Shown piece after piece: positions 1 through 46,387 of a stretch of 46,387 bases of DNA. The notes under the pieces were generated by a model. That model was not told where the DNA came from, ran no database searches, and saw only the letters and a program-made list of their open reading frames with translations. A program made the position numbers and the translations under genes. The stretch is from an uncultured virus (IMG/VR IMGVR_UViG_2061766007_000711) (lineage: Duplodnaviria > Heunggongvirae > Uroviricota > Caudoviricetes): IMG/VR virus record IMGVR_UViG_2061766007_000711, one strand, 5' to 3'. Within the stretch, counting starts at the first letter, position 1. Each line of letters starts with the position of its first letter.

Positions 1-43
1 TTTTCTTTTGGTCTTCAATGTGCTGACTTATTCCACCTAGCAT
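1..43 (-). CDS. 5' end of an ORF running off the window (MLGGISQHIEDQKK...), possibly the tnpB-type gene of the adjacent IS200/IS605-like end
   Basis: ATG at 43 open to the window edge, CTATATTT motif on - strand at 53-60; product not identifiable from 14 codons. Confidence 0.3.
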   Translation of the reverse strand, partial: MLGGISQHIEDQKK

Positions 44-83
44 TCATGGATTAAATATAGCAAATATATCATTAGTTGGCATC

Positions 84-110
84 ATCCCACGGCTAAAGCC
101 GTGGGCTTTC
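84..110 (-). mobile_element. IS200/IS605-family subterminal hairpin (probable left end)
   Basis: CCCACGGC-TAAA-GCCGTGGG perfect 8-bp hairpin (86-105); minus strand reads AAAGCCCACGGCTTTAGCCGTGGGATGA, the typical form of IS605/IS1341 ends. Confidence 0.55.
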
Positions 111-214
111 GGTTCAGCGTAAGGCACCGGTAAGCAACGCCTAAGCGAAAAATATACTATATTTGGGATGTGCGCCATGCGCACATCCCTTTGCTTTTAT
201 ATGGAATTTACGAT

Positions 215-535
215 ATGATTAAGGAAAAGATTTACAGGCTGATGTTCCATAACTTTATCAGTAACCGAATCCGCCAGATTGCGTGCGGGTGGCGCCGAGA
301 GCTCCGCCACGGCGTGTCCATCTGGTACAAGCCGGTGAAACACTATCCGGGTTACGGGGACTACGACTACGAGCCGATGTTCGAGCGCGCCGTGCGCACC
401 GTCAGGCAGAACCGGAAGAAGTTCCCGGGAAAGCGCGTGGCCGTCGAGGTCGAGGTGTTCTACTCGGGAGGACGCCCGGGCATCGGTACCAGGCTGGTGC
501 AGTACAGAATCAAGCCGTACAGGAACGTGTTCTAG
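215..535 (+). CDS. hypothetical protein
   Basis: ORF downstream of CTATATTTG motif (157-165); stop overlaps next start (TAGTG); start codon uncertain. Confidence 0.6.
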   Translation: MIKEKIYRLMFHNFISNRIRQIACGWRRELRHGVSIWYKPVKHYPGYGDYDYEPMFERAVRTVRQNRKKFPGKRVAVEVEVFYSGGRPGIGTRLVQYRIKPYRNVF

Positions 536-2440
536 TGGACTACCGCAAGGAACAGCTGGCAGGACAGGCCCTCAGGAAGGCCGTCATGATGATGCAGAAG
601 ACCGCCCCCGGCCTCCTGCCCGTCTACATGGGCATCACCGGGATTCCCACGGAAGACCCGAACGTGGCCGTGCGTGTCGGGGTCAACGGTGGCACCCCGG
701 TCATGGAATACAACGTGGACTTCGTCGCAGCACTGGAGCCGTCGCTCCTCGGGGCGATAGTCTACATGGAGTGCGAGCGCATAGCCCTGCACCATTGCGA
801 CAGGCGCAAGCAGGAGCCGCTCGACATGCTGAAGCTGGCGAGCGACGTGGTCGTCGCCGAATACGCCAGGAAGCTCGTGGACACTTCCGTGGGCAAGAAC
901 CTGGAGATTGTAAACAGGCTGTTCCCCAGCTACTGGAACTACTGGCCGGTGCTGCAGAAGCACGGGTTCAACCCGGAGACCGACCTCACCCTCGAGAAGC
1001 TCTTCAAGATATTCAAGGAAGAGTACGCCACGATGAAGCCCGAGGAGGAAGAGGAGGACGGGGAACAGGAGAAGGAGCAGTCCGACGGCAAGTCAAAGGA
1101 CGAGCACGAGACACAGTCGAAGGGCACCAAGGACGACGCCAGGCAGCGGGAAGACAGCAAGGAAGGCAGCAAGGATGGCAGCGAGAATGCCGAGACTTCC
1201 GCTTCCCCCGGTGAATCCGGCGAGCAGGGCGACGGCAAGGAAGACGGCAGTTCCGGCGAGGACGGCAAGGACAAGGGAGAGGAAGATTCCGGCGAGGACG
1301 GCGACGGCGGCGAGGGAGAATCCGGCGAGGGCGAAAGCGAATCCGGCGAGAATTCGGACAAGGATTCCTCCGGGGAACCCGGCGACGGGGAGAGCGACGG
1401 GCAGGACGGAAGCCAGGACGGCACTCCCGAAGAAAGCGACGACGACCCGGGCACTCCCGGGGAAGGCGGAGGCGACGGCTCGAGCGGCGAAGGTGCCGAC
1501 GGCGGTTCCGAACCGGGAAACGACCCGGGCGACGGGGCCGACGGCGACGGGGAAGGAAATGACGGCGACGGAAACTGCGAGGACGGCTCCGAGGGTGATT
1601 CCGGGAGCCCGTCCGAAGACATAGACGGCGGTTCCGGGCAGGGCGAGCGGAAGAAGGACGATTTCGACAGCATGTCAAGGTACTTCTCCCTGACGAACGC
1701 CGGAAGCGACCTTTCCAGATGGGGGCAGGACGACGTGGCAAGGGACGCTGTCACCGCCACGGTCAACGACGCACTNNNNNNNNNNGTGGGGACAGGACGA
1801 CGTGGCGAGGGACGCTGTCACCGCCACGGTCAACGACGCACTGGACAAGGGGATGTTCGACAGGGTGCGCGGTCAGCTGCCGGTAATGCTCAGGAACGCC
1901 AACCGGGTGAAGGTCGACAAGGAGGCCATGTTCAGGAAGTTCATGACCAGCCTGCAGGACGACGAGCGCGAGGAGACCTGGAGCAGGCGCAACAGGAAGT
2001 TCATCCACTACGGCATGATTGCCCCGGGGCACGTATACAGGGAGACCCAGAGGATACTGTTCTGTGTCGACGTATCCGGCTCGATGTACCAGGGGGACTC
2101 CATAGTCAACTGCCTTACCGTCATGGAGAACGTCGTGAACGGGCTGTCCATCGACCTCGTCTACTGGGATGCTGTGTGCAGCCCGGTGTTCACCGCGCCG
2201 AAGAGCATAAGGGACATGGCGATATACGGCGGGGGACGCACCGACCCGGAATGCGTCCTGCGGAAGCTGGGCCCCGACAGGTACAAGTACGACGGGCTGA
2301 TATTCCTAACGGACTGCATATTCACCTGGAGGCGTCCGCCGAGACACAAGCAGATTATGATTCTGCGCACCCACGGGGAGCATGAGTTCCCGGAATGGTG
2401 CGTATACAAGGACGACCTGGAGAAGTTCATTGGACATTAG
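535..2440 (+). CDS. DUF2201-type putative metallopeptidase-like domain + long acidic Gly/Glu/Asp/Ser linker + C-terminal VWA domain protein
   Basis: YNVDFV...AIVYMECERIALHH N-domain; CVDVSGSM MIDAS (DxSxS), GGGRTD, IFLTD; apparent frameshift is the 10-N join at 1776-1785 with duplicated flanks. Confidence 0.8.
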
Positions 2441-2492
2441 CGGTTGAATGGACTGAACTGAACCATACCGCAGAAAAGAAACGGTGTAGCTG

Positions 2493-3749
2493 ATGGAAGA
2501 AATGGTTATAAAGGAAGCGGCCAAGCTGCCGCAGGTTGCAGGAGGATTGAAGCTCGCCAGGGCCATTAACGACCTTGGTTACGAGGCATACCTTGTCGGC
2601 GGTTGCGTAAGGGACCTTGTCCGCTGGAAGCTCGGGCTGGACCCCGAGCCGGGAATCCACGACGTTGACCTGGCCACGAACATGCCGGCGGACGAGATGG
2701 CGAAGCACTTCAGGACGGCCAGCAACAACGGCGAGAAGCACGGTACGATACTGGTGTTCATGGACGGCGAGCCTTTCGAGGTGACTAGGTTCCGTGCGGA
2801 CGGGGACTACAGCGACGGGAGGCACCCGGACTCGGTGGCGTTCGCCGATACATTCGAGGAGGACACCAGACGGCGCGACTTCACGATGAACGCCATGGGC
2901 ATGGCCGCCGACTGCAGGGTAGTCGACTACCACGGCGGCGTGGAGTCGATACGCTCGGGTGTTCTGTCTACCGTGGGCGACCCGGTGGACCGTTTCAACG
3001 AGGACGCGCTGAGGATACTCCGTGCAGGCAGGTTTTCCTCCAAGTTCGGCATGAAGCCCGACCTGGTGATGAACTCGGCATGCCACGCGCTTGCCCCGCG
3101 GCTGAAGTTCCTTTCGATGGAGCGGGTGCACGACGAGCTCACCAAGTGTTCCACGGCGAAGGCGTTCGCCGGCATGATGCACTTCCTCGAGGACGGCATA
3201 GGCAAGGTGCTATCCGACGCTATCGACTGGAAGGCCGCCGCCAGGGCCGTGGACAACTGGACGGTATACCGCCAGAAGCCATGGGACACGGTGACGGGTA
3301 TGGCGATACTGTTCATGGCGTGCGGGTCGATGGCCGAGTTCGAGATGCGCAAGTTCAAGTGCACCGTAGAGGAAATAGACGCGTACAAGTACGCCAAGGT
3401 CATGACGATGGAATACCAGTCCGGGCGGATGGACCTTGTCGGGATGGTGGACCTGGTCGAGAACCGCAGGTGGCCGTATTTCGTCGGAGTGGTCAACGCG
3501 TACGGCGGGAAGTGTGCAATCGACTCCGCACAGGAGGAGAAGCTCCTGTCGATGGGGAGGTCGTACCCTACGCCCAAGGACATATCGTCGGCGATGAAGG
3601 ATGCCGGTGTCGAACAGGGGCCGCTGTTCGGCCGGATACTCCGCCGGGTGCGGCTCTGCGTCTACAAGCGGAAGGTGGCGGGACGCGGCGCGGTAGACCG
3701 GGAGTATCTCGATAAACTGGTTGCCGAAGTAATAAAAGAGTGCAGCTAA
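2493..3749 (+). CDS. cca: class II CCA tRNA nucleotidyltransferase / poly(A) polymerase family
   Basis: YLVGGCVRD, DVDL, EVTRFR, EEDTRRRDFTMNAM, FNEDALRILRAGRF motifs. Confidence 0.9.
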   Translation: MEEMVIKEAAKLPQVAGGLKLARAINDLGYEAYLVGGCVRDLVRWKLGLDPEPGIHDVDLATNMPADEMAKHFRTASNNGEKHGTILVFMDGEPFEVTRFRADGDYSDGRHPDSVAFADTFEEDTRRRDFTMNAMGMAADCRVVDYHGGVESIRSGVLSTVGDPVDRFNEDALRILRAGRFSSKFGMKPDLVMNSACHALAPRLKFLSMERVHDELTKCSTAKAFAGMMHFLEDGIGKVLSDAIDWKAAARAVDNWTVYRQKPWDTVTGMAILFMACGSMAEFEMRKFKCTVEEIDAYKYAKVMTMEYQSGRMDLVGMVDLVENRRWPYFVGVVNAYGGKCAIDSAQEEKLLSMGRSYPTPKDISSAMKDAGVEQGPLFGRILRRVRLCVYKRKVAGRGAVDREYLDKLVAEVIKECS

Positions 3750-3753
3750 CCGT

Positions 3754-4038
3754 ATGACACCTGTCGGCATCGCCTGTTGGATAATGGGAATCCTTTCCGC
3801 AATCTCGTTCGCGTTCAACCTGTATCCGCAGTACCGGCTCGCAAAGAGGACGCACAAGACAGGGCTCGCATACGGCTTCTTCGTACTCGCCTACGTAGGC
3901 AACATCGGGGCCGCCATATTCGTGCTCTACACGAACCTGCAGACCGGGGATTTCCAGTGGCCGCTGTACGGCAACTACGGGGTGGCGACCTACTTCACGA
4001 CCCGCCTGCTGATAATGAGGATAAGGTTCGGGAAATAA
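3754..4038 (+). CDS. PQ-loop / SemiSWEET-like small membrane protein
   Basis: 94 aa, three hydrophobic segments, LYPQY...TGLAYGFF PQ-loop pattern. Confidence 0.7.
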   Translation: MTPVGIACWIMGILSAISFAFNLYPQYRLAKRTHKTGLAYGFFVLAYVGNIGAAIFVLYTNLQTGDFQWPLYGNYGVATYFTTRLLIMRIRFGK

Positions 4039-4129
4039 TTCACGAAAGATGCAATTTTCTTACGCGGCGGCTGTCACGGTAGCCGCGTCTTTTACTATAT
4101 TTGCACTAGGACCCATGGAGTAATGACGA

Positions 4130-5392
4130 ATGATTACTGACAAGACAGGCATAAGTTTTGCCCAGTTCTTTGACTTGATGGAATGCTGCGGCCCGGATTC
4201 GGCCGTATTGCTGGAAGGCGACACCGGCATAGGCAAGACGACCATTTCCCGGTACTTCGCAGAGAAGATTGTGAAGCTTCCGTTCTGCATGATACAGGTT
4301 TCCGAGAACACCGACATGACCGACGTGTTCGGGCTTCCCGACTTCGACAGCGGCCGCACCGTATACAAGCCGCCCTCATGGTATCTCGGGCCCGACACCA
4401 AGTGCGTTCTGCTCCTTGACGAGGTCAACCGTAACAAGACTGTCATGAAGGGCCTGATGCGTCTCGCCACTGACCACCGGGTCGGCGACCTTACGTTACC
4501 TGACGGCAGCTACGTCCTTGGCGCAATCAACCCGGAATACGGCTCGCTCTACCAGGTCGTCGAGATGGACCCGGCACACAGGGCCCGTTTCCAGGTTGCA
4601 CAGCTGAACCCGACCATGCCCGAATGGGTGAAGTTCGCCCGCGAGGAAGGCCTGCCGAACGTGGTAATCGAGTACGTCCAGTCGCACGAACTCGACCTGG
4701 ACACCTTCAAGAACCAGGAGAACGTGAACCAGGCAGAGGGACAGTTCTACCACCACGTGCTGCCGTGCCGCCGCCAGTGGCACCAGTTCGCCGAGCAGGT
4801 CGTACGCGGCGAGAACTTCAAGGGCACCGGCATATCCCGCTTCGACCCGAAGCACTTCGACGACGCCGAGAACTTCATGTACGCGATGGCGGCAGGCCGT
4901 CTCGGCACCGGTGTAGCCGAGCGTTTCACCAAGTTCTACTACAAGTTCAAGTTCAGGAACGACGACTGCTGGATTACGGCTGAGCAGCTCCTTTTCGGAA
5001 CGGACAAGGACTGGGCACCCGGCGGGAAGATGGTCAAGGAGCTCAAGCGGATGGCGGACAAGGATATCCCGGGGCTCACCAGTCTCGGCGAGGAGCTGCT
5101 CGACCTGACCGCACGCAACGAGGACAAGATGTGGAACGACTTCCACAGCGGCCCCAGCTCCACCGCGAAGTCATACGGGACCAACATATTCAAGTTCATG
5201 TACACCTGCCCGCACGAAGTCGTGTGCAGCCTGTACTATTCTAAGATTGCCCCGGCGAACCAGGAGGCAAAGCGCAGGAAGGCGCTGGCCAAGCAGGGAG
5301 TCGGCAAGGATGACGGGCCGAAGTGGGAGAACCTGATGTGTCTCGGGTTCCCCAAGCTGGCCGAGCTACTCAAGGACATAGTCAACCAGTAA
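4130..5392 (+). CDS. MoxR/AAA_5-type ATPase
   Basis: Walker A GDTGIGKT, Walker B LLLDEVNR, sensor-1 GAINP, MDPAHRARF arginine finger; partner of the VWA protein. Confidence 0.85.
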   Translation: MITDKTGISFAQFFDLMECCGPDSAVLLEGDTGIGKTTISRYFAEKIVKLPFCMIQVSENTDMTDVFGLPDFDSGRTVYKPPSWYLGPDTKCVLLLDEVNRNKTVMKGLMRLATDHRVGDLTLPDGSYVLGAINPEYGSLYQVVEMDPAHRARFQVAQLNPTMPEWVKFAREEGLPNVVIEYVQSHELDLDTFKNQENVNQAEGQFYHHVLPCRRQWHQFAEQVVRGENFKGTGISRFDPKHFDDAENFMYAMAAGRLGTGVAERFTKFYYKFKFRNDDCWITAEQLLFGTDKDWAPGGKMVKELKRMADKDIPGLTSLGEELLDLTARNEDKMWNDFHSGPSSTAKSYGTNIFKFMYTCPHEVVCSLYYSKIAPANQEAKRRKALAKQGVGKDDGPKWENLMCLGFPKLAELLKDIVNQ

Positions 5393-5406
5393 CGAAGGAG
5401 AAAACG

Positions 5407-5838
5407 ATGCAGCAGGATGGACAGGCGGAAAACGCCAAGCCTACCAGGGAAGAGATAATGGCCGACCGGAAGGCCATCAGGGCGAAGTTCAGCAAGCCCG
5501 TTGCCGAAAGGTACGACGAGGCGTGCGACCGCGATGACGACTACGGCGCGAACATAGTAATGTTCGACGAAATGGAGGCCGGCATGGTCGGCACCACGGT
5601 CAACGCGGCCGGCGTAGTGGTGCCGGTGTACGAGCGCGAGCTGTGCATCAAGGCGCTCGCCAAGAAGTACATGGCGAGCGGCGACTACAAGGACGATGAC
5701 GAGGCATACACCGCGGCTACCGAGTGGTTCGATTTCAACACGGAGCGCACCCTTCCCTACCTGAAGAAACAGGCCCCGGTCATAATCGACGGGTTCCTGA
5801 GGGACGCCGGACTGTGGGAGGGCTTCCTCGATGAATAG
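5407..5838 (+). CDS. hypothetical phage protein
   Basis: AAGGAG RBS before ATG 5407; codon usage matches neighbours. Confidence 0.7.
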   Translation: MQQDGQAENAKPTREEIMADRKAIRAKFSKPVAERYDEACDRDDDYGANIVMFDEMEAGMVGTTVNAAGVVVPVYERELCIKALAKKYMASGDYKDDDEAYTAATEWFDFNTERTLPYLKKQAPVIIDGFLRDAGLWEGFLDE

Positions 5839-6376
5839 CACTACGGTTTCGACTAAAGACGTTCTCCAGATGGCGTCGCGCCTCGGGTTCAGGCACGGGA
5901 AGAACGACAAGGGAATCCCGGCGTTGACCTATTCCTCCGCCAACGGGTTCGTCATGGAGTTCCCGGTGCCGTGGCTCAAGGAGGACGGTACCTACCTGTA
6001 TGACCAGGTGTGCACCCAGCTCAACGCGATGAAGACGTCGGCCAGGATGGACGAGGAAGTGTACGACTTCCTGCGGAACAAGGACAACCAGGAGAAGATT
6101 AACAAGGCGTGCCTCGACTTCGGCATGGTGTACGACAACAACGACCACATGTTCTACTACGTGAAGGGCGGGAAGGCGCTGTTCGGCGTGGACCACGACT
6201 ACATCGCGAGCCTGATATGCACGGGGAAGGCGAGCATCGACCACCTGGACGACATGCTGGCCACTTTCCTCGATACGTCGGAGTTCGAACACGAGCAGAG
6301 CGCCAAGGCGTCGGGAAAACAGCTTCTGGAAAAGGGAAAGAAGGGGAAGAAAGGTGGAAGAAAGACAGCGGGCTAG
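5831..6376 (+). CDS. hypothetical protein, basic C-terminal tail
   Basis: 181-aa ORF overlapping neighbours in operon. Confidence 0.7.
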   Translation: MNSTTVSTKDVLQMASRLGFRHGKNDKGIPALTYSSANGFVMEFPVPWLKEDGTYLYDQVCTQLNAMKTSARMDEEVYDFLRNKDNQEKINKACLDFGMVYDNNDHMFYYVKGGKALFGVDHDYIASLICTGKASIDHLDDMLATFLDTSEFEHEQSAKASGKQLLEKGKKGKKGGRKTAG

Positions 6377-6910
6377 GATAGCGGTGGACTTCGACGGGAC
6401 CCTCGCCAGGAAGTCATGGCCGTCAATCGACAAGGATACCGTGTGGAACGACGTGCTGTGTGCGTGGCTCCAGAAAAGGAAGGCCATGGGCGACTACGTC
6501 ATGCTGTGGACCTGCCGGGAGAACTACGGGGGAATACGTTTCCCTGACCACGAGTACCTCAATGACGCGGTCAGGATGTGCACCAGGCACATGCTATTCT
6601 TCGACGGGGTCAACCGGAACGTCGGCGAGGCGTTCGGGGAGTACCTGTCCGGGACCGAGAGGTATGGCAGGAAGCTGTGCGCCGACGTATATATCGACGA
6701 CAGGTCGCTCCCGTTCAGCCCGGACGGGAGGCTCGCCAGGTTCTACTGGAAGGTATACCTGTGGCTGATGGACAGGAAACTGNNNNNNNNNNTTACATCG
6801 ACGACAGGTCGCTCCCGTTCAGCCCGGACGGCAGGTTCGCCAGGTTCTACTGGAAGGTATACCTGTGGCTGATGGACAGGAAACTGGCCAAAATGGCGAA
6901 AATCGACTAA
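6354..6910 (+). CDS. HAD-superfamily hydrolase
   Basis: IAVDFDGTL (motif I), LWTCR (II), ADVYIDDR (IV); 3' end duplicated across the 6783-6792 gap. Confidence 0.8.
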
Positions 6911-6919
6911 AAATCCTGG

Positions 6920-6944
6920 ACCCGCGCCACAAGCGCGGGTTTTT
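6920..6944 (+). terminator. intrinsic terminator abutting next promoter
   Basis: ACCCGCGC-CACAA-GCGCGGGT followed by TTTT. Confidence 0.6.
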
Positions 6945-6994
6945 GCTATATTTGCAATACAATAAGTATAACACCATACAGAAGGACATACACA

Positions 6995-8079
6995 ATGAAT
7001 AACGCATACGAAGCGGCCATGACCGCACTCCAGAAAGCGAACCTCGATTTCGAGGCAGTGATGCGCCCGGTCTCGTTCCTCGGGGTTGATGGCGAATACC
7101 ACGAAACCAAGATGTTCACTCCGGTCCGCAGCGACAACGGAACCATCATTTCCGACCACACCTTTACCAAGGCCTACCATCCCATCCAGAACAGCGACGC
7201 GTTCCAGGTCATTGCCGACATCGCCAGCGTCACCGACATCGAATTCAAGAATGTCGGATGCTGGGGCAACGGTGCCGGCGTCTATGCGCAGATTGCCCTC
7301 GGCGACGATATGGTCGTCGGAGGCGGCGACGACCGCGTCGGCCGCTATCTGTCCGTGGTGAACTCCCATGACGGGACCCGCGGATGCACTATCCTCATTA
7401 CCCCGTTCCGTTTCTTCTGCCAGAACCAGATTGCGGCCGCACTCAGTCATGCTGACAAGGACAACCTGTTCCGCGTCCGCCACAATTCCCTCGCGGAAGG
7501 CCGTCTCCGTATTCTCGGCGAAAGCCTCAAGATTGCCGAAGGCGTGTTCGTGAAGACCGCCGAAGTCTACAACCGCCTTGCGGACAAGATTATCGATATG
7601 GATTTCGTCCGCGAAGGCATCGCCCGTAGCCTCCCGTTCAAGGGCGAAGAGGAGACCCCGGAAGAACCGACCACCCACTTCGAAAACATGCTCACCGGCA
7701 TGATTAACCGCTTCAACTCCGCAGACCACGGCAACGTGGAGAAGATGACCGCCTGGAACCTCTACAATGCTATCCAGGGCACCTTCCAGCACGNNNNNNN
7801 NNNGCTCATGGCGCACGTGGAGAGATTCTGCCGCAGGACGGACGCGACCGCCAGGTACAATGTGGTAACCGGCTTCGCCCCAATCCCGGAATCGGCGGTG
7901 CCTACGCTGAANNNNNNNNNNACAGCCGCAACACCGCGAACAAGAACTTCTCCGTTCTGTGCGGCGGCATCGCCGGCAAGAGCCAGACCGCCCTCAACCA
8001 TATCGTCGAGATGGTTGACCGCGGGTATGAAAAGACCAGCACCACCCTGTTCGACAGGGCATTCGCACGAGTTGCATAA
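6995..8079 (+). CDS. DUF932/DUF945-family phage/plasmid protein
   Basis: YLSVVNSHDGT, TPFRFFCQNQI, RHN, TAWNLYNAI; interrupted by gaps and a misplaced fragment (7804-7911); C-terminus resumes at 7922 and stops at 8079. Confidence 0.75.
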
Positions 8080-8423
8080 TGACAAAGACAGTAAGGAACG
8101 AACGCGGCCATGAAGTGGACCGCCTCCGCAAGGAGGTGGAGCGCCTGGCTGCAGCCCTCGCCTCGGTGAAGAACCAGAAGGACGCATACGTGCTCGAGGT
8201 CCGAAAGGAGGACGGGGAAAGTTTCTCTATCACTCGCACCTACTACCACGCCAAGAAGGACGCCATGAACGACCTCTGCGTGGAGCGGGCGAAGTTCGCG
8301 GGGGACGACAAGGAGCTCCTGAGCAAGGAGCCGAGACAGGTTACCCGCGGCAACACCGAACTTACAATATCGACGGAAGACCGGGTATTCCGGGGAACCG
8401 TCAGCAGGATTAAGATAATCTAG
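8079..8423 (+). CDS. hypothetical protein
   Basis: TAATG coupling to upstream gene. Confidence 0.65.
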   Translation: MTKTVRNERGHEVDRLRKEVERLAAALASVKNQKDAYVLEVRKEDGESFSITRTYYHAKKDAMNDLCVERAKFAGDDKELLSKEPRQVTRGNTELTISTEDRVFRGTVSRIKII

Positions 8424-8433
8424 GAGAAATACA

Positions 8434-8973
8434 ATGCCAGTAGCAGTCAACCGCATACGCAAGCTCGGCACGCCGAGACTTGACCTTGAACCCGGGGCAT
8501 ACCCGGCACATATCGTCGGGATGGTATACCCCAAGGAAGTCAACGGCGAATGCCGCCACACGTTCGGCGAGTACCTCCTGCAGGTTCACAAGGGGGACCT
8601 GGTGTGCTATCTCGCCACCAAGCCGTTCGACGTGAGCATCAACGAGGAGAGCCCCCTCAGCAAGCTCCTGCAGGGTCTGACCGGTACGAAGAACAGCGAC
8701 GAGCTGTTCAAGTGGCTTGAAGGAAATGGATACTTCGAAGACGGAGTGTTCGACGAGCGCGACTTCATCGGCGTGCCTCTCATGGCGCATGTGGAGAGAT
8801 TCTGCCGCAGGACTGACGCGACCGCCAGGTACAACGTGGTAACCGGCTTCGCCCCAATCCCGGAATCGGCGGTGCCTACGCTGAACACGACCCGTCTCAT
8901 CCCGTACAGTTTCGCCCGTCCCCACAAGTACGAACTCGTCAAGCTCGACACGCTCTCCATCGACGAGGCGTAG
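8434..8973 (+). CDS. hypothetical protein (weak resemblance to phage OB-fold/ssDNA-binding proteins)
   Basis: AGGAG RBS; LEPGAYPAHIV N-terminus and YNVVTGF near C-terminus; function speculative. Confidence 0.65.
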   Translation: MPVAVNRIRKLGTPRLDLEPGAYPAHIVGMVYPKEVNGECRHTFGEYLLQVHKGDLVCYLATKPFDVSINEESPLSKLLQGLTGTKNSDELFKWLEGNGYFEDGVFDERDFIGVPLMAHVERFCRRTDATARYNVVTGFAPIPESAVPTLNTTRLIPYSFARPHKYELVKLDTLSIDEA

Positions 8974-9198
8974 CTTGCTATATTTTAACTGAGGAACTAC
9001 CATGCCAAACAATTCCGGTATAATACTGAATCTGATTACGGGAAAAAACGGGGCCGGCAAGAGCACGGTCGCAAAGCGACTGAGGGAGCTGGGGTATTCC
9101 GTCCTGGATACGGATGTACTGTTCAAGGACATCATNNNNNNNNNNGCGCTCTCCATCGACGAGGCGTAGCTTTGCTATATTTGGACTGAGGAACTACC

Positions 9199-10140
9199 AT
9201 GTCAAACAATTCCGGTATAATACTGAACCTGATTACGGGAAAACCCGGGGCCGGCAAGAGCACGGTCTCCAAGCGACTGAGAGAGCTGGGGTATTCCGTC
9301 CTGGATACTGATGTACTGTTCAAGGACATCATCCGTAACGACACGATGGTCAGGACGGCACTGTATGCCAGGCTAGGCGTGCCTGTGACTGACGATAACG
9401 GCAACCTCTCCGGCGAGATTACATCCAAGTACATCAACGACAAGGCAACCTACGACATGGTGTGGGCCGAAGTGGCCCACCGCATGGCAGAGGTAATCGG
9501 GTCCATCCGGGCAAGCTTTGTCGAGGTACCCGTGCTGTACCCGTGGCTGAACGCATGGCTGGAATCCCAGGGAAGGATGCGCCAGCCGCCATGGTCGCCC
9601 GGTTCCATGGTACACCAGTTTACCGTGCGGGAGTTCCGCATCGAGGTGAGCAATGACGACGAACGAATCGAACGACTTGTATCCGACTTCGTGAAGAAGG
9701 AAGACCTGTACCTGGGAGGAGGCAGTTACGCCATGGACATGCTGTTCCATTCGCAGGAAGAGATTGAACGCAACAAGAATGCGGTGACCGCATACCGAAC
9801 GGTAANNNNNNNNNNAGAAGTGTCCCACCGCATGGCAGAGGTAATCGGGTCCATCAGGGCAAGCTTTGTCGAGGTCCCCGTGCTGTACCCGTGGCTGAAC
9901 GCATGGNNNNNNNNNNCTACCATGGACCTGCTGTTCCATTCGAGGGAAGAGATTGAACGCAACAAGAATGCGGTGACCGCATACCGAACGGTAATCAAGA
10001 CCCTGGACGAACGGCAGTCCGCATGCTCGGGTGCCGAAAACAACTGCTTCACGGAAATCGAGCTCCATACATACAGGAATGACAACCCGGACTCACCGGT
10101 ACTGATTGCGGAGAAGATAGTCGAGGAGATAAACGGATGA
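9199..10140 (+). CDS. dephospho-CoA kinase-like P-loop kinase
   Basis: LITGKPGAGKSTVSKRLRELGYSVLDTD and FVEVPVLY resemble CoaE; contains gap-duplicated segments; 9002-9135 is an alternative-allele copy of its start. Confidence 0.65.
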   Translation: MSNNSGIILNLITGKPGAGKSTVSKRLRELGYSVLDTDVLFKDIIRNDTMVRTALYARLGVPVTDDNGNLSGEITSKYINDKATYDMVWAEVAHRMAEVIGSIRASFVEVPVLYPWLNAWLESQGRMRQPPWSPGSMVHQFTVREFRIEVSNDDERIERLVSDFVKKEDLYLGGGSYAMDMLFHSQEEIERNKNAVTAYRTVXXXXEVSHRMAEVIGSIRASFVEVPVLYPWLNAWXXXXTMDLLFHSREEIERNKNAVTAYRTVIKTLDERQSACSGAENNCFTEIELHTYRNDNPDSPVLIAEKIVEEING

Positions 10141-10430
10141 ACCGAGAGATGGTGTTCGGCGACGCGCTGATGCAGATGTGCGACGGCATCCACCGTCCGC
10201 ACTCGTTCATGTACGTGCTGGACGGGAAGGTGACCTACCGCAACATCCGCGACGCCAAGGAGCTTCTCCGTGTCGAAATCAAGGAGATGCACCGGGACGA
10301 GTTCCTGGAATACCTCGAGTCGATAGACGCTGGCTTCTGCGACATGGAGAAGGTGTACGGCGAGTACAACTCGTTTGCCAAGGCATTCGACGGAAAGTCA
10401 TATTTCGCCTGGTACAACAACGACATGTAG
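10137..10430 (+). CDS. hypothetical protein
   Basis: ATGA overlap with upstream gene. Confidence 0.65.
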   Translation: MNREMVFGDALMQMCDGIHRPHSFMYVLDGKVTYRNIRDAKELLRVEIKEMHRDEFLEYLESIDAGFCDMEKVYGEYNSFAKAFDGKSYFAWYNNDM

Positions 10431-10438
10431 GATATGCT

Positions 10439-11132
10439 ATGTTTGGAATAACTGGAAGAAAACCCGTCAACAAGCAGACCCCGAAGGGTGCCACCGACAA
10501 GGCCAAGGAAATACTGGCACACGCACACGAGATGTGGAGGGAAATTTCCCCGGTGTGCACGGTGGATGTCCCGAAGGACGACGAGTGGAACACCTANNNN
10601 NNNNNNTGCACACGAGATGTGGAGGGAAATCTCCCCGGTGTGCACGGTGGATGTCCCGAAGGACGACGAGTGGAACACCTACCTGATGTGGCGAGGCAAC
10701 AAGATGGCCATGCTCACGCTCGGCGTGAACGAGGTCGCTATTACGTACAAGATGGAGATAAACCCTCCGACGATTAGGCTGTCCGGCGTGAGCATGCTCG
10801 ACGAGGAGGCCGGCCAGAAGAAGTACGGGAAGTTCTGCGGCGAGGTCGCCTACGTGGAGAACATCATCAGGACATGGCCGACCGTCCTGTCCGACACGGT
10901 CGGCAACCTGAGGCTGATGGTGGACAAGGGCGAGTACGGACGCATAGAGTTCTGCTCCACCGAGGTGAAGTACGCCAGGATAACCCAGTATTCCGACAAG
11001 GAGAAGCACGGCAGATGGGGATACGTAGATTCAAGAGAAATGCTGAAGTACACCCTGAAGATAACGGGACAGATAGACAACATCGACGACAGGAAGCTCG
11101 AGAAGGAGCTGGACAGCCTGATGGAGCTGTGA
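10439..11132 (+). CDS. hypothetical protein
   Basis: MFGITGRK start, frame broken only at the 10597-10606 gap with duplicated flanks. Confidence 0.6.
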
Positions 11133-11404
11133 GCTGGGTAAACGGCGAGCTGGAGACGGCCGAGAAGGAACTCGAGGAACGTGCGACGCCTGTGAGGCTG
11201 CGCGACGCGAGGGCCGCAAGCGACGACGGCTACGAGGACTACCTGACAATGGCCGAGGAACTTACCCGGTCGGTGCGGGTGGCAGTAAGCAAGGAGAAGA
11301 TTAAGATACTTAGGGATTGCAAGGACATCCTAGAGGAGATTGATGGACATGATAATGGACTTGGATTCATACCTGGAGATGATGAGGGGGAGACCGTTCC
11401 CTGA
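11129..11404 (+). CDS. hypothetical protein
   Basis: GTGA overlap with upstream stop; helical acidic sequence. Confidence 0.5.
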   Translation: MSWVNGELETAEKELEERATPVRLRDARAASDDGYEDYLTMAEELTRSVRVAVSKEKIKILRDCKDILEEIDGHDNGLGFIPGDDEGETVP

Positions 11405-11636
11405 AGTCGAACGGGAACTAGTGGCAGACGGGTACGTCAAGGGCAAGGCCGTCAAGGACAGGACGAGCGGGGGCGCGAAGGTGCGCTTCTCCAAGGGCCA
11501 CCACGAGGACGCCATCGTACTGGACGTGACGCATGCCTGGGACGTGGACCATTACGGAATAGGGAAGCCCGGCAAGGTGATATCCGGGACGATAGTCGAT
11601 ACAGGAGCAAGGTATGACAATCTCAGAAGCTTTTGA
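11340..11636 (+). CDS. hypothetical protein (start uncertain)
   Basis: ORF with phage-like codon usage in operon. Confidence 0.55.
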   Translation: MMDMIMDLDSYLEMMRGRPFPEVERELVADGYVKGKAVKDRTSGGAKVRFSKGHHEDAIVLDVTHAWDVDHYGIGKPGKVISGTIVDTGARYDNLRSF

Positions 11637-12058
11637 CGAAGTGCTCGCCTCGTGCGAGGAAACGGATGAACTGAAGAACATCATGGATGCCCTCGGGGTT
11701 GTCCTTCCGGAGGACGAGTACGGGCCCGACACTTCCCTGATGCAGCCGGAAATCAAGGTAATTGCCGGTATCCTCCTGGTGGACAACAAGAGCGGCGACC
11801 CGTCCCACGACGCAAAGAAGACGCTCAAGGACGCTCTGGCGAAGATATGCGACGGAAAGCCCGTGGAGGGAGTATCGGAGACCGCNNNNNNNNNNCGCCG
11901 GTATCCTCCTGGTGGACAACAAGAGCGGCGACCCGTCCCACGACGCCAAGAAGACGCTCAAGGACGCGCTGGCGAAGATATGCGACGGAAAGCCCGTGGA
12001 GGGAGTATCGGAGACCGCGATGGATGGCGAGGTGGAAAGTAACCTGGACCTGTTCTAG
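11614..12058 (+). CDS. hypothetical protein
   Basis: AGGAG RBS; gap-duplicated internal segment. Confidence 0.6.
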
Positions 12059-12062
12059 TGGA

Positions 12063-12808
12063 CTATTTCTTCTTGCGTCGCTGTTCCTGGTAGCGCTGCC
12101 GGTAATCGTCGCGGGAATCCCGCATGTAGTCCAGCTTGTCACTGTAGCTGTCGCGGGTCTTGTAAGCCTTCTCCTTGTCCTTTACGGCGCGGTCGAGCTG
12201 CTTCCCGTACTTGGATACTTCCCGGAGAATCGCCATGCGCATGCTGTCGATGCGGTCCATGGTCGCCCGGTCCAGACCCTGGGAGAACGACGGCGTGTAG
12301 CCGGTGGTCATCCTGTTGTTGAAGCGCTGTCTGCGGACGCCTTCCGACTCGTAGAACTTCTCGAAGATGCTGTTGACCTTGTTGGCCAGCTCCTGCGAAG
12401 GGGTCTGCTTTCGGCCGAACAGCCAGCTCAGCAGTCCCTCATGGAGGGGCTTCCCGGAAACGGCGGCATATCCTTCGATAAGTGCCTGTTCNNNNNNNNN
12501 NTGAGCCGCTGCACTCCTCCCAGGTGAAATGCACGATTACCGCGGGCGTACCAAAGCTTTCCGCGCGGTACACGTTCTGCACGTTGGGTAACGAAAGGAA
12601 GTTACTGAAGCTGCGGAAGCTGTTCCTGAACTGCCCCGCGAACTTCGCCCTGCTTCCCTTCACCGCATCATAGACGGTAATCCCGTTCTCCTTTGCAATA
12701 GCCGTGTATGTGGCGTATACGGCCTTCTTCATGCGGTTGCCGCCCTTGACCTTCTGCTCGAACCAGGTNNNNNNNNNNTGTGCTGCTGTCCATGCTGTCG
12801 GTGTCCAT
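12063..12808 (-). CDS. hypothetical protein (fragmented by gaps; putative late gene)
   Basis: 5' end MDTDSMDSS at 12808, 3' part 12063-12491; the intervening 12502-12768 is a misplaced inverted copy of the 14115 gene; ATAAACTA motif upstream. Confidence 0.45.
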
Positions 12809-12908
12809 CTGAGTACCTTGGGGTCGGTTAACCGGTAGTTTATGCCGCCGGAGAAACTATTTTTTGCTATATTTGGTTTAACACAATCTTTCTAAGAGGA
12901 TATTCACT

Positions 12909-13139
12909 ATGAAAATCAACCTTATCAATACAGCAAAGGCCGCCGCAATCGTCACGGCCGTCGTAATCACGGTCAAGGCGGTCAAGACCGTAGTGGCCAA
13001 GGTCAAGGCCAAGAAGGTCACCACCGAGGATGTCGAGGAAGAGTCCATCACTTCCGCCAAGATTTTCTCCGGCAACGAACGCGAGAACTGCGACTGCGAA
13101 GCCTGCGACTGCGCCGCAGAGGAAGAATTCGGCCGCTAG
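12909..13139 (+). CDS. small protein with hydrophobic N-terminus and CDCEACDC Cys cluster
   Basis: GAGGA RBS, CTATATTTG promoter at 12867, hairpin GGGACCGC-TTCT-GCGGTCCC downstream (13171-13190). Confidence 0.65.
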   Translation: MKINLINTAKAAAIVTAVVITVKAVKTVVAKVKAKKVTTEDVEEESITSAKIFSGNERENCDCEACDCAAEEEFGR

Positions 13140-13221
13140 CGGGTACCACCTGCAGTGCAGGAAACTGGACGGGACCGCTTCTGCGGTCCCTTCATAATAA
13201 ACTATGCAATAAGAGGACAAT

Positions 13222-14031
13222 ATGGCTATAACCGTTATCTATTCCGACATGGGCGACGTAGACTGCGCCAGCATCCCCCTTCTCTGGAAGGACGTACCGG
13301 ACGTCCACGTAATGCGCCTGGCACGCGACACCGACTACACCAAGGACGACATCAGGGAAGCAATCCGTAACGAGGACGACACCCTCATCATGTGCGGCCA
13401 CGGGACTCCCCGGGGCCTCCTGGGCTACGTCTGCGAGGAGCGCGAGGAGCGCATCCCGACAGCCGGCTCCTGGGGCTACACTCCCGGCAGCAGGCAGCGT
13501 GGCAGCCTGACATCCCGTTACGGGAGCGGCAGGATGATGAGCATGTCCGAGATGTACGCTAGGCTCAAGCACGACGAGAAGCTGCCGGGTGCAATCGGAC
13601 CGATGGTCGACCGCAAGCCGGCCCCCAAGCCAGTGGACAAGCCGGCCGAGAAGCCGGAACAGAAGACCCGCATCGTGAAGTACCGCCACATGGACAACGC
13701 CGTCGACGCGTCCATGGTGAACGACATCCACGCCGAGAGGGTTATCGCCGTATGGTGCCACGCAACCTCGTTTGCCGAGGCGCACCACCTGTACGGGTTC
13801 TGGTCCTCGATGTTCATCTCCAACAGCGGAGAGGCCCGCATGTGCGGGTACAACGGGGTGACCCAGGAGACAATCGTCGCCGAGACCTACAAGTTCTGGC
13901 GCGACGCGAACACCCTCCTGAAGAACGACGTGCCGCTCGACGAGTGGATTGACCGCCTGATGGAGATGGGCAACCTGAACTACCCGACCACCAGGTTCAA
14001 CTACGAGGGGCTCCGGTACTACCCGCGCTAA
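13222..14031 (+). CDS. hypothetical protein, possible clan CD (caspase/gingipain-like) cysteine peptidase fold
   Basis: LIMCGHG and IAVWCHA strand-His-Gly / strand-Cys pattern; GAGGA RBS. Confidence 0.6.
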   Translation: MAITVIYSDMGDVDCASIPLLWKDVPDVHVMRLARDTDYTKDDIREAIRNEDDTLIMCGHGTPRGLLGYVCEEREERIPTAGSWGYTPGSRQRGSLTSRYGSGRMMSMSEMYARLKHDEKLPGAIGPMVDRKPAPKPVDKPAEKPEQKTRIVKYRHMDNAVDASMVNDIHAERVIAVWCHATSFAEAHHLYGFWSSMFISNSGEARMCGYNGVTQETIVAETYKFWRDANTLLKNDVPLDEWIDRLMEMGNLNYPTTRFNYEGLRYYPR

Positions 14032-14052
14032 AGTAAATTGAAAGTTTACAAC

Positions 14053-14082
14053 AAAATGCCTGACGAAAGTCAGGCATTTTTT
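14053..14082 (+). terminator. intrinsic terminator
   Basis: AAAATGCCTGAC-GAAA-GTCAGGCATTTT plus T tract. Confidence 0.8.
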
Positions 14083-14114
14083 GCTATATTTGGGTTACAA
14101 CCAAAGGGAAAACT

Positions 14115-14640
14115 ATGTACGAGAAGGATTCACATACCGGGCTGGACCTGTTCCTGCTCATAGTAATATTGGCCGGCGCTTTCGTGATTACGCGATGCGA
14201 GAACGCCCTAGCGGACGCCGACTTGCATAAGGTGTCGCCTACCGCCAAGTCCGACTACCTGGAGTACAACACGGAGACCTGGTTCGAGCAGAAGGTCAAG
14301 GGCGGCAACCGCATGAAGAAGGCCGTGTACGCCACGTATACCTCCATAGCGAAGGAGAACGGCATTACCGTCTACGATGCGGTGAAGGGAAGCAGGGCGA
14401 AGTTCGCGGGGCAGTTCAGGAACAGNNNNNNNNNNNNNNNNNNNNNNNNNNNNNNNNNNNNNNNNNNNNNNNNNNNNNNNNNNNNNNNNNNNNNNNNNNN
14501 NNNNNNNNNNNNNNNNNNNNNNNNNNNNNNNNNNNNNNNNNNNNNNNNNNNNNNNNNNNNNCAATCTCCCGGAACAGGAAGTGGAGCACGACGGGCAGGT
14601 CGACATCGACTACGAAGGATTCGACATGGTGGTAAATTAA
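14115..14640 (+). CDS. hypothetical protein with N-terminal membrane anchor
   Basis: LFLLIVILAGAFVI segment; middle lies in a gap, alternative-allele fragments at 12502-12768 and 14692-14886. Confidence 0.6.
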
Positions 14641-14903
14641 TTTTTACAATAAATCTATTGACAACGTCCGTAGATTAGGGTNNNNNNNNNNACGGAAAGC
14701 TTTGGTACTCCCGCGGTAATCGTGCATTTCACCTGGGAGGAGTGCAGCGGCTCCGGGGATGACCGGCACTGCCACACTGAGCACGACGAAGTTACCATCC
14801 CGGAAGTAAATCTCCCGGAACAGGAAGTGGAGCACGACGGACAGGTAGACATCGACTACGAAGGATTCGACATGGTAGTAAATTAATTTTTACAATAAAT
14901 CTA

Positions 14904-14934
14904 TTGACAACGTCCGTAGATTAGGGTATATTTG
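14904..14934 (+). promoter_or_regulatory. sigma70-type promoter TTGACA-N17-TATATT(TG)
   Basis: TTGACA 14904-14909, 17-bp spacer, TATATT 14927-14932, upstream of AAGGAG RBS and ATG 14972. Confidence 0.8.
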
Positions 14935-14971
14935 TAGTTGTAAAAGGAACGATACAACCAAGGAGTACACC

Positions 14972-15661
14972 ATGTCCTACAAGAATTTTCTCGGCCGCTT
15001 TGGCCACCGCTGGTTCACGGATTACGACCGCAAGATGGTACTTATCGACTTTTCCGCAGACGAATACGATGTCGAGGTGACGTTCACCGACGACAAGCCG
15101 GACACTCCGCTCAAGGACTGCATCGGCACGGAAACCAACGTGGACGCCATCATGATTTACTACAAGGACGGCACCGGACGCCGCGACCCCGAGCCGTTCC
15201 GCTGGCAGGTCACCGGCGTGTTCCACTGGAGCGACTTCTCCACTACTGTCGGGGACAGCAACCCGAGAACCTACTTCTGGAACAGGAGCAAGAACCGCCA
15301 GCTCTTCCCGCAGACGAGGAACGAGCCGGTCGCTGATATCGCCAAGTACCGCCGTGCAGTGCGCGAGAAGTTCGTCAACTTCCTGCACATGAACGGAATC
15401 GACGACAACAGGGAAGGCGTGCTCCGCGTGCCCGTCAACGTGTTCAACGACGACGCCAGGAAGAACCTGATGCGTTTCCTGGGCACGCTGGATATGGACG
15501 GGATACAGACCTTCGTCACGGTGCATTTCGAACGCAGCACAATCGACCAGCTTACCCGTCTCGACACCGAGATTGAACTCGGCGACCTCGGGGAAGTACT
15601 GGAAATTGCCGAAGAACGTAACCACGGAAACACCGATGACTCTGCAGACTACGGAAATTAA
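14972..15661 (+). CDS. hypothetical protein
   Basis: strong promoter and RBS, 229-aa ORF. Confidence 0.75.
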   Translation: MSYKNFLGRFGHRWFTDYDRKMVLIDFSADEYDVEVTFTDDKPDTPLKDCIGTETNVDAIMIYYKDGTGRRDPEPFRWQVTGVFHWSDFSTTVGDSNPRTYFWNRSKNRQLFPQTRNEPVADIAKYRRAVREKFVNFLHMNGIDDNREGVLRVPVNVFNDDARKNLMRFLGTLDMDGIQTFVTVHFERSTIDQLTRLDTEIELGDLGEVLEIAEERNHGNTDDSADYGN

Positions 15662-15672
15662 GGAGACATATC

Positions 15673-16215
15673 ATGGGAAGGCATTTCAAGAAACGAGAAT
15701 ACCGGTACTGGACCGAGCCCGAAATCGAGAAGCTACGCAACGGGCAGATTCCGGAAGGCCGCACCTACGTGCAGTGCTGCGCGAAGGCGGACTTGCTCGG
15801 GTTCCCTCGCCCGGATTCCCCTACGGGACGCCACAAGTGGACGAAGGAAGACCTGGAAACCATGAAGAGCGGGAAGGTGCCGCCGGGACGCACGGCGACT
15901 GCCTGCATCACCAAGGGATACGGACTCGGCTACCGCGTGGCGGACCTGGGGAACGGCAACCTGCAGGTGGAATCGATGCGCGACGAGACTCCGTCTGAGG
16001 TCGCGACGATGACTAAGGCCGCCCTGCTGTCCAAGATGAGGGACGAGGGGCTCACCTACCCACAGATAGCCGAGCTCGCCGGGATTTCCAAGCAGTACGC
16101 ATGCGACCTGGTGAACAGGTACCGCAGGAGCGCACGGTATGCGGCCAAGAAGGCCAAGTCCGGCAACCGGGTGGAAGACCTGGTACGGAAATTCAACGAG
16201 GCCAGGAAACGCTAG
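15673..16215 (+). CDS. DNA-binding protein with two Myb-like W-T-x-E repeats and C-terminal HTH
   Basis: YWTEPEIEKLR, KWTKEDLETMK, GLTYPQIAELAGISKQYACDLV. Confidence 0.7.
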   Translation: MGRHFKKREYRYWTEPEIEKLRNGQIPEGRTYVQCCAKADLLGFPRPDSPTGRHKWTKEDLETMKSGKVPPGRTATACITKGYGLGYRVADLGNGNLQVESMRDETPSEVATMTKAALLSKMRDEGLTYPQIAELAGISKQYACDLVNRYRRSARYAAKKAKSGNRVEDLVRKFNEARKR

Positions 16216-16221
16216 TATTGC

Positions 16222-16252
16222 AAAAAGAAGGCACCCTTACGGGTGCCTTCTT
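16222..16252. terminator. bidirectional terminator between convergent genes
   Basis: AAGAAGGCACCC-TTAC-GGGTGCCTTCTT. Confidence 0.8.
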
Positions 16253-16272
16253 CGCAATTGTGCATACAATCG

Positions 16273-17617
16273 TCAGCGGGACATCTGCATCTTGCAGCCG
16301 TTCGGGAGTATTACGTACAACGGAATGAGGATGCCCTGTTTCACGGCCGCCTCGATTGTGCCGCTGTCTGCCTGGCCGTCCTGCACGAGCGGGTTCTCCG
16401 TGTCGGTCACGCCGTACATGTATACCTGCTTGCCGCTTTCTGCCGCGAATTCCGTGGCATCCAGCTCCGCGTCGCTCCCCTTCTCGTTTACCTGGAGAAG
16501 CCCGGCGGTATCGTGTTCGACGACCATGAGGTAGTCGTTGTCGTCCTCTTCCGTGTCTTCAGGCATTTCGCCTTCCGGCTCGGCTGGCTCCGGTTCGGCC
16601 GGTTCCGGGTTCCCGGATTCCTCGCCTTCCTCGTCGGGAAGAATGTCGTTCGCACGCAGGACTTCCTGCAGGTNNNNNNNNNNACTCGGCTGGCTCCTGT
16701 TCGGCCGGTTCTGGGTTCCCGGATTCCTTGCCTTCCTCGTCGGGAAGAATGTCGTTCGCACGCAGGACTTCCTGCAGGTCCATGGCGCCCCGTATCATGT
16801 CATCCGTATAGTCCTGGAAGATGCCACTATGGATATAGTCGTTGATTACCGAGATTGGCACGGTAACCTTGCGGCCGGTCTTCTCGTCCTTGTGCCCGTA
16901 TGACTTGATGAAGTTGCCGTCCTTGCACCGGATGACCTTGAAGTTGCCGCCTTCGCCGTGCAGCTTGATGATGTAATCGTGGAGGTACTGAACCGGGACG
17001 GAAATCACTGCGCACGTGCCGTCGGCGCCGGGAACCAGTATGAAGTACTGCGGCTGTACCTTGGTGTTTGCCTGGCCCTTGTTCATGACGCTCGGCACGT
17101 CGCACACGGCGGTCACGTTCAGGTCCATGGTCTCGTTGATTTCCTCGGCCATGTCGTTAAACATGTTGCCGTGCCCGAGAACGGCATCCAGGTTGGCGTA
17201 GTTGTTCAGGTACCGCATTCCTTGCCCGGCAGCCCATACGGCCTGCGCGAGGTGAATCATCTCGTGGGCCATGACGTTGGCGAGCTCGAACGGGCTGAGG
17301 TCGAACGAGTTGCTGAACTCGATTTTCGGGTCCTCGTAGGTGAAATTCGTTATCTGCCCCTGTTCGTCCCTGGCGGTCTCGGTCTTGCAGAGGAAGCGCC
17401 CGAGCCAATGCTCGGATTCGCCGAAGGTGAAGTCCACCATTTCCGGGTAGCCCTTGAATTGGGACTTGAAGAATTCATTGTACAGCTGTGTGTACAGCTT
17501 CTGCAGGGTGGGCAGTCCGTATGCCTCCGGGGTCTTCAGTGTTTCGGTAGATTCCTTAGCTGCCGGGTTCCGGGAAGCCTGCATCTCTTCAGGTGTCATC
17601 AGTCTAATGTTTGCCAT
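16273..17617 (-). CDS. SprT-like zinc metalloprotease domain protein
   Basis: LYTQLYNEFF, VMAHEMIHL (HExxH), GHGNMF; frame broken only at the 16674-16683 gap. Confidence 0.75.
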
Positions 17618-17695
17618 GGTAAACCCCGTATTTTCCCGTAGTTTATCTACGGGAAGTCCATGATTTTTGCTTGGTGATATAAACTACCTGCAATC

Positions 17696-18799
17696 ATGAT
17701 TAAAACTTTGGAGTCTCCGATGAACCAAAAATTCGTAACTTATCTCAAGCTGCTCGAGAGCAGGGCACCGGCTTCCAAGAAGGCCGACTTCCACCGCGCA
17801 ATCGAGCTTTATACGGCAGGTGCCGCAAAGATGGAGAGCAACGGCAACCCGTTCGAACGCAATACCGGTAGCCTCGGCCGTACCCAGGAGCCATTCTCCG
17901 CATCGAACCGCAAGCCGGGAGAAGGCATCGCCAACGCCAAGCGTTCTCCTGAAGTGGTGAAGGCCGACGCCGACCGCGCCGCCGCAATCCGCAAGGCCGA
18001 GGAAGGTTTCCCGGCAGCCGCTGACACCGTCATCAAGGCGGCCGAGACGCAACCGGGCAAGATTGACGCCTGGGTCGACTACCGTCTCGAACCTGCAATC
18101 AAGCGCGCCCGCAAGGCCGACGGTCTCGGCGGTTCCGAAGGCTCCAAGGCCAAGTACAAGTCCGACTACAATACCGCCAAGAAAAAGTACAAGGAAGAGG
18201 ACAAGGAAGCCCGCGAGAAGGCCAGAAAGGACGAGGAAGAGTCCCTTGCACGTTCCCGCGAGGAAATCGAATACAAGAAGCAGCAGGAAGACCGCAAGGC
18301 CGACGAGAAGCGCATGTCCGATTCCGAAAAGAAGCGCGAGGACCTCGGTTCCAACCGCGACTACAAGTTCAGCGCCGAGCAGAAGCTCAATTCCACCGAC
18401 AAGGACATCAACCGCCACGTAGCAACCGCACGCAGCGAGGACATGGCCAAGGGCGAGGAAGCCGACAAGAAGATGAACGCCGCCGACAAGTTCTGGGAAG
18501 AGAACGGCGAGAAGGCCGAGTTCGGCACTCCGATGAGCGACGAGGAAATCGCCGCCGACCAGGCAGAGAAGAGGGCCGAACAGAAGCACAAGAACGACGA
18601 GGCCGATAACGCCATGGCCGCCGCCGAGAAGTGGTGGTCAGACAACGGCGACAACTACGGCCTGGCCGACGTCGCCGCAGTGAACATCAAGGGTCTCCGT
18701 GCCGCGTTCGAGAGCGTGTACGGCGATTCCAGCGAGTTCACCGACGCCGAAATCCGTACCATCTGCGAATCCTGCTACCGCAGGTCTCGCCGGAAGTAA
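17696..18799 (+). CDS. highly charged hypothetical protein (possible virion internal protein)
   Basis: 367-aa Ala/Lys/Glu-rich ORF preceded by ATAAACTA motif. Confidence 0.7.
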   Translation: MIKTLESPMNQKFVTYLKLLESRAPASKKADFHRAIELYTAGAAKMESNGNPFERNTGSLGRTQEPFSASNRKPGEGIANAKRSPEVVKADADRAAAIRKAEEGFPAAADTVIKAAETQPGKIDAWVDYRLEPAIKRARKADGLGGSEGSKAKYKSDYNTAKKKYKEEDKEAREKARKDEEESLARSREEIEYKKQQEDRKADEKRMSDSEKKREDLGSNRDYKFSAEQKLNSTDKDINRHVATARSEDMAKGEEADKKMNAADKFWEENGEKAEFGTPMSDEEIAADQAEKRAEQKHKNDEADNAMAAAEKWWSDNGDNYGLADVAAVNIKGLRAAFESVYGDSSEFTDAEIRTICESCYRRSRRK

Positions 18800-18818
18800 T
18801 CGGTAAGTCGATATATTG

Positions 18819-18844
18819 AAAGGCCGGGCTATGCCCGGCCTTTT
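18819..18844 (+). terminator. intrinsic terminator
   Basis: AAAGGCCGGGC-TAT-GCCCGGCCTTTT. Confidence 0.8.
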
Positions 18845-19002
18845 ATGTTCCTATACGAATATAAACTATGGATAATGATGGGGAACCACGATGGCAGGAC
18901 AACTATACNNNNNNNNNNAGCAATATACTGAAAGGCCGGGCTATGCCCGGCCTTTTATGTTCCCGTACGGATATAAACTATGGATAATGATGGGGAACCA
19001 CG

Positions 19003-20548
19003 ATGGCAGGACAACTATACAATATCTTTTCTATTAAGGACGGCGAAATCATCCAGCTGGATGACATGCTTGCATCTAAGCCAACACCAGTCCCGCCGGT
19101 TCCACCCGGCCCGACCCCACCGGGGCCAACACCTCCGGGTCCGACCCCACCGGGGCCAACACCTCCGGGTCCGCAGGTCAATGTCACCATATCAATCACC
19201 GGGGATATCATTACCATCATCCCTACCGGAGATGTATCTTACATAGACGGATACAATATCAATGTGTATTCGGGAACGAAAAAGATATTCTCGTACAAAG
19301 ATGGGAATGATGCTGACGTGTTCGACATGAGCACTCTGTATGGCGATGTCTCATCCGGCAAGTATACGGTCAAGGTACAGGCATACAACGATGATGGAAC
19401 TGTGTTNNNNNNNNNNNNNNNNTCCTGGGCCTACCCCGCCGGGGCCGCATGTCGATGTTACCATATCGGTTAATGGCGATATCATCACAATGATTCCGGT
19501 TGGCGACGTGTCGTATATCGACGGATACATCATCAACGTATATTCCGGAAGCACCAAGGTATTCGCTTACAGGGATGAGGATGATGCCGACGTGTTCGAC
19601 ATGAGCGCTCTGTATGGCGATGTCTCATCAGGCAAGTATACGGTCAAGGTACAGGCATACAACGATGATGGAACTGTGTTTACGGAATCTAACGGGGCGA
19701 CATGGATGCGGAACCCGGATTCCCGTACTATGTGGGTAAAGATAAAATTCCAGGACAAGACATATAATCCACAGGAACACCAGCTTGCCGCCGGTAAGGC
19801 TTCTACTCGTACCGATGATTACGGTAACAACGATAGAGGGAAATCATTCTCTGCAGACTGGCAATGTGTTGACCAGACGGCGAATATATGGATGTGGGGT
19901 GTGACTGAGGGAACTAACCTTGATAAGGCGTTCGGGTATGGCGATTACAGCGGTCTTGGCTCGTCGCTATTCATTGACGAAAATTTCTGGCTAACAATAC
20001 CGGAAGAACTGAAGCTTGCTGAAGGTGACAGAATCTATATCGAAGCCCTTGACTGGAAGGAACATGGCTACGGACTACCGTCAAGCATAGAATATACCGG
20101 GAAGGTCAATATACTTGACTGGAATTTGACTGATGCTACTCGTCTCAATGGCTTCATCGGTACTAACCTTTGGTACGACATTCCTGTATATGGAACTCTC
20201 CCGGCATTGACTACGAAGGCCACGGAAATGCCCTATGCATTTGACCGGCTGTTCCATATTACCTCTATGGGAAAGGTCACTGTTACAGGTTCTGAATGCT
20301 CATGCATAAATGGTTTCATGACTATGCTCAGTCTTGCCGAGCTGCCTGAATTTGAAGGAAATATCACGCAGACATCGCACATGTTCAATGGCGCGGTAGA
20401 TGCATCTAAGGAAAGCATCGAGGCATTGTTTGATACATTGAAGGAAACATCCACGATGCATGATAATACATTCAAGAACTGTGGAAAGAATGTTGACGCC
20501 CATGCGCTAGACAACATCCCAGCAAGCTGGGGTGGCAACGCGTCTTAG
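19003..20548 (+). CDS. proline-linker, repeat-domain protein (putative virion surface / tail-associated)
   Basis: (PGPTP)n linker, beta-rich domain seen twice around a gap, C-terminal region resembling DUF285/BspA-like repeats ending IPASWGG; lower GC than flanks. Confidence 0.55.
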
Positions 20549-21651
20549 GCGGCAGCCTCAATAGGGCCAACATATACCCATGTATGCTTTCCGGTGGCCG
20601 GGTTCAGTCTATATCTGTATCCGGCTGCTTTCTTATCCTCATACTGTTTCTTAAGTTTCTCTTTATTTCTCTCGCGATATGCTCGTTGCGTTGCGAGTAC
20701 TTTGTCTTTGTTATTGTTTGCCCAGTTTCTTTTTATCTGGTTGCTTTTTTCTCGATTGTTCTCAACCCATTCTTTACATTTTTGTGCAAAATGCTCCTTA
20801 TTCTCTTCTCGCCATCGTTTCTGGTTGGCAATTACGCGTTCCTTGTTGGCAGCCGTCCATGCTGCACTTGATTTTTTCTTTTGGTCCATATGGGACCGGC
20901 CATAATTTCTTTCCCGTTCTCGACATTTTTCTAAGTTGTTCTGACGATATTCCCTTACTGCTTTGCAACGCTCATCTCGGTTCGCCATGTATCTGGCTTT
21001 AGCTTTTTTACTAAGTATTTCTTTATTTTCGTAGTAGTATTGGCGTTTCTTTGCCAGCTCCTCATCATGATTAGCCGCATAGCGTGCTTTACGTCTAATC
21101 TTGTCTTGCTCTCTATGGAGCTCATATAATTCTTTCCTATATGCTACCGGGTCATCAAATGAATGTGTACGACCTTCGGCATCAATCCTGGCAATAGAGT
21201 CGTGCATGCTGCGAATTTTCGCATATTCACGTTTTCCTAGAATACGTAATACGTCACAATCTTTCGGCAACTTATTAGAAGAGATTTTTTTCCCGACATT
21301 ATACATATGGCAGAATGCCAGGCACATAGAATTCTTTATGGTATCTAATGCGCATTGTGCTGCACAATAATGTGCATACATATGCTCACTATATGACAAC
21401 TTTGCCAAATTGCCGGTGTTGCATTTCTTACTATAACGAGAACAATGATAAAAACTTCTAGGAACAATATGATGCATCTCGGCATATTTCAGTTTACGGT
21501 TGGGAATACCTCGTAGCACAAGGTCTGCGTATTTCCAACACCACTTCGAATCAACATTGAAGCACTTTTTAAAATCTACAGAACGGTCGCCGAGATATGC
21601 AAGTAGTTCAGATAGTCTTCTTTTTGATGCCTTTGGAACAACGAATGCCAT
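20545..21651 (-). CDS. HNH homing endonuclease with long basic helical-repeat tail
   Basis: EMHHIVPRS...GNLAKLSYSEHMYAH; repeated Y/W-x-E-x-N-K/R-E units; markedly AT-rich. Confidence 0.75.
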   Translation of the reverse strand: MAFVVPKASKRRLSELLAYLGDRSVDFKKCFNVDSKWCWKYADLVLRGIPNRKLKYAEMHHIVPRSFYHCSRYSKKCNTGNLAKLSYSEHMYAHYCAAQCALDTIKNSMCLAFCHMYNVGKKISSNKLPKDCDVLRILGKREYAKIRSMHDSIARIDAEGRTHSFDDPVAYRKELYELHREQDKIRRKARYAANHDEELAKKRQYYYENKEILSKKAKARYMANRDERCKAVREYRQNNLEKCRERERNYGRSHMDQKKKSSAAWTAANKERVIANQKRWREENKEHFAQKCKEWVENNREKSNQIKRNWANNNKDKVLATQRAYRERNKEKLKKQYEDKKAAGYRYRLNPATGKHTWVYVGPIEAAA

Positions 21652-21674
21652 TATTATTCCTGAAAAACAAAAAA

Positions 21675-22190
21675 TTATGTCAGTGCATCCCAGTTGGCAG
21701 CCAGTGTTCTGGCCGCTTCTACCGCGAGATTGTCATTGTCTGCACGCTCCTGCTCGCGTTGAGAGATGAGCGTTTCGATGCGGTCGTGGTCGACGACTTC
21801 CGGTGCGGCGTGGCCTTCATCCATGCGTTCGGCGACATCGTGTTCCACCTTCAGGACACCGTCGAGGGTTCCTTCCGGGTACCGCGTGAGGATATTGAAC
21901 CAGTGCTCGTCGGAATTGCCGTATTCGCCTTCGTTCTCGTGGACAGACTTGACGACATCCTGGAACGCCTTGGCGGTCTTTGCGTTAAGGTGGATGGGTT
22001 TCCCGGTGCGGTCGAGGTGAGCGTACGCGATGCGGTCGAGAAGGCCGTAGAGGCACTGCTCGATTGCGGTAACCTGGGTAGTCACCTCCGGAGACAGCTC
22101 CTTCCGGTAGGTCTTCTTGTCGTTCTTTTCGTGGGTGTTGATGGCGTCGATGAGCGTGACGAACTTCTTGAGTGTCTTGAGTGTAATCAT
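21675..22190 (-). CDS. hypothetical protein
   Basis: 171-aa ORF, codon usage matches phage genes. Confidence 0.7.
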   Translation of the reverse strand: MITLKTLKKFVTLIDAINTHEKNDKKTYRKELSPEVTTQVTAIEQCLYGLLDRIAYAHLDRTGKPIHLNAKTAKAFQDVVKSVHENEGEYGNSDEHWFNILTRYPEGTLDGVLKVEHDVAERMDEGHAAPEVVDHDRIETLISQREQERADNDNLAVEAARTLAANWDALT

Positions 22191-22229
22191 GATATGCCTG
22201 GAAAATTGAAAAATTAAAATTGTATTGGA

Positions 22230-22352
22230 CTATTTGCGCTCGGCGTGGTCGTCGCCGAGATATAGGATTAGGGAAAGCATCCCGACCGTGAAGCCGGATG
22301 CGAACGCGAGCGCTATGACGAGCACCATGAGCGCGATGGATTCGCCTTCCAT
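22230..22352 (-). CDS. small membrane protein (40 aa)
   Basis: GGAGG RBS; IALMVLVIALAFASGFTVGMLSLILYL. Confidence 0.55.
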   Translation of the reverse strand: MEGESIALMVLVIALAFASGFTVGMLSLILYLGDDHAERK

Positions 22353-22386
22353 TGTGGTATCCTCCTGTATTGGAAATGAAGGCCCA

Positions 22387-23172
22387 TTACAGGGCCTGGT
22401 CGATGCACCAGTCACGGTCCGAGTCGAGGGCCGCGTGGAGCTTTTCCAGTGCCTTCTTGCGGCGGCGTGCGAGGATTTCCTTGCTGCTGCCGATGTGGCG
22501 TGCAAGGGAGCTCACGCTCCAGGGCTTGCTGCCGGGATTGCCGTCGGCTTCCGGTTCGCATTCGAGGAAGCACTTGGAGACGACGTAGGCCTCCTCGCGG
22601 TCGAGCACCGCCAGGAGTCTCCCGGTGATGTCGCGGTATTCCCCCTGGAGGGATTCCTCGTAGATGTCGGCAGCGTCGTCCCCGCCCTTCATCACGTCGA
22701 AGAGGCAGGTCTTCTCGTCGCCGTCCTGGATGGGGGCGTAGCCGGACTCGATGGAGGCGAGTTCCGCACGCTTCCCGTCCTTCTCGAAGTTTTCCGGGAG
22801 GCGCACGAGGTTGTCGCCGTACATCTCCTTGTTCATGGCGCTCATGGCGTGGAAGCACAGGAACGTCCAGAAGCGCTTTCCGCGTGCGGGCTCGAAGAGC
22901 TCGATTGCGCGGTCCATGATGGCGAGGACGCTGGACACGAGCTCGGCGCTGTTGCCCTTGAAGATGTTGTACTTGGTCTTGCTGGCCATGTCGATGAGGG
23001 CGGGAAGCTGTTTCTCGAAGAGGAGGTTACGCGCCTTCACGTTCCCGCGCTTGGCTAGGGCGATGTAGGCGAGTTCGACTTCGGGGGTGCTGATTATCGC
23101 CCTTGCTCTGTTGTAGGCTGCACGTACTTCGTTCTTGAACACATCTGTGGTCAATTCCATTTTGGTCTCCAT
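22387..23172 (-). CDS. divergent sigma70-family RNA polymerase sigma factor
   Basis: region 1.2/2.1 ELAYIALAKRGNVKARNLLFEKQL, region 2.2-2.4 RAIELFEPARGKRFWTF...VRLP, region 4 LAVLDREEAYVV...SVSSLARHIGSSKEILARRRKKALEKLH. Confidence 0.8.
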   Translation of the reverse strand: METKMELTTDVFKNEVRAAYNRARAIISTPEVELAYIALAKRGNVKARNLLFEKQLPALIDMASKTKYNIFKGNSAELVSSVLAIMDRAIELFEPARGKRFWTFLCFHAMSAMNKEMYGDNLVRLPENFEKDGKRAELASIESGYAPIQDGDEKTCLFDVMKGGDDAADIYEESLQGEYRDITGRLLAVLDREEAYVVSKCFLECEPEADGNPGSKPWSVSSLARHIGSSKEILARRRKKALEKLHAALDSDRDWCIDQAL

Positions 23173-23229
23173 TGTGTAGTGTCGATGGTGGTTGTATCGT
23201 TTGTTGTAAATGCCGATTACCGGCTCGTT

Positions 23230-23302
23230 AAATATAACTTATTTTTTCGGTACGGAAAGGTGTTTGAAATGTTTTTTACGCAAAAAGTTTTTTACATAAA
23301 AA
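23230..23302 (-). promoter_or_regulatory. host-type TATATTT promoter of the sigma gene with two upstream palindromic boxes
   Basis: AAATATA at 23230-23236; tandem GTTTTTTACGCAAAAA / GTTTTTTACATAAAAA at 23271-23302. Confidence 0.5.
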
Positions 23303-23317
23303 ATGTATGACACTGTC

Positions 23318-23917
23318 CTACAGGACGAACATCTCGGGCTTCTCCGCACGCATGGACACGACCCCGCGGTTGCTAATCACGATGCTGTCGAGGAGGCGGA
23401 TTCCGACGATGCGGCCGGACTCGATGAGCTGTTCGGTGAACTCGTAGTCGCCGTCGCTGAACCTGGCGCTCCCGCTCGGGTGGTTGTGCGCGATTATTAC
23501 GCTGCGTGCGCCGTCGGCAATCGCGAGCTGGTATACCGCGCCCGGGTCTACCGATGCGCGGGATGCGGAACCGGCCGCACACTCGTGGCGCTTGATGAGG
23601 GTGTTGTCCGACGCCACGGTGAGCACCACGACGTGTTCCGTGCGGGCGTTCTTCAGGTCGCTGAGGTAAGCGGCCACGAGGCCGGGGTTGCCGACCTTGA
23701 TGGGCATGGTGTCGAGCAGGAACATGAAGGACATGCGCGCCGACGCCACAATCTTTTCAGCCATGCCGTTGCTCACGCGCAGGGCCGACACGACCTCCTC
23801 CGCCGTCGGGAGCTCGCGGCAGCGGGCGAGATACGCCACTGCGCACTCGGCGAGGCTCCTGGGGCAGTTGCGGCCCCCGAGGAGGATTCGCATTGTTTCT
23901 ACTGCTTCGTTGTTCAT
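23318..23917 (-). CDS. radC: RadC-like JAB-domain protein
   Basis: EHVVVL, AHNHPSG-x3-FSDGD, GIRLLDSIVI. Confidence 0.85.
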   Translation of the reverse strand: MNNEAVETMRILLGGRNCPRSLAECAVAYLARCRELPTAEEVVSALRVSNGMAEKIVASARMSFMFLLDTMPIKVGNPGLVAAYLSDLKNARTEHVVVLTVASDNTLIKRHECAAGSASRASVDPGAVYQLAIADGARSVIIAHNHPSGSARFSDGDYEFTEQLIESGRIVGIRLLDSIVISNRGVVSMRAEKPEMFVL

Positions 23918-23958
23918 GGTTGTTTCTCCGTTGTTGAAAAATCAAAATTTAAAATTGC

Positions 23959-25107
23959 CTACGCCTTGACGAATTCCCTGACCTGTTCCGGGGTGACCAT
24001 GCACCCGTGGAGTCTCAGCGGTACGTCCCCGTCCGGGCCGACGTAGAGCATGTCACCGCGCCCGCAGAGCGACTCCGCGCCCGGTCGGTCGATGATTACC
24101 TGCGAGTCGGTGCGCGAGGACACCTTGAGGGCGATTCGTGTGGACAGGTTTGCCTTCAGGGCTCCCCTGATTACGTCCACGGAAGGCCTCTGCGTGGCGA
24201 GCACGAGGTGGATGCCGGTGCTCCTTGCCTTGGCGGCGAGGATTGACAGCGGCTTCTCCGCGTCCGGGTAGTTCATGAGGAGGTCGTAGAACTCGTCCAC
24301 GACAACCACGCGGTACGGGATGTGGCCGTGCTCGGAATAGCCGAGCTTGTACTGGCGGAGGTTGGATACGCCGTAGTGGCGGAACACGCCCATGCGGTAG
24401 TTCATATCTGCGACGAGGTCATTGAGCAGCGGAACCGCGTCCTCGGACTTGCCGACCCTGGGCTCGTATGCCCCGCTGGGGCCGAGGACGACGCACGGGT
24501 GGCCGTCGAAGTCGTTGAACTCGGTTCCCTTGGGGTCGACTATCGACACCACGCACTCGTTCTCGTCGTAGTTGTCGAGGAGCCCGCAGATGAGGCTGTT
24601 GAGGAAGACGGTCTTGCCGCTACCGGACTGTCCGGCGACAAGCATGTGCGGGGCCGTGGCCACGTCGATGCTGTACGGGTTGCCCGAGGTGTCCACCCCG
24701 AGGCACACGCGCAGGCCGTTGGCCGCGGCGTTGCCGGGAACCACCGGGATTACCGACGTGGCCGGCACGGCGATTCGCTTGGCGTTCGGTATCTCGATTG
24801 CGAGCGACACCGAGCCCTTCCAGTTGGTCTCCCCGATGAACACCTTGCTGGCGCCCACCCCGAGACGGATGCCGAGGTCGCGGCGGAGGTTCTCCACCTT
24901 GTTCACGTGGTCGGTGTCCTTGAGCAGGGACACGATGTACTTGGTCACCACCGGGCCGTGCTCCACCCCGTCTACGCGGAGGGAGACCCCGTTCAGGCGG
25001 AAGAAGTCCTCGATGCGGGTGCCGAGGGCACCGCCCTCGAACGCGGGCATACCGACGTTGTCGAGCCCGGCGAAGAATCTTTTCGGCTGTGGAATGTAGT
25101 TGTACAT
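23959..25107 (-). CDS. FtsK/SpoIIIE motor-domain ATPase (alpha+beta domains only)
   Basis: GPVVTKY, IEIPN, PHMLVAGQSGSGKT, IVDPK, VVVDEF, ARSTGIHLVLATQRPS, GAESLCGRGDML; no TM segment or gamma domain. Confidence 0.9.
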   Translation of the reverse strand: MYNYIPQPKRFFAGLDNVGMPAFEGGALGTRIEDFFRLNGVSLRVDGVEHGPVVTKYIVSLLKDTDHVNKVENLRRDLGIRLGVGASKVFIGETNWKGSVSLAIEIPNAKRIAVPATSVIPVVPGNAAANGLRVCLGVDTSGNPYSIDVATAPHMLVAGQSGSGKTVFLNSLICGLLDNYDENECVVSIVDPKGTEFNDFDGHPCVVLGPSGAYEPRVGKSEDAVPLLNDLVADMNYRMGVFRHYGVSNLRQYKLGYSEHGHIPYRVVVVDEFYDLLMNYPDAEKPLSILAAKARSTGIHLVLATQRPSVDVIRGALKANLSTRIALKVSSRTDSQVIIDRPGAESLCGRGDMLYVGPDGDVPLRLHGCMVTPEQVREFVKA

Positions 25108-25167
25108 GGTGCTGTCTCCGTTAGTCAAAAGTCAAAAGTTAAAAATCGAAAAATTAAAAATCAAAAA

Positions 25168-25815
25168 TCAAAATCCGTCCCATCCCGCGTACTCCTCCAC
25201 CTCGGTATGGTGCTCGGAGCCGGGGCCCTCTGCGGTGCCAATCCAGTAGTTGAGCTGCTTCCTGTAGCGGTCTCCCCCGCACCTGTCCACGAGCTCCTTC
25301 TGCTTGACGAGGGCGAAGTCTATGAGCGCACCGTTCCGGAAGTAGGGACTCGCGTCCTCGCTCGCCCGGAAGGTCTTCGCGGCCACCACGTCCATACGCC
25401 CGTACTGCGCCACGGTCACGATGATGTCGGGGCAGTAGGCGACGTGGTCGGTGGTGAGCATCGGACCGCCGCCTGGAACCGCTATGTCGTACCCGCAGAC
25501 GAACCCGAGGCACTTCCCCTCCATCCGGTCAATCATGACGCTGTGGATGTGCCTGACGGTCACGCCGGGGCAGTAGTAGGCGTCCATGCGCTCGTCGTAG
25601 CGTGCGGGGAAGTCCAGGTCGCCCAGGTAGGAGCACATGGCCTTCCCGCCGTCCTTGTACAGTCGCGCCTGGGACGCGTCGAGGTACCACGCCGTGCCTC
25701 CCCTGAACGGGTTCACGCTGAAAGTGAACTTGTCCGGGAGCCCCGGCACTTTCGCGCCGAAGAGCATGGTGGCCGACAGCGTCGCGCCGAAAATAATCCT
25801 GCTTGCTCTGTTCAT
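25168..25815 (-). CDS. hypothetical exported protein
   Basis: signal-peptide-like MNRASRIIFGATLSATMLFGA; GGAGG RBS. Confidence 0.65.
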   Translation of the reverse strand: MNRASRIIFGATLSATMLFGAKVPGLPDKFTFSVNPFRGGTAWYLDASQARLYKDGGKAMCSYLGDLDFPARYDERMDAYYCPGVTVRHIHSVMIDRMEGKCLGFVCGYDIAVPGGGPMLTTDHVAYCPDIIVTVAQYGRMDVVAAKTFRASEDASPYFRNGALIDFALVKQKELVDRCGGDRYRKQLNYWIGTAEGPGSEHHTEVEEYAGWDGF

Positions 25816-25825
25816 GGCTTCCTCC

Positions 25826-26161
25826 CTAGTATCCGTAGATTGTCTTCCTGAGCTCCAGGTAGGCCCTGGTGGCCTCCACGGCGCCTTTCCAGCGCTTCGT
25901 GGTGGGCACCTCCACCTCGCGGAGCTTCCCGTCCTCGCGCCACTGCAGGGACACGTACGCCTCCTGCATCAGCTTGTCGTCCAGGTCGAGGTACATCGCG
26001 CTCAAGACCCTGACACCTGCCGTGTCCAGGGGTATGCCGGCCTTGCGGAAGAACGTCTCGCGTTCCCCCTCGCTCTCGAACGAGAGGAGGACGCTAATCC
26101 TGTACTTCGAACCCGTGCTTCTCTGCAGCGGGAGCCTTCCCCTAATCTTGTCGAGTCTCAT
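25826..26161 (-). CDS. hypothetical protein
   Basis: AAGGAG RBS, first gene after GC element copy 1. Confidence 0.65.
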   Translation of the reverse strand: MRLDKIRGRLPLQRSTGSKYRISVLLSFESEGERETFFRKAGIPLDTAGVRVLSAMYLDLDDKLMQEAYVSLQWREDGKLREVEVPTTKRWKGAVEATRAYLELRKTIYGY

Positions 26162-27507
26162 GGTCGAATCTCCTTTCCTGTGAGGTGTATCTCTTTGTTT
26201 CTGTCCCGGTCTTGCGACCGTCTGGGCCCTCCCCGTCGTCCCCCGGGGAGCACGGTGGTGGCAATGACAAATTCAAAGCGGAAACCGCGTGTGGTTTTCT
26301 TTCCCGGAACGTGTCTGCATATAGCGCTCACCTGTGGATGCTTCACCCCGATATGCCGGGCGGCATCGGCGATGGAGTCGTGTATCATCACCAGGTTTCC
26401 TTCTAGGTCGTATTGTGCCACCTTCTTTGCTATGTTTTCCCCGGGAGGGAACCACTCGTCGATATATCCTGCCTTCCGGCAAATTTCATAGGCCGCCTTG
26501 GAACCGTGCATGAAGGCGTTTCTGGAGTCGTATTTCATTGCCTCCTCGTGGAGTTCATCCTTGCTCATGTTGCTCCATGTTCCTGCCGGAGCTCTTTGTT
26601 TCTTTAGCCAGGTGCACTCCGAGTACCAATCTTTATTGTGCAACAGGGCATTGTATACGCTCATGTCGTTCTTCACGAGCTCTGACACTGTACTGTACTT
26701 CTTTGCCACTTCCAGGCAGTATTCCTTGGTGCGCTTTCCGGCAGCCAGGCCCCCGAGGCTTCCGCCGGGAGCGCTGTTCAGGAGTACCCATCCTTCCGAC
26801 GAATATTTCTCCATGGTCAGGCATTCCAGCTCGGCACCCTCCATGGGGGTGATTCCGTCCCTGATTACTACCGGGTAGGGTACCGGGACTCCCGAGGCCA
26901 TGGCGAACTCGTACACGGGGTCCCCGGGTTTCCTGTGGCTTGTGTCCCTTCTCCTTGGTTCTACCGTGCGTCCGACATATACCCGGTTTTGTTCCGGGAA
27001 CTCGTAAGCGTATACCATGTCCTTGAAACCACGGCTTATTATTTCCTCTTTCCTGGAAAGCCAAGTGAACCCTGGGAGAAGGCCGCGTCGCCATGCCATG
27101 TGCCACATGTGAGGGTCCTTTGTGCGGAAATCCTTGCCAGTGGAGTACTTCATGGCAGCGGCGGTCACCTCCTCGTCGGACACCTTCCTGGTGAGTTCCC
27201 CGCGTGAAAGGAACCACGTGTAGTCCTTCATCCACCCGTTTTTACGGGATAGCTTCCAGGCGGTGTGATAACGCCTCTTGAACTCGGACCTTCCCTTGCA
27301 CTCGCTGGCCAGTTCGAAACACTTCTCCCTGGTGAAGAAACCGGGGGGAGTCGTCTTTCTGTCGAACACGCGGTCCAGGATGCCGTATTTCTTGGCAGAC
27401 TGATAGCATGAGCTGTCGGCCTTGGCGAACTCCGCTATGCTATCATACTTTCGAGCCTCCTTCATACAGAAGGACTTCGTGAGTCTACGTCCACATGTGT
27501 ATCCCAT
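26158..27507 (-). CDS. GIY-YIG homing endonuclease with tandem helical repeats and NUMOD1-like C-terminal domain
   Basis: MVYAYEF...VYVGRT...RRRDTSH, ELE, LLN; repeated A-x-KY-x-S/T units; KKVAQYDLEGNLVMIHDSIADAARHIG...GFRFEF. Confidence 0.75.
   Translation of the reverse strand: MGYTCGRRLTKSFCMKEARKYDSIAEFAKADSSCYQSAKKYGILDRVFDRKTTPPGFFTREKCFELASECKGRSEFKRRYHTAWKLSRKNGWMKDYTWFLSRGELTRKVSDEEVTAAAMKYSTGKDFRTKDPHMWHMAWRRGLLPGFTWLSRKEEIISRGFKDMVYAYEFPEQNRVYVGRTVEPRRRDTSHRKPGDPVYEFAMASGVPVPYPVVIRDGITPMEGAELECLTMEKYSSEGWVLLNSAPGGSLGGLAAGKRTKEYCLEVAKKYSTVSELVKNDMSVYNALLHNKDWYSECTWLKKQRAPAGTWSNMSKDELHEEAMKYDSRNAFMHGSKAAYEICRKAGYIDEWFPPGENIAKKVAQYDLEGNLVMIHDSIADAARHIGVKHPQVSAICRHVPGKKTTRGFRFEFVIATTVLPGGRRGGPRRSQDRDRNKEIHLTGKEIRP
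26212..26257 (-). promoter_or_regulatory. GC-rich element copy 1 (putative phage promoter)
   Basis: TTGCGAC-N16-GTCGTCCCCCGGG-N3-CACGGTG on + strand. Confidence 0.7.
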
Positions 27508-27508
27508 G

Positions 27509-27730
27509 TTACAACCCCTCCCACTTGTCCATGTTGATGATTTTTAGTGAGCCCAGTATTCCACAGAATATGATGAATCCGAATATCCACGCAAAACCAG
27601 CCCATGGTCCAAAGTGTGCCATGGCAACAAACGCCCCGATTGTGTCTACTGTCCAGAAGAGTATTCCCTTGGTAGCCCAGACGAGAAATGCGGATACGGT
27701 CAAAACGCCTATCAATATAAGCAGTCCCAT
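27509..27730 (-). CDS. small membrane protein
   Basis: AAGGAG RBS; 73 aa, strongly hydrophobic. Confidence 0.65.
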   Translation of the reverse strand: MGLLILIGVLTVSAFLVWATKGILFWTVDTIGAFVAMAHFGPWAGFAWIFGFIIFCGILGSLKIINMDKWEGL

Positions 27731-27790
27731 ATACTATCTCCTTATCTTGGTATTGAGTTTCATGATAGCTTTCCTTTGCCCGTCCCGGTC

Positions 27791-27836
27791 TTGCGACCGT
27801 CTGGGCCCTCCCCGTCGTCCCCCGGGGAGCACGGTG
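27791..27836 (-). promoter_or_regulatory. GC-rich element copy 2
   Basis: same consensus; 27782-27842 identical to 26203-26263. Confidence 0.7.
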
Positions 27837-27910
27837 GTGGCACCCCGGAATACGCCGGAAGTCCCCGGGTTCTTCCCCGGGGACTCCCCAAACATGGCAA
27901 AACCAGTCCG

Positions 27911-28278
27911 CTACAGCAGCTCGCACTCTACCGGGACGAGCTCCCCGTAGTCCTTCTGCTCGTAGCCGTACTTCGCGATTCTGGCCAGGTATTCCTCCTC
28001 GCCGTACTGCATCGACCAGCTAGACCCGAAACGGGCCATGAACAGGTCACGGGCGACATCGTACGCGTCCGGGGTGTCCGGGACGCTTACCGTGGCCACN
28101 NNNNNNNNNACAGGTATTCCTCCTCGCCGTACTGCATCGACCAGCTCGTCCCGAAACGGGCCATGAACAGGTCGCGGGCGACATCGTACGCGTCCGGGGT
28201 GTCCGGGACGCTTACCGTGGCCACCACGCGGGAGTAGGTGGGGTGGCCCACGCCGAAGGTGAAATAGAATGTCTTCAT
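27911..28278 (-). CDS. hypothetical protein (MKTFYFTFGVGH...)
   Basis: AAGGAG RBS; internal gap duplication. Confidence 0.6.
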
Positions 28279-28308
28279 AGTATTCTCCTTGTATTTGAGG
28301 GGTTCTAC

Positions 28309-28893
28309 CTAGTTATCGCTTCTGCGGTCGAGATTGTCAATGGAAAATCCCAGGATATTCCGCTTGTCGCAGAACTCCCGGAGTTCCCCGGTCAACTTCT
28401 CGAGGCGCTTCTTCTCCCAGTCCGCGAGTCCGTAGGTGTACGGGTCGATGAAGACCTTCTCCACCTCGGCCTTCACGTCAAAGGTATCGGCTTCCTTTCC
28501 ATCATAGTTCACGTCCACTACCGGGATGGGCGCACCGCCCGGCTGGCGGTCGCGGTGCCCCTCCTCGTAGGAGAACAGCCTGATGCGGATTTCCGGGGTG
28601 GTTGTTGTGTAGAGCTGGATGTAGTTCTCCATGCCGCGTGCCTCCTTGCGCCACGAGTCGACGCGGAAGGTTACGGTGATGTAAAGGCCGTTCCCGTCGG
28701 AGCGCCCGGCGCGTTGCGTGTGCACGCGCATGCCCAGCTCATGGGACAGGGCCTCGGCCACTGCAAGGTCGAACTCCCAGATTACCCTGGCGGCGTCTTC
28801 AAGGTGCAGGATTTGGGAGAATGTCATCTTGTCGATGATTCCCGCCATCTGTGGGCGGGTCACTTCCAAAGAGAATGTCTGTTCGTCTGCCAT
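28309..28893 (-). CDS. hypothetical protein
   Basis: AAGGAG RBS, 194 aa. Confidence 0.7.
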   Translation of the reverse strand: MADEQTFSLEVTRPQMAGIIDKMTFSQILHLEDAARVIWEFDLAVAEALSHELGMRVHTQRAGRSDGNGLYITVTFRVDSWRKEARGMENYIQLYTTTTPEIRIRLFSYEEGHRDRQPGGAPIPVVDVNYDGKEADTFDVKAEVEKVFIDPYTYGLADWEKKRLEKLTGELREFCDKRNILGFSIDNLDRRSDN

Positions 28894-28911
28894 ATAGTGG
28901 TCTCCTTTGAC

Positions 28912-29466
28912 TTACCTGGGGGTGACCTGGATGTTCCTTATACCGGCATTCGCTTCGCCGTCGGTACGGCCGGGTTCACAGTCGATTGGCTTGTCGGCAA
29001 ATCTGAAGTTACCCAGTGTTCCGCCAACTTCCTCGGCAGCTTCCTTGTATATTCTTTCAAACAATTCCCGGGTAAGCCGTTTGCATACCGCGTCACGCAG
29101 GGGGAATGAATTGTATTCAAGATTGATTACNNNNNNNNNNTTGTTAAGTCGCTTGCATACCGCGTCACGCAGGGGGAATGAATTGTATTCAAGATTGATT
29201 ACCGTGTATGGGCCATTGGAGTATCCCTTAACTATCTTGTCAAGGAGTTCCTTCACGGAGTCAGTGGGGGACTTGGTGAGTCTCATCTCCTTGAACACGG
29301 CGATAGTGAACAGCACCCACCCGGCGGCCACCGAGTAAACCCCGGCGAACGCCAGCCAGCTGAAGCCCACGGCCACGGAGAGGATTCCCGTGCCGAGAAG
29401 CACGGCAAGGAACCCGGCGACGTAGAACGCGAGCGATGCCTTGTTGAATCCGAATCTTTTCATCAT
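28912..29466 (-). CDS. hypothetical protein with two N-terminal TM helices
   Basis: hydrophobic N-terminus; gap duplication inside. Confidence 0.6.
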   Translation of the reverse strand: MMKRFGFNKASLAFYVAGFLAVLLGTGILSVAVGFSWLAFAGVYSVAAGWVLFTIAVFKEMRLTKSPTDSVKELLDKIVKGYSNGPYTVINLEYNSFPLRDAVCKRLNXXXXVINLEYNSFPLRDAVCKRLTRELFERIYKEAAEEVGGTLGNFRFADKPIDCEPGRTDGEANAGIRNIQVTPR

Positions 29467-29468
29467 GC

Positions 29469-29852
29469 CTATGCCTCCTCTTTGTTGATTTCCACGCCGA
29501 GCGCCTTCAGGGTCATTTCGACGATGAGTGCGTTCGGGAAGGTATGCTGTTCCTGCTTGAACTGTTCACAGGCGGACTTCAGGCATTCCACCACGCGCTC
29601 GGACCGGTTTACTCCCTGCGTGACAACCTGTCCGTTGCCGTAGAATTTCCTTGCAACGTACGGGAGAGCCTCGGCGGGACACTTGACGAAAATTTCCGCG
29701 AACTCCTCGGACTTGTACCAGTCGGCTTCGTGTGCCTTCATGAAGGCGCGGAAGGCCTCGGGGTTGCACGTCTTGACATCTCCGCCCATGCGTTCATAAT
29801 ACTTGAACACCGAGTAGTTGAAAAGCCGTTGAAAAACTTGTTCAAAGTACAT
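29469..29852 (-). CDS. hypothetical protein
   Basis: GGAGG RBS, tight operon spacing. Confidence 0.7.
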   Translation of the reverse strand: MYFEQVFQRLFNYSVFKYYERMGGDVKTCNPEAFRAFMKAHEADWYKSEEFAEIFVKCPAEALPYVARKFYGNGQVVTQGVNRSERVVECLKSACEQFKQEQHTFPNALIVEMTLKALGVEINKEEA

Positions 29853-29853
29853 T

Positions 29854-30036
29854 TTATGCCTCCTTTGCGTCCTTGAATACTTTCCTTGCGAGGTGCGGGT
29901 GGCCGTCCTCGCCGATTACGGGGTACACCACTTCCTTGCCGCCCTTGACGAACTTGGTGTAGATGTCGCCCTTCAGGTATCCTTCCTTGACGAGCGACTC
30001 GATGAAAATGTTTGCTTCTTCCGTATATCCGGCCAT
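29854..30036 (-). CDS. hypothetical protein
   Basis: GAGG RBS, 60 aa. Confidence 0.6.
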   Translation of the reverse strand: MAGYTEEANIFIESLVKEGYLKGDIYTKFVKGGKEVVYPVIGEDGHPHLARKVFKDAKEA

Positions 30037-30179
30037 GTGTTACCTCATCTAGCGAACAAAAATTAAAAATTAAGCCGACGCCATGATTGCGTCCAGGATG
30101 ACGGAATNNNNNNNNNNCGTTACCTCCTAGTAATCAATGAGAACCATATCCATTTGTATAGTGAACAAAAAATTAAAAA

Positions 30180-30698
30180 TTAAGCCGACGCCATGATTGC
30201 GTCCAGGATGACGGAATGAGTGTGCGACTGTCCCGTGAGGTCGTCTATCGCGTCGGAATCCACCCGGGAGTAGTACTCGTCGTCCCACGCATCCACGCCG
30301 GGCTGGCCCTCGAAGTCCACCTCGGCGTACGTCTCCACGTCGACGGTGCCGGTGCCGTTGCACTCGGTGCAGGTCTCCTCGCATTCCACGCTCTCGCCGT
30401 CCTCGTCCTCCTCCTCGTAGCGGATGCTGCCGGAGCCACCGCAGTCGGGACAGCACCTGGTCAGGGAAATCTTGTCCACGCCCTCGGAAATCAGCTCGGC
30501 GGCCTCCACGGCCTTCCTGCCGGATTCCCCGGATACCTCGGACTTCAGCGCCTCGACCCATTCGCCGAACGAGCCGTACGCCTCGATTACATCGTCAACG
30601 TAGCCGTTGTAGCAGGCCTGTTCCAGGCCTCCGTTGCAGACCTGGTAGTGCAGGTTCCCGAGCCATTCGACCGCAGTGAGTTTTCTTGTGTTTCCCAT
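30180..30698 (-). CDS. acidic DMP19/DUF4375-like protein with inserted DnaJ-type zinc finger
   Basis: YQVCNGGLEQACYN motif; CPDCGGSG and CTECNGTG repeats flanking EEEDEDGE. Confidence 0.6.
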   Translation of the reverse strand: MGNTRKLTAVEWLGNLHYQVCNGGLEQACYNGYVDDVIEAYGSFGEWVEALKSEVSGESGRKAVEAAELISEGVDKISLTRCCPDCGGSGSIRYEEEDEDGESVECEETCTECNGTGTVDVETYAEVDFEGQPGVDAWDDEYYSRVDSDAIDDLTGQSHTHSVILDAIMASA

Positions 30699-30725
30699 GT
30701 TCCGTGCTCCTTTGAAATAAAAAAA

Positions 30726-31052
30726 TTACCATCCGATGTCCACGAGGATTGCCCCGAGACGGTTGTCCACGCTGAAGTCCTTGATTAGCCAGCCCTTCCG
30801 CACGAACACTACCTTGATGATGTCCTGGGTCGTATCGGTAAATGCCGTCATGCCGTCGGGGAGCCCGATGACGATGCGGCATTCGCGCTGCCCGCGTATT
30901 GCCTTATCGGGAACGCGGTCGTTGATTGCCCTCTGGACGATGCCGTCCCAGTTGATTGCTTCCTGGGTCATGTCCCTGGCGATTTCGGGGGTGATGTCCT
31001 TGATTTCCTTGATTTCCTTGGTTTCGCTGGATTCGACGGTTTCGTTTTCCAT
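30726..31052 (-). CDS. hypothetical protein
   Basis: GGAGG RBS. Confidence 0.65.
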   Translation of the reverse strand: MENETVESSETKEIKEIKDITPEIARDMTQEAINWDGIVQRAINDRVPDKAIRGQRECRIVIGLPDGMTAFTDTTQDIIKVVFVRKGWLIKDFSVDNRLGAILVDIGW

Positions 31053-31061
31053 GATGGCCTC

Positions 31062-31494
31062 CTACATCCTGACCTTGGTCACAGTCCATTCGGCGAAGGT
31101 ATGGCACGAACGGCGGTGGCGCAGGGTAATGGTGGTAACATGCTCGTCCCGGTTGCTCTGGTCGAGAATCTCGGCGAAGTCGGCAGCCTTGTACGGGTCG
31201 TGACAGTAGCTTCCCTTCTTGGATGCCACGGTCATTTCGACGATGATGCAGTCCTTGAACTTGCCGTCGGGCTTCACGTAGCCCATCTCCCCGAGGGCTC
31301 CGAGGACGGTACCAGTGATTGCCACGTCGGCATGTGCCGCGCTCGTGCGGAGGAGCGGTTCCTGCTGGTTCCCGTTGATGTTGCCGGAAACGATGAAATA
31401 GGANNNNNNNNNNAAGCGGTTCCTGCTGGTTCCCGTTGATGTTGCCGGAAACGATGAAATAGGACTTTGCCTTGCTCTTGGTCTTGGTTTCCAT
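31062..31494 (-). CDS. hypothetical protein (METKTKSK...)
   Basis: AAGGAG RBS after element copy 3; gap duplication inside. Confidence 0.6.
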
Positions 31495-31526
31495 TATTGC
31501 TGTCTCCTTTCGATTACACCATGCCC

Positions 31527-31572
31527 TTGCGACCGCCGGGGTCATCCCTGTCGTCCCCCGGGGAGCACGGTG
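31527..31572 (-). promoter_or_regulatory. GC-rich element copy 3, abutting the CRISPR trailer
   Basis: same consensus and spacing. Confidence 0.7.
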
Positions 31573-31581
31573 GAGGGACGG

Positions 31582-32525
31582 ACCAAATTCCCGCCTGCGC
31601 GGGAAACATTGCTGCCATCAAGTGCAAACACGCCATTATTGTTTCAATTCCCGCTCGCGCGGGAAACATAACGGCAAGGTCAATCACACATGGGGCTCTT
31701 CGTTTCAATTCCCGCCTTCGCGGGAAACATATAATGACTCCTTCAACGATTACGCGACCGTAGTTTCAATTCCCGCCTGCGCGGGAAACATTCGAGGGCC
31801 TGACTGTCCGCCATCTCCCGCCGCAATTTCAATTCCCGCCTGTGCGGGAAACATCGGGAAATCGTACAAGATTTACCTCCCCACAACTTTTCAATTCCCG
31901 CCCGCGCGGGAAACATTGGAGAAGATTGAGCTTCCCATCAAGTACATATTTCAATTCCCGCCCGCGCGGGAAACATCGTTTATGATTCCAGACCTCATTA
32001 CATCTCCTTTTCAATTCCCGCCCGCGCGGGAAACATCAGCAGCTGATGACAGCTGTGCTCGGCATCCCGTTTCAATTCCCGCCCGTGCGGGAAACATCTT
32101 AACGCGCAAGGCGTAGCCGAAATTACGATGTTTCAATTCCCGCCCGCGCGGGAAACATAGCTGGACACGTTCCAGGTCGGCTTCGACTATTTTCAATTCC
32201 CGCCCGCGCGGGAAACATCCTGGGCTGCTGTCAGCGGGCCATAGCCGATATTTCAATTCCCACCCGCGCGGGAAACATAGATTTGGCAGCGCGACACTAC
32301 CGTGGACGAGTNNNNNNNNNNNNNNNNNNNNNNNNNNNNNNNAACATTTGTTCTGCGACGCCATGTTGCCGTAGTAGTCATTTCAATTCCCGCCCGAGCG
32401 GGAAACATCACGTCGGGGTCCTCCCGGTAGTCCGGGGTGCACTTTCAATTCCCGCCCGCGCGGGAAACCTTATAAGCGACGCCACGAGGACATGTTCAAA
32501 TGATTTCAATTCCCGCCCGCGCGGG
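31582..32525 (-). CRISPR. CRISPR array, at least 16 repeats of 28 bp (+ strand TTTCAATTCCCGCCCGCGCGGGAAACAT), 15 visible unique spacers of 32-35 bp; no cas genes in window
   Basis: regular 60-63 bp period, 7-bp stem/4-nt loop, minus strand ends ATTGAAA; degenerate repeat at left end; one internal gap and leader side lost in gap. Confidence 0.95.
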
Positions 32526-32535
32526 NNNNNNNNNN

Positions 32536-32797
32536 GGAATTCCCCGGCGAGGTTGTCTGCACACATCCCGGCCTTCGCCAGGGCCATGAACAGCCTTTCT
32601 TCGGGGAAGCCGTGACGGAAAAGCACGTGACCCCCGGCGGAAATCGTCACCTCGCCGTTGGATACGCCGGCGGTAGCCTTGCCCCGGGCCGTGTACCTGT
32701 ATTCCACCGTGCCGTCCCCGGCAACCTCGCGGGTATATGCCCATCCGCAATCCCGGGCGCGTTGCAGGGCCTGTTCTTTCTGTTCTTCGGTAAGCAT
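32536..32797 (-). CDS. hypothetical protein (3' end in gap)
   Basis: AAGGAG RBS, MLTEEQKEQ start; no Cas motif recognised. Confidence 0.55.
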
Positions 32798-32808
32798 AAA
32801 TGGTCTCC

Positions 32809-33280
32809 TTAGTTGACTGGCTTGATGTCCCTGTCGCTGCACACGGCGAGCCCTTCCGGGCTCGTCAGGTAGTCGACGCATTCCTTCATCGTCCCGAAAT
32901 GGGGATATTTTACCCTGTCGAAGCGGCAGTTGAAGCGGGAAAGCCGGTTGTCTCCGTCCGTGGTCTCGCGGGAGAGCACGGAGCTGTACCAGCACTTCGA
33001 GATGTTGAAAATCATGCAGTGCGTGATGCCGTGGACTTTCTCGTCGCGAAAGCCGCCGAACACCTCGTCGCACCTCCCCTGCCATACGCAGCCGGGGAGA
33101 GTTTTCTGGTTTGGCCTGAGGTCTTCCCAGAGCTTCCACCCGGGATTGTCCTTGAACGGGGATATGTTGCTCCGGCCCAGAGCAATCAGCTCGCTTAGGT
33201 TCTCGCGTTGATACTGGTATACCCATACGGCGAAGCCGCCGCCTTCCGGGCTGCCCTCCGCATGTACCCTTCGCATCATG
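32809..33280 (-). CDS. hypothetical protein (5' end in gap; divergent allele at 33292-33651)
   Basis: open frame ...VWVYQYQRENL...CSDRDIKPVN. Confidence 0.55.
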
Positions 33281-34434
33281 TNNNNNNNNNNGCTATCCCG
33301 TCGAAGCGGCAGTTGAAGCGGGAAAGCCGGTTGTCTCCCCCGGTCAGCTCGCGGGAGAGCACGGAGCTGTACCAGCACTTCGACACGTTGAAAATCATGC
33401 AGTGCGTGATGCCGTGGACTTTCGCCTCGGAAGGCCAGCGGCCGAACACCTCGTCGCACCTTCCCTGCCATACGCATCCCGGGAGCCTTCCCTGGTCGGG
33501 CCCGTGGTCTTCCCACAGCCGCCACCCGGGATTGTCCTTGAACGGGGCTATGTTCCTCTGGCCGAGCGCAATCAGCTCGTTGAGGTTCTCGCGTTCGTAC
33601 TGGTATACCCACACGGTGAAGCCGCCGCCTTCCGGGCTGCCCTCCGCATGTANNNNNNNNNNNNNNNNNNNNNNNNNNNNNNNNNNNNNNNNNNNNNNNN
33701 NNNNNNNNNNNNNNNNNNNNNNNNNNNNNNNNNNNNNNNNNNNNNNNNNNNNNNNNNNNNNNNNNNNNNNNNNNNNNNNNNNNNNNNNNNNNNNNNNNNN
33801 NNNNNNNNNNNNNNNNNNNNNNNNNNNNNNNNNNNNNNNNNNNNNNNNNNNNNNNNNNNNNNNNNNNNNNNNNNNNNNNNNNNNNNNNNNNNNNNNNNNN
33901 NNNNNNNNNNNNNNNNNNNNNNNNNNNNNNNNNNNNNNNNNNNNNNNNNNNNNNNNNNNNNNNNNNNNNNNNNNNNNNNNNNNNNNNNNNNNNNNNNNNN
34001 NNNNNNNNNNNNNNNNNNNNNNNNNNNNNNNNNNNNNNNNNNNNNNNNNNNNNNNNNNNNNNNNNNNNNNNNNNNNNNNNNNNNNNNNNNNNNNNNNNNN
34101 NNNNNNNNNNNNNNNNNNNNNNNNNNNNNNNNNNNNNNNNNNNNNNNNNNNNNNNNNNNNNNNNNNNNNNNNNNNNNNNNNNNNNNNNNNNNNNNNNNNN
34201 NNNNNNNNNNNNNNNNNNNNNNNNNNNNNNNNNNNNNNNNNNNNNNNNNNNNNNNNNNNNNNNNNNNNNNNNNNNNNNNNNNNNNNNNNNNNNNNNNNNN
34301 NNNNNNNNNNNNNNNNNNNNNNNNNNNNNNNNNNNNNNNNNNNNNNNNNNNNNNNNNNNNNNNNNNNNNNNNNNNNNNNNNNNNNNNNNNNNNNNNNNNN
34401 NNNNNNNNNNNNNNNNNNNNNNNNNNNNNNNNNN

Positions 34435-34719
34435 CTCCAGCACCGCACCCTCGATGTTCTCGCGGAGCGCCCTGGTAATGGGGTTGCACACGCTCCTCAT
34501 CTCGTCCCCCCTGAAGAACGGGTCGATGGGGTAACCCACGAACAGGCCGTTCTCGCCCTCCATGATTCGCAGCCCGCGAACCACGAACTGGTCGTTGAGC
34601 ACGACCGTGGCGATACCCTTCATGTGCCCGAGGTGCGCGCCTTCCTCGAAAGGGAACACCTGCACCTGCGTCACCGCGAGGATGTCGAAATATTCGCTCT
34701 TTTCCTTTTCGTTCACCAT
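34435..34719 (-). CDS. spoVG: SpoVG-family nucleic-acid-binding protein (3' end in gap)
   Basis: VTQVQV, KGIATVVLNDQFVVRGLRIMEGENGLFVGYP, NPITRALRENIEGAVLE. Confidence 0.85.
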
Positions 34720-34764
34720 TTTAAATCTCCTTGAAAAAATTGCCGTTCTCTGTCCACGACCCCC

Positions 34765-34810
34765 TTGCGACCGCCGGGGTATCCCCGGTCGTCCCCCGGG
34801 AGACACGGTG
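34765..34810 (-). promoter_or_regulatory. GC-rich element copy 4 (upstream of spoVG)
   Basis: same consensus and spacing. Confidence 0.7.
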
Positions 34811-34826
34811 GTGGCGGGGACGCCGG

Positions 34827-35930
34827 CTACTTTCCCGTGGAAACGGCCTCGGCGACGATGCCGCTTGCGTCCAGCTTGGTCACGAGGGCTCCCCATGCCT
34901 TGCGCTCGGCCGCCGCCTTGCGCTCTTCCGGGGTGGCCCCGGTGGCTTCGACCGTGGTCGTGTACGTCACCGTCACCGTGAAGGTTTCCTTGGTCTTGGG
35001 CATCACCTTCGCCTTCTTCGGGGAGGCCGTCTTCGCGAGCTGCTTCTCGCCGATGGCCGTCCCCTTCATCTTGGCGCCGGACAGGTCGGCCCCGTCAAGG
35101 ATGGCCTTGCCGAACCTCGCGTCCTCCAGGTCGGCCCCGGAGAGGTTCGCCCCGGACAGGTCGGCCCGGGCGAAGTCCGCATCCTTGAGCCATGCGCCGG
35201 ACAGGTCGGCCCCGGTCATGTCCGCCCCGTTGAACTTCGTCTCGCCCAGGCCCGTGCGGAGGTTCGCCCCGCGCAGGCTGGCGCTTGAAAAGTTCACGCG
35301 CTCGGTATGGCGCAGGCCGGAAAGGTCCGCCCCGTCGAGCATGGCGCCGGAAAAGTCGCCCTCGGCGATATACGCGCCGCCGAAGGCCGCGCCGTCGAAG
35401 GTGGCCTTGGCGAATACAGCCTCGCGGATATACGCGTCCTTGAAGCTCGTCCGGACGCACTTCGCGCCGCCGAAGTCGGCCCCGGTGAAGTTCACCCCGG
35501 CCAGTTTCGCGTCGGTCAGGTCGGCCCCGGACAGGTTCGCCTCGTATCCCCGGGCCCTCCTGAGATTCGCCCCGGACAGGTTCGCGGAGGAGAAGTCGGC
35601 CTTCTCCACGTTGGCGCTGCGTAGGTTGGCCCCGGAGAGGTCGGCCCCGGCCATGTCGGCGTACCAGAGGTCCGCCCCGGAGAGGTCGGCCCCGGCCATG
35701 TTCGCCCCGGCAAGGTCAACCAGCCTGAGACGGGCCTTGCGGAGGTCCGCCCCGGAAAGGTCAAGCCCGGAAAGGTCGTTCCCTTCGAGGTCGGCCATCA
35801 TGCCCTCCCAGCCATCGCAGTCCTTGGCGAGCCAGTGCCTGTGGTTCTCGAGGATGACGGCGAGTTCCCCGGCGGATACCCTTACGGCCTTGTCCCCCTT
35901 CAGTACGTTTCTCCATTTCTTGTCAAACAT
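34827..35930 (-). CDS. pentapeptide-repeat protein
   Basis: ILENHRHWL head then long A(D/N)LSG repeats; AGGAG RBS before ATG 35930. Confidence 0.9.
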   Translation of the reverse strand: MFDKKWRNVLKGDKAVRVSAGELAVILENHRHWLAKDCDGWEGMMADLEGNDLSGLDLSGADLRKARLRLVDLAGANMAGADLSGADLWYADMAGADLSGANLRSANVEKADFSSANLSGANLRRARGYEANLSGADLTDAKLAGVNFTGADFGGAKCVRTSFKDAYIREAVFAKATFDGAAFGGAYIAEGDFSGAMLDGADLSGLRHTERVNFSSASLRGANLRTGLGETKFNGADMTGADLSGAWLKDADFARADLSGANLSGADLEDARFGKAILDGADLSGAKMKGTAIGEKQLAKTASPKKAKVMPKTKETFTVTVTYTTTVEATGATPEERKAAAERKAWGALVTKLDASGIVAEAVSTGK

Positions 35931-35983
35931 AGCCTGTCTCCTGTGTAAAAAGATTGAATAAGCCCGTTGTCGGTATACCCGGC

Positions 35984-36029
35984 TTGCGACCGCCGGGCAC
36001 TCCACGGTCGTCCCCCGGGAGGCACGGTG
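35984..36029 (-). promoter_or_regulatory. GC-rich element copy 5
   Basis: same consensus and spacing. Confidence 0.7.
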
Positions 36030-36030
36030 G

Positions 36031-36210
36031 TTACGGGGTATCCACCGGGACCTTCGCGAACTCCTCCGGGGAGACCTCGTGCCTCGCCCCGGACGCCATC
36101 GTTACCCGGTATACGGACCCCTCGCCGTAGCCGATGGGCTTGCCCTTGATGAAGCTCTCCATAAGGGCCACGTTGAGACGGTTGCCGTATATGTCCTGTA
36201 TGAACATCAT
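36031..36210 (-). CDS. 59-aa hypothetical protein (MMFIQDIYGNRLNV...) absent from the ORF track
   Basis: translated by hand; AAGGAG RBS, TAA at 36031-36033. Confidence 0.6.
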   Translation of the reverse strand: MMFIQDIYGNRLNVALMESFIKGKPIGYGEGSVYRVTMASGARHEVSPEEFAKVPVDTP

Positions 36211-36237
36211 GCCGACTCTCCTTTCGTTAAAAAATCC

Positions 36238-36561
36238 TTACAGCCCGACCTTGCCGGGTTCCCCATGCATGGTTGTCTCCGTCACGGTAACCCCCTGCAC
36301 GGACACCTTCTTCCCCCTGCGGGTTTCCCTAACGGCAATCTTCCCGCAAGGCCCGTGCATGGTCAGGTAGACGAACCGGGTATACGCACCCGAACGGTCG
36401 CTCCCGGCCACGAGCCTCACGATTGTATCACCCGATACGCTCTCCCTAGCTATCCCGTTCAGCTCGTCGAACAGGGCCTCGAACGAAGAAAATGTCTTGC
36501 CGGATATGCGCTTCCCGCATTCCTCACCGAAACGTACCGATTCATCCGATATTGCCTTCAT
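36238..36561 (-). CDS. hypothetical protein
   Basis: AAGGAG RBS. Confidence 0.65.
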   Translation of the reverse strand: MKAISDESVRFGEECGKRISGKTFSSFEALFDELNGIARESVSGDTIVRLVAGSDRSGAYTRFVYLTMHGPCGKIAVRETRRGKKVSVQGVTVTETTMHGEPGKVGL

Positions 36562-36581
36562 GACGCACTCCTTGAAAAAAA

Positions 36582-37145
36582 TTATTTCCCGTAACCCTGC
36601 TCCCGGGAACTTCTCACCATTTTGGTAACGACCGAGGCCACGTCGTCCGGGTCGAGCGTCGCGGTCCCGTGCTTACGCTGGCTGGGCCAGTCGATTTCCA
36701 CGCAGTTCTTGCTCGGGTCGGCTGGATATACCGTAATCTCGAAGTTCCACGCTCCGCGCCACGGGTCTTCGTCCGAGTCCGGGGCGTACCATGACCCCTC
36801 TACGCAGTATGCGCCGCACGTATTCCGTGTCGCCCTGATAACGAACTGGCCCTCCCCGAACGGGGCGGGTACGCGGAAGGCCGGGCCGAGGATTTCCTTC
36901 ACCATCTTTTCCTCCGCCTTCTCGAGCGCGGAGTGGGCGTCCAGGAATTCCGAAAGCCTGGCGGGTGTCACGTCGCGGCAGTCCACCAAGTCAACCTGCC
37001 CGGTCATGAAGGATTCCCTCATTTCCCGAGCGGTGTCGTCGGCCTTCTTCCTGGCCATCACCGGGTCGTCGTCGCGCACGAGCGCCACCCTGGGCCTGTA
37101 TGCCGGGTTAATCGGGTAGGCCGTAATCTTGTATACCGTTTCCAT
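36582..37145 (-). CDS. hypothetical protein (METVYKITAY...)
   Basis: AGGAG RBS after element copy 6. Confidence 0.7.
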   Translation of the reverse strand: METVYKITAYPINPAYRPRVALVRDDDPVMARKKADDTAREMRESFMTGQVDLVDCRDVTPARLSEFLDAHSALEKAEEKMVKEILGPAFRVPAPFGEGQFVIRATRNTCGAYCVEGSWYAPDSDEDPWRGAWNFEITVYPADPSKNCVEIDWPSQRKHGTATLDPDDVASVVTKMVRSSREQGYGK

Positions 37146-37200
37146 GTCCACTGTCTCCTGTGTAAAAAGATTAAATAAGCCCGTTGCCTGTATGGCCTGC

Positions 37201-37246
37201 TTGCGACCGCCGGGCACTCCCCTGTCGTCCCCCGGGAGGCACGGTG
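37201..37246 (-). promoter_or_regulatory. GC-rich element copy 6
   Basis: same consensus and spacing. Confidence 0.7.
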
Positions 37247-37800
37247 AGGGGAACCCCTCCCCACGGAATCCCCCGGAAGCCCCACGGAAGCCCCCTCGGT
37301 GGTTCCACCGGGAACACACGGGGGATACCCGGCGCCCGCGCCTGCCCCCCTCCCCGCTCCCCACATTCNNNNNNNNNNNNNNNNNNNNNNNNNNNNNNNN
37401 NNNNNNNNNNNNNNNNNNNNNNNNNNNNNNNNNNNNNNNNNNNNNNNNNNNNNNNNNNNNNNNNNNNNNNNNCCTCCCGGGAAACCCCAAGTACCCCCCA
37501 TGGAACACCCCGGAAACCCCCCTGCTCCCGGAGCCCTCCGAGGACTATCCAAGGACACCCCGGGGCCTTCCGAGGACTCTCCCGGGATACTCCGAGGACG
37601 CTCCTGGGATACCCCGGGGATTTCCCGGGAGGTTCCTGTCGTCCCCCGGGGGGCACGGTGGTGGGTACATGGTTCCGCCGGGCATCAGGGGAGCGGCCGG
37701 TGGAATTCACTCGGAATATCCATTGGAATCTCCATGGAATCCCCCGGGGAATCCCCACGGAATCCCCCGGGAGTGTCCTGTGGAATGTCCCGGGGTATAC
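37247..37800. repeat. non-coding GC-rich tract of CCCGG/GGAANCCCC units including a partial element (37638-37660) lacking the TTGCGAC box
   Basis: low-complexity sequence, only Pro/Gly-rich spurious ORFs. Confidence 0.55.
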
Positions 37801-37803
37801 ACG

Positions 37804-37832
37804 AAAGGCCCCCGCCCATTCGGGCGGGGGCC
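37804..37832 (-). terminator. probable terminator
   Basis: GGCCCCCGCCC-ATTC-GGGCGGGGGCC with TTT on - strand. Confidence 0.6.
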
Positions 37833-37871
37833 ACTCGGAGTTGCCCGGGGGTTACCCGGGAGCGTTACATG

Positions 37872-38426
37872 CTAGACTTCGTAGACGGGCACGACGGTAA
37901 TCTTGGCGTCCTCCACGGGGTTGCCTTCGGAGTTGCGGGCCTGGAGGGACTCGCGGGCTGCCTGGATGGCGTCCTCGTAGGTGTCGGAGACGGGTAGGTC
38001 GTAGAGCCTGACGATTTTCCCGTCTTCGCCCGTGGTGTTGATTACGGCTACGAATCCGTCGGGTTCGGGTCCGAGTCTGCCGTCGAGGGTCGAGTTGATG
38101 TCGTCCACCTTGGAGTCGACGGAGTCCACCTTGGAGTCGAGGTCGTCTACCTTGGAGTCCAGGGTGTCGACCTTGTCGTCCACGGTGTCGACCTTGTCGT
38201 CGACGTCGTCGATGGTCACCTTGCGGCTTCTGTGCCAGGAGGGCCAGGAGAAGCCGCCGACGGTCCTGACGAAGGCCGCGCCGGCGAAGGCGAGGATGGC
38301 TGCGCCGCCGACTGCGAGTTCGACGACGGTGGTGGGGGTGCCCTTGCCGGTGGCGACGAGGTAAGCGTCGGTGCCGAGAAGGACGAGGATGGCTGTTGCC
38401 ACGATATAGATAAGGAACTTTGTCAT
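37872..38426 (-). CDS. membrane-anchored protein with heptad-repeat coiled coil
   Basis: two hydrophobic N-terminal segments; (D-D/S-KVD-x-V/L/I) x5. Confidence 0.7.
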   Translation of the reverse strand: MTKFLIYIVATAILVLLGTDAYLVATGKGTPTTVVELAVGGAAILAFAGAAFVRTVGGFSWPSWHRSRKVTIDDVDDKVDTVDDKVDTLDSKVDDLDSKVDSVDSKVDDINSTLDGRLGPEPDGFVAVINTTGEDGKIVRLYDLPVSDTYEDAIQAARESLQARNSEGNPVEDAKITVVPVYEV

Positions 38427-38494
38427 GGTTGACTCCTTGTTTGTGTTTCTTGTAAAATTAAAGAAAAATAAAAGATTTTTCCCTTGCTCCCCCC

Positions 38495-38540
38495 TTGCGA
38501 CCGCCGGGGTTATCCCTGTCGTCCCCCGGGAGGCACGGTG
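38495..38540 (-). promoter_or_regulatory. GC-rich element copy 8
   Basis: same consensus and spacing. Confidence 0.7.
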
Positions 38541-38758
38541 GTGGGGAACCGGGGTACCGGGTCTCCCGGGGGAGGAGACGGCGGTGCCGGGCGGCGGGCC
38601 CTGGTGATGTCGGCGGGGGCGTCCCCCCGGATTTCCCGGAGGACCCCGGCGAGTTCCCGGGTGGCCTTGGTGTTCTCCCGGATGGAGTCCGCGATTTCGT
38701 CAAGGGCGTTGATGAGCTGCGCCTGGAAGCGCTGCTCGCCTATGGTGGGTATGGACAT
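38510..38758 (-). CDS. hypothetical protein whose 3' end runs into element copy 8
   Basis: GGAGG RBS, TAATG coupling. Confidence 0.55.
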   Translation of the reverse strand: MSIPTIGEQRFQAQLINALDEIADSIRENTKATRELAGVLREIRGDAPADITRARRPAPPSPPPGDPVPRFPTTVPPGGRQG

Positions 38759-39725
38759 TAGCCTTCCTCCTTGTCGAGAAGGGTGAGGTTGACGGATTCC
38801 TTCCCGGGAATTTTCCCGGTACGGAGCCTGAGTCCCCCGGGGGTTGCCTCGAGGCTAGCCCCGTGCTTGGCGAGGATGGAGCCCATGCTGGCCATCAGGT
38901 ACTTGAGCTGGTTGACGTCCTGTTCCGGTATGGGCTTGGGTGCGGTTACCTCCGTGAAATTCTTGATGAGGAACGGGAGGGCATCGCGGTGGCTCCGGTA
39001 GATGTTCTTGGAGGGAGTGCCGTCCTTGCCCGGTATGGTGATGCCGCACATGTACTTGGTGTCGCCTTCCGGGAAGAAGGACTCGAAGACCTTGATTTCC
39101 GGGGCGTCGCTATTGGGCGTGACCTGTCGGGCGGTCAGTTCGTTGTCAATCCTGANNNNNNNNNNCGGGGAGTGCCGTCCTTGCCCGGTATGGTGATGCC
39201 GCACATGTACTTGGTGTCGCCTTCCGGGAAGAAGGACTCGAAGACCTTGATTTCCGGGGTGTCGCGCTTGGGATTGACCTGGCGGGCGGTGAGCTCGTTG
39301 TCAATCCTGAGGAACTTCACCGTGGTGACCGGGGCGGATGTGGTGATTCCCGGGACGGACTCCACGAGCTTGACTAGGGAAGTCTGGAGGTTGCGGATGT
39401 CGTCGTAGGCCTTGCGGAAGTCGGCCATGCAGTCCGTGGGTTTCGCAGTCTTCTGCTTGGCATTGTAGAACTCCGCGAAGCACTTGGCGGCGTCCTCGAC
39501 GAAGTCGGGATTGCCTACAGAGTCGAAGGACTTCCACTTGTTGTTCCTGGTGTCCCGTACGTGCAGTTCGTACTTGCCGTTCGCCGGGTCGTAGACGTTC
39601 TTGGTCAGGGAAACGCCGTCGGCCAGGATGAAGCCCTCGGGGTCGACCTGGCTCGGGATGTCGGGGAACGTCCTCCTGATGACGTAGTTGATTTCCTGGT
39701 ATGTATTGATATGCGGATTTGCCAT
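38758..39725 (-). CDS. hypothetical protein (MANPHINT...)
   Basis: AAGGAG RBS; internal gap duplication. Confidence 0.6.
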
Positions 39726-39804
39726 AGGTGTGTCTCCTTTAGTAAAAAAAANNNNNNNNNNATGCGGATTTGCCATAGGTGTGTCTCCTTTAGTAAAAAT
39801 TATT

Positions 39805-40230
39805 TTACTTGATTACCTTGATTTCCTTGAGCATGTCCTTGATGCCCTGTTCGGAGAACTGGAAGTCCTTTACCGTGGGCAGCTTTGGCGCCTTCGGGAC
39901 GGTGGATAGGTGGAGCCCGGTCTTCCCCGGCTTCTCCTTGTTGACCACGACGTCGACGTAGTACAGGCTGTCCTTCTTCCTGTCGACACTGATGCCGAAA
40001 TTGAAGACGACCAGGCTGGTTCCGCCGTGGACGGTATAGGTGTAGATGGGGTTGACGGACGCCTTCTTCTTGGAGATGGAGGTCACGAGGGTGTTGAACA
40101 TGTTGTGGAGGCCGTCCCCGATACGGAAGCCGAGGAGGTTGTACTCGCGGATGTTCTTGAACAGTTCCTTGGACTGTTCCTCCCGGGTCATCCCGGTAGT
40201 CTTCTTGGTGGTAGTCTTGGTCTTTGCCAT
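39805..40230 (-). CDS. hypothetical basic protein
   Basis: AGGAG RBS after element copy 9. Confidence 0.7.
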   Translation of the reverse strand: MAKTKTTTKKTTGMTREEQSKELFKNIREYNLLGFRIGDGLHNMFNTLVTSISKKKASVNPIYTYTVHGGTSLVVFNFGISVDRKKDSLYYVDVVVNKEKPGKTGLHLSTVPKAPKLPTVKDFQFSEQGIKDMLKEIKVIK

Positions 40231-40276
40231 AGGTATCTCCTGTAAATAAATAAAAAATTTTTCCGGTGACCCGGGG

Positions 40277-40322
40277 TTGCGACCGCCGGGGAGTTCCCGG
40301 TCGTCCCCCGGGAGGCACGGTG
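40277..40322 (-). promoter_or_regulatory. GC-rich element copy 9
   Basis: same consensus and spacing. Confidence 0.7.
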
Positions 40323-40365
40323 GTACGCAATAGGGGTTCCCCGGGGTTCCCTCCGGATAATCCGG

Positions 40366-40535
40366 TTATGCCTTGTAGATGTCGATGAAGTTGTCCTCGG
40401 AGTCGAGGTTCGTCTTGTCGATGGACTTCCTCACATACCACTTTTCCTTTCCGATGATTACCGGGCGGCAACCCTGGATAGGGGCATAGTCCGGGTCACC
40501 GGAGGACCACAGGTTTCCCTGGTTCTTCTTGTAAT
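40366..40535 (-). CDS. 3' fragment of hypothetical protein
   Basis: open frame YYKKNQG...DIYKA, rest in gap. Confidence 0.45.
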
Positions 40536-40903
40536 ANNNNNNNNNNNNNNNNNNNNNNNNNNNNNNNNNNNNNNNNNNNNNNNNNNNNNNNNNNNNNNNN
40601 NNNNNNNNNNNNNNNNNNNNNNNNNNNNNNNNNNNNNNNNNNNNNNNNNNNNNNNNNNNNNNNNNNNNNNNNNNNNNNNNNNNNNNNNNNNNNNNNNNNN
40701 NNNNNNNNNNNNNNNNNNNNNNNNNNNNNNNNNNNNNNNNNNNNNNNNNNNNNNNNNNNNNNNNNNNNNNNNNNNNNNNNNNNNNNNNNNNNNNNNNNNN
40801 NNNNNNNNNNNNNNNNNNNNNNNNNNNNNNNNNNNNNNNNNNNNNNNNNNNNNNNNNNNNNNNNNNNNNNNNNNNNNNNNNNNNNNNNNNNNNNNNNNNN
40901 NNG

Positions 40904-40926
40904 GTCGTCCCCCGGGGGGCACGGTG
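40904..40926 (-). promoter_or_regulatory. GC-rich element copy 10 (truncated by gap)
   Basis: GTCGTCCCCCGGG-GGG-CACGGTG. Confidence 0.55.
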
Positions 40927-41119
40927 GTGGACACCGGGAGATTCGAGGAGGTTCCCTGGAAGCTCTTCCGGGGACAGGCACGAATTCTCCGTGCCGGAAA
41001 ACGAAAGAACCCCCCGGGAGTTNNNNNNNNNNCTCCGCGTAGTAGTCGCAGCTTTCGAGGCTGTCGTCCACGGAGATGGTGAATTCCGGGTCNNNNNNNN
41101 NNGATGCTGTGCCATGGTA

Positions 41120-41416
41120 TTATTCCTCCACTACCTTCCCGTCGAGGATGGCGGCGAGCTCGTCGGCGTCGTCCCTGGAGGGCAGGTTTACGATGTAACG
41201 GTTTTCCGCGTAATAGTCGCAGCTTTCGAGGCTGTCGTCCACGGAGATGGTGAATTCCGGGTCGTCGAGGGCGAGGGACGAGTCGATGTCGCCGTCGCCG
41301 TCCGCGTAGAAGCGGGCGAAGAGCTCGTTGACTTCGTCAAAGACGGGTTCGCCGGAGAAGTGCTGGAGCACCTCGTCGATTCCCTCGTATGTAGTGATGT
41401 TCACTGTCTGTGCCAT
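41120..41416 (-). CDS. small very acidic hypothetical protein
   Basis: AGGAG RBS; Asp/Glu-rich 98 aa. Confidence 0.7.
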   Translation of the reverse strand: MAQTVNITTYEGIDEVLQHFSGEPVFDEVNELFARFYADGDGDIDSSLALDDPEFTISVDDSLESCDYYAENRYIVNLPSRDDADELAAILDGKVVEE

Positions 41417-41445
41417 AGGTTGTCTCCTGATTTGGGGATAATGGG

Positions 41446-41607
41446 TTAAAGTTTCTCAATTTTGTCCGAAACAGAAAACATTGCTTCGTAGTCGTCGCAT
41501 ACATCGGAAATTTCGTTGATGTAGTCAGTAAACAGGGTTTTCAGGTACTTCGCCTCTTTCTTGGTGAGGTTCAGCGTAATTGCCGTGGGTTTTGCATTTT
41601 TTGCCAT
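41446..41607 (-). CDS. small hypothetical protein (MAKNAKPT...)
   Basis: AAGGAG RBS after element copy 11. Confidence 0.6.
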   Translation of the reverse strand: MAKNAKPTAITLNLTKKEAKYLKTLFTDYINEISDVCDDYEAMFSVSDKIEKL

Positions 41608-41635
41608 AATTGTCTCCTTTGATGTTGCTATCCGG

Positions 41636-41681
41636 TTGCGACTGCCGGGGGATTCCCTGTCGTCCCCCGGGGGGCACGGTG
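41636..41681 (-). promoter_or_regulatory. GC-rich element copy 11
   Basis: same consensus and spacing. Confidence 0.7.
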
Positions 41682-41828
41682 GTGGACACCGGGTTTCTCG
41701 AAAGGCGCCTCTCGGAAGCTCTCCGGAGACAGGCACGAATTCTCCGTGCCGGAAAACGAAAGAACCCCCCGGGAGTTTCCCGGGAGGTTCCGTTCAGGAG
41801 ACAAAAAATATTTATTTACTTGGATGTA

Positions 41829-42558
41829 TCATCCAGGGAGGAATTTCCTGCTGATTTTCGAGTCGATTTTCCCGTTCTCGATGTGGAAGGTGAAATTGTC
41901 GGGGTCTGACTGCCCGTTCCAGGGGTCGTTGAAGTAGAAGTCCACGCACATGGCGTCGATTTCCCGGGAGAATTCGTTCGACATCTGGTCAAAGAGTTCC
42001 TTCACGTCGTCGCAGTCGCACTCGACGGATTCCCACGCGTTGTAGTCGGGGTAGCCGTGGAGGTTAGCGTAGAACGGGTATGGGTCTTCGTTCGCGGTAA
42101 CCATTTTCTCGAAGGCGCCGCGCCAGGCTGCGTAGAGCTGTCCGTAGGTGAAGTGCTGCTCGCCCACCAGTTCTCCCGGGTTGTACCCCTTGGGGAAGCC
42201 GGGAACCCTGTAGGGCTTGAAGCCGAGTCGCTTGGCTTCTGCAATGGAGGTCACCGGGGTCAGCTTGGTGACGCATTCGGTGCTGTCCTTCTTGAGGGTG
42301 ATGGCGAACCAGCGGGCATTGCTGGCGAGCGCCTGCTTGGCGAGCTTCAGTGTGGTCCTGTCGCCCTTCTTGTTCCATCCTATCTTGCCTTCCGCCCATT
42401 CCTTGATGATTTCCACGATTTCGCGGGTGACGGCAGTTCCTGCTGTAACCGCGTGGGGGCGGAGGTATCGGTCGAGTTCGATGTTCTTGTCCATAGCNNN
42501 NNNNNNNCGTGACCGCGTGGGGGCGGAGGTATCGGTCGAGTTCGATGTTCTTGTCCAT
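41829..42558 (-). CDS. hypothetical protein (MDKNIELD...)
   Basis: 221-aa ORF; start duplicated across gap (42494 and 42558). Confidence 0.65.
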
Positions 42559-42585
42559 AGTTGTCTCCTTTTTGGTATCTCCCGG

Positions 42586-42631
42586 TTGCGACGGGAGGGG
42601 CCGGTGCGGTCGTCCCCCGGGGAGCACGGTG
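42586..42631 (-). promoter_or_regulatory. GC-rich element copy 12 (allelic duplicate at 42708-42753)
   Basis: same boxes and spacing with unrelated N16 spacer sequence. Confidence 0.7.
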
Positions 42632-42946
42632 GTGGACACCGGGGTTTCCTGGAGCATCAGGGGCTGCCGCGGCNNNNNNNNNNTGTCTCCTTTTTGGTAC
42701 CTCCCAGTTGCGACGGGAGGGGCCGGTGCGGTCGTCCCCCGGGAGGCACGGTGGTGGACACCGGGGTTTCCTGGAGCATCAGGGGCTGCCGCGGCNNNNN
42801 NNNNNTGCACCGCGCCAGGCTGCGTAGAGCTGTCCGTAGGTGAAGTGCTGCTCGCCCACGGTTTCACCTGGGTCGTACCCCTTGGGGAAGCCGGGAACCC
42901 TGTAGGGCTTGAAGCCGAGTCGCTNNNNNNNNNNCCTATGGAAAGG

Positions 42947-43486
42947 TTATTGCTTGAGGAAGCCGAGCTCGAAGACCATCGGGAGCATCTTGTCCTTGAG
43001 GGCATTGAAGTCGGCCTTGAGCTGGGCGAACTGTTCCGGACAGCTTTCTTCGAAGAGTCCCTTAAGCTGTCTCCAGCCGCAGTCGTAGCGGTNNNNNNNN
43101 NNATTAACCCAAATGGTTGTAGATACGATACCAGAAAACCCGTGCCTCAATGCGATTTCTGCAGGGAGAGCCTTGACAACCATTTCCCAGGTTACCGTAG
43201 CGTTCTTTGCGGCACGCTTGAAACCGCGTTCGCCCGGCTGAACTTTCAAGTCGTTCATTCCCAGTTCGACAACGGCCTCGGCGAAGTCTTCGGGGTTACT
43301 GTCAATCCAGTCCTTGATTGCACACTTGACGTTGAGCTTAAAGTTCTTTTCCGTACTATGTACGGATTTGAGCAAAAAGACTCGGGTGCCGCCATCATCC
43401 TCGTTACACATTACCTTGTAGATGTAAGGATAATTGGCTTCTGCCGTCTCGTCGGCGAATTTCGGTAATACTGCTTTCTTTGCCAT
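42947..43486 (-). CDS. hypothetical protein (joined across a gap; may be two genes)
   Basis: AAGGAG RBS at start; 3' part beyond gap unverified. Confidence 0.5.
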   Translation of the reverse strand: MAKKAVLPKFADETAEANYPYIYKVMCNEDDGGTRVFLLKSVHSTEKNFKLNVKCAIKDWIDSNPEDFAEAVVELGMNDLKVQPGERGFKRAAKNATVTWEMVVKALPAEIALRHGFSGIVSTTIWVNXXXXRYDCGWRQLKGLFEESCPEQFAQLKADFNALKDKMLPMVFELGFLKQ

Positions 43487-43654
43487 AGTTATCTCCTTGG
43501 TGATTAAAATTTTAATGCTTGACTAATAGCCTTATATTAAAATTTGCAGTCGTCCAGCGCGCCCATGTCCCTCTCCTCCATCTCCGCCAGGAATTCCACG
43601 AGNNNNNNNNNNTCTTGTTCATAGGTTCCCTTTCCTAAATTAGATGTTTTACTC

Positions 43655-43862
43655 CTAGATTTTCCTTTCTTCCAGCGCGCCCATGTCCCTCTCCTCCATC
43701 TCCGCCAGGAATTCCACGAGTTCCCCGGCGTCGTCCAGGGAGGGCATGTCGAAATGCATCTCGAAGGAGTCGCCCGCAGCGTCCCCGGTGGCGACCTCGC
43801 CCTTCTCGCCGGAGAGGCGTTCGACGAGTGTAGCGTCATTGGCGCCCGCATAGAAATTGAAG
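43655..43862 (-). CDS. small acidic hypothetical protein (5' end in gap)
   Basis: open frame FNFYAGAND...ALEERKI. Confidence 0.5.
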
Positions 43863-43878
43863 NNNNNNNNNNTCGGGG

Positions 43879-43924
43879 TTGCGACTCCCTGCACCGGTAC
43901 GGTCCTCCCCGGGGGAGCACGGTG
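43879..43924 (-). promoter_or_regulatory. GC-rich element copy 14 (variant middle box GTCCTCCCCGGGG)
   Basis: outer boxes and spacing conserved. Confidence 0.65.
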
Positions 43925-44004
43925 GTGGACACCGGATTACCCCGGGGTACCCCCTGTCGTCTTCCGGAAGTTTCGGGATGCCGCATGCCGAGTACAGTAT
44001 ATCC

Positions 44005-44040
44005 AAAAAAGGAACCTCCCGTGGGGTAACGGGAGGTTCC
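44005..44040 (-). terminator. intrinsic terminator
   Basis: GGAACCTCCCGT-GGGGTA-ACGGGAGGTTCC with T6 on - strand. Confidence 0.75.
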
Positions 44041-44065
44041 TGCTGTGGAATAAAANNNNNNNNNN

Positions 44066-46282
44066 CCTTGTGGTATTCAGGGCGGGCCTTGGCGGAAGCC
44101 TTGAGACAGGTCTTGAAATCGTCCAGAACCTTCTGGCCTTCCGGGGTGAGGTCGGCCAGCTTGTCGGCGATGAAGCGCTTTTCGTCCTTGGAGTTCTGCT
44201 TCCAGGGGAGGCCGAGGAGTTCGTAGGTCTCCTTCTTGCTGAACGGGTAGAAGTTGTTCTTGAAGTCGTATGATTCCCCGTCAACCTCACCCTTGATTGA
44301 GGTCTGGTTGGATGCCGAGTGGAACATGGAAAGTACATAGCAGTCCTTCTGCCATTCAGCATACTGGACATTGGCTGTATCCGGAACCATGTAGCAGTCG
44401 CGGGTGTTGTACCACTTGTTTTCTACAAGTTTGCGGGCAGCAAATGCCGATACTACACGGTCGAAGNNNNNNNNNNNNNNNNNNNNNNTGACCTACTGTG
44501 CAGGGTAGTGAAGCAAGGGTAACATATTGAGCATTGCGGTTTATACCATTGGAATCATTGACGAAATATCCAAGTGAGCCATCACAAATGGTTCCATTTG
44601 CATTACCGCTATTCTTGGTTCGGCAGTTAATACCATCAGTTGTATTTACGCTTGGCTTACAATTAGGAAGCACACCGCGAACCCAGTCAGACATCTTTTC
44701 CATTCCGTCCAGATTATAGTAGGTATGCTGGCCTATGCAGGTAAGTTCTTGACCGTACTGGTTTTCCAGGAGGTCTACCGGGAATTCCGTCTGTAGTTCA
44801 TGGGAATGCTTCTCCATAGTCCATACGGAAAAGTTAATTGCCCAGCCTGATTTTACTCCGGCGAACTCTTCGGAATGGAATCCGAACGAGTTGTCAAAGG
44901 TGAACTTGCCCAGCCAAGCCTCGCGGAACTTCTCGCAAGCGTCCCCTGTAATCCATGCCGGATTGGAAAATAATCCGACGGTCACCTTAGTGAGCTTGAA
45001 CTCCTTGATAAGTTCGAGTATACGGTAGAGGAACTGGACAGTGAGCTCGTTTGCCGCCTTTCCCATTCCGGCGGCCGTCATGCGCGCCTTGACGGCGGTC
45101 TTGGACGACTCTTTCTTGCAGTCGCCACCCTTGTTTGCACCTTCACCTGTGCCGGAATATGGCGGATTTTGAATAAAAACAATATTCTTGTCCTTGTTTG
45201 CCTTGAGGGCGGCCACCAGCTTCTTCGGGAGGGTGGCGGTTGCACCGTTCAAGAAGTCGAAAACGAAAGTTTCCTGCGCTTCCTTAGAGAGGGAAGCGGA
45301 GCATTTGAGTTCGTTCTGGTCGAGCGTTGACAGCCAGAGATTGCCGAACTCGTAGTCACGGGTGAGACTTTTTGTTCCACAACAGCAGTCCCACGTCATG
45401 CATTCNNNNNNNNNNNNNNNNNNNNNNNNNNNNNNNNNNNNNNNNNNNNNNNNNNNNNNNNNNNNNNNNNNNNNNNNNNNNNNNNNNNNNNNNNNNNNNN
45501 NNNNNNNNNNNNNNNNNNNNNNNNNNNNNNNNNNNNNNCCGAAGCGTGCCTTGAACTGACGTGCCTTGGTTTCGTTGATGGCCACCGGGGCATAGTCGTC
45601 GATGCCCATGAGTTTGCCCTTGGCGATTACCGCGTCTTCCTGTCCCTTGACGAATGCATAAAAACGACCGACAAGTTCATTGGCGGACATTTCCTTGATG
45701 TCGGCAAGGATGGAAGTGCAAAAATAATCGAAGCCCTTCTTCAGGGTGCCGGGCGTCACTGGGACTATGCGGNNNNNNNNNNNTCGATTTTTTCAAAAAT
45801 TTTTTCGGGGCTGAAGTCGGTCTCGTCAATGTGGTAAACGATTGCCTGCGTCTGCAATTCCGTATCCTTTATGAGCGCTTCAATCAGTTTAGTGTTGTTG
45901 TACTGTGCGCTGGGTGCAAGGCTATCGTCAATCATACTTACGTATTGGTTCACGAAATTTACGTGCAGGGCGAAACATTCGTTCTTGTCGGCAACGAAGA
46001 TAACGTCCGGCGTGCGGAGGTCGGTCTTGCCGTTGAGGAAACGGGCATAGTAGTGGATGGCCTGCGTGAGAACCCTGGCACGNNNNNNNNNNNNNNNNNN
46101 NNNAACTCGATGAGCATGGCTTTCTTGTCGATGCTCAAGTATGCGTCGCACTTTTCACGACGGGTGAATACCACCTTCTTCCAGTGCTTCTTGAATGCGC
46201 GGAGCCAAGCAATAGCTACCAGGCTTTCCTGGTCGGTAGCGTCGTTGGCGATTGCGCGGAGCTCCTTTTCGAGCTCGCTCAT
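44066..46282 (-). CDS. restriction-modification fusion-like enzyme: N-terminal PD-(D/E)xK-like domain + amino-methyltransferase (fragmented by gaps)
   Basis: CDAYL...MLIE and LTQAIHYY N-domain; WDCCCGT (SAM motif I), STLD, FDFLN, QNPPY (motif IV). Confidence 0.7.
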
Positions 46283-46387
46283 TCTGACTTTAGNNNNNNN
46301 NNNTAGTTCGGCAACGGCCTCGGAGAAGTCTTCGGGATTACTGTCAATCCAGTCCTTGATTGCACACTTGACGTTGAGCTTAAAGTT

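Follow-up and report, generated by a model that had tools for sequence, protein, structure and literature searches.

A sigma70-family gene and its upstream region

On the minus strand of the window, by which we mean the whole stretch of 46,387 nt that was analyzed, lies a gene for a sigma70-family factor with the following upstream features.

22387..23172, (-): sigma70-family factor gene, 261 aa as listed, analyzed for homology, homolog starts, and fold
23173..23317, (-): AT-rich intergenic region of 145 nt, from the RadC-like gene to the sigma gene, with a candidate host-type promoter inside
23230..23236, (-): TATATTT, in the context TTATATTTA, matching the Bacteroidota -7 consensus TAnnTTTG at 7 of 8 positions
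23318..23917, (-): RadC-like JAB gene, next to the sigma gene on its upstream side and likewise its neighbor in relatives
23959..25128, (-): FtsK/SpoIIIE-like ATPase gene, in the gene run from the last GC element (see below) to the sigma gene

The 261-aa ORF that the earlier note had described as a sigma70 scaffold is present, and its translation contains every motif quoted there (AKRGNVKARNLL, RAIELFEPARGKRF, VRLP, FWTFLCFHAMSAM, and SKEILARRRKKALEKL). The GC content of its codon positions (0.59/0.39/0.85) is the coding signature typical of genes in the window. Translation probably begins at the second ATG (23160), which would give a protein of 257 aa, because MEL or MEK is the N terminus in 20 of 22 homolog clusters and GGAGAC precedes this ATG.

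In profile searches, phrog_351 matched residues 29 to 249 (E = 7.7e-8), phrog_29861 was a weak second match, and no PHROG matched beyond these two. The NCBIfam models SigK (6.9e-7), RpoS (1.3e-5), and TIGR02937 (2.9e-5) also matched, at scores far below their curated cut-offs, and Pfam Sigma70_r2 gave E = 0.008 with 16.4 bits, short of its cut-off of 24. When a profile of the sigma family was compared with the PDB, the best match was RpoS (3.3e-8), and 48 of the 48 listed sequences were sigma factors. This profile paired residues 25 to 129 with RpoS residues 81 to 184 (domain i-Evalue, 3.6e-5; whole-sequence value, 3.3e-8), with region 2.2, RAIELFEPARGKRF, opposite RpoS RAVEKFDPERGFRF. For region 4, the phrog_351, SigK, and TIGR02937 alignments reached residues 248 to 251, and the match of this stretch to RpoS alone was weak (i-Evalue, 24). 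Among 22 more distant relatives, 10 reached the Pfam cut-off for Sigma70_r2, 13 that for Sigma70_r4 or r4_2, and 17 that for r2 and/or r4; Sigma70_r3 had no Pfam match in the sigma or in any of the 22.

An AF2 model of the protein (mean pLDDT, 71.6) placed sigma2 at about residues 30 to 120, followed by a low-confidence linker (119 to 165) and sigma4 at about 167 to 255, where the helices are confident; a region 1.2-like helix is present at the N terminus. Only ∼16 residues separate the two stretches aligned with RpoS, compared with ∼52 in RpoS itself, and sigma4 carries an insertion of 8 residues relative to RpoS, EPEADGNPGSKPW. By sequence and model, the protein is a two-domain factor made of regions 1.2 to 2.4 and region 4, with sigma3 mostly missing. 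Foldseek returned 63 PDB matches at E ≤ 0.001, the best 50 of which were all sigma chains with 256 to 341 aligned columns. The TM-scores were only 0.25 to 0.33, as expected if the domain arrangements of free and holoenzyme-bound sigmas differ. The kinship with sigma70 claimed in the earlier note was thus borne out by both profile and structure comparison: judged by sequence, ORF 22387..23172 is a sigma70-family factor, with kinship above chance. Binding to core RNA polymerase (RNAP) and promoter-specific initiation are predicted functions.

We rejected a primary (group 1/2) sigma, as the sigma3 domain is missing and the residues differ from FSTYATWWIRQ and TRERIRQ, the group 1/2 wording seen in the RpoS alignment. 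Group 3 and 4 sigmas routinely diverge from that wording in regions 2.4 and 4.2. Hence, the recognition residues that had been called rewritten do differ as claimed, but their unusualness was overstated, since such differences are ordinary for alternative and phage sigmas. A T4 gp55-type late sigma was also rejected, as the PHROG search gave no match to phrog_234. As for extracytoplasmic function-type (ECF, group 4) sigmas, the layout of sigma2 and sigma4 without sigma3 fits, TIGR02937 reached 23.7 bits, its cut-off being 42.9, and the Pfam model PF07638/Sigma70_ECF had no match. The protein differs from ECF sigmas in that its best full-length matches are SigK, RpoS, and sigma32 and in its region 1.2-like helix.

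The sigma had no match in species genomes or in GenBank phages, and IMG/VR returned nothing when the single sequence was the query. With the family alignment as the query, IMG/VR yielded three loci, referred to as relatives G001 to G003, which are fragments (CheckV, 41 to 91%). G003 is T4-like, and closer homologs of the sigma were located on contigs of up to 472 kb, among them three of 327, 431, and 466 kb.

A bipartite GC-rich element repeated upstream of the sigma gene

The part of the window upstream of the sigma gene contains repeated copies of a GC-rich element, which consists of an upstream box, 16 variable nucleotides, and the box GTCGCAA.

26212..26257, (-): GC element copy made of the upstream box, N16, and GTCGCAA, followed by a start codon at 26161
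27791..27836, (-): GC element copy, 61 nt identical to the 26.2-kb copy
31527..31572, (-): GC element copy abutting the last repeat of a CRISPR-like array; start codon at 31494
34765..34810, (-): GC element copy before a SpoVG-like gene; start codon at 34719
35984..36029, (-): GC element copy before a pentapeptide-repeat gene, beginning 2 nt past the stop of the upstream ORF; start codon at 35930
37201..37246, (-): GC element copy, followed by a start codon at 37151
37638..37660, (-): variant copy limited to the upstream box, without GTCGCAA, followed by CCCGGG-rich repeats
38495..38540, (-): GC element copy, followed by a start codon at 38426
40277..40322, (-): GC element copy, followed by a start codon at 40230
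40904..40926, (-): upstream box of a GC element, with the sequence downstream of it lost to an N run
41636..41681, (-): GC element copy, followed by a start codon at 41607
42586..42631, (-): GC element copy, followed by a start codon at 42558
42708..42753, (-): GC element copy within a 122-nt duplication flanking an N run, probably a scaffolding duplicate of the copy at 42586..42631
43879..43924, (-): diverged copy with 4 mismatches in the 23-mer and GTCGCAA kept, cut downstream by an N run

The consensus is CCACCACCGTGCyyCCCGGGGGACGAC-N16-GTCGCAA. Bipartite copies number 12 in the window, against 0.00 expected, and occur on the minus strand only, between 26.2 and 43.9 kb. With incomplete copies included, 14 of 14 lie on the gene strand, and GTCGCAA is followed after 27 to 68 nt by an RBS-preceded start codon in the 10 copies where this distance is measurable. 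Together, the window and 29 metagenome loci supplied 52 distinct copies. The spacer was 16 nt in 44 of these and 17 nt in 2, the downstream box being missing in 6; logos showed high information content in both boxes and low content in the spacer. The anatomy of the element fits a sigma-type promoter rather than an RNA, because two conserved boxes stand a constant 16 nt apart, the spacer between them varies in sequence, and covariation is absent. ECF promoters are stringent and bipartite, with a 16- to 17-nt spacer and a GTC-containing downstream box. At ∼27 bp, the conserved upstream box is far longer than the footprint of sigma4, so that a further factor may take part.

The exact element was found in 0 IMG/VR stretches, and species genomes gave only 4 single-copy matches, in unrelated high-GC records, which we took as chance. 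The 33 metagenome and genome loci with the element do not include the sigma gene, as they end short of its position.

Conservation of the arrangement in related phages

Co-occurrence of this sigma clade and the element across related contigs is one of the checks named in the earlier note. A sigma ortholog accompanied by a block of homologous elements was found in 3 of 3 relatives, but the exact element of the window was found in none of the three. In each, the homologous element has the same box-N16-box layout with differing boxes (GGGGGATGCT..AGGnATA, TGGGGAGCCA..GGnnATAC, and ATGGGATGCC..tttCCCA). In 4 of 4 genomes (the window and G001 to G003), the sigma ortholog is immediately preceded by the element block, on the same strand, and nearly all copies are co-oriented (14/14, 38/39, 16/16, and 29/29, respectively). 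Apart from the sigma ortholog, no full-length sigma70-type gene was found in any relative.

The residues of sigma regions 2.4 and 4.2 differ among the four genomes, whereas an AT-rich motif, TTGCTATATTTG, is identical in all four. Co-variation between sigma and boxes is nevertheless not clean on these four sequences: the region 2.4 helices of G001 (RNHAFN) and G002 (RNHVFS) are alike while their downstream boxes read as different, and an ATAC-type box is common to G002 and G003 while their region 2.4 helices differ.

Other motif classes and the candidate promoter of the sigma gene

Three motif classes are partitioned in these genomes: the AT-rich TTGCTATATTTG, ATAAACTA, and the GC element. The GC block contained no ATAAACTA in any of the four genomes and 0, 0, 0, and 4 AT motifs. 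ATAAACTA is enriched (6 versus 0.5 expected; 23 versus 7.5 expected) and lies upstream of large structural genes. A gp55-like factor (phrog_234) is encoded by a separate gene in two of the three relatives, G002 and G003. It is likely that ATAAACTA forms a late, T4-late-like class read by this factor, and plausible that TTGCTATATTTG is a host Bacteroidota-type class read by the host sigma.

The sigma gene itself had been placed behind TATATTT and described as lacking a GC element, and both points were confirmed: the motif runs from 23236 to 23230, and there is no GC element in 22387-23302, the nearest copy being at 26212-26257. TATATTT lies 57 nt from the ATG at 23172 and 69 nt from that at 23160, and is found before the sigma ortholog in all four genomes. 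The Bacteroidota -7 promoter consensus is TAnnTTTG (PMC7366714). A scan for generic E. coli-type promoters around the sigma gene gave 1 site versus 1.2 expected.

Candidate readers of the GC element

That the sigma reads the GC-rich promoters is the best explanation of these data. The case is circumstantial, built from sequence by elimination, by synteny, and by the loose co-variation across four genomes, and we rate it slightly better than even.

It is rather unlikely that the promoters have another reader and that the sigma serves other promoters. Such a reader could be a phage RNAP (either a divergent multisubunit enzyme or a single-subunit one that starts at the GGGGG run), a host ECF-type sigma, or the host holoenzyme with a phage activator on the long upstream box. 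The upstream box is contiguous, as in T7-type promoters, and the genes behind the elements look like small ORFs of early type that a virion-delivered polymerase could serve; the imperfect co-variation points the same way. Yet a second box that keeps a 16-nt distance across a free spacer (44/52) is typical of sigma-type promoters and not of those of single-subunit polymerases. A phage RNAP using the element, which the earlier note had named as evidence against its proposal, was not detected in the three relatives: multisubunit RNAP domains were found in 0 of 3 (controls, 14/14 detected), and no RNAP PHROG matched any of the 54 G003 ORFs of at least 430 aa. These relatives are incomplete, so a phage RNAP or a second sigma may lie elsewhere in the genomes; 31 of the 54 large G003 ORFs had no PHROG match at all, and the single-subunit RNAP model PF00940 matched in 0 of 3 while its positive control was likewise silent. 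In addition, the boxes differ across related phages, which argues for a phage-encoded, co-evolving reader and not a host sigma, and every other repeated motif class already has a plausible reader.

We consider it improbable that the element acts as RNA, in the 5'-UTR or between the cistrons of one long polycistronic mRNA, to govern processing, stability, or antitermination in the manner of RNase III sites or nut/boxB-like hairpins, with the sigma unrelated to it. It would suit such a role that the element occupies every intergenic gap of the co-directional block, in the sense strand only, and that the minus strand yielded no terminator-like sites from 21.6 to 26.4 kb. By eye, a short stem around GGUCGCAA seemed possible in some copies, but the impression of a covarying stem was lost in the 52-copy set, and in many copies the two flanks of GTCGCAA are not complementary. 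Applied to 43 distinct copies, RNAalifold gave -3.59 kcal/mol with a covariation penalty of +0.50, and the 7 predicted pairs showed only C-G/U-G variation without double-sided changes. It is sequence blocks at fixed spacing that are conserved, and Rfam gave 0 matches in the window at gathering thresholds.

That the sigma instead reads TTGCTATATTTG or ATAAACTA, taking over from or replacing the host sigma, with the GC element unrelated, is very improbable. In favor of this reading, both AT-rich motifs are strongly over-represented upstream of genes, and the FWTF...MNKE core of region 2.3-2.4 is invariant within the family, as expected for an invariant target. Against it, TATATTTG agrees with the TAnnTTTG of the host sigma (PMC7366714), a gp55-like factor is present for the T4-late-like ATAAACTA, and the GC class would be left without a reader. 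Moreover, since an AT-type motif precedes the sigma gene in all four genomes, the sigma would be required for its own synthesis.

A proposed transcription cascade and its relation to known systems

With the sigma as reader of the GC-rich promoters, the following cascade can be proposed. The phage would be an uncultivated T4-like huge phage of a host with Bacteroidota-type promoters. Host RNAP with the host primary sigma would transcribe the phage sigma gene from TATATTTA, a putative weak variant of the TTGCTATATTTG class, and the phage sigma would then join the host core polymerase and direct it to the GC-rich bipartite promoters. There, sigma4 would recognize the ...CCCGGGGGACGAC box and sigma2 the GTCGCAA that lies 16 nt further downstream, and transcription is predicted to start about 6 to 9 nt past GTCGCAA in a semi-conserved AGATA; GTCGCAA, GGGGGACGAC, and the 16-nt spacing are the candidate promoter determinants. 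These promoters would precede nearly every gene of a co-directional block of 17 to 37 kb, made of small, mostly unknown genes and terminating in the FtsK-like, RadC-like, and sigma genes, so that read-through from the last GC promoter could give positive feedback. Late structural genes would belong to the separate ATAAACTA class, presumably read late by the gp55-like factor.

A broader form of this proposal, which we hold tentatively and at somewhat less than an even chance, is that a clade of huge T4-like, rumen-type phages possesses a natural series of four or more sigma/promoter pairs that have diverged, may be mutually orthogonal, and act on Bacteroidota core RNAP. Each sigma would drive a private hyperplastic block of 17 to 37 kb, with 14 to 39 small genes and GC-rich cassettes of ∼60 bp; the ∼27-bp upstream box would be read partly by the family-specific sigma4 insertion or by a second phage factor, and the sigma gene at the block end would complete a loop of positive feedback.

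Should the pairing be real, it would define a middle-class transcription switch in uncultivated very large phages of gut or rumen Bacteroidota, and the temporal program of the clade could be annotated from sequence as three motif classes with three readers. It would also supply several natural sigma/promoter variants as candidate orthogonal expression parts for Bacteroidota, for which, to our knowledge, few such parts exist. Existing knowledge of how phage sigmas work is left unchanged by this finding.

The cascade from host sigma to phage sigma to GC-element regulon put forward in the earlier note gained support from the sigma70 identity, the AT-rich motif in 4 of 4 genomes, the bipartite element, and the block synteny in 4 of 4, but phage sigma/promoter pairs are already a known kind (PMC8948821 and PMC7824862), and the sigma with its GC promoters is probably a phage-specific switch of that kind. 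The proteins gp47 of phage 7-11 and gp36 of phiEco32 are sigma70-like factors that join host core RNAP and act at phage-specific promoters, bipartite in the case of 7-11 (GTAAtg-(16)-aCTA), as described in PMC8948821. Shared features are a phage sigma, a 16-nt spacer (7-11), and promoter specificity that has diverged among related phages. The present system differs in its lack of sequence match to GenBank phages, its GC-rich boxes with a ∼27-bp upstream box, and its occurrence in a huge T4-like phage alongside a gp55-like late factor; its promoters serve a block of small nonstructural genes and not late genes.

In the excerpts of PMC7824862 used here, "group 2" jumbo phages combine a T4-like module for replication and structure with both minimal gp55-type and fuller sigma70-type factors and have no RNAP of their own, and part of PMC7162821 describes huge phages encoding their own sigma70. 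The phages studied here are alike in their T4-like module, their gp55-type and sigma70-type factors, and the fact that no RNAP was found. Those portions of the two papers catalog sigma genes without cognate promoters, whereas here a candidate promoter class and its regulon are delimited.

The PeSL cassettes of T4-like phages are composite terminator/early-promoter motifs (PMC4122927). We rejected a PeSL cassette as the identity of the GC element, which has no conserved stem-loop and whose boxes are unlike the host-type TAnnTTTG. Common to both are short conserved regulatory cassettes repeated among small variable ORFs in hyperplastic regions.

A two-domain sigma70-family factor

An earlier note proposed that a 261-aa sigma70-family protein with rewritten recognition residues, expressed from a host-type promoter, reads a GC-rich repeat (the GC element). 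The ORF is there, and every string quoted from it was found in the translation. Its codon-position GC (0.59/0.39/0.85) is the same as that of the window's real genes.

Features at the sigma locus
23236 to 23230, minus strand: TATATTT, 57 nt 5' of the first ATG
22387 to 23172, minus strand: sigma ORF
22230 to 22349, minus strand: 40-aa hydrophobic ORF (MEGESIALMVLVIALAF...), preceded by its own ribosome site GGAGGA, immediately downstream of sigma

Direct family scans gave weak matches, all in the same direction: Pfam Sigma70_r2 (E=0.008, 16.4 bits, below the cut-off of 24), phrog_351 "RNA polymerase sigma factor" (residues 29-249, 7.7e-8) and, far under their curated cut-offs, NCBIfam SigK (6.9e-7) and RpoS (1.3e-5) and the sigma70 superfamily model TIGR02937 (2.9e-5). 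Homologs form 22 clusters (46-98% identity, 256-262 aa), some encoded on contigs of 327-472 kb. All 48 solved structures listed for the cluster profile were sigma factors, the best being RpoS (3.3e-8). Residues 25-129 align to RpoS regions 1.2-2.4, with RAIELFEPARGKRF against RAVEKFDPERGFRF and VRLP against IRLP, and residues 146-246 to regions 3.2-4.2; about 16 residues replace the RpoS sigma3 domain (~52 residues). The AlphaFold model (mean pLDDT 71.6) has confident helical domains at ~10-118 and ~167-255 and low confidence at 119-165, and all of the best 50 of its 63 Foldseek hits in the PDB (E<=0.001) were sigma chains. The claimed kinship with sigma70 regions 2 and 4 was thus borne out by the RpoS alignment and by the presence of only sigma chains among the matches listed.

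Among 22 more distant relatives, 17 passed the Pfam cut-off for region 2 and/or 4, three matched below it and two matched nothing; region 3 was matched by none. An exhaustive profile search retrieved 12 representatives at E<=1e-30, 68 at <=1e-10 and 3818 at <=1e-3. Judged by sequence similarity, this is a small distinct family within the sigma70 superfamily. Because profile, fold and Pfam results agree, the protein is assigned as a predicted two-domain sigma70-family factor; membership tests placed it inside that family and outside both the primary sigmas and the gp55-type factors. For ECF sigmas the outcome was mixed: the two-domain layout fits, whereas TIGR02937 gave 23.7 bits against a cut-off of 42.9 and Pfam showed no Sigma70_ECF match. 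Its -10 and -35 positions do differ from the RpoS/RpoD wording, as claimed, but this is no special rewriting, being usual in alternative sigmas: the recognition residues of group 3 and 4 sigmas are as a rule unlike that wording. A family-specific sigma4 insertion (residues ~204-220, EPEADGNPGSKPW), 8 residues longer than RpoS and modelled as a small beta hairpin, has E206, G211 and W218 invariant in 23 sequences; speculatively, this hairpin might let sigma4 contact DNA further out, in the direction of the GC element's long upstream box.

The true start is probably 23160, because the second Met (MEL/MEK...) is the first residue in 20 of the 22 homolog clusters and GGAGAC, the ribosome-binding wording usual in this phage, immediately precedes that ATG. 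The TATATTT lies in front of the gene, as the earlier note had it, and no GC element occurs in 22387..23302. In each of the four genomes the sigma ortholog is preceded by this variant, without the final G; a weaker host-type promoter would look like this, in line with the proposal made from sequence. The 40-aa ORF could be co-transcribed with sigma.

A GC-rich element with predicted promoter anatomy

The GC element reads, on the minus strand, cCACCACCGTGCyyCCCGGGGGACGAC, 16 variable nt, GTCGCAA. Its 23-mer core has 14 copies at <=4 mismatches, which span 26.2 to 43.9 kb and are all in minus orientation; an extra plus-strand match (5 mismatches) beside a true copy was discounted as spurious. 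Twelve copies show the full bipartite pattern, against 0.00 expected (100 shuffles); of the other two, one is interrupted by an N run and one is a variant that lacks the second box. In 10 copies a start codon with an RBS in front of it lies 27-68 nt beyond GTCGCAA; in two further ones this part is hidden by N runs or duplication.

The core was also found in 31 metagenome stretches (29 loci) from close relatives (80-99% nucleotide identity). The pool, window included, holds 52 distinct copies, many of them orthologous and therefore not independent; the spacer is 16 nt in 44 and 17 nt in 2, and 6 lack the second box. Information content is high across the ~27-nt upstream box and GTCGCAA and low in the spacer. 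The copies do not look like a structured RNA: the consensus fold of 43 distinct copies reached only -3.59 kcal/mol with a covariation term of +0.50, the 7 predicted pairs varied only between C-G and U-G, and an Rfam search of the window gave no match. In sequence-level tests the element behaved as a bipartite promoter, and its predicted anatomy is that of a sigma-type one.

Genes under the element
34435 to 34719, minus strand: SpoVG-family gene (Pfam E=8.1e-18), interrupted by an N run, directly behind the GC element at 34765-34810
34827 to 35930, minus strand: pentapeptide-repeat protein (Pfam 1.9e-57), whose coding repeats dominate direct-repeat families D1 and D2

Diverged elements in relatives

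Sigma orthologs were found in three IMG/VR contigs, G001 (58% identity, 222 kb), G002 (46%, 117 kb) and G003 (52%, 260 kb). A search for the window's element at <=3 mismatches found it in none of the three, and each contig has many copies of a GC-rich repeat of its own.

GC-rich repeats and sigma recognition residues in four genomes (core; copies; co-oriented; upstream box; downstream box; region 2.4; region 4.2)
Window: CACCGTGCCTCCCGGGGGACGAC; 14; 14/14; GGGGGACGAC; GTCGCAA; FLCFHAMS; SKEILARRRKK
G002: CCCCGGGGGATGCTCCCGG; 16; 16/16; GGGGGATGCT; AGGnATA(C); FLRNHVFS; SKDYIRSKHKQ
G003: CCCCATGGGGAGCCACGGG; 29; 29/29; TGGGGAGCCA; GGnnATAC; FLQGRARS; SKDILARIHRN
G001: GGGATGGGATGCCCGGGAG; 39; 38/39; ATGGGATGCC; tttCCCA; FLRNHAFN; SKECINRIRKA

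Aligned on a shared GGGGA core, all four have the layout upstream box-16 nt-downstream box. The copies of each genome are gathered in a single 17-37 kb block, with a median of 0.6-1.2 kb from one to the next. Block and sigma occur together in all four, the block lying directly upstream of FtsK-like, RadC-like and sigma genes on the same strand. Region 2.4 and 4.2 residues differ among the genomes, and their correspondence with the box sequences appears loose, not one-to-one. What stands out is this GC-rich cassette of ~60 bp, which exists in four diverged natural forms. At least 8 ORFs of G003 (loci L044-L051) match transposase phrog_506, including L051:5248-6609 inside the element block, an insertion-sequence load unusual for a phage.

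The candidate reader

G003 is T4-like (gp23-type head protein, portal, sheath, baseplate wedge, family B polymerase, clamp loader, UvsX-like recombinase), and none of its 54 ORFs >=430 aa matched an RNA polymerase family. Multisubunit RNAP domains were absent from all three relatives (controls 14/14); the single-subunit search had no working control. No full-length sigma70-type gene other than the sigma ortholog was found in any of the relatives' records, which elsewhere gave only weak partial HTH-like matches. Elimination, synteny and anatomy make sigma the leading candidate for reading the GC element, a pairing we hold with slightly better than even confidence; against it, the relatives' records are fragments, the upstream box greatly exceeds a sigma4 footprint and co-variation across the four genomes is imperfect. 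No terminator-like site was found in the minus-strand stretch that leads from the last element (26.2 kb) to the sigma gene, so transcription from the last putative GC promoter could read through into sigma and might give positive feedback.

The closest known cases are the phiEco32/7-11 and group 2 jumbo-phage sigmas and, for a cassette between small ORFs, PeSL motifs. The published group 2 pattern is no RNAP and a minimal plus a fuller sigma (PMC7824862), which the relatives match, RNAP not having been found. The phage 7-11 sigma reads GTAAtg-(16)-aCTA, an example of such a factor using a bipartite promoter with a 16-nt spacer and of specificity that shifts from one phage to its relatives (PMC8948821). 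In T4-like phages, PeSL motifs are also a repeated cassette between small ORFs (PMC4122927); the GC element falls outside their definition because it lacks a stem-loop and host-type boxes.

Two further probable promoter classes

An AT-rich motif, TTGCTATATTTG, is the top 12-mer in all three relatives (19, 25 and 38 exact copies) and occurs 7 times in the window at <=1 mismatch (4092, 6943, 8975, 9172, 12864, 14081 (+) and 41601). It lies 20-60 nt 5' of start codons and is invariant in all four genomes. The TATATTTG within it fits TAnnTTTG, the -7 consensus for the primary sigma of Bacteroidetes (PMC7366714). The motif is probably an early, host-sigma promoter class, and the fit hints at a Bacteroidota host.

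The second motif, ATAAACTA, was enriched in every genome.

Occurrence of ATAAACTA (found; expected)
Window (sites within 12836-18980): 6; about 0.5
G002: 15; 1.6
G003: 23; 7.5
G001: 13; 4.2

Its G003 sites lie 25-40 nt 5' of large structural gene starts, and it resembles the T4 late promoter. G003 and G002 each have a gene for a gp55-like "late sigma transcription factor" (phrog_234), whereas the G001 record, 78% complete, yielded none; this factor probably reads ATAAACTA as a late promoter class. The GC blocks of all four genomes are free of ATAAACTA and hold 0, 0, 0 and 4 AT motifs: the three classes are kept apart, without mixing.

Assembly and a CRISPR-like array

The window is a gappy scaffold: its 43 N runs add up to 1952 N, and the flanks of several are duplicated. 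Near-identical segments flank many runs (D9, D11, D14, D16-D20; e.g. 9136-9145, 11886-11895, 39156-39165, 42674-42683); they look like scaffolding duplications, not biology, and they inflate repeat lists and break several ORFs. Sequencing runs containing the stretch are labelled bovine gut metagenome, none being on record as RNA.

31586 to 32525: CRISPR-like array, ~15 repeats of ~29-32 nt, consensus near TTTCAATTCCCGCCCGCGCGGGAAACAT, period 60-63 nt

No cas gene was recognised near the array, 32.5-34.8 kb being full of N runs and duplicated segments. Huge phages with arrays targeting host sigma70 genes have been described (PMC7162821). A GC element adjoins the last repeat of the array.

Follow-up and report, generated by a model that had tools for sequence, protein, structure and literature searches.

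The window, by which we mean the whole stretch of 46,387 nt analysed here, is a scaffold with 43 runs of N (1952 N in total), several of which adjoin copies of the element described below. Between 26.2 and 43.9 kb it contains 12 full and two partial copies, all on the minus strand, of a GC-rich element of about 46 nt with three boxes, CACCGTG-N3-CCCGGGGGACGAC-N16-GTCGCAA. The element block is rich in small orphan genes. DUF932 and SprT-like genes are present in the window besides FtsK-like and RadC genes, and a gene for a sigma-70-family protein of 257 amino acids, a candidate reader of the element, is located at 22387..23160 on the minus strand.

Copies of the element and their positions

A search of the plus strand with TTGCGAC-N16-GTCGTCCCCCGGG, allowing up to three mismatches, gave 12 matches in the window, 11 of them without mismatch and one (43879) with two, as compared to 0.02 expected in shuffled sequence; none of 100 shuffles reached 12. 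The upstream half, CACCGTG-N3-CCCGGGGGACGAC, matched 14 times in the window and on the minus strand only, the extra matches being 37638-37660 and 40904-40926. A nhmmer profile with 11 copies as input recovered the same 12 and two copies only (E < 0.5, within the window), with no match on the plus strand or outside 26.2-43.9 kb. The set of copies and their single orientation are thus as reported in the first-pass annotation. Spacing is also identical, with no indels, in 12/12 full copies, as would be expected because the search pattern has fixed gaps. The N16 spacer had been described as freely varying, which our comparison contradicts: the ten distinct spacers show 58% pairwise identity, a value that falls to 32% in the 24 nt upstream and to 42% in the 20 nt downstream. 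The pattern [AC]G[GT]G...CCCGGC[AG] fits seven of the ten. Rfam search of the element returned no match, and no RNA run containing the sequence was among those listed.

Gene strand and element strand agree in 14/14 copies. Where the sequence downstream is readable (10 copies), a Shine-Dalgarno-led start always follows, with the start codon 28, 28, 32, 45, 46, 49, 50, 53, 60 or 68 nt from GTCGCAA, in keeping with the placement claimed earlier. Five copies are separated from the Shine-Dalgarno sequence by AT-rich tracts, and no AT-rich -10 is present inside or upstream of most copies. Copies elsewhere or inside genes had been named as evidence against a promoter; none was found in the window outside the block, but two (26212-26257 and 38495-38540) overlap the last codons of upstream ORFs.

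Copy 26212..26257 lies within the last ~33 codons of ORF 26158-27507 and heads gene 25826-26161, which is followed, without further elements, by gene 25168-25815, the FtsK-like gene (23959-25107) and RadC (23318-23917). Copy 27791..27836, identical to it over ~60 nt, heads a 73-aa ORF (27509-27730) and a NUMOD1/homing-endonuclease-like ORF (26158-27507). Starting ~12 nt past a CRISPR array, the last repeat of which is degenerate, copy 31527..31572 heads about nine small genes from 31494 down to 28087. The copy at 34765..34810 is located 16 nt past the stop of a pentapeptide-repeat gene (34827-35930) and heads a SpoVG-domain gene (34719-32809), while the pentapeptide-repeat gene is itself headed by copy 35984..36029, 1 nt past the stop of gene 36031-36210. 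The latter gene, together with 36582-37151 and 36238-36561, follows copy 37201..37246, which has an 11-nt-period array (37259-37294) upstream. Such arrays, made of GGGGATTCC-like words one helical turn apart, adjoin both this copy and the partial copy 37638..37660. This partial copy contains boxes 1 and 2 and lies in a ~450-nt non-coding GC-rich stretch; the absence of GTCGCAA and of a downstream gene, both noted previously, was confirmed.

Further along the block, copy 38495..38540 provides the final nine codons and stop of ORF 38510-38758 and heads gene 37872-38426 (coiled-coil, weak XhlA-like match), and copy 40277..40322 heads genes 39805-40230 and 39135-39776. The second partial copy (40904..40926) is cut by the N gap 40537-40902. 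Genes 41446-41607 and 41120-41416 are headed by copy 41636..41681, and gene 41829-42494 by copy 42586..42631, with a start seen 28 nt past GTCGCAA. The near-duplicate at 42708..42753 has the same flanks as 42586, repeated around 10-N gaps, and is probably a scaffolding or allelic duplicate, as suspected earlier. The last copy, 43879..43924, carries its two mismatches in box 2 and has an N gap downstream.

The identical copies at 27791 and 26212 flank the cassette of the 73-aa and homing-endonuclease-like ORFs in a block full of small orphan genes. This arrangement would suit a repeat whose role is chiefly selfish or recombinogenic, such as a miniature mobile element or a cassette boundary, with any effect on expression being secondary. 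Cassette swaps of this kind are mediated by the composite terminator/promoter motifs of T4-type phages known as PeSLs, for promoter-early stem-loop (PMC4122927). However, single orientation in 14/14 window copies and in 116/116 copies of relatives, the fixed position before start codons, the occurrence before orthologous genes in four contigs and the lack of visible terminal inverted repeats or target duplications at the copies make this a very improbable explanation.

Terminators, a second signal and the sigma gene

Strong terminator-like hairpins with T tracts are located 79-146 nt upstream of 4/14 copies. These are 37807..37832 (minus strand; 11 G-C pairs and a T tract, after gene 37872-38426), ~145 nt before partial copy 37638; 41008-41022, 80 nt upstream of partial copy 40904; 41761..41791 (minus strand; 14 pairs and a T tract, after gene 41829-42494), 79 nt before copy 41636; and 44010..44041 (minus strand; 13 pairs and TTTTTT), 85 nt before copy 43879. 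No sigma-70-like site was found between these four terminators and their copies.

Outside the block, CTATATTT occurs eight times in the window as compared to 0.42 expected. All occurrences lie within 53-14091, with none from 14091 to the window end, including the element block. Seven of the eight are past terminator-like or T-rich stretches and can be read as TG-n-TATATT extended -10 boxes. TG-CTATATTT appears to be a separate host-like extended -10 class serving the rest of the window. Within the element blocks of 18-55 kb, in the window and its relatives, no other promoter motif was seen.

The sigma-70-family protein, whose gene the first-pass annotation had left unmentioned, matches the PHROG 'RNA polymerase sigma factor' (E = 8e-8), and 19/19 members of its family match SigK/sigma-70 NCBIfam models, below equivalog cut-offs. 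RpoS region 2 and RpoD region 4 were matched in a PDB profile search, and the top 50 PDB matches of its AlphaFold model (pLDDT 74) are sigma factors throughout. It is full-length and group-3-like, without a close named relative. A host-like -10 box, TTATATTT, is present ~70 nt upstream of its start codon (23230..23237, minus strand), and a TATATT-type box precedes the sigma gene in 3/3 loci of the window's clade (the window, L010 and L011). Related loci were fetched mostly through the sigma gene and otherwise through DNA patterns, which makes the association of this sigma with the element partly circular.

On balance, we favour the view that the copies represent a promoter class specific to the phage, recognised probably by host RNA polymerase with the phage sigma bound. 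The element is most likely a transcription start signal peculiar to one lineage of very large phages, with at least 12 gene groups headed. Transcription units of between one and about nine genes, mostly small and on the minus strand, would each begin at a copy, and the most likely reader would be host core RNA polymerase with the sigma-70-family protein. Since the sigma gene lies behind a host-like box, it could be produced first by the unmodified host polymerase. The remaining genome would rely on the second, host-like signal, and with two distinct signals the genome would therefore be split into two regulons. The earlier proposal of a new phage promoter class is in this general form consistent with the single strand, the placement before genes, the absence of other promoter motifs from the block, the terminators, the sigma gene, the separate TG-CTATATTT class and the sister elements described below, which show similar behaviour on a far larger scale; its specific reading of the boxes is another matter.

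Diverged elements in related phages

The nearest relative, L010, encodes a sigma 77% identical to that of the window, ungapped, and the helices of its predicted DNA-recognition regions are almost the same. It has five variant copies upstream of Shine-Dalgarno-led starts, with fixed length in 5/5. In these, CACCGTG is 38 nt from the GGGGATACC box and only 8-9 nt then remain to GCAA; the element contains an extra 26 nt with a hairpin resembling the window's CRISPR repeat. As the spacing differs although the putative recognition helices are near-identical, the idea that this sigma reads two rigidly spaced boxes is not transferable. The first-pass annotation had taken box 2 as -35, a free N16 as spacer, GTCGCAA as -10 and CACCGTG as an activator site. 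We do not accept this exact assignment: the spacer is conserved, the L010 spacing is different, and GTCGCA is GC-rich and lacks both the A at position 2 and the T at position 6 that are usual in a -10 hexamer. The same features, a GC-rich putative -10, a conserved 'spacer' and a different spacing in L010, also speak against a promoter in general. A transcription start 5-8 nt past this box, as had been predicted, would remove the ribosome site in L010 copy 4408, where only 1 nt separates GCAA from the Shine-Dalgarno sequence; the start point may fall at or just past GCAA.

Boxes at rigid but lineage-specific distances could also be operators for a phage DNA-binding repressor or activator, flanking a weak, unrecognised core promoter, in which case polymerase specificity would not be encoded by the conserved boxes. 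The 11-nt-period arrays beside copies 37201 and 37638 would fit this, the AT-rich tracts in five copies could hold a weak -10, and a precedent exists in EGeRS2, an establishment-gene regulatory sequence of pLS20, which is a strong promoter flanked by repeated repressor sites and present ahead of several operons (PMC8708921). However, a candidate regulator was not found, an AT-rich -10 is absent inside and upstream of most copies, and the copies nearest to a start codon (28 nt) have no space for a separate promoter downstream. We consider operators unlikely.

A distant clade carries elements of the ACCGTG-N37-ATCGTA type, with 20 copies in four metagenome contigs and a spacing of 43 nt in all. 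With a covariance model of this type, three IMG/VR phage records yielded 47, 34 and 35 copies, 116/116 on one strand and confined to one block in each of the larger records (160.6-201.1 of 203 kb and 26.9-81.9 of 253 kb). In the fetched stretches, model length is exact in 108/113 copies and a start lies within 150 nt in 109/113 (median 27 nt). A terminator-like hairpin is present at most 110 nt upstream of 20/113 copies versus 34/1130 random sites, and in the 14 examples listed the terminator ends 6-39 nt upstream of the element, leaving no room for another promoter there. The 253-kb record, for which CheckV gives 99% completeness, contains TGNTATATTT 13 times, with none in its 55-kb element block. 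It has one Sigma70_r2 match, and the 203-kb record has two sigma genes. A large terminase in the latter record identifies the lineage as phage. In four contigs the element is located upstream of orthologous genes (FtsK-like, sigma and a third gene).

The distant-clade sigma gene is itself element-headed (in L014, L015, L016, L017 and G002), and therefore self-activation or another reader would be needed. No RNA polymerase subunits were detected in the distant-clade records, although very divergent phage polymerases could escape Pfam models; the 253-kb record gave no beta or beta' family match, with controls positive in 14/14 genomes. A search for T7-like polymerase (PF00940) gave no matches and its positive control was equally silent, so a T7-like polymerase is still conceivable as the reader.

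In this clade the stretch between the boxes forms a hairpin with co-varying arms. Paired cells amount to 66.3% versus 61.0 +/- 0.8 and cells changed on both sides to 66 versus 34.9, neither being reached in 500 shuffles; in an arm-swap test none of 20000 permutations reached the native energy. A plain double-stranded promoter needs no such pairing, whereas two single-stranded-looking boxes around a co-varying hairpin have the typical look of a protein-binding RNA. The element could accordingly act in the transcript, as a conserved signal in leaders or between cistrons that is transcribed from promoters elsewhere; it might be processed by an endoribonuclease, stabilise the RNA, allow antitermination in the manner of nut sites or be bound by a translational regulator. 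Whole hairpins gained or lost between boxes across lineages, such as the extra 26 nt of L010, pose little difficulty for an RNA but fit poorly with a rigid promoter. Copies 35984 and 34765, directly after upstream stops (1 and 16 nt) without a terminator, are probably transcribed through, the position of GCAA in L010 copy 4408 points the same way, and a TATATT-like box just upstream of the sigma-gene element in L016 and L013 would place that element in a leader. However, RNA stems and loops are normally variable in length, and here length is nucleotide-exact in 12/12, 5/5 and 108/113 copies although inter-box sequence identity falls to ~50%. The distant-clade stem shows no excess of G-U pairs over A-C mismatches (51 versus 57), and the window copies fold no better than shuffled sequence in 10/10 (z = -0.39 to +1.38). 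The terminators close upstream, the absence of other promoter motifs in the blocks and the empty Rfam search are also unfavourable to it. Action at the RNA level is therefore a serious but distinctly less probable explanation, and we retain the phage-specific promoter.

Comparison with known systems

Lambda nut sites (boxA-boxB) consist of a linear box beside a hairpin and act in the transcript near the operon start. A conserved linear box adjoining a hairpin is a shared feature, but nut sites occur once per operon, as compared to 34-47 elements per record in the distant clade, and unlike the present element they have no nucleotide-exact length and are not found directly past terminators.

The hairpin promoters of the N4 virion RNA polymerase combine conserved bases with an inverted repeat in which non-conserved stem bases need only pair (PMC4496689). 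The distant clade shows the same pattern of pairing arms, and G-U pairs not exceeding A-C mismatches are as expected for such a hairpin in DNA. In N4, however, the hairpin has a stem of 5-7 bp with a 3-nt loop, is centred at -11 and is recognised by a giant T7-like polymerase; the distant-clade hairpin is ~30 nt and centred about 20 nt upstream of the 3' box, the window's element type has no supported hairpin, and a T7-like polymerase gene was not found by a search whose control was silent.

In the conjugative plasmids of the pLS20 family, EGeRS are conserved, GC-richer sequences with inverted repeats that recur ahead of several operons made up of small, variable genes, EGeRS1 being 400-600 bp and EGeRS2 a sigma-A promoter with repressor sites (PMC8708921). 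FtsK-like, RadC, DUF932 and SprT-like genes in the window are a further likeness, whereas a terminase and CheckV-rated phage records set the present lineage apart from these plasmids. PeSLs of T4-type phages are small, conserved composite motifs located in plastic regions between small variable genes, where they double as recombination points (PMC4122927). Identical element copies flanking the homing-endonuclease-like cassette recall them, but a PeSL comprises a terminator hairpin and a host sigma-70 early promoter, and the window's element has neither a sigma-70 consensus nor a significant hairpin.

The known private sigma promoters of Bacillus phage SPO1 and of T4 (late promoters) are AT-rich and short. 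The present element differs from them in its ~46 nt, its GC-richness and its three boxes, and its putative sigma differs from theirs in being full-length, group-3-like and without a close named relative. A published account of SPO1 describes a switch from host promoters to a phage sigma on the host core polymerase (PMC13401047). The proposed use of an own sigma on a private and highly uniform promoter that recurs in front of many genes is reminiscent of the SPO1 gp28 and gp33/34 and T4 gp55 cascades.

The repeated element in the window

The element reads CACCGTG-N3-CCCGGGGGACGAC-N16-GTCGCAA on the minus strand, the gene strand of this block; CACCGTG is box 1, GTCGCAA is box 3, box 2 lies between them, and copies are named by their plus-strand start. 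A plus-strand pattern search with TTGCGAC-N16-GTCGTCCCCCGGG matched exactly at all 12 starts reported in the first-pass annotation (26212, 27791, 31527, 34765, 35984, 37201, 38495, 40277, 41636, 42586, 42708 and 43879), with no mismatch in eleven copies and two in one, against a shuffle expectation of 0.02 matches. The upstream half was found 14 times, always on the minus strand, which recovers the two additional partial copies, one at 37638-37660 (-) without GTCGCAA and one at 40904-40926 (-) that an N gap truncates. Searching both strands of the 46-kb window with an 11-copy profile gave no further match, in agreement with the single orientation and the restricted distribution claimed earlier. 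Copy 42708 is, as suspected, probably a duplicate, and one produced by scaffolding, since it repeats the flanks of copy 42586 around 10-N gaps; the window sequence is scaffolded and contains 43 runs of N. The repeated element itself is confirmed.

The spacing GACGAC-N16-GTCGCA is the same in 12 of 12 copies and lies within the 16-18 bp of sigma-70-type promoters. The claim that the 16-bp spacer varies freely did not hold: pairwise identity among the 10 distinct spacers is 58% versus 32% for the upstream and 42% for the downstream flank, and the pattern [AC]G[GT]G...CCCGGC[AG] is common to seven of them. The element therefore lacks the sigma-70-type spacer that is fixed in length and free in sequence. 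Its putative -10, GTCGCA in all 12 copies, also lacks the AT-richness and the A2 and T6 of such promoters.

A hairpin suspected from CCGGGG...CCCCGG is unsupported for the window's own element type, because none of the 10 distinct copies, folded as single strands, folded better than its dinucleotide shuffles (z -0.39 to +1.38). An inverted repeat that folds above chance and shows compensating changes, as in N4-type promoters, is not supported in the window copies and was found in the more distant clade only. Rfam covariance models run over the whole window gave no match at gathering score, nor did a tRNA scan of the window give any.

Genes, terminators and neighbouring repeats

Minus-strand genes were called from Shine-Dalgarno-led starts. 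In the 10 copies with readable downstream sequence the end of GTCGCAA lies 28-68 nt before such a start, which upholds the reported position of the copies before AGGAG-led starts, and the transcription units behind the copies hold one to about nine genes each. On the upstream side, the preceding stop lies 1 nt from the start of copy 35984 and 16 nt from that of copy 34765, ORF 38510-38758 has its final nine codons and its stop within copy 38495, and copy 26212 is located inside the last ~33 codons of a NUMOD1/homing-endonuclease-like ORF (26158-27507). Strong hairpin-plus-T-tract terminators are present 79-146 nt upstream of four copies (43879, 41636, 40904 and 37638). No sigma-70-like site was found at any copy, and the fusion of a terminator to a host sigma-70 early promoter that defines PeSL cassettes is accordingly absent.

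The element block encodes SpoVG-domain, pentapeptide-repeat, homing-endonuclease-like, FtsK/SpoIIIE-like and RadC proteins along with many small genes without matches, and the plus-strand half of the window encodes a tRNA nucleotidyltransferase, an AAA ATPase, a DUF932 protein, kinases and a SprT-like protein. A look-up of RNA runs with the window sequence listed none, and the sole contig match in one sequencing run (contigs whose RNA origin is guessed) was 263 nt long and fell within the pentapeptide gene, so that it carries no information on starts.

Copies 27791 and 26212, identical over 60 nt, bracket a 73-aa ORF and the 449-aa NUMOD1 (homing-endonuclease-like) ORF at 26158-27836, so that these two copies flank an exchangeable gene cassette in the manner of PeSL. 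This arrangement suggests insertion or duplication through recombination at the element. It is also what would be expected if the element were mainly a recombinational repeat, a reading which we hold to be scarcely probable; the copies of the block share one strand and precede Shine-Dalgarno-led genes. In a related metagenome locus (L016, 2800-4206) a product of the same PHROG family as the window NUMOD1 ORF is encoded directly after an element.

Other repeats were noted in the block. A GC-rich, non-coding stretch of ~450 nt at 37250-37860 (-) surrounds the partial copy 37638, and arrays of GGGGATTCC-like words with a period of 11-12 nt, one helical turn, lie on the minus strand at 37259-37294, 37536-37629 and 37713-37771. 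Two tandem repeats were found, one of a 386-nt unit (x1.9) at 32917-33652 within a coding region, which adjoins a 782-N gap and may be an assembly artefact, and one of a 21-nt unit (x5.3) at 38102-38212 in a coiled-coil gene (37872-38426). A CRISPR array at 31585-32528 (-) comprises 14 repeats that match TTTCCCGCGCGGGCGGGAATTGAAA with at most three mismatches (0 expected) and a degenerate last repeat; the 28-nt repeat (ATGTTTCCCGCGCGGGCGGGAATTGAAA) recurs with a period of 60-62 nt, two N gaps interrupt the array, and its end lies about 12 nt before the element copy at 31527-31572. PADLOC identified no cas or defence genes among the 18 window proteins scanned, and the CRISPR spacers had no match in the phage collection.

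A second motif, CTATATTT, occurs eight times in the window (0.42 expected), all within 53-14091: at 157, 4095, 6946, 8978, 9175, 12867 and 14084 on the plus strand and at 60 on the minus strand. Its context is T-rich-TG-CTATATTT; it immediately follows terminator-like hairpins, precedes starts by 25-50 nt and has the look of an ordinary host-type promoter with an extended -10 box. A variant, TTATATTT, is located at 23230-23237 (-), about 70 nt before the sigma gene described below, and a TATATT box precedes the sigma gene in two related metagenome loci, L010 and L011, as well. The start of a CoaE-like kinase gene is present twice in near-identical form, at 8978-9169 (MPNNSGIILNLITGK...) and 9175-9804 (MSNNSGIILNLITGK...), with a 10-N gap between the two and a separate CTATATTT box for each; they are probably allelic contig ends joined by scaffolding.

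A sigma-70-family protein and two related element types

A sigma-70-family gene (22387-23160, -) encoding 257 aa lies at the downstream end of the element block. Its product matches the PHROG 'RNA polymerase sigma factor' (E = 8e-8), and SigK/sigma-70 NCBIfam models are matched by 19 of 19 aligned family members, under the equivalog cut-offs. PDB profiles align residues 25-129 to RpoS 72-175 (E = 1.9e-6) and residues 139-243 to RpoD 545-639, so that both region 2 and region 4 are present. The Pfam Sigma70_r2 match of the window protein is weak (16.4 bits, under the cut-off) and is exceeded by homologues above the cut-off in two phage records (G002 and G003), and PF04545 is present in two relatives. 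A fold search with the AlphaFold model (pLDDT 74) yielded sigma chains across the top 50 hits, full-length chains included. Relatives with 46-98% identity are found on contigs of up to 472 kb, the closest of them on contigs of 326-472 kb, and the gene order FtsK-like then sigma occurs in the window, in loci L015 and L016 and in the 253-kb record G003.

A scan of metagenomes with the sigma alignment as query yielded nine loci. In L010, the nearest relative with a variant element, the sigma is 77% identical to that of the window without gaps, and the putative DNA-reading stretches are almost unchanged. Five variant copies are present on its gene strand, each before a Shine-Dalgarno-led start. 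In them ACCACCGTG is followed by the hairpin TCCGCGCAGGCGGGA, then by 11 variable nt and by TCCCsGGGGATACC; three copies retain GCAA, 8-9 nt further on. The window and L010 elements have CACCGTG, a GGGGATACC-like word and GCAA in common. However, the distance from CACCGTG to GGGGATACC is exactly 38 nt in 5/5 copies of L010, and its layout of CACCGTG-38 nt-GGGGATACC-8/9 nt-GCAA means that the three-box geometry of the window is not kept under the same recognition helices. In copy 4408 of L010 GCAA lies 1 nt from the Shine-Dalgarno sequence, so that a start 5-8 nt past GCAA would lose the ribosome site. Boxes at exact distances could also form a regulator-operator module, which we consider very unlikely.

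The hairpin that comes first in the L010 element (GTCCGCGCAGGCGGGAC/A) is similar to the one in the window's CRISPR repeat. Matches to the repeat hairpin with at most three mismatches number two in L010 (1170-1186 and 6956-6972) versus 0.12 expected, and none of 200 shuffles reaches two; the hairpin also belongs to the other three L010 element copies. Judged by this likeness, the L010 element could have incorporated a single repeat-like unit, which, under the shape-dependent reading discussed below, could tie the regulon to CRISPR-repeat-binding proteins.

A third type was found in a more distant sister clade, whose sigma is only ~30-34% identical to that of the window. It consists of ACC-n-ACCGTG, 37 nt and ATCGTA, often with GCAAC 3 nt beyond; 20 copies on four contigs all measure 43 nt start-to-start, with the intervening 37 nt only 50% identical. 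A pattern scan with this type led to three IMG/VR phage records, in which a covariance model trained on 63 gap-free copies found 47 copies across G001 (a 42-kb fragment, CheckV 10%), 34 at 160.6-201.1 kb of G002 (203 kb, CheckV 52%) and 35 at 26.9-81.9 kb of G003 (253 kb, CheckV 99%). The copies lie on one strand without exception (116/116, and 113/113 in the sequence stretches examined). Among the 113, the exact model length of 69 nt is kept by 108, and 109 are followed within 150 nt by an ORF of 40 codons or more with a Shine-Dalgarno-led start, the median distance from box 3 to the start codon being 27 nt (10th-90th percentile 25-36 nt). Strong T-tract terminator-like hairpins lie at most 110 nt upstream of 20 of the 113 copies compared with 34 of 1130 random same-strand positions. 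In the 14 examples listed the terminator ends 6-39 nt before the element, leaving no room for another promoter.

The 253-kb record has one Sigma70_r2 match, the homologue of the window sigma, and no match to the RNA polymerase beta or beta' families, for which the controls were positive in 14/14 genomes. For the T7-like polymerase (PF00940) neither of two related records gave a match, with a control that was silent in every genome. A large terminase is present in the 203-kb record. The motif TGNTATATTT has 15 and 13 matches in the two large records (13 in the 253-kb record) compared with 0-2 in controls, and none within the element block of the 253-kb record. The 10-mer of the second window motif, TGCTATATTT, recurs unchanged 13-15 times in G002 and G003, a notable conservation for distant relatives whose sigmas are only about 33% identical.

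The sister-type covariance model had no match in the window or L010, and these types share only ACCACCGTG and GCAA. Megablast of 21001-46000 against deposited phages and plasmids gave no match and hence no close DNA relative. Viral contigs yielded no exact match to window-type boxes 1 and 2 and none in protein-guided scans with the sigma and the FtsK-like protein, and the sigma profile found nothing in the genome collection. Nine matches to GGGGACGAC-N16-GTCGCAA in viral contigs, one per contig, and 18 single matches to the element pattern in the genome collection, without hairpins, were taken as chance.

The two boxes of the sister-clade element are separated by an imperfect ~30-nt hairpin with arms that vary in concert. 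When 20 copies were folded, the native 5' and 3' halves gave -16.4 kcal/mol versus -13.0 when swapped, and none of 20000 permutations reaches the native value. For a fixed-column structure of 13 pairs over 63 copies, 66.3% of cells are paired versus 61.0 +/- 0.8 in shuffles, 66 cells are changed on both sides versus 34.9, and the covariation score is 0.207 versus 0.133; none of 500 shuffles reaches any of the three observed values, and the unslid register is best. With 14 copies the fixed-column covariation was not significant, and RNAalifold gave no consensus structure from 14 or from 63. Since sequence relatedness alone, in the absence of any structure, can outscore shuffles, and since no RNAalifold consensus emerged, we rate the evidence for a co-varying hairpin as good but not final. 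G-U pairs (51) are not commoner than A-C mismatches (57), and the sense and antisense strands fold equally well. The signal is that of a true inverted repeat and not of an RNA-only stem, which bears on the main rival explanation, that the element acts in RNA through processing, stability, antitermination or translational control. A hairpin with co-varying arms would suit such a role, which we regard as unlikely.

Reading of the element and known systems

The three element types behave alike: they lie on one strand, directly before genes, often right after terminators, with nucleotide-exact length, and are confined to one genomic block that excludes host-like TG-CTATATTT boxes. The first-pass annotation had proposed a promoter class with box 2 as -35, a free spacer, GTCGCAA as -10 and CACCGTG as an activator site. 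The part of it that survives is a phage-specific start signal, which fits strand, position, terminators and sister types; the free N16, the resemblance to a -10 and, in L010, the geometry do not. On balance we lean towards the element being a temporal class of phage promoters, read by the host core polymerase with the phage sigma. This is the economical reader, because no gene for polymerase beta or beta' is detectable in the 253-kb record and the sigma is conserved in the same neighbourhood. The phage sigma on the host core polymerase would read the private element, and in the window clade, where the sigma gene has a host-like box, the sigma could be made first. We hold this reading with only modest confidence for three reasons: it concerns a putative promoter whose boxes are unlike any known -35/-10 pair; the nearest relative alters the spacing while the sigma reading helices are unchanged; and the sister-clade hairpin and element-headed sigma genes need extra assumptions.

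A variant which accommodates the hairpin is a sigma-read promoter with its identity partly in DNA shape, the two boxes standing at exact distance and the sister-clade hairpin extruding from supercoiled DNA. We consider it quite unlikely; if true, it would be the first sigma-dependent hairpin promoter. Other promoter types were rejected. For sigma-54 (TGGCAC-N5-TTGCA) the spacing is wrong by eye in L016, L010 and the window. The ECF-type promoter consensus is GGAAC-N16/17-CGT, and the corresponding distances, 19 nt from GGGAC to GTC in the window and 12 nt from GGGGAC to CGTA in L016, led to rejection of this reading. The single-stranded-DNA promoters known from conjugative plasmids were also set aside, since this is a phage lineage and its hairpins fall far short of the length needed for both boxes.

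With a temporal class of sigma-read phage promoters as the preferred reading, the data provide a testable regulon map for one lineage. It consists of a TG-CTATATTT class of host-like type, a GC-rich class private to the lineage, whose 12 to about 47 copies in each record occupy one block, and a lone sigma gene as the evident switch. If confirmed, this promoter type would be unlike any described phage or bacterial consensus, would offer an orthogonal sigma-promoter pair for synthetic biology, and would allow the genes of related metagenomic genomes, a phage-borne CRISPR array among them, to be assigned as early or late from sequence alone. To our knowledge, very large gut and rumen phages are known almost only from assemblies. 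In the literature on phage sigma factors, huge or jumbo phage promoters and conserved intergenic motifs we found no description of this motif.

Among known systems, the layout is like that of the PeSL cassettes of T4-type phages (PMC4122927). The sister-clade element recalls the N4 hairpin promoters, in which, according to PMC4496689, the stem bases need only pair. In its working the element would be closest to the private promoters of phages with a sigma of their own, such as the SPO1 promoters and the late promoters of T4. However, it lacks defining features of each of these systems.
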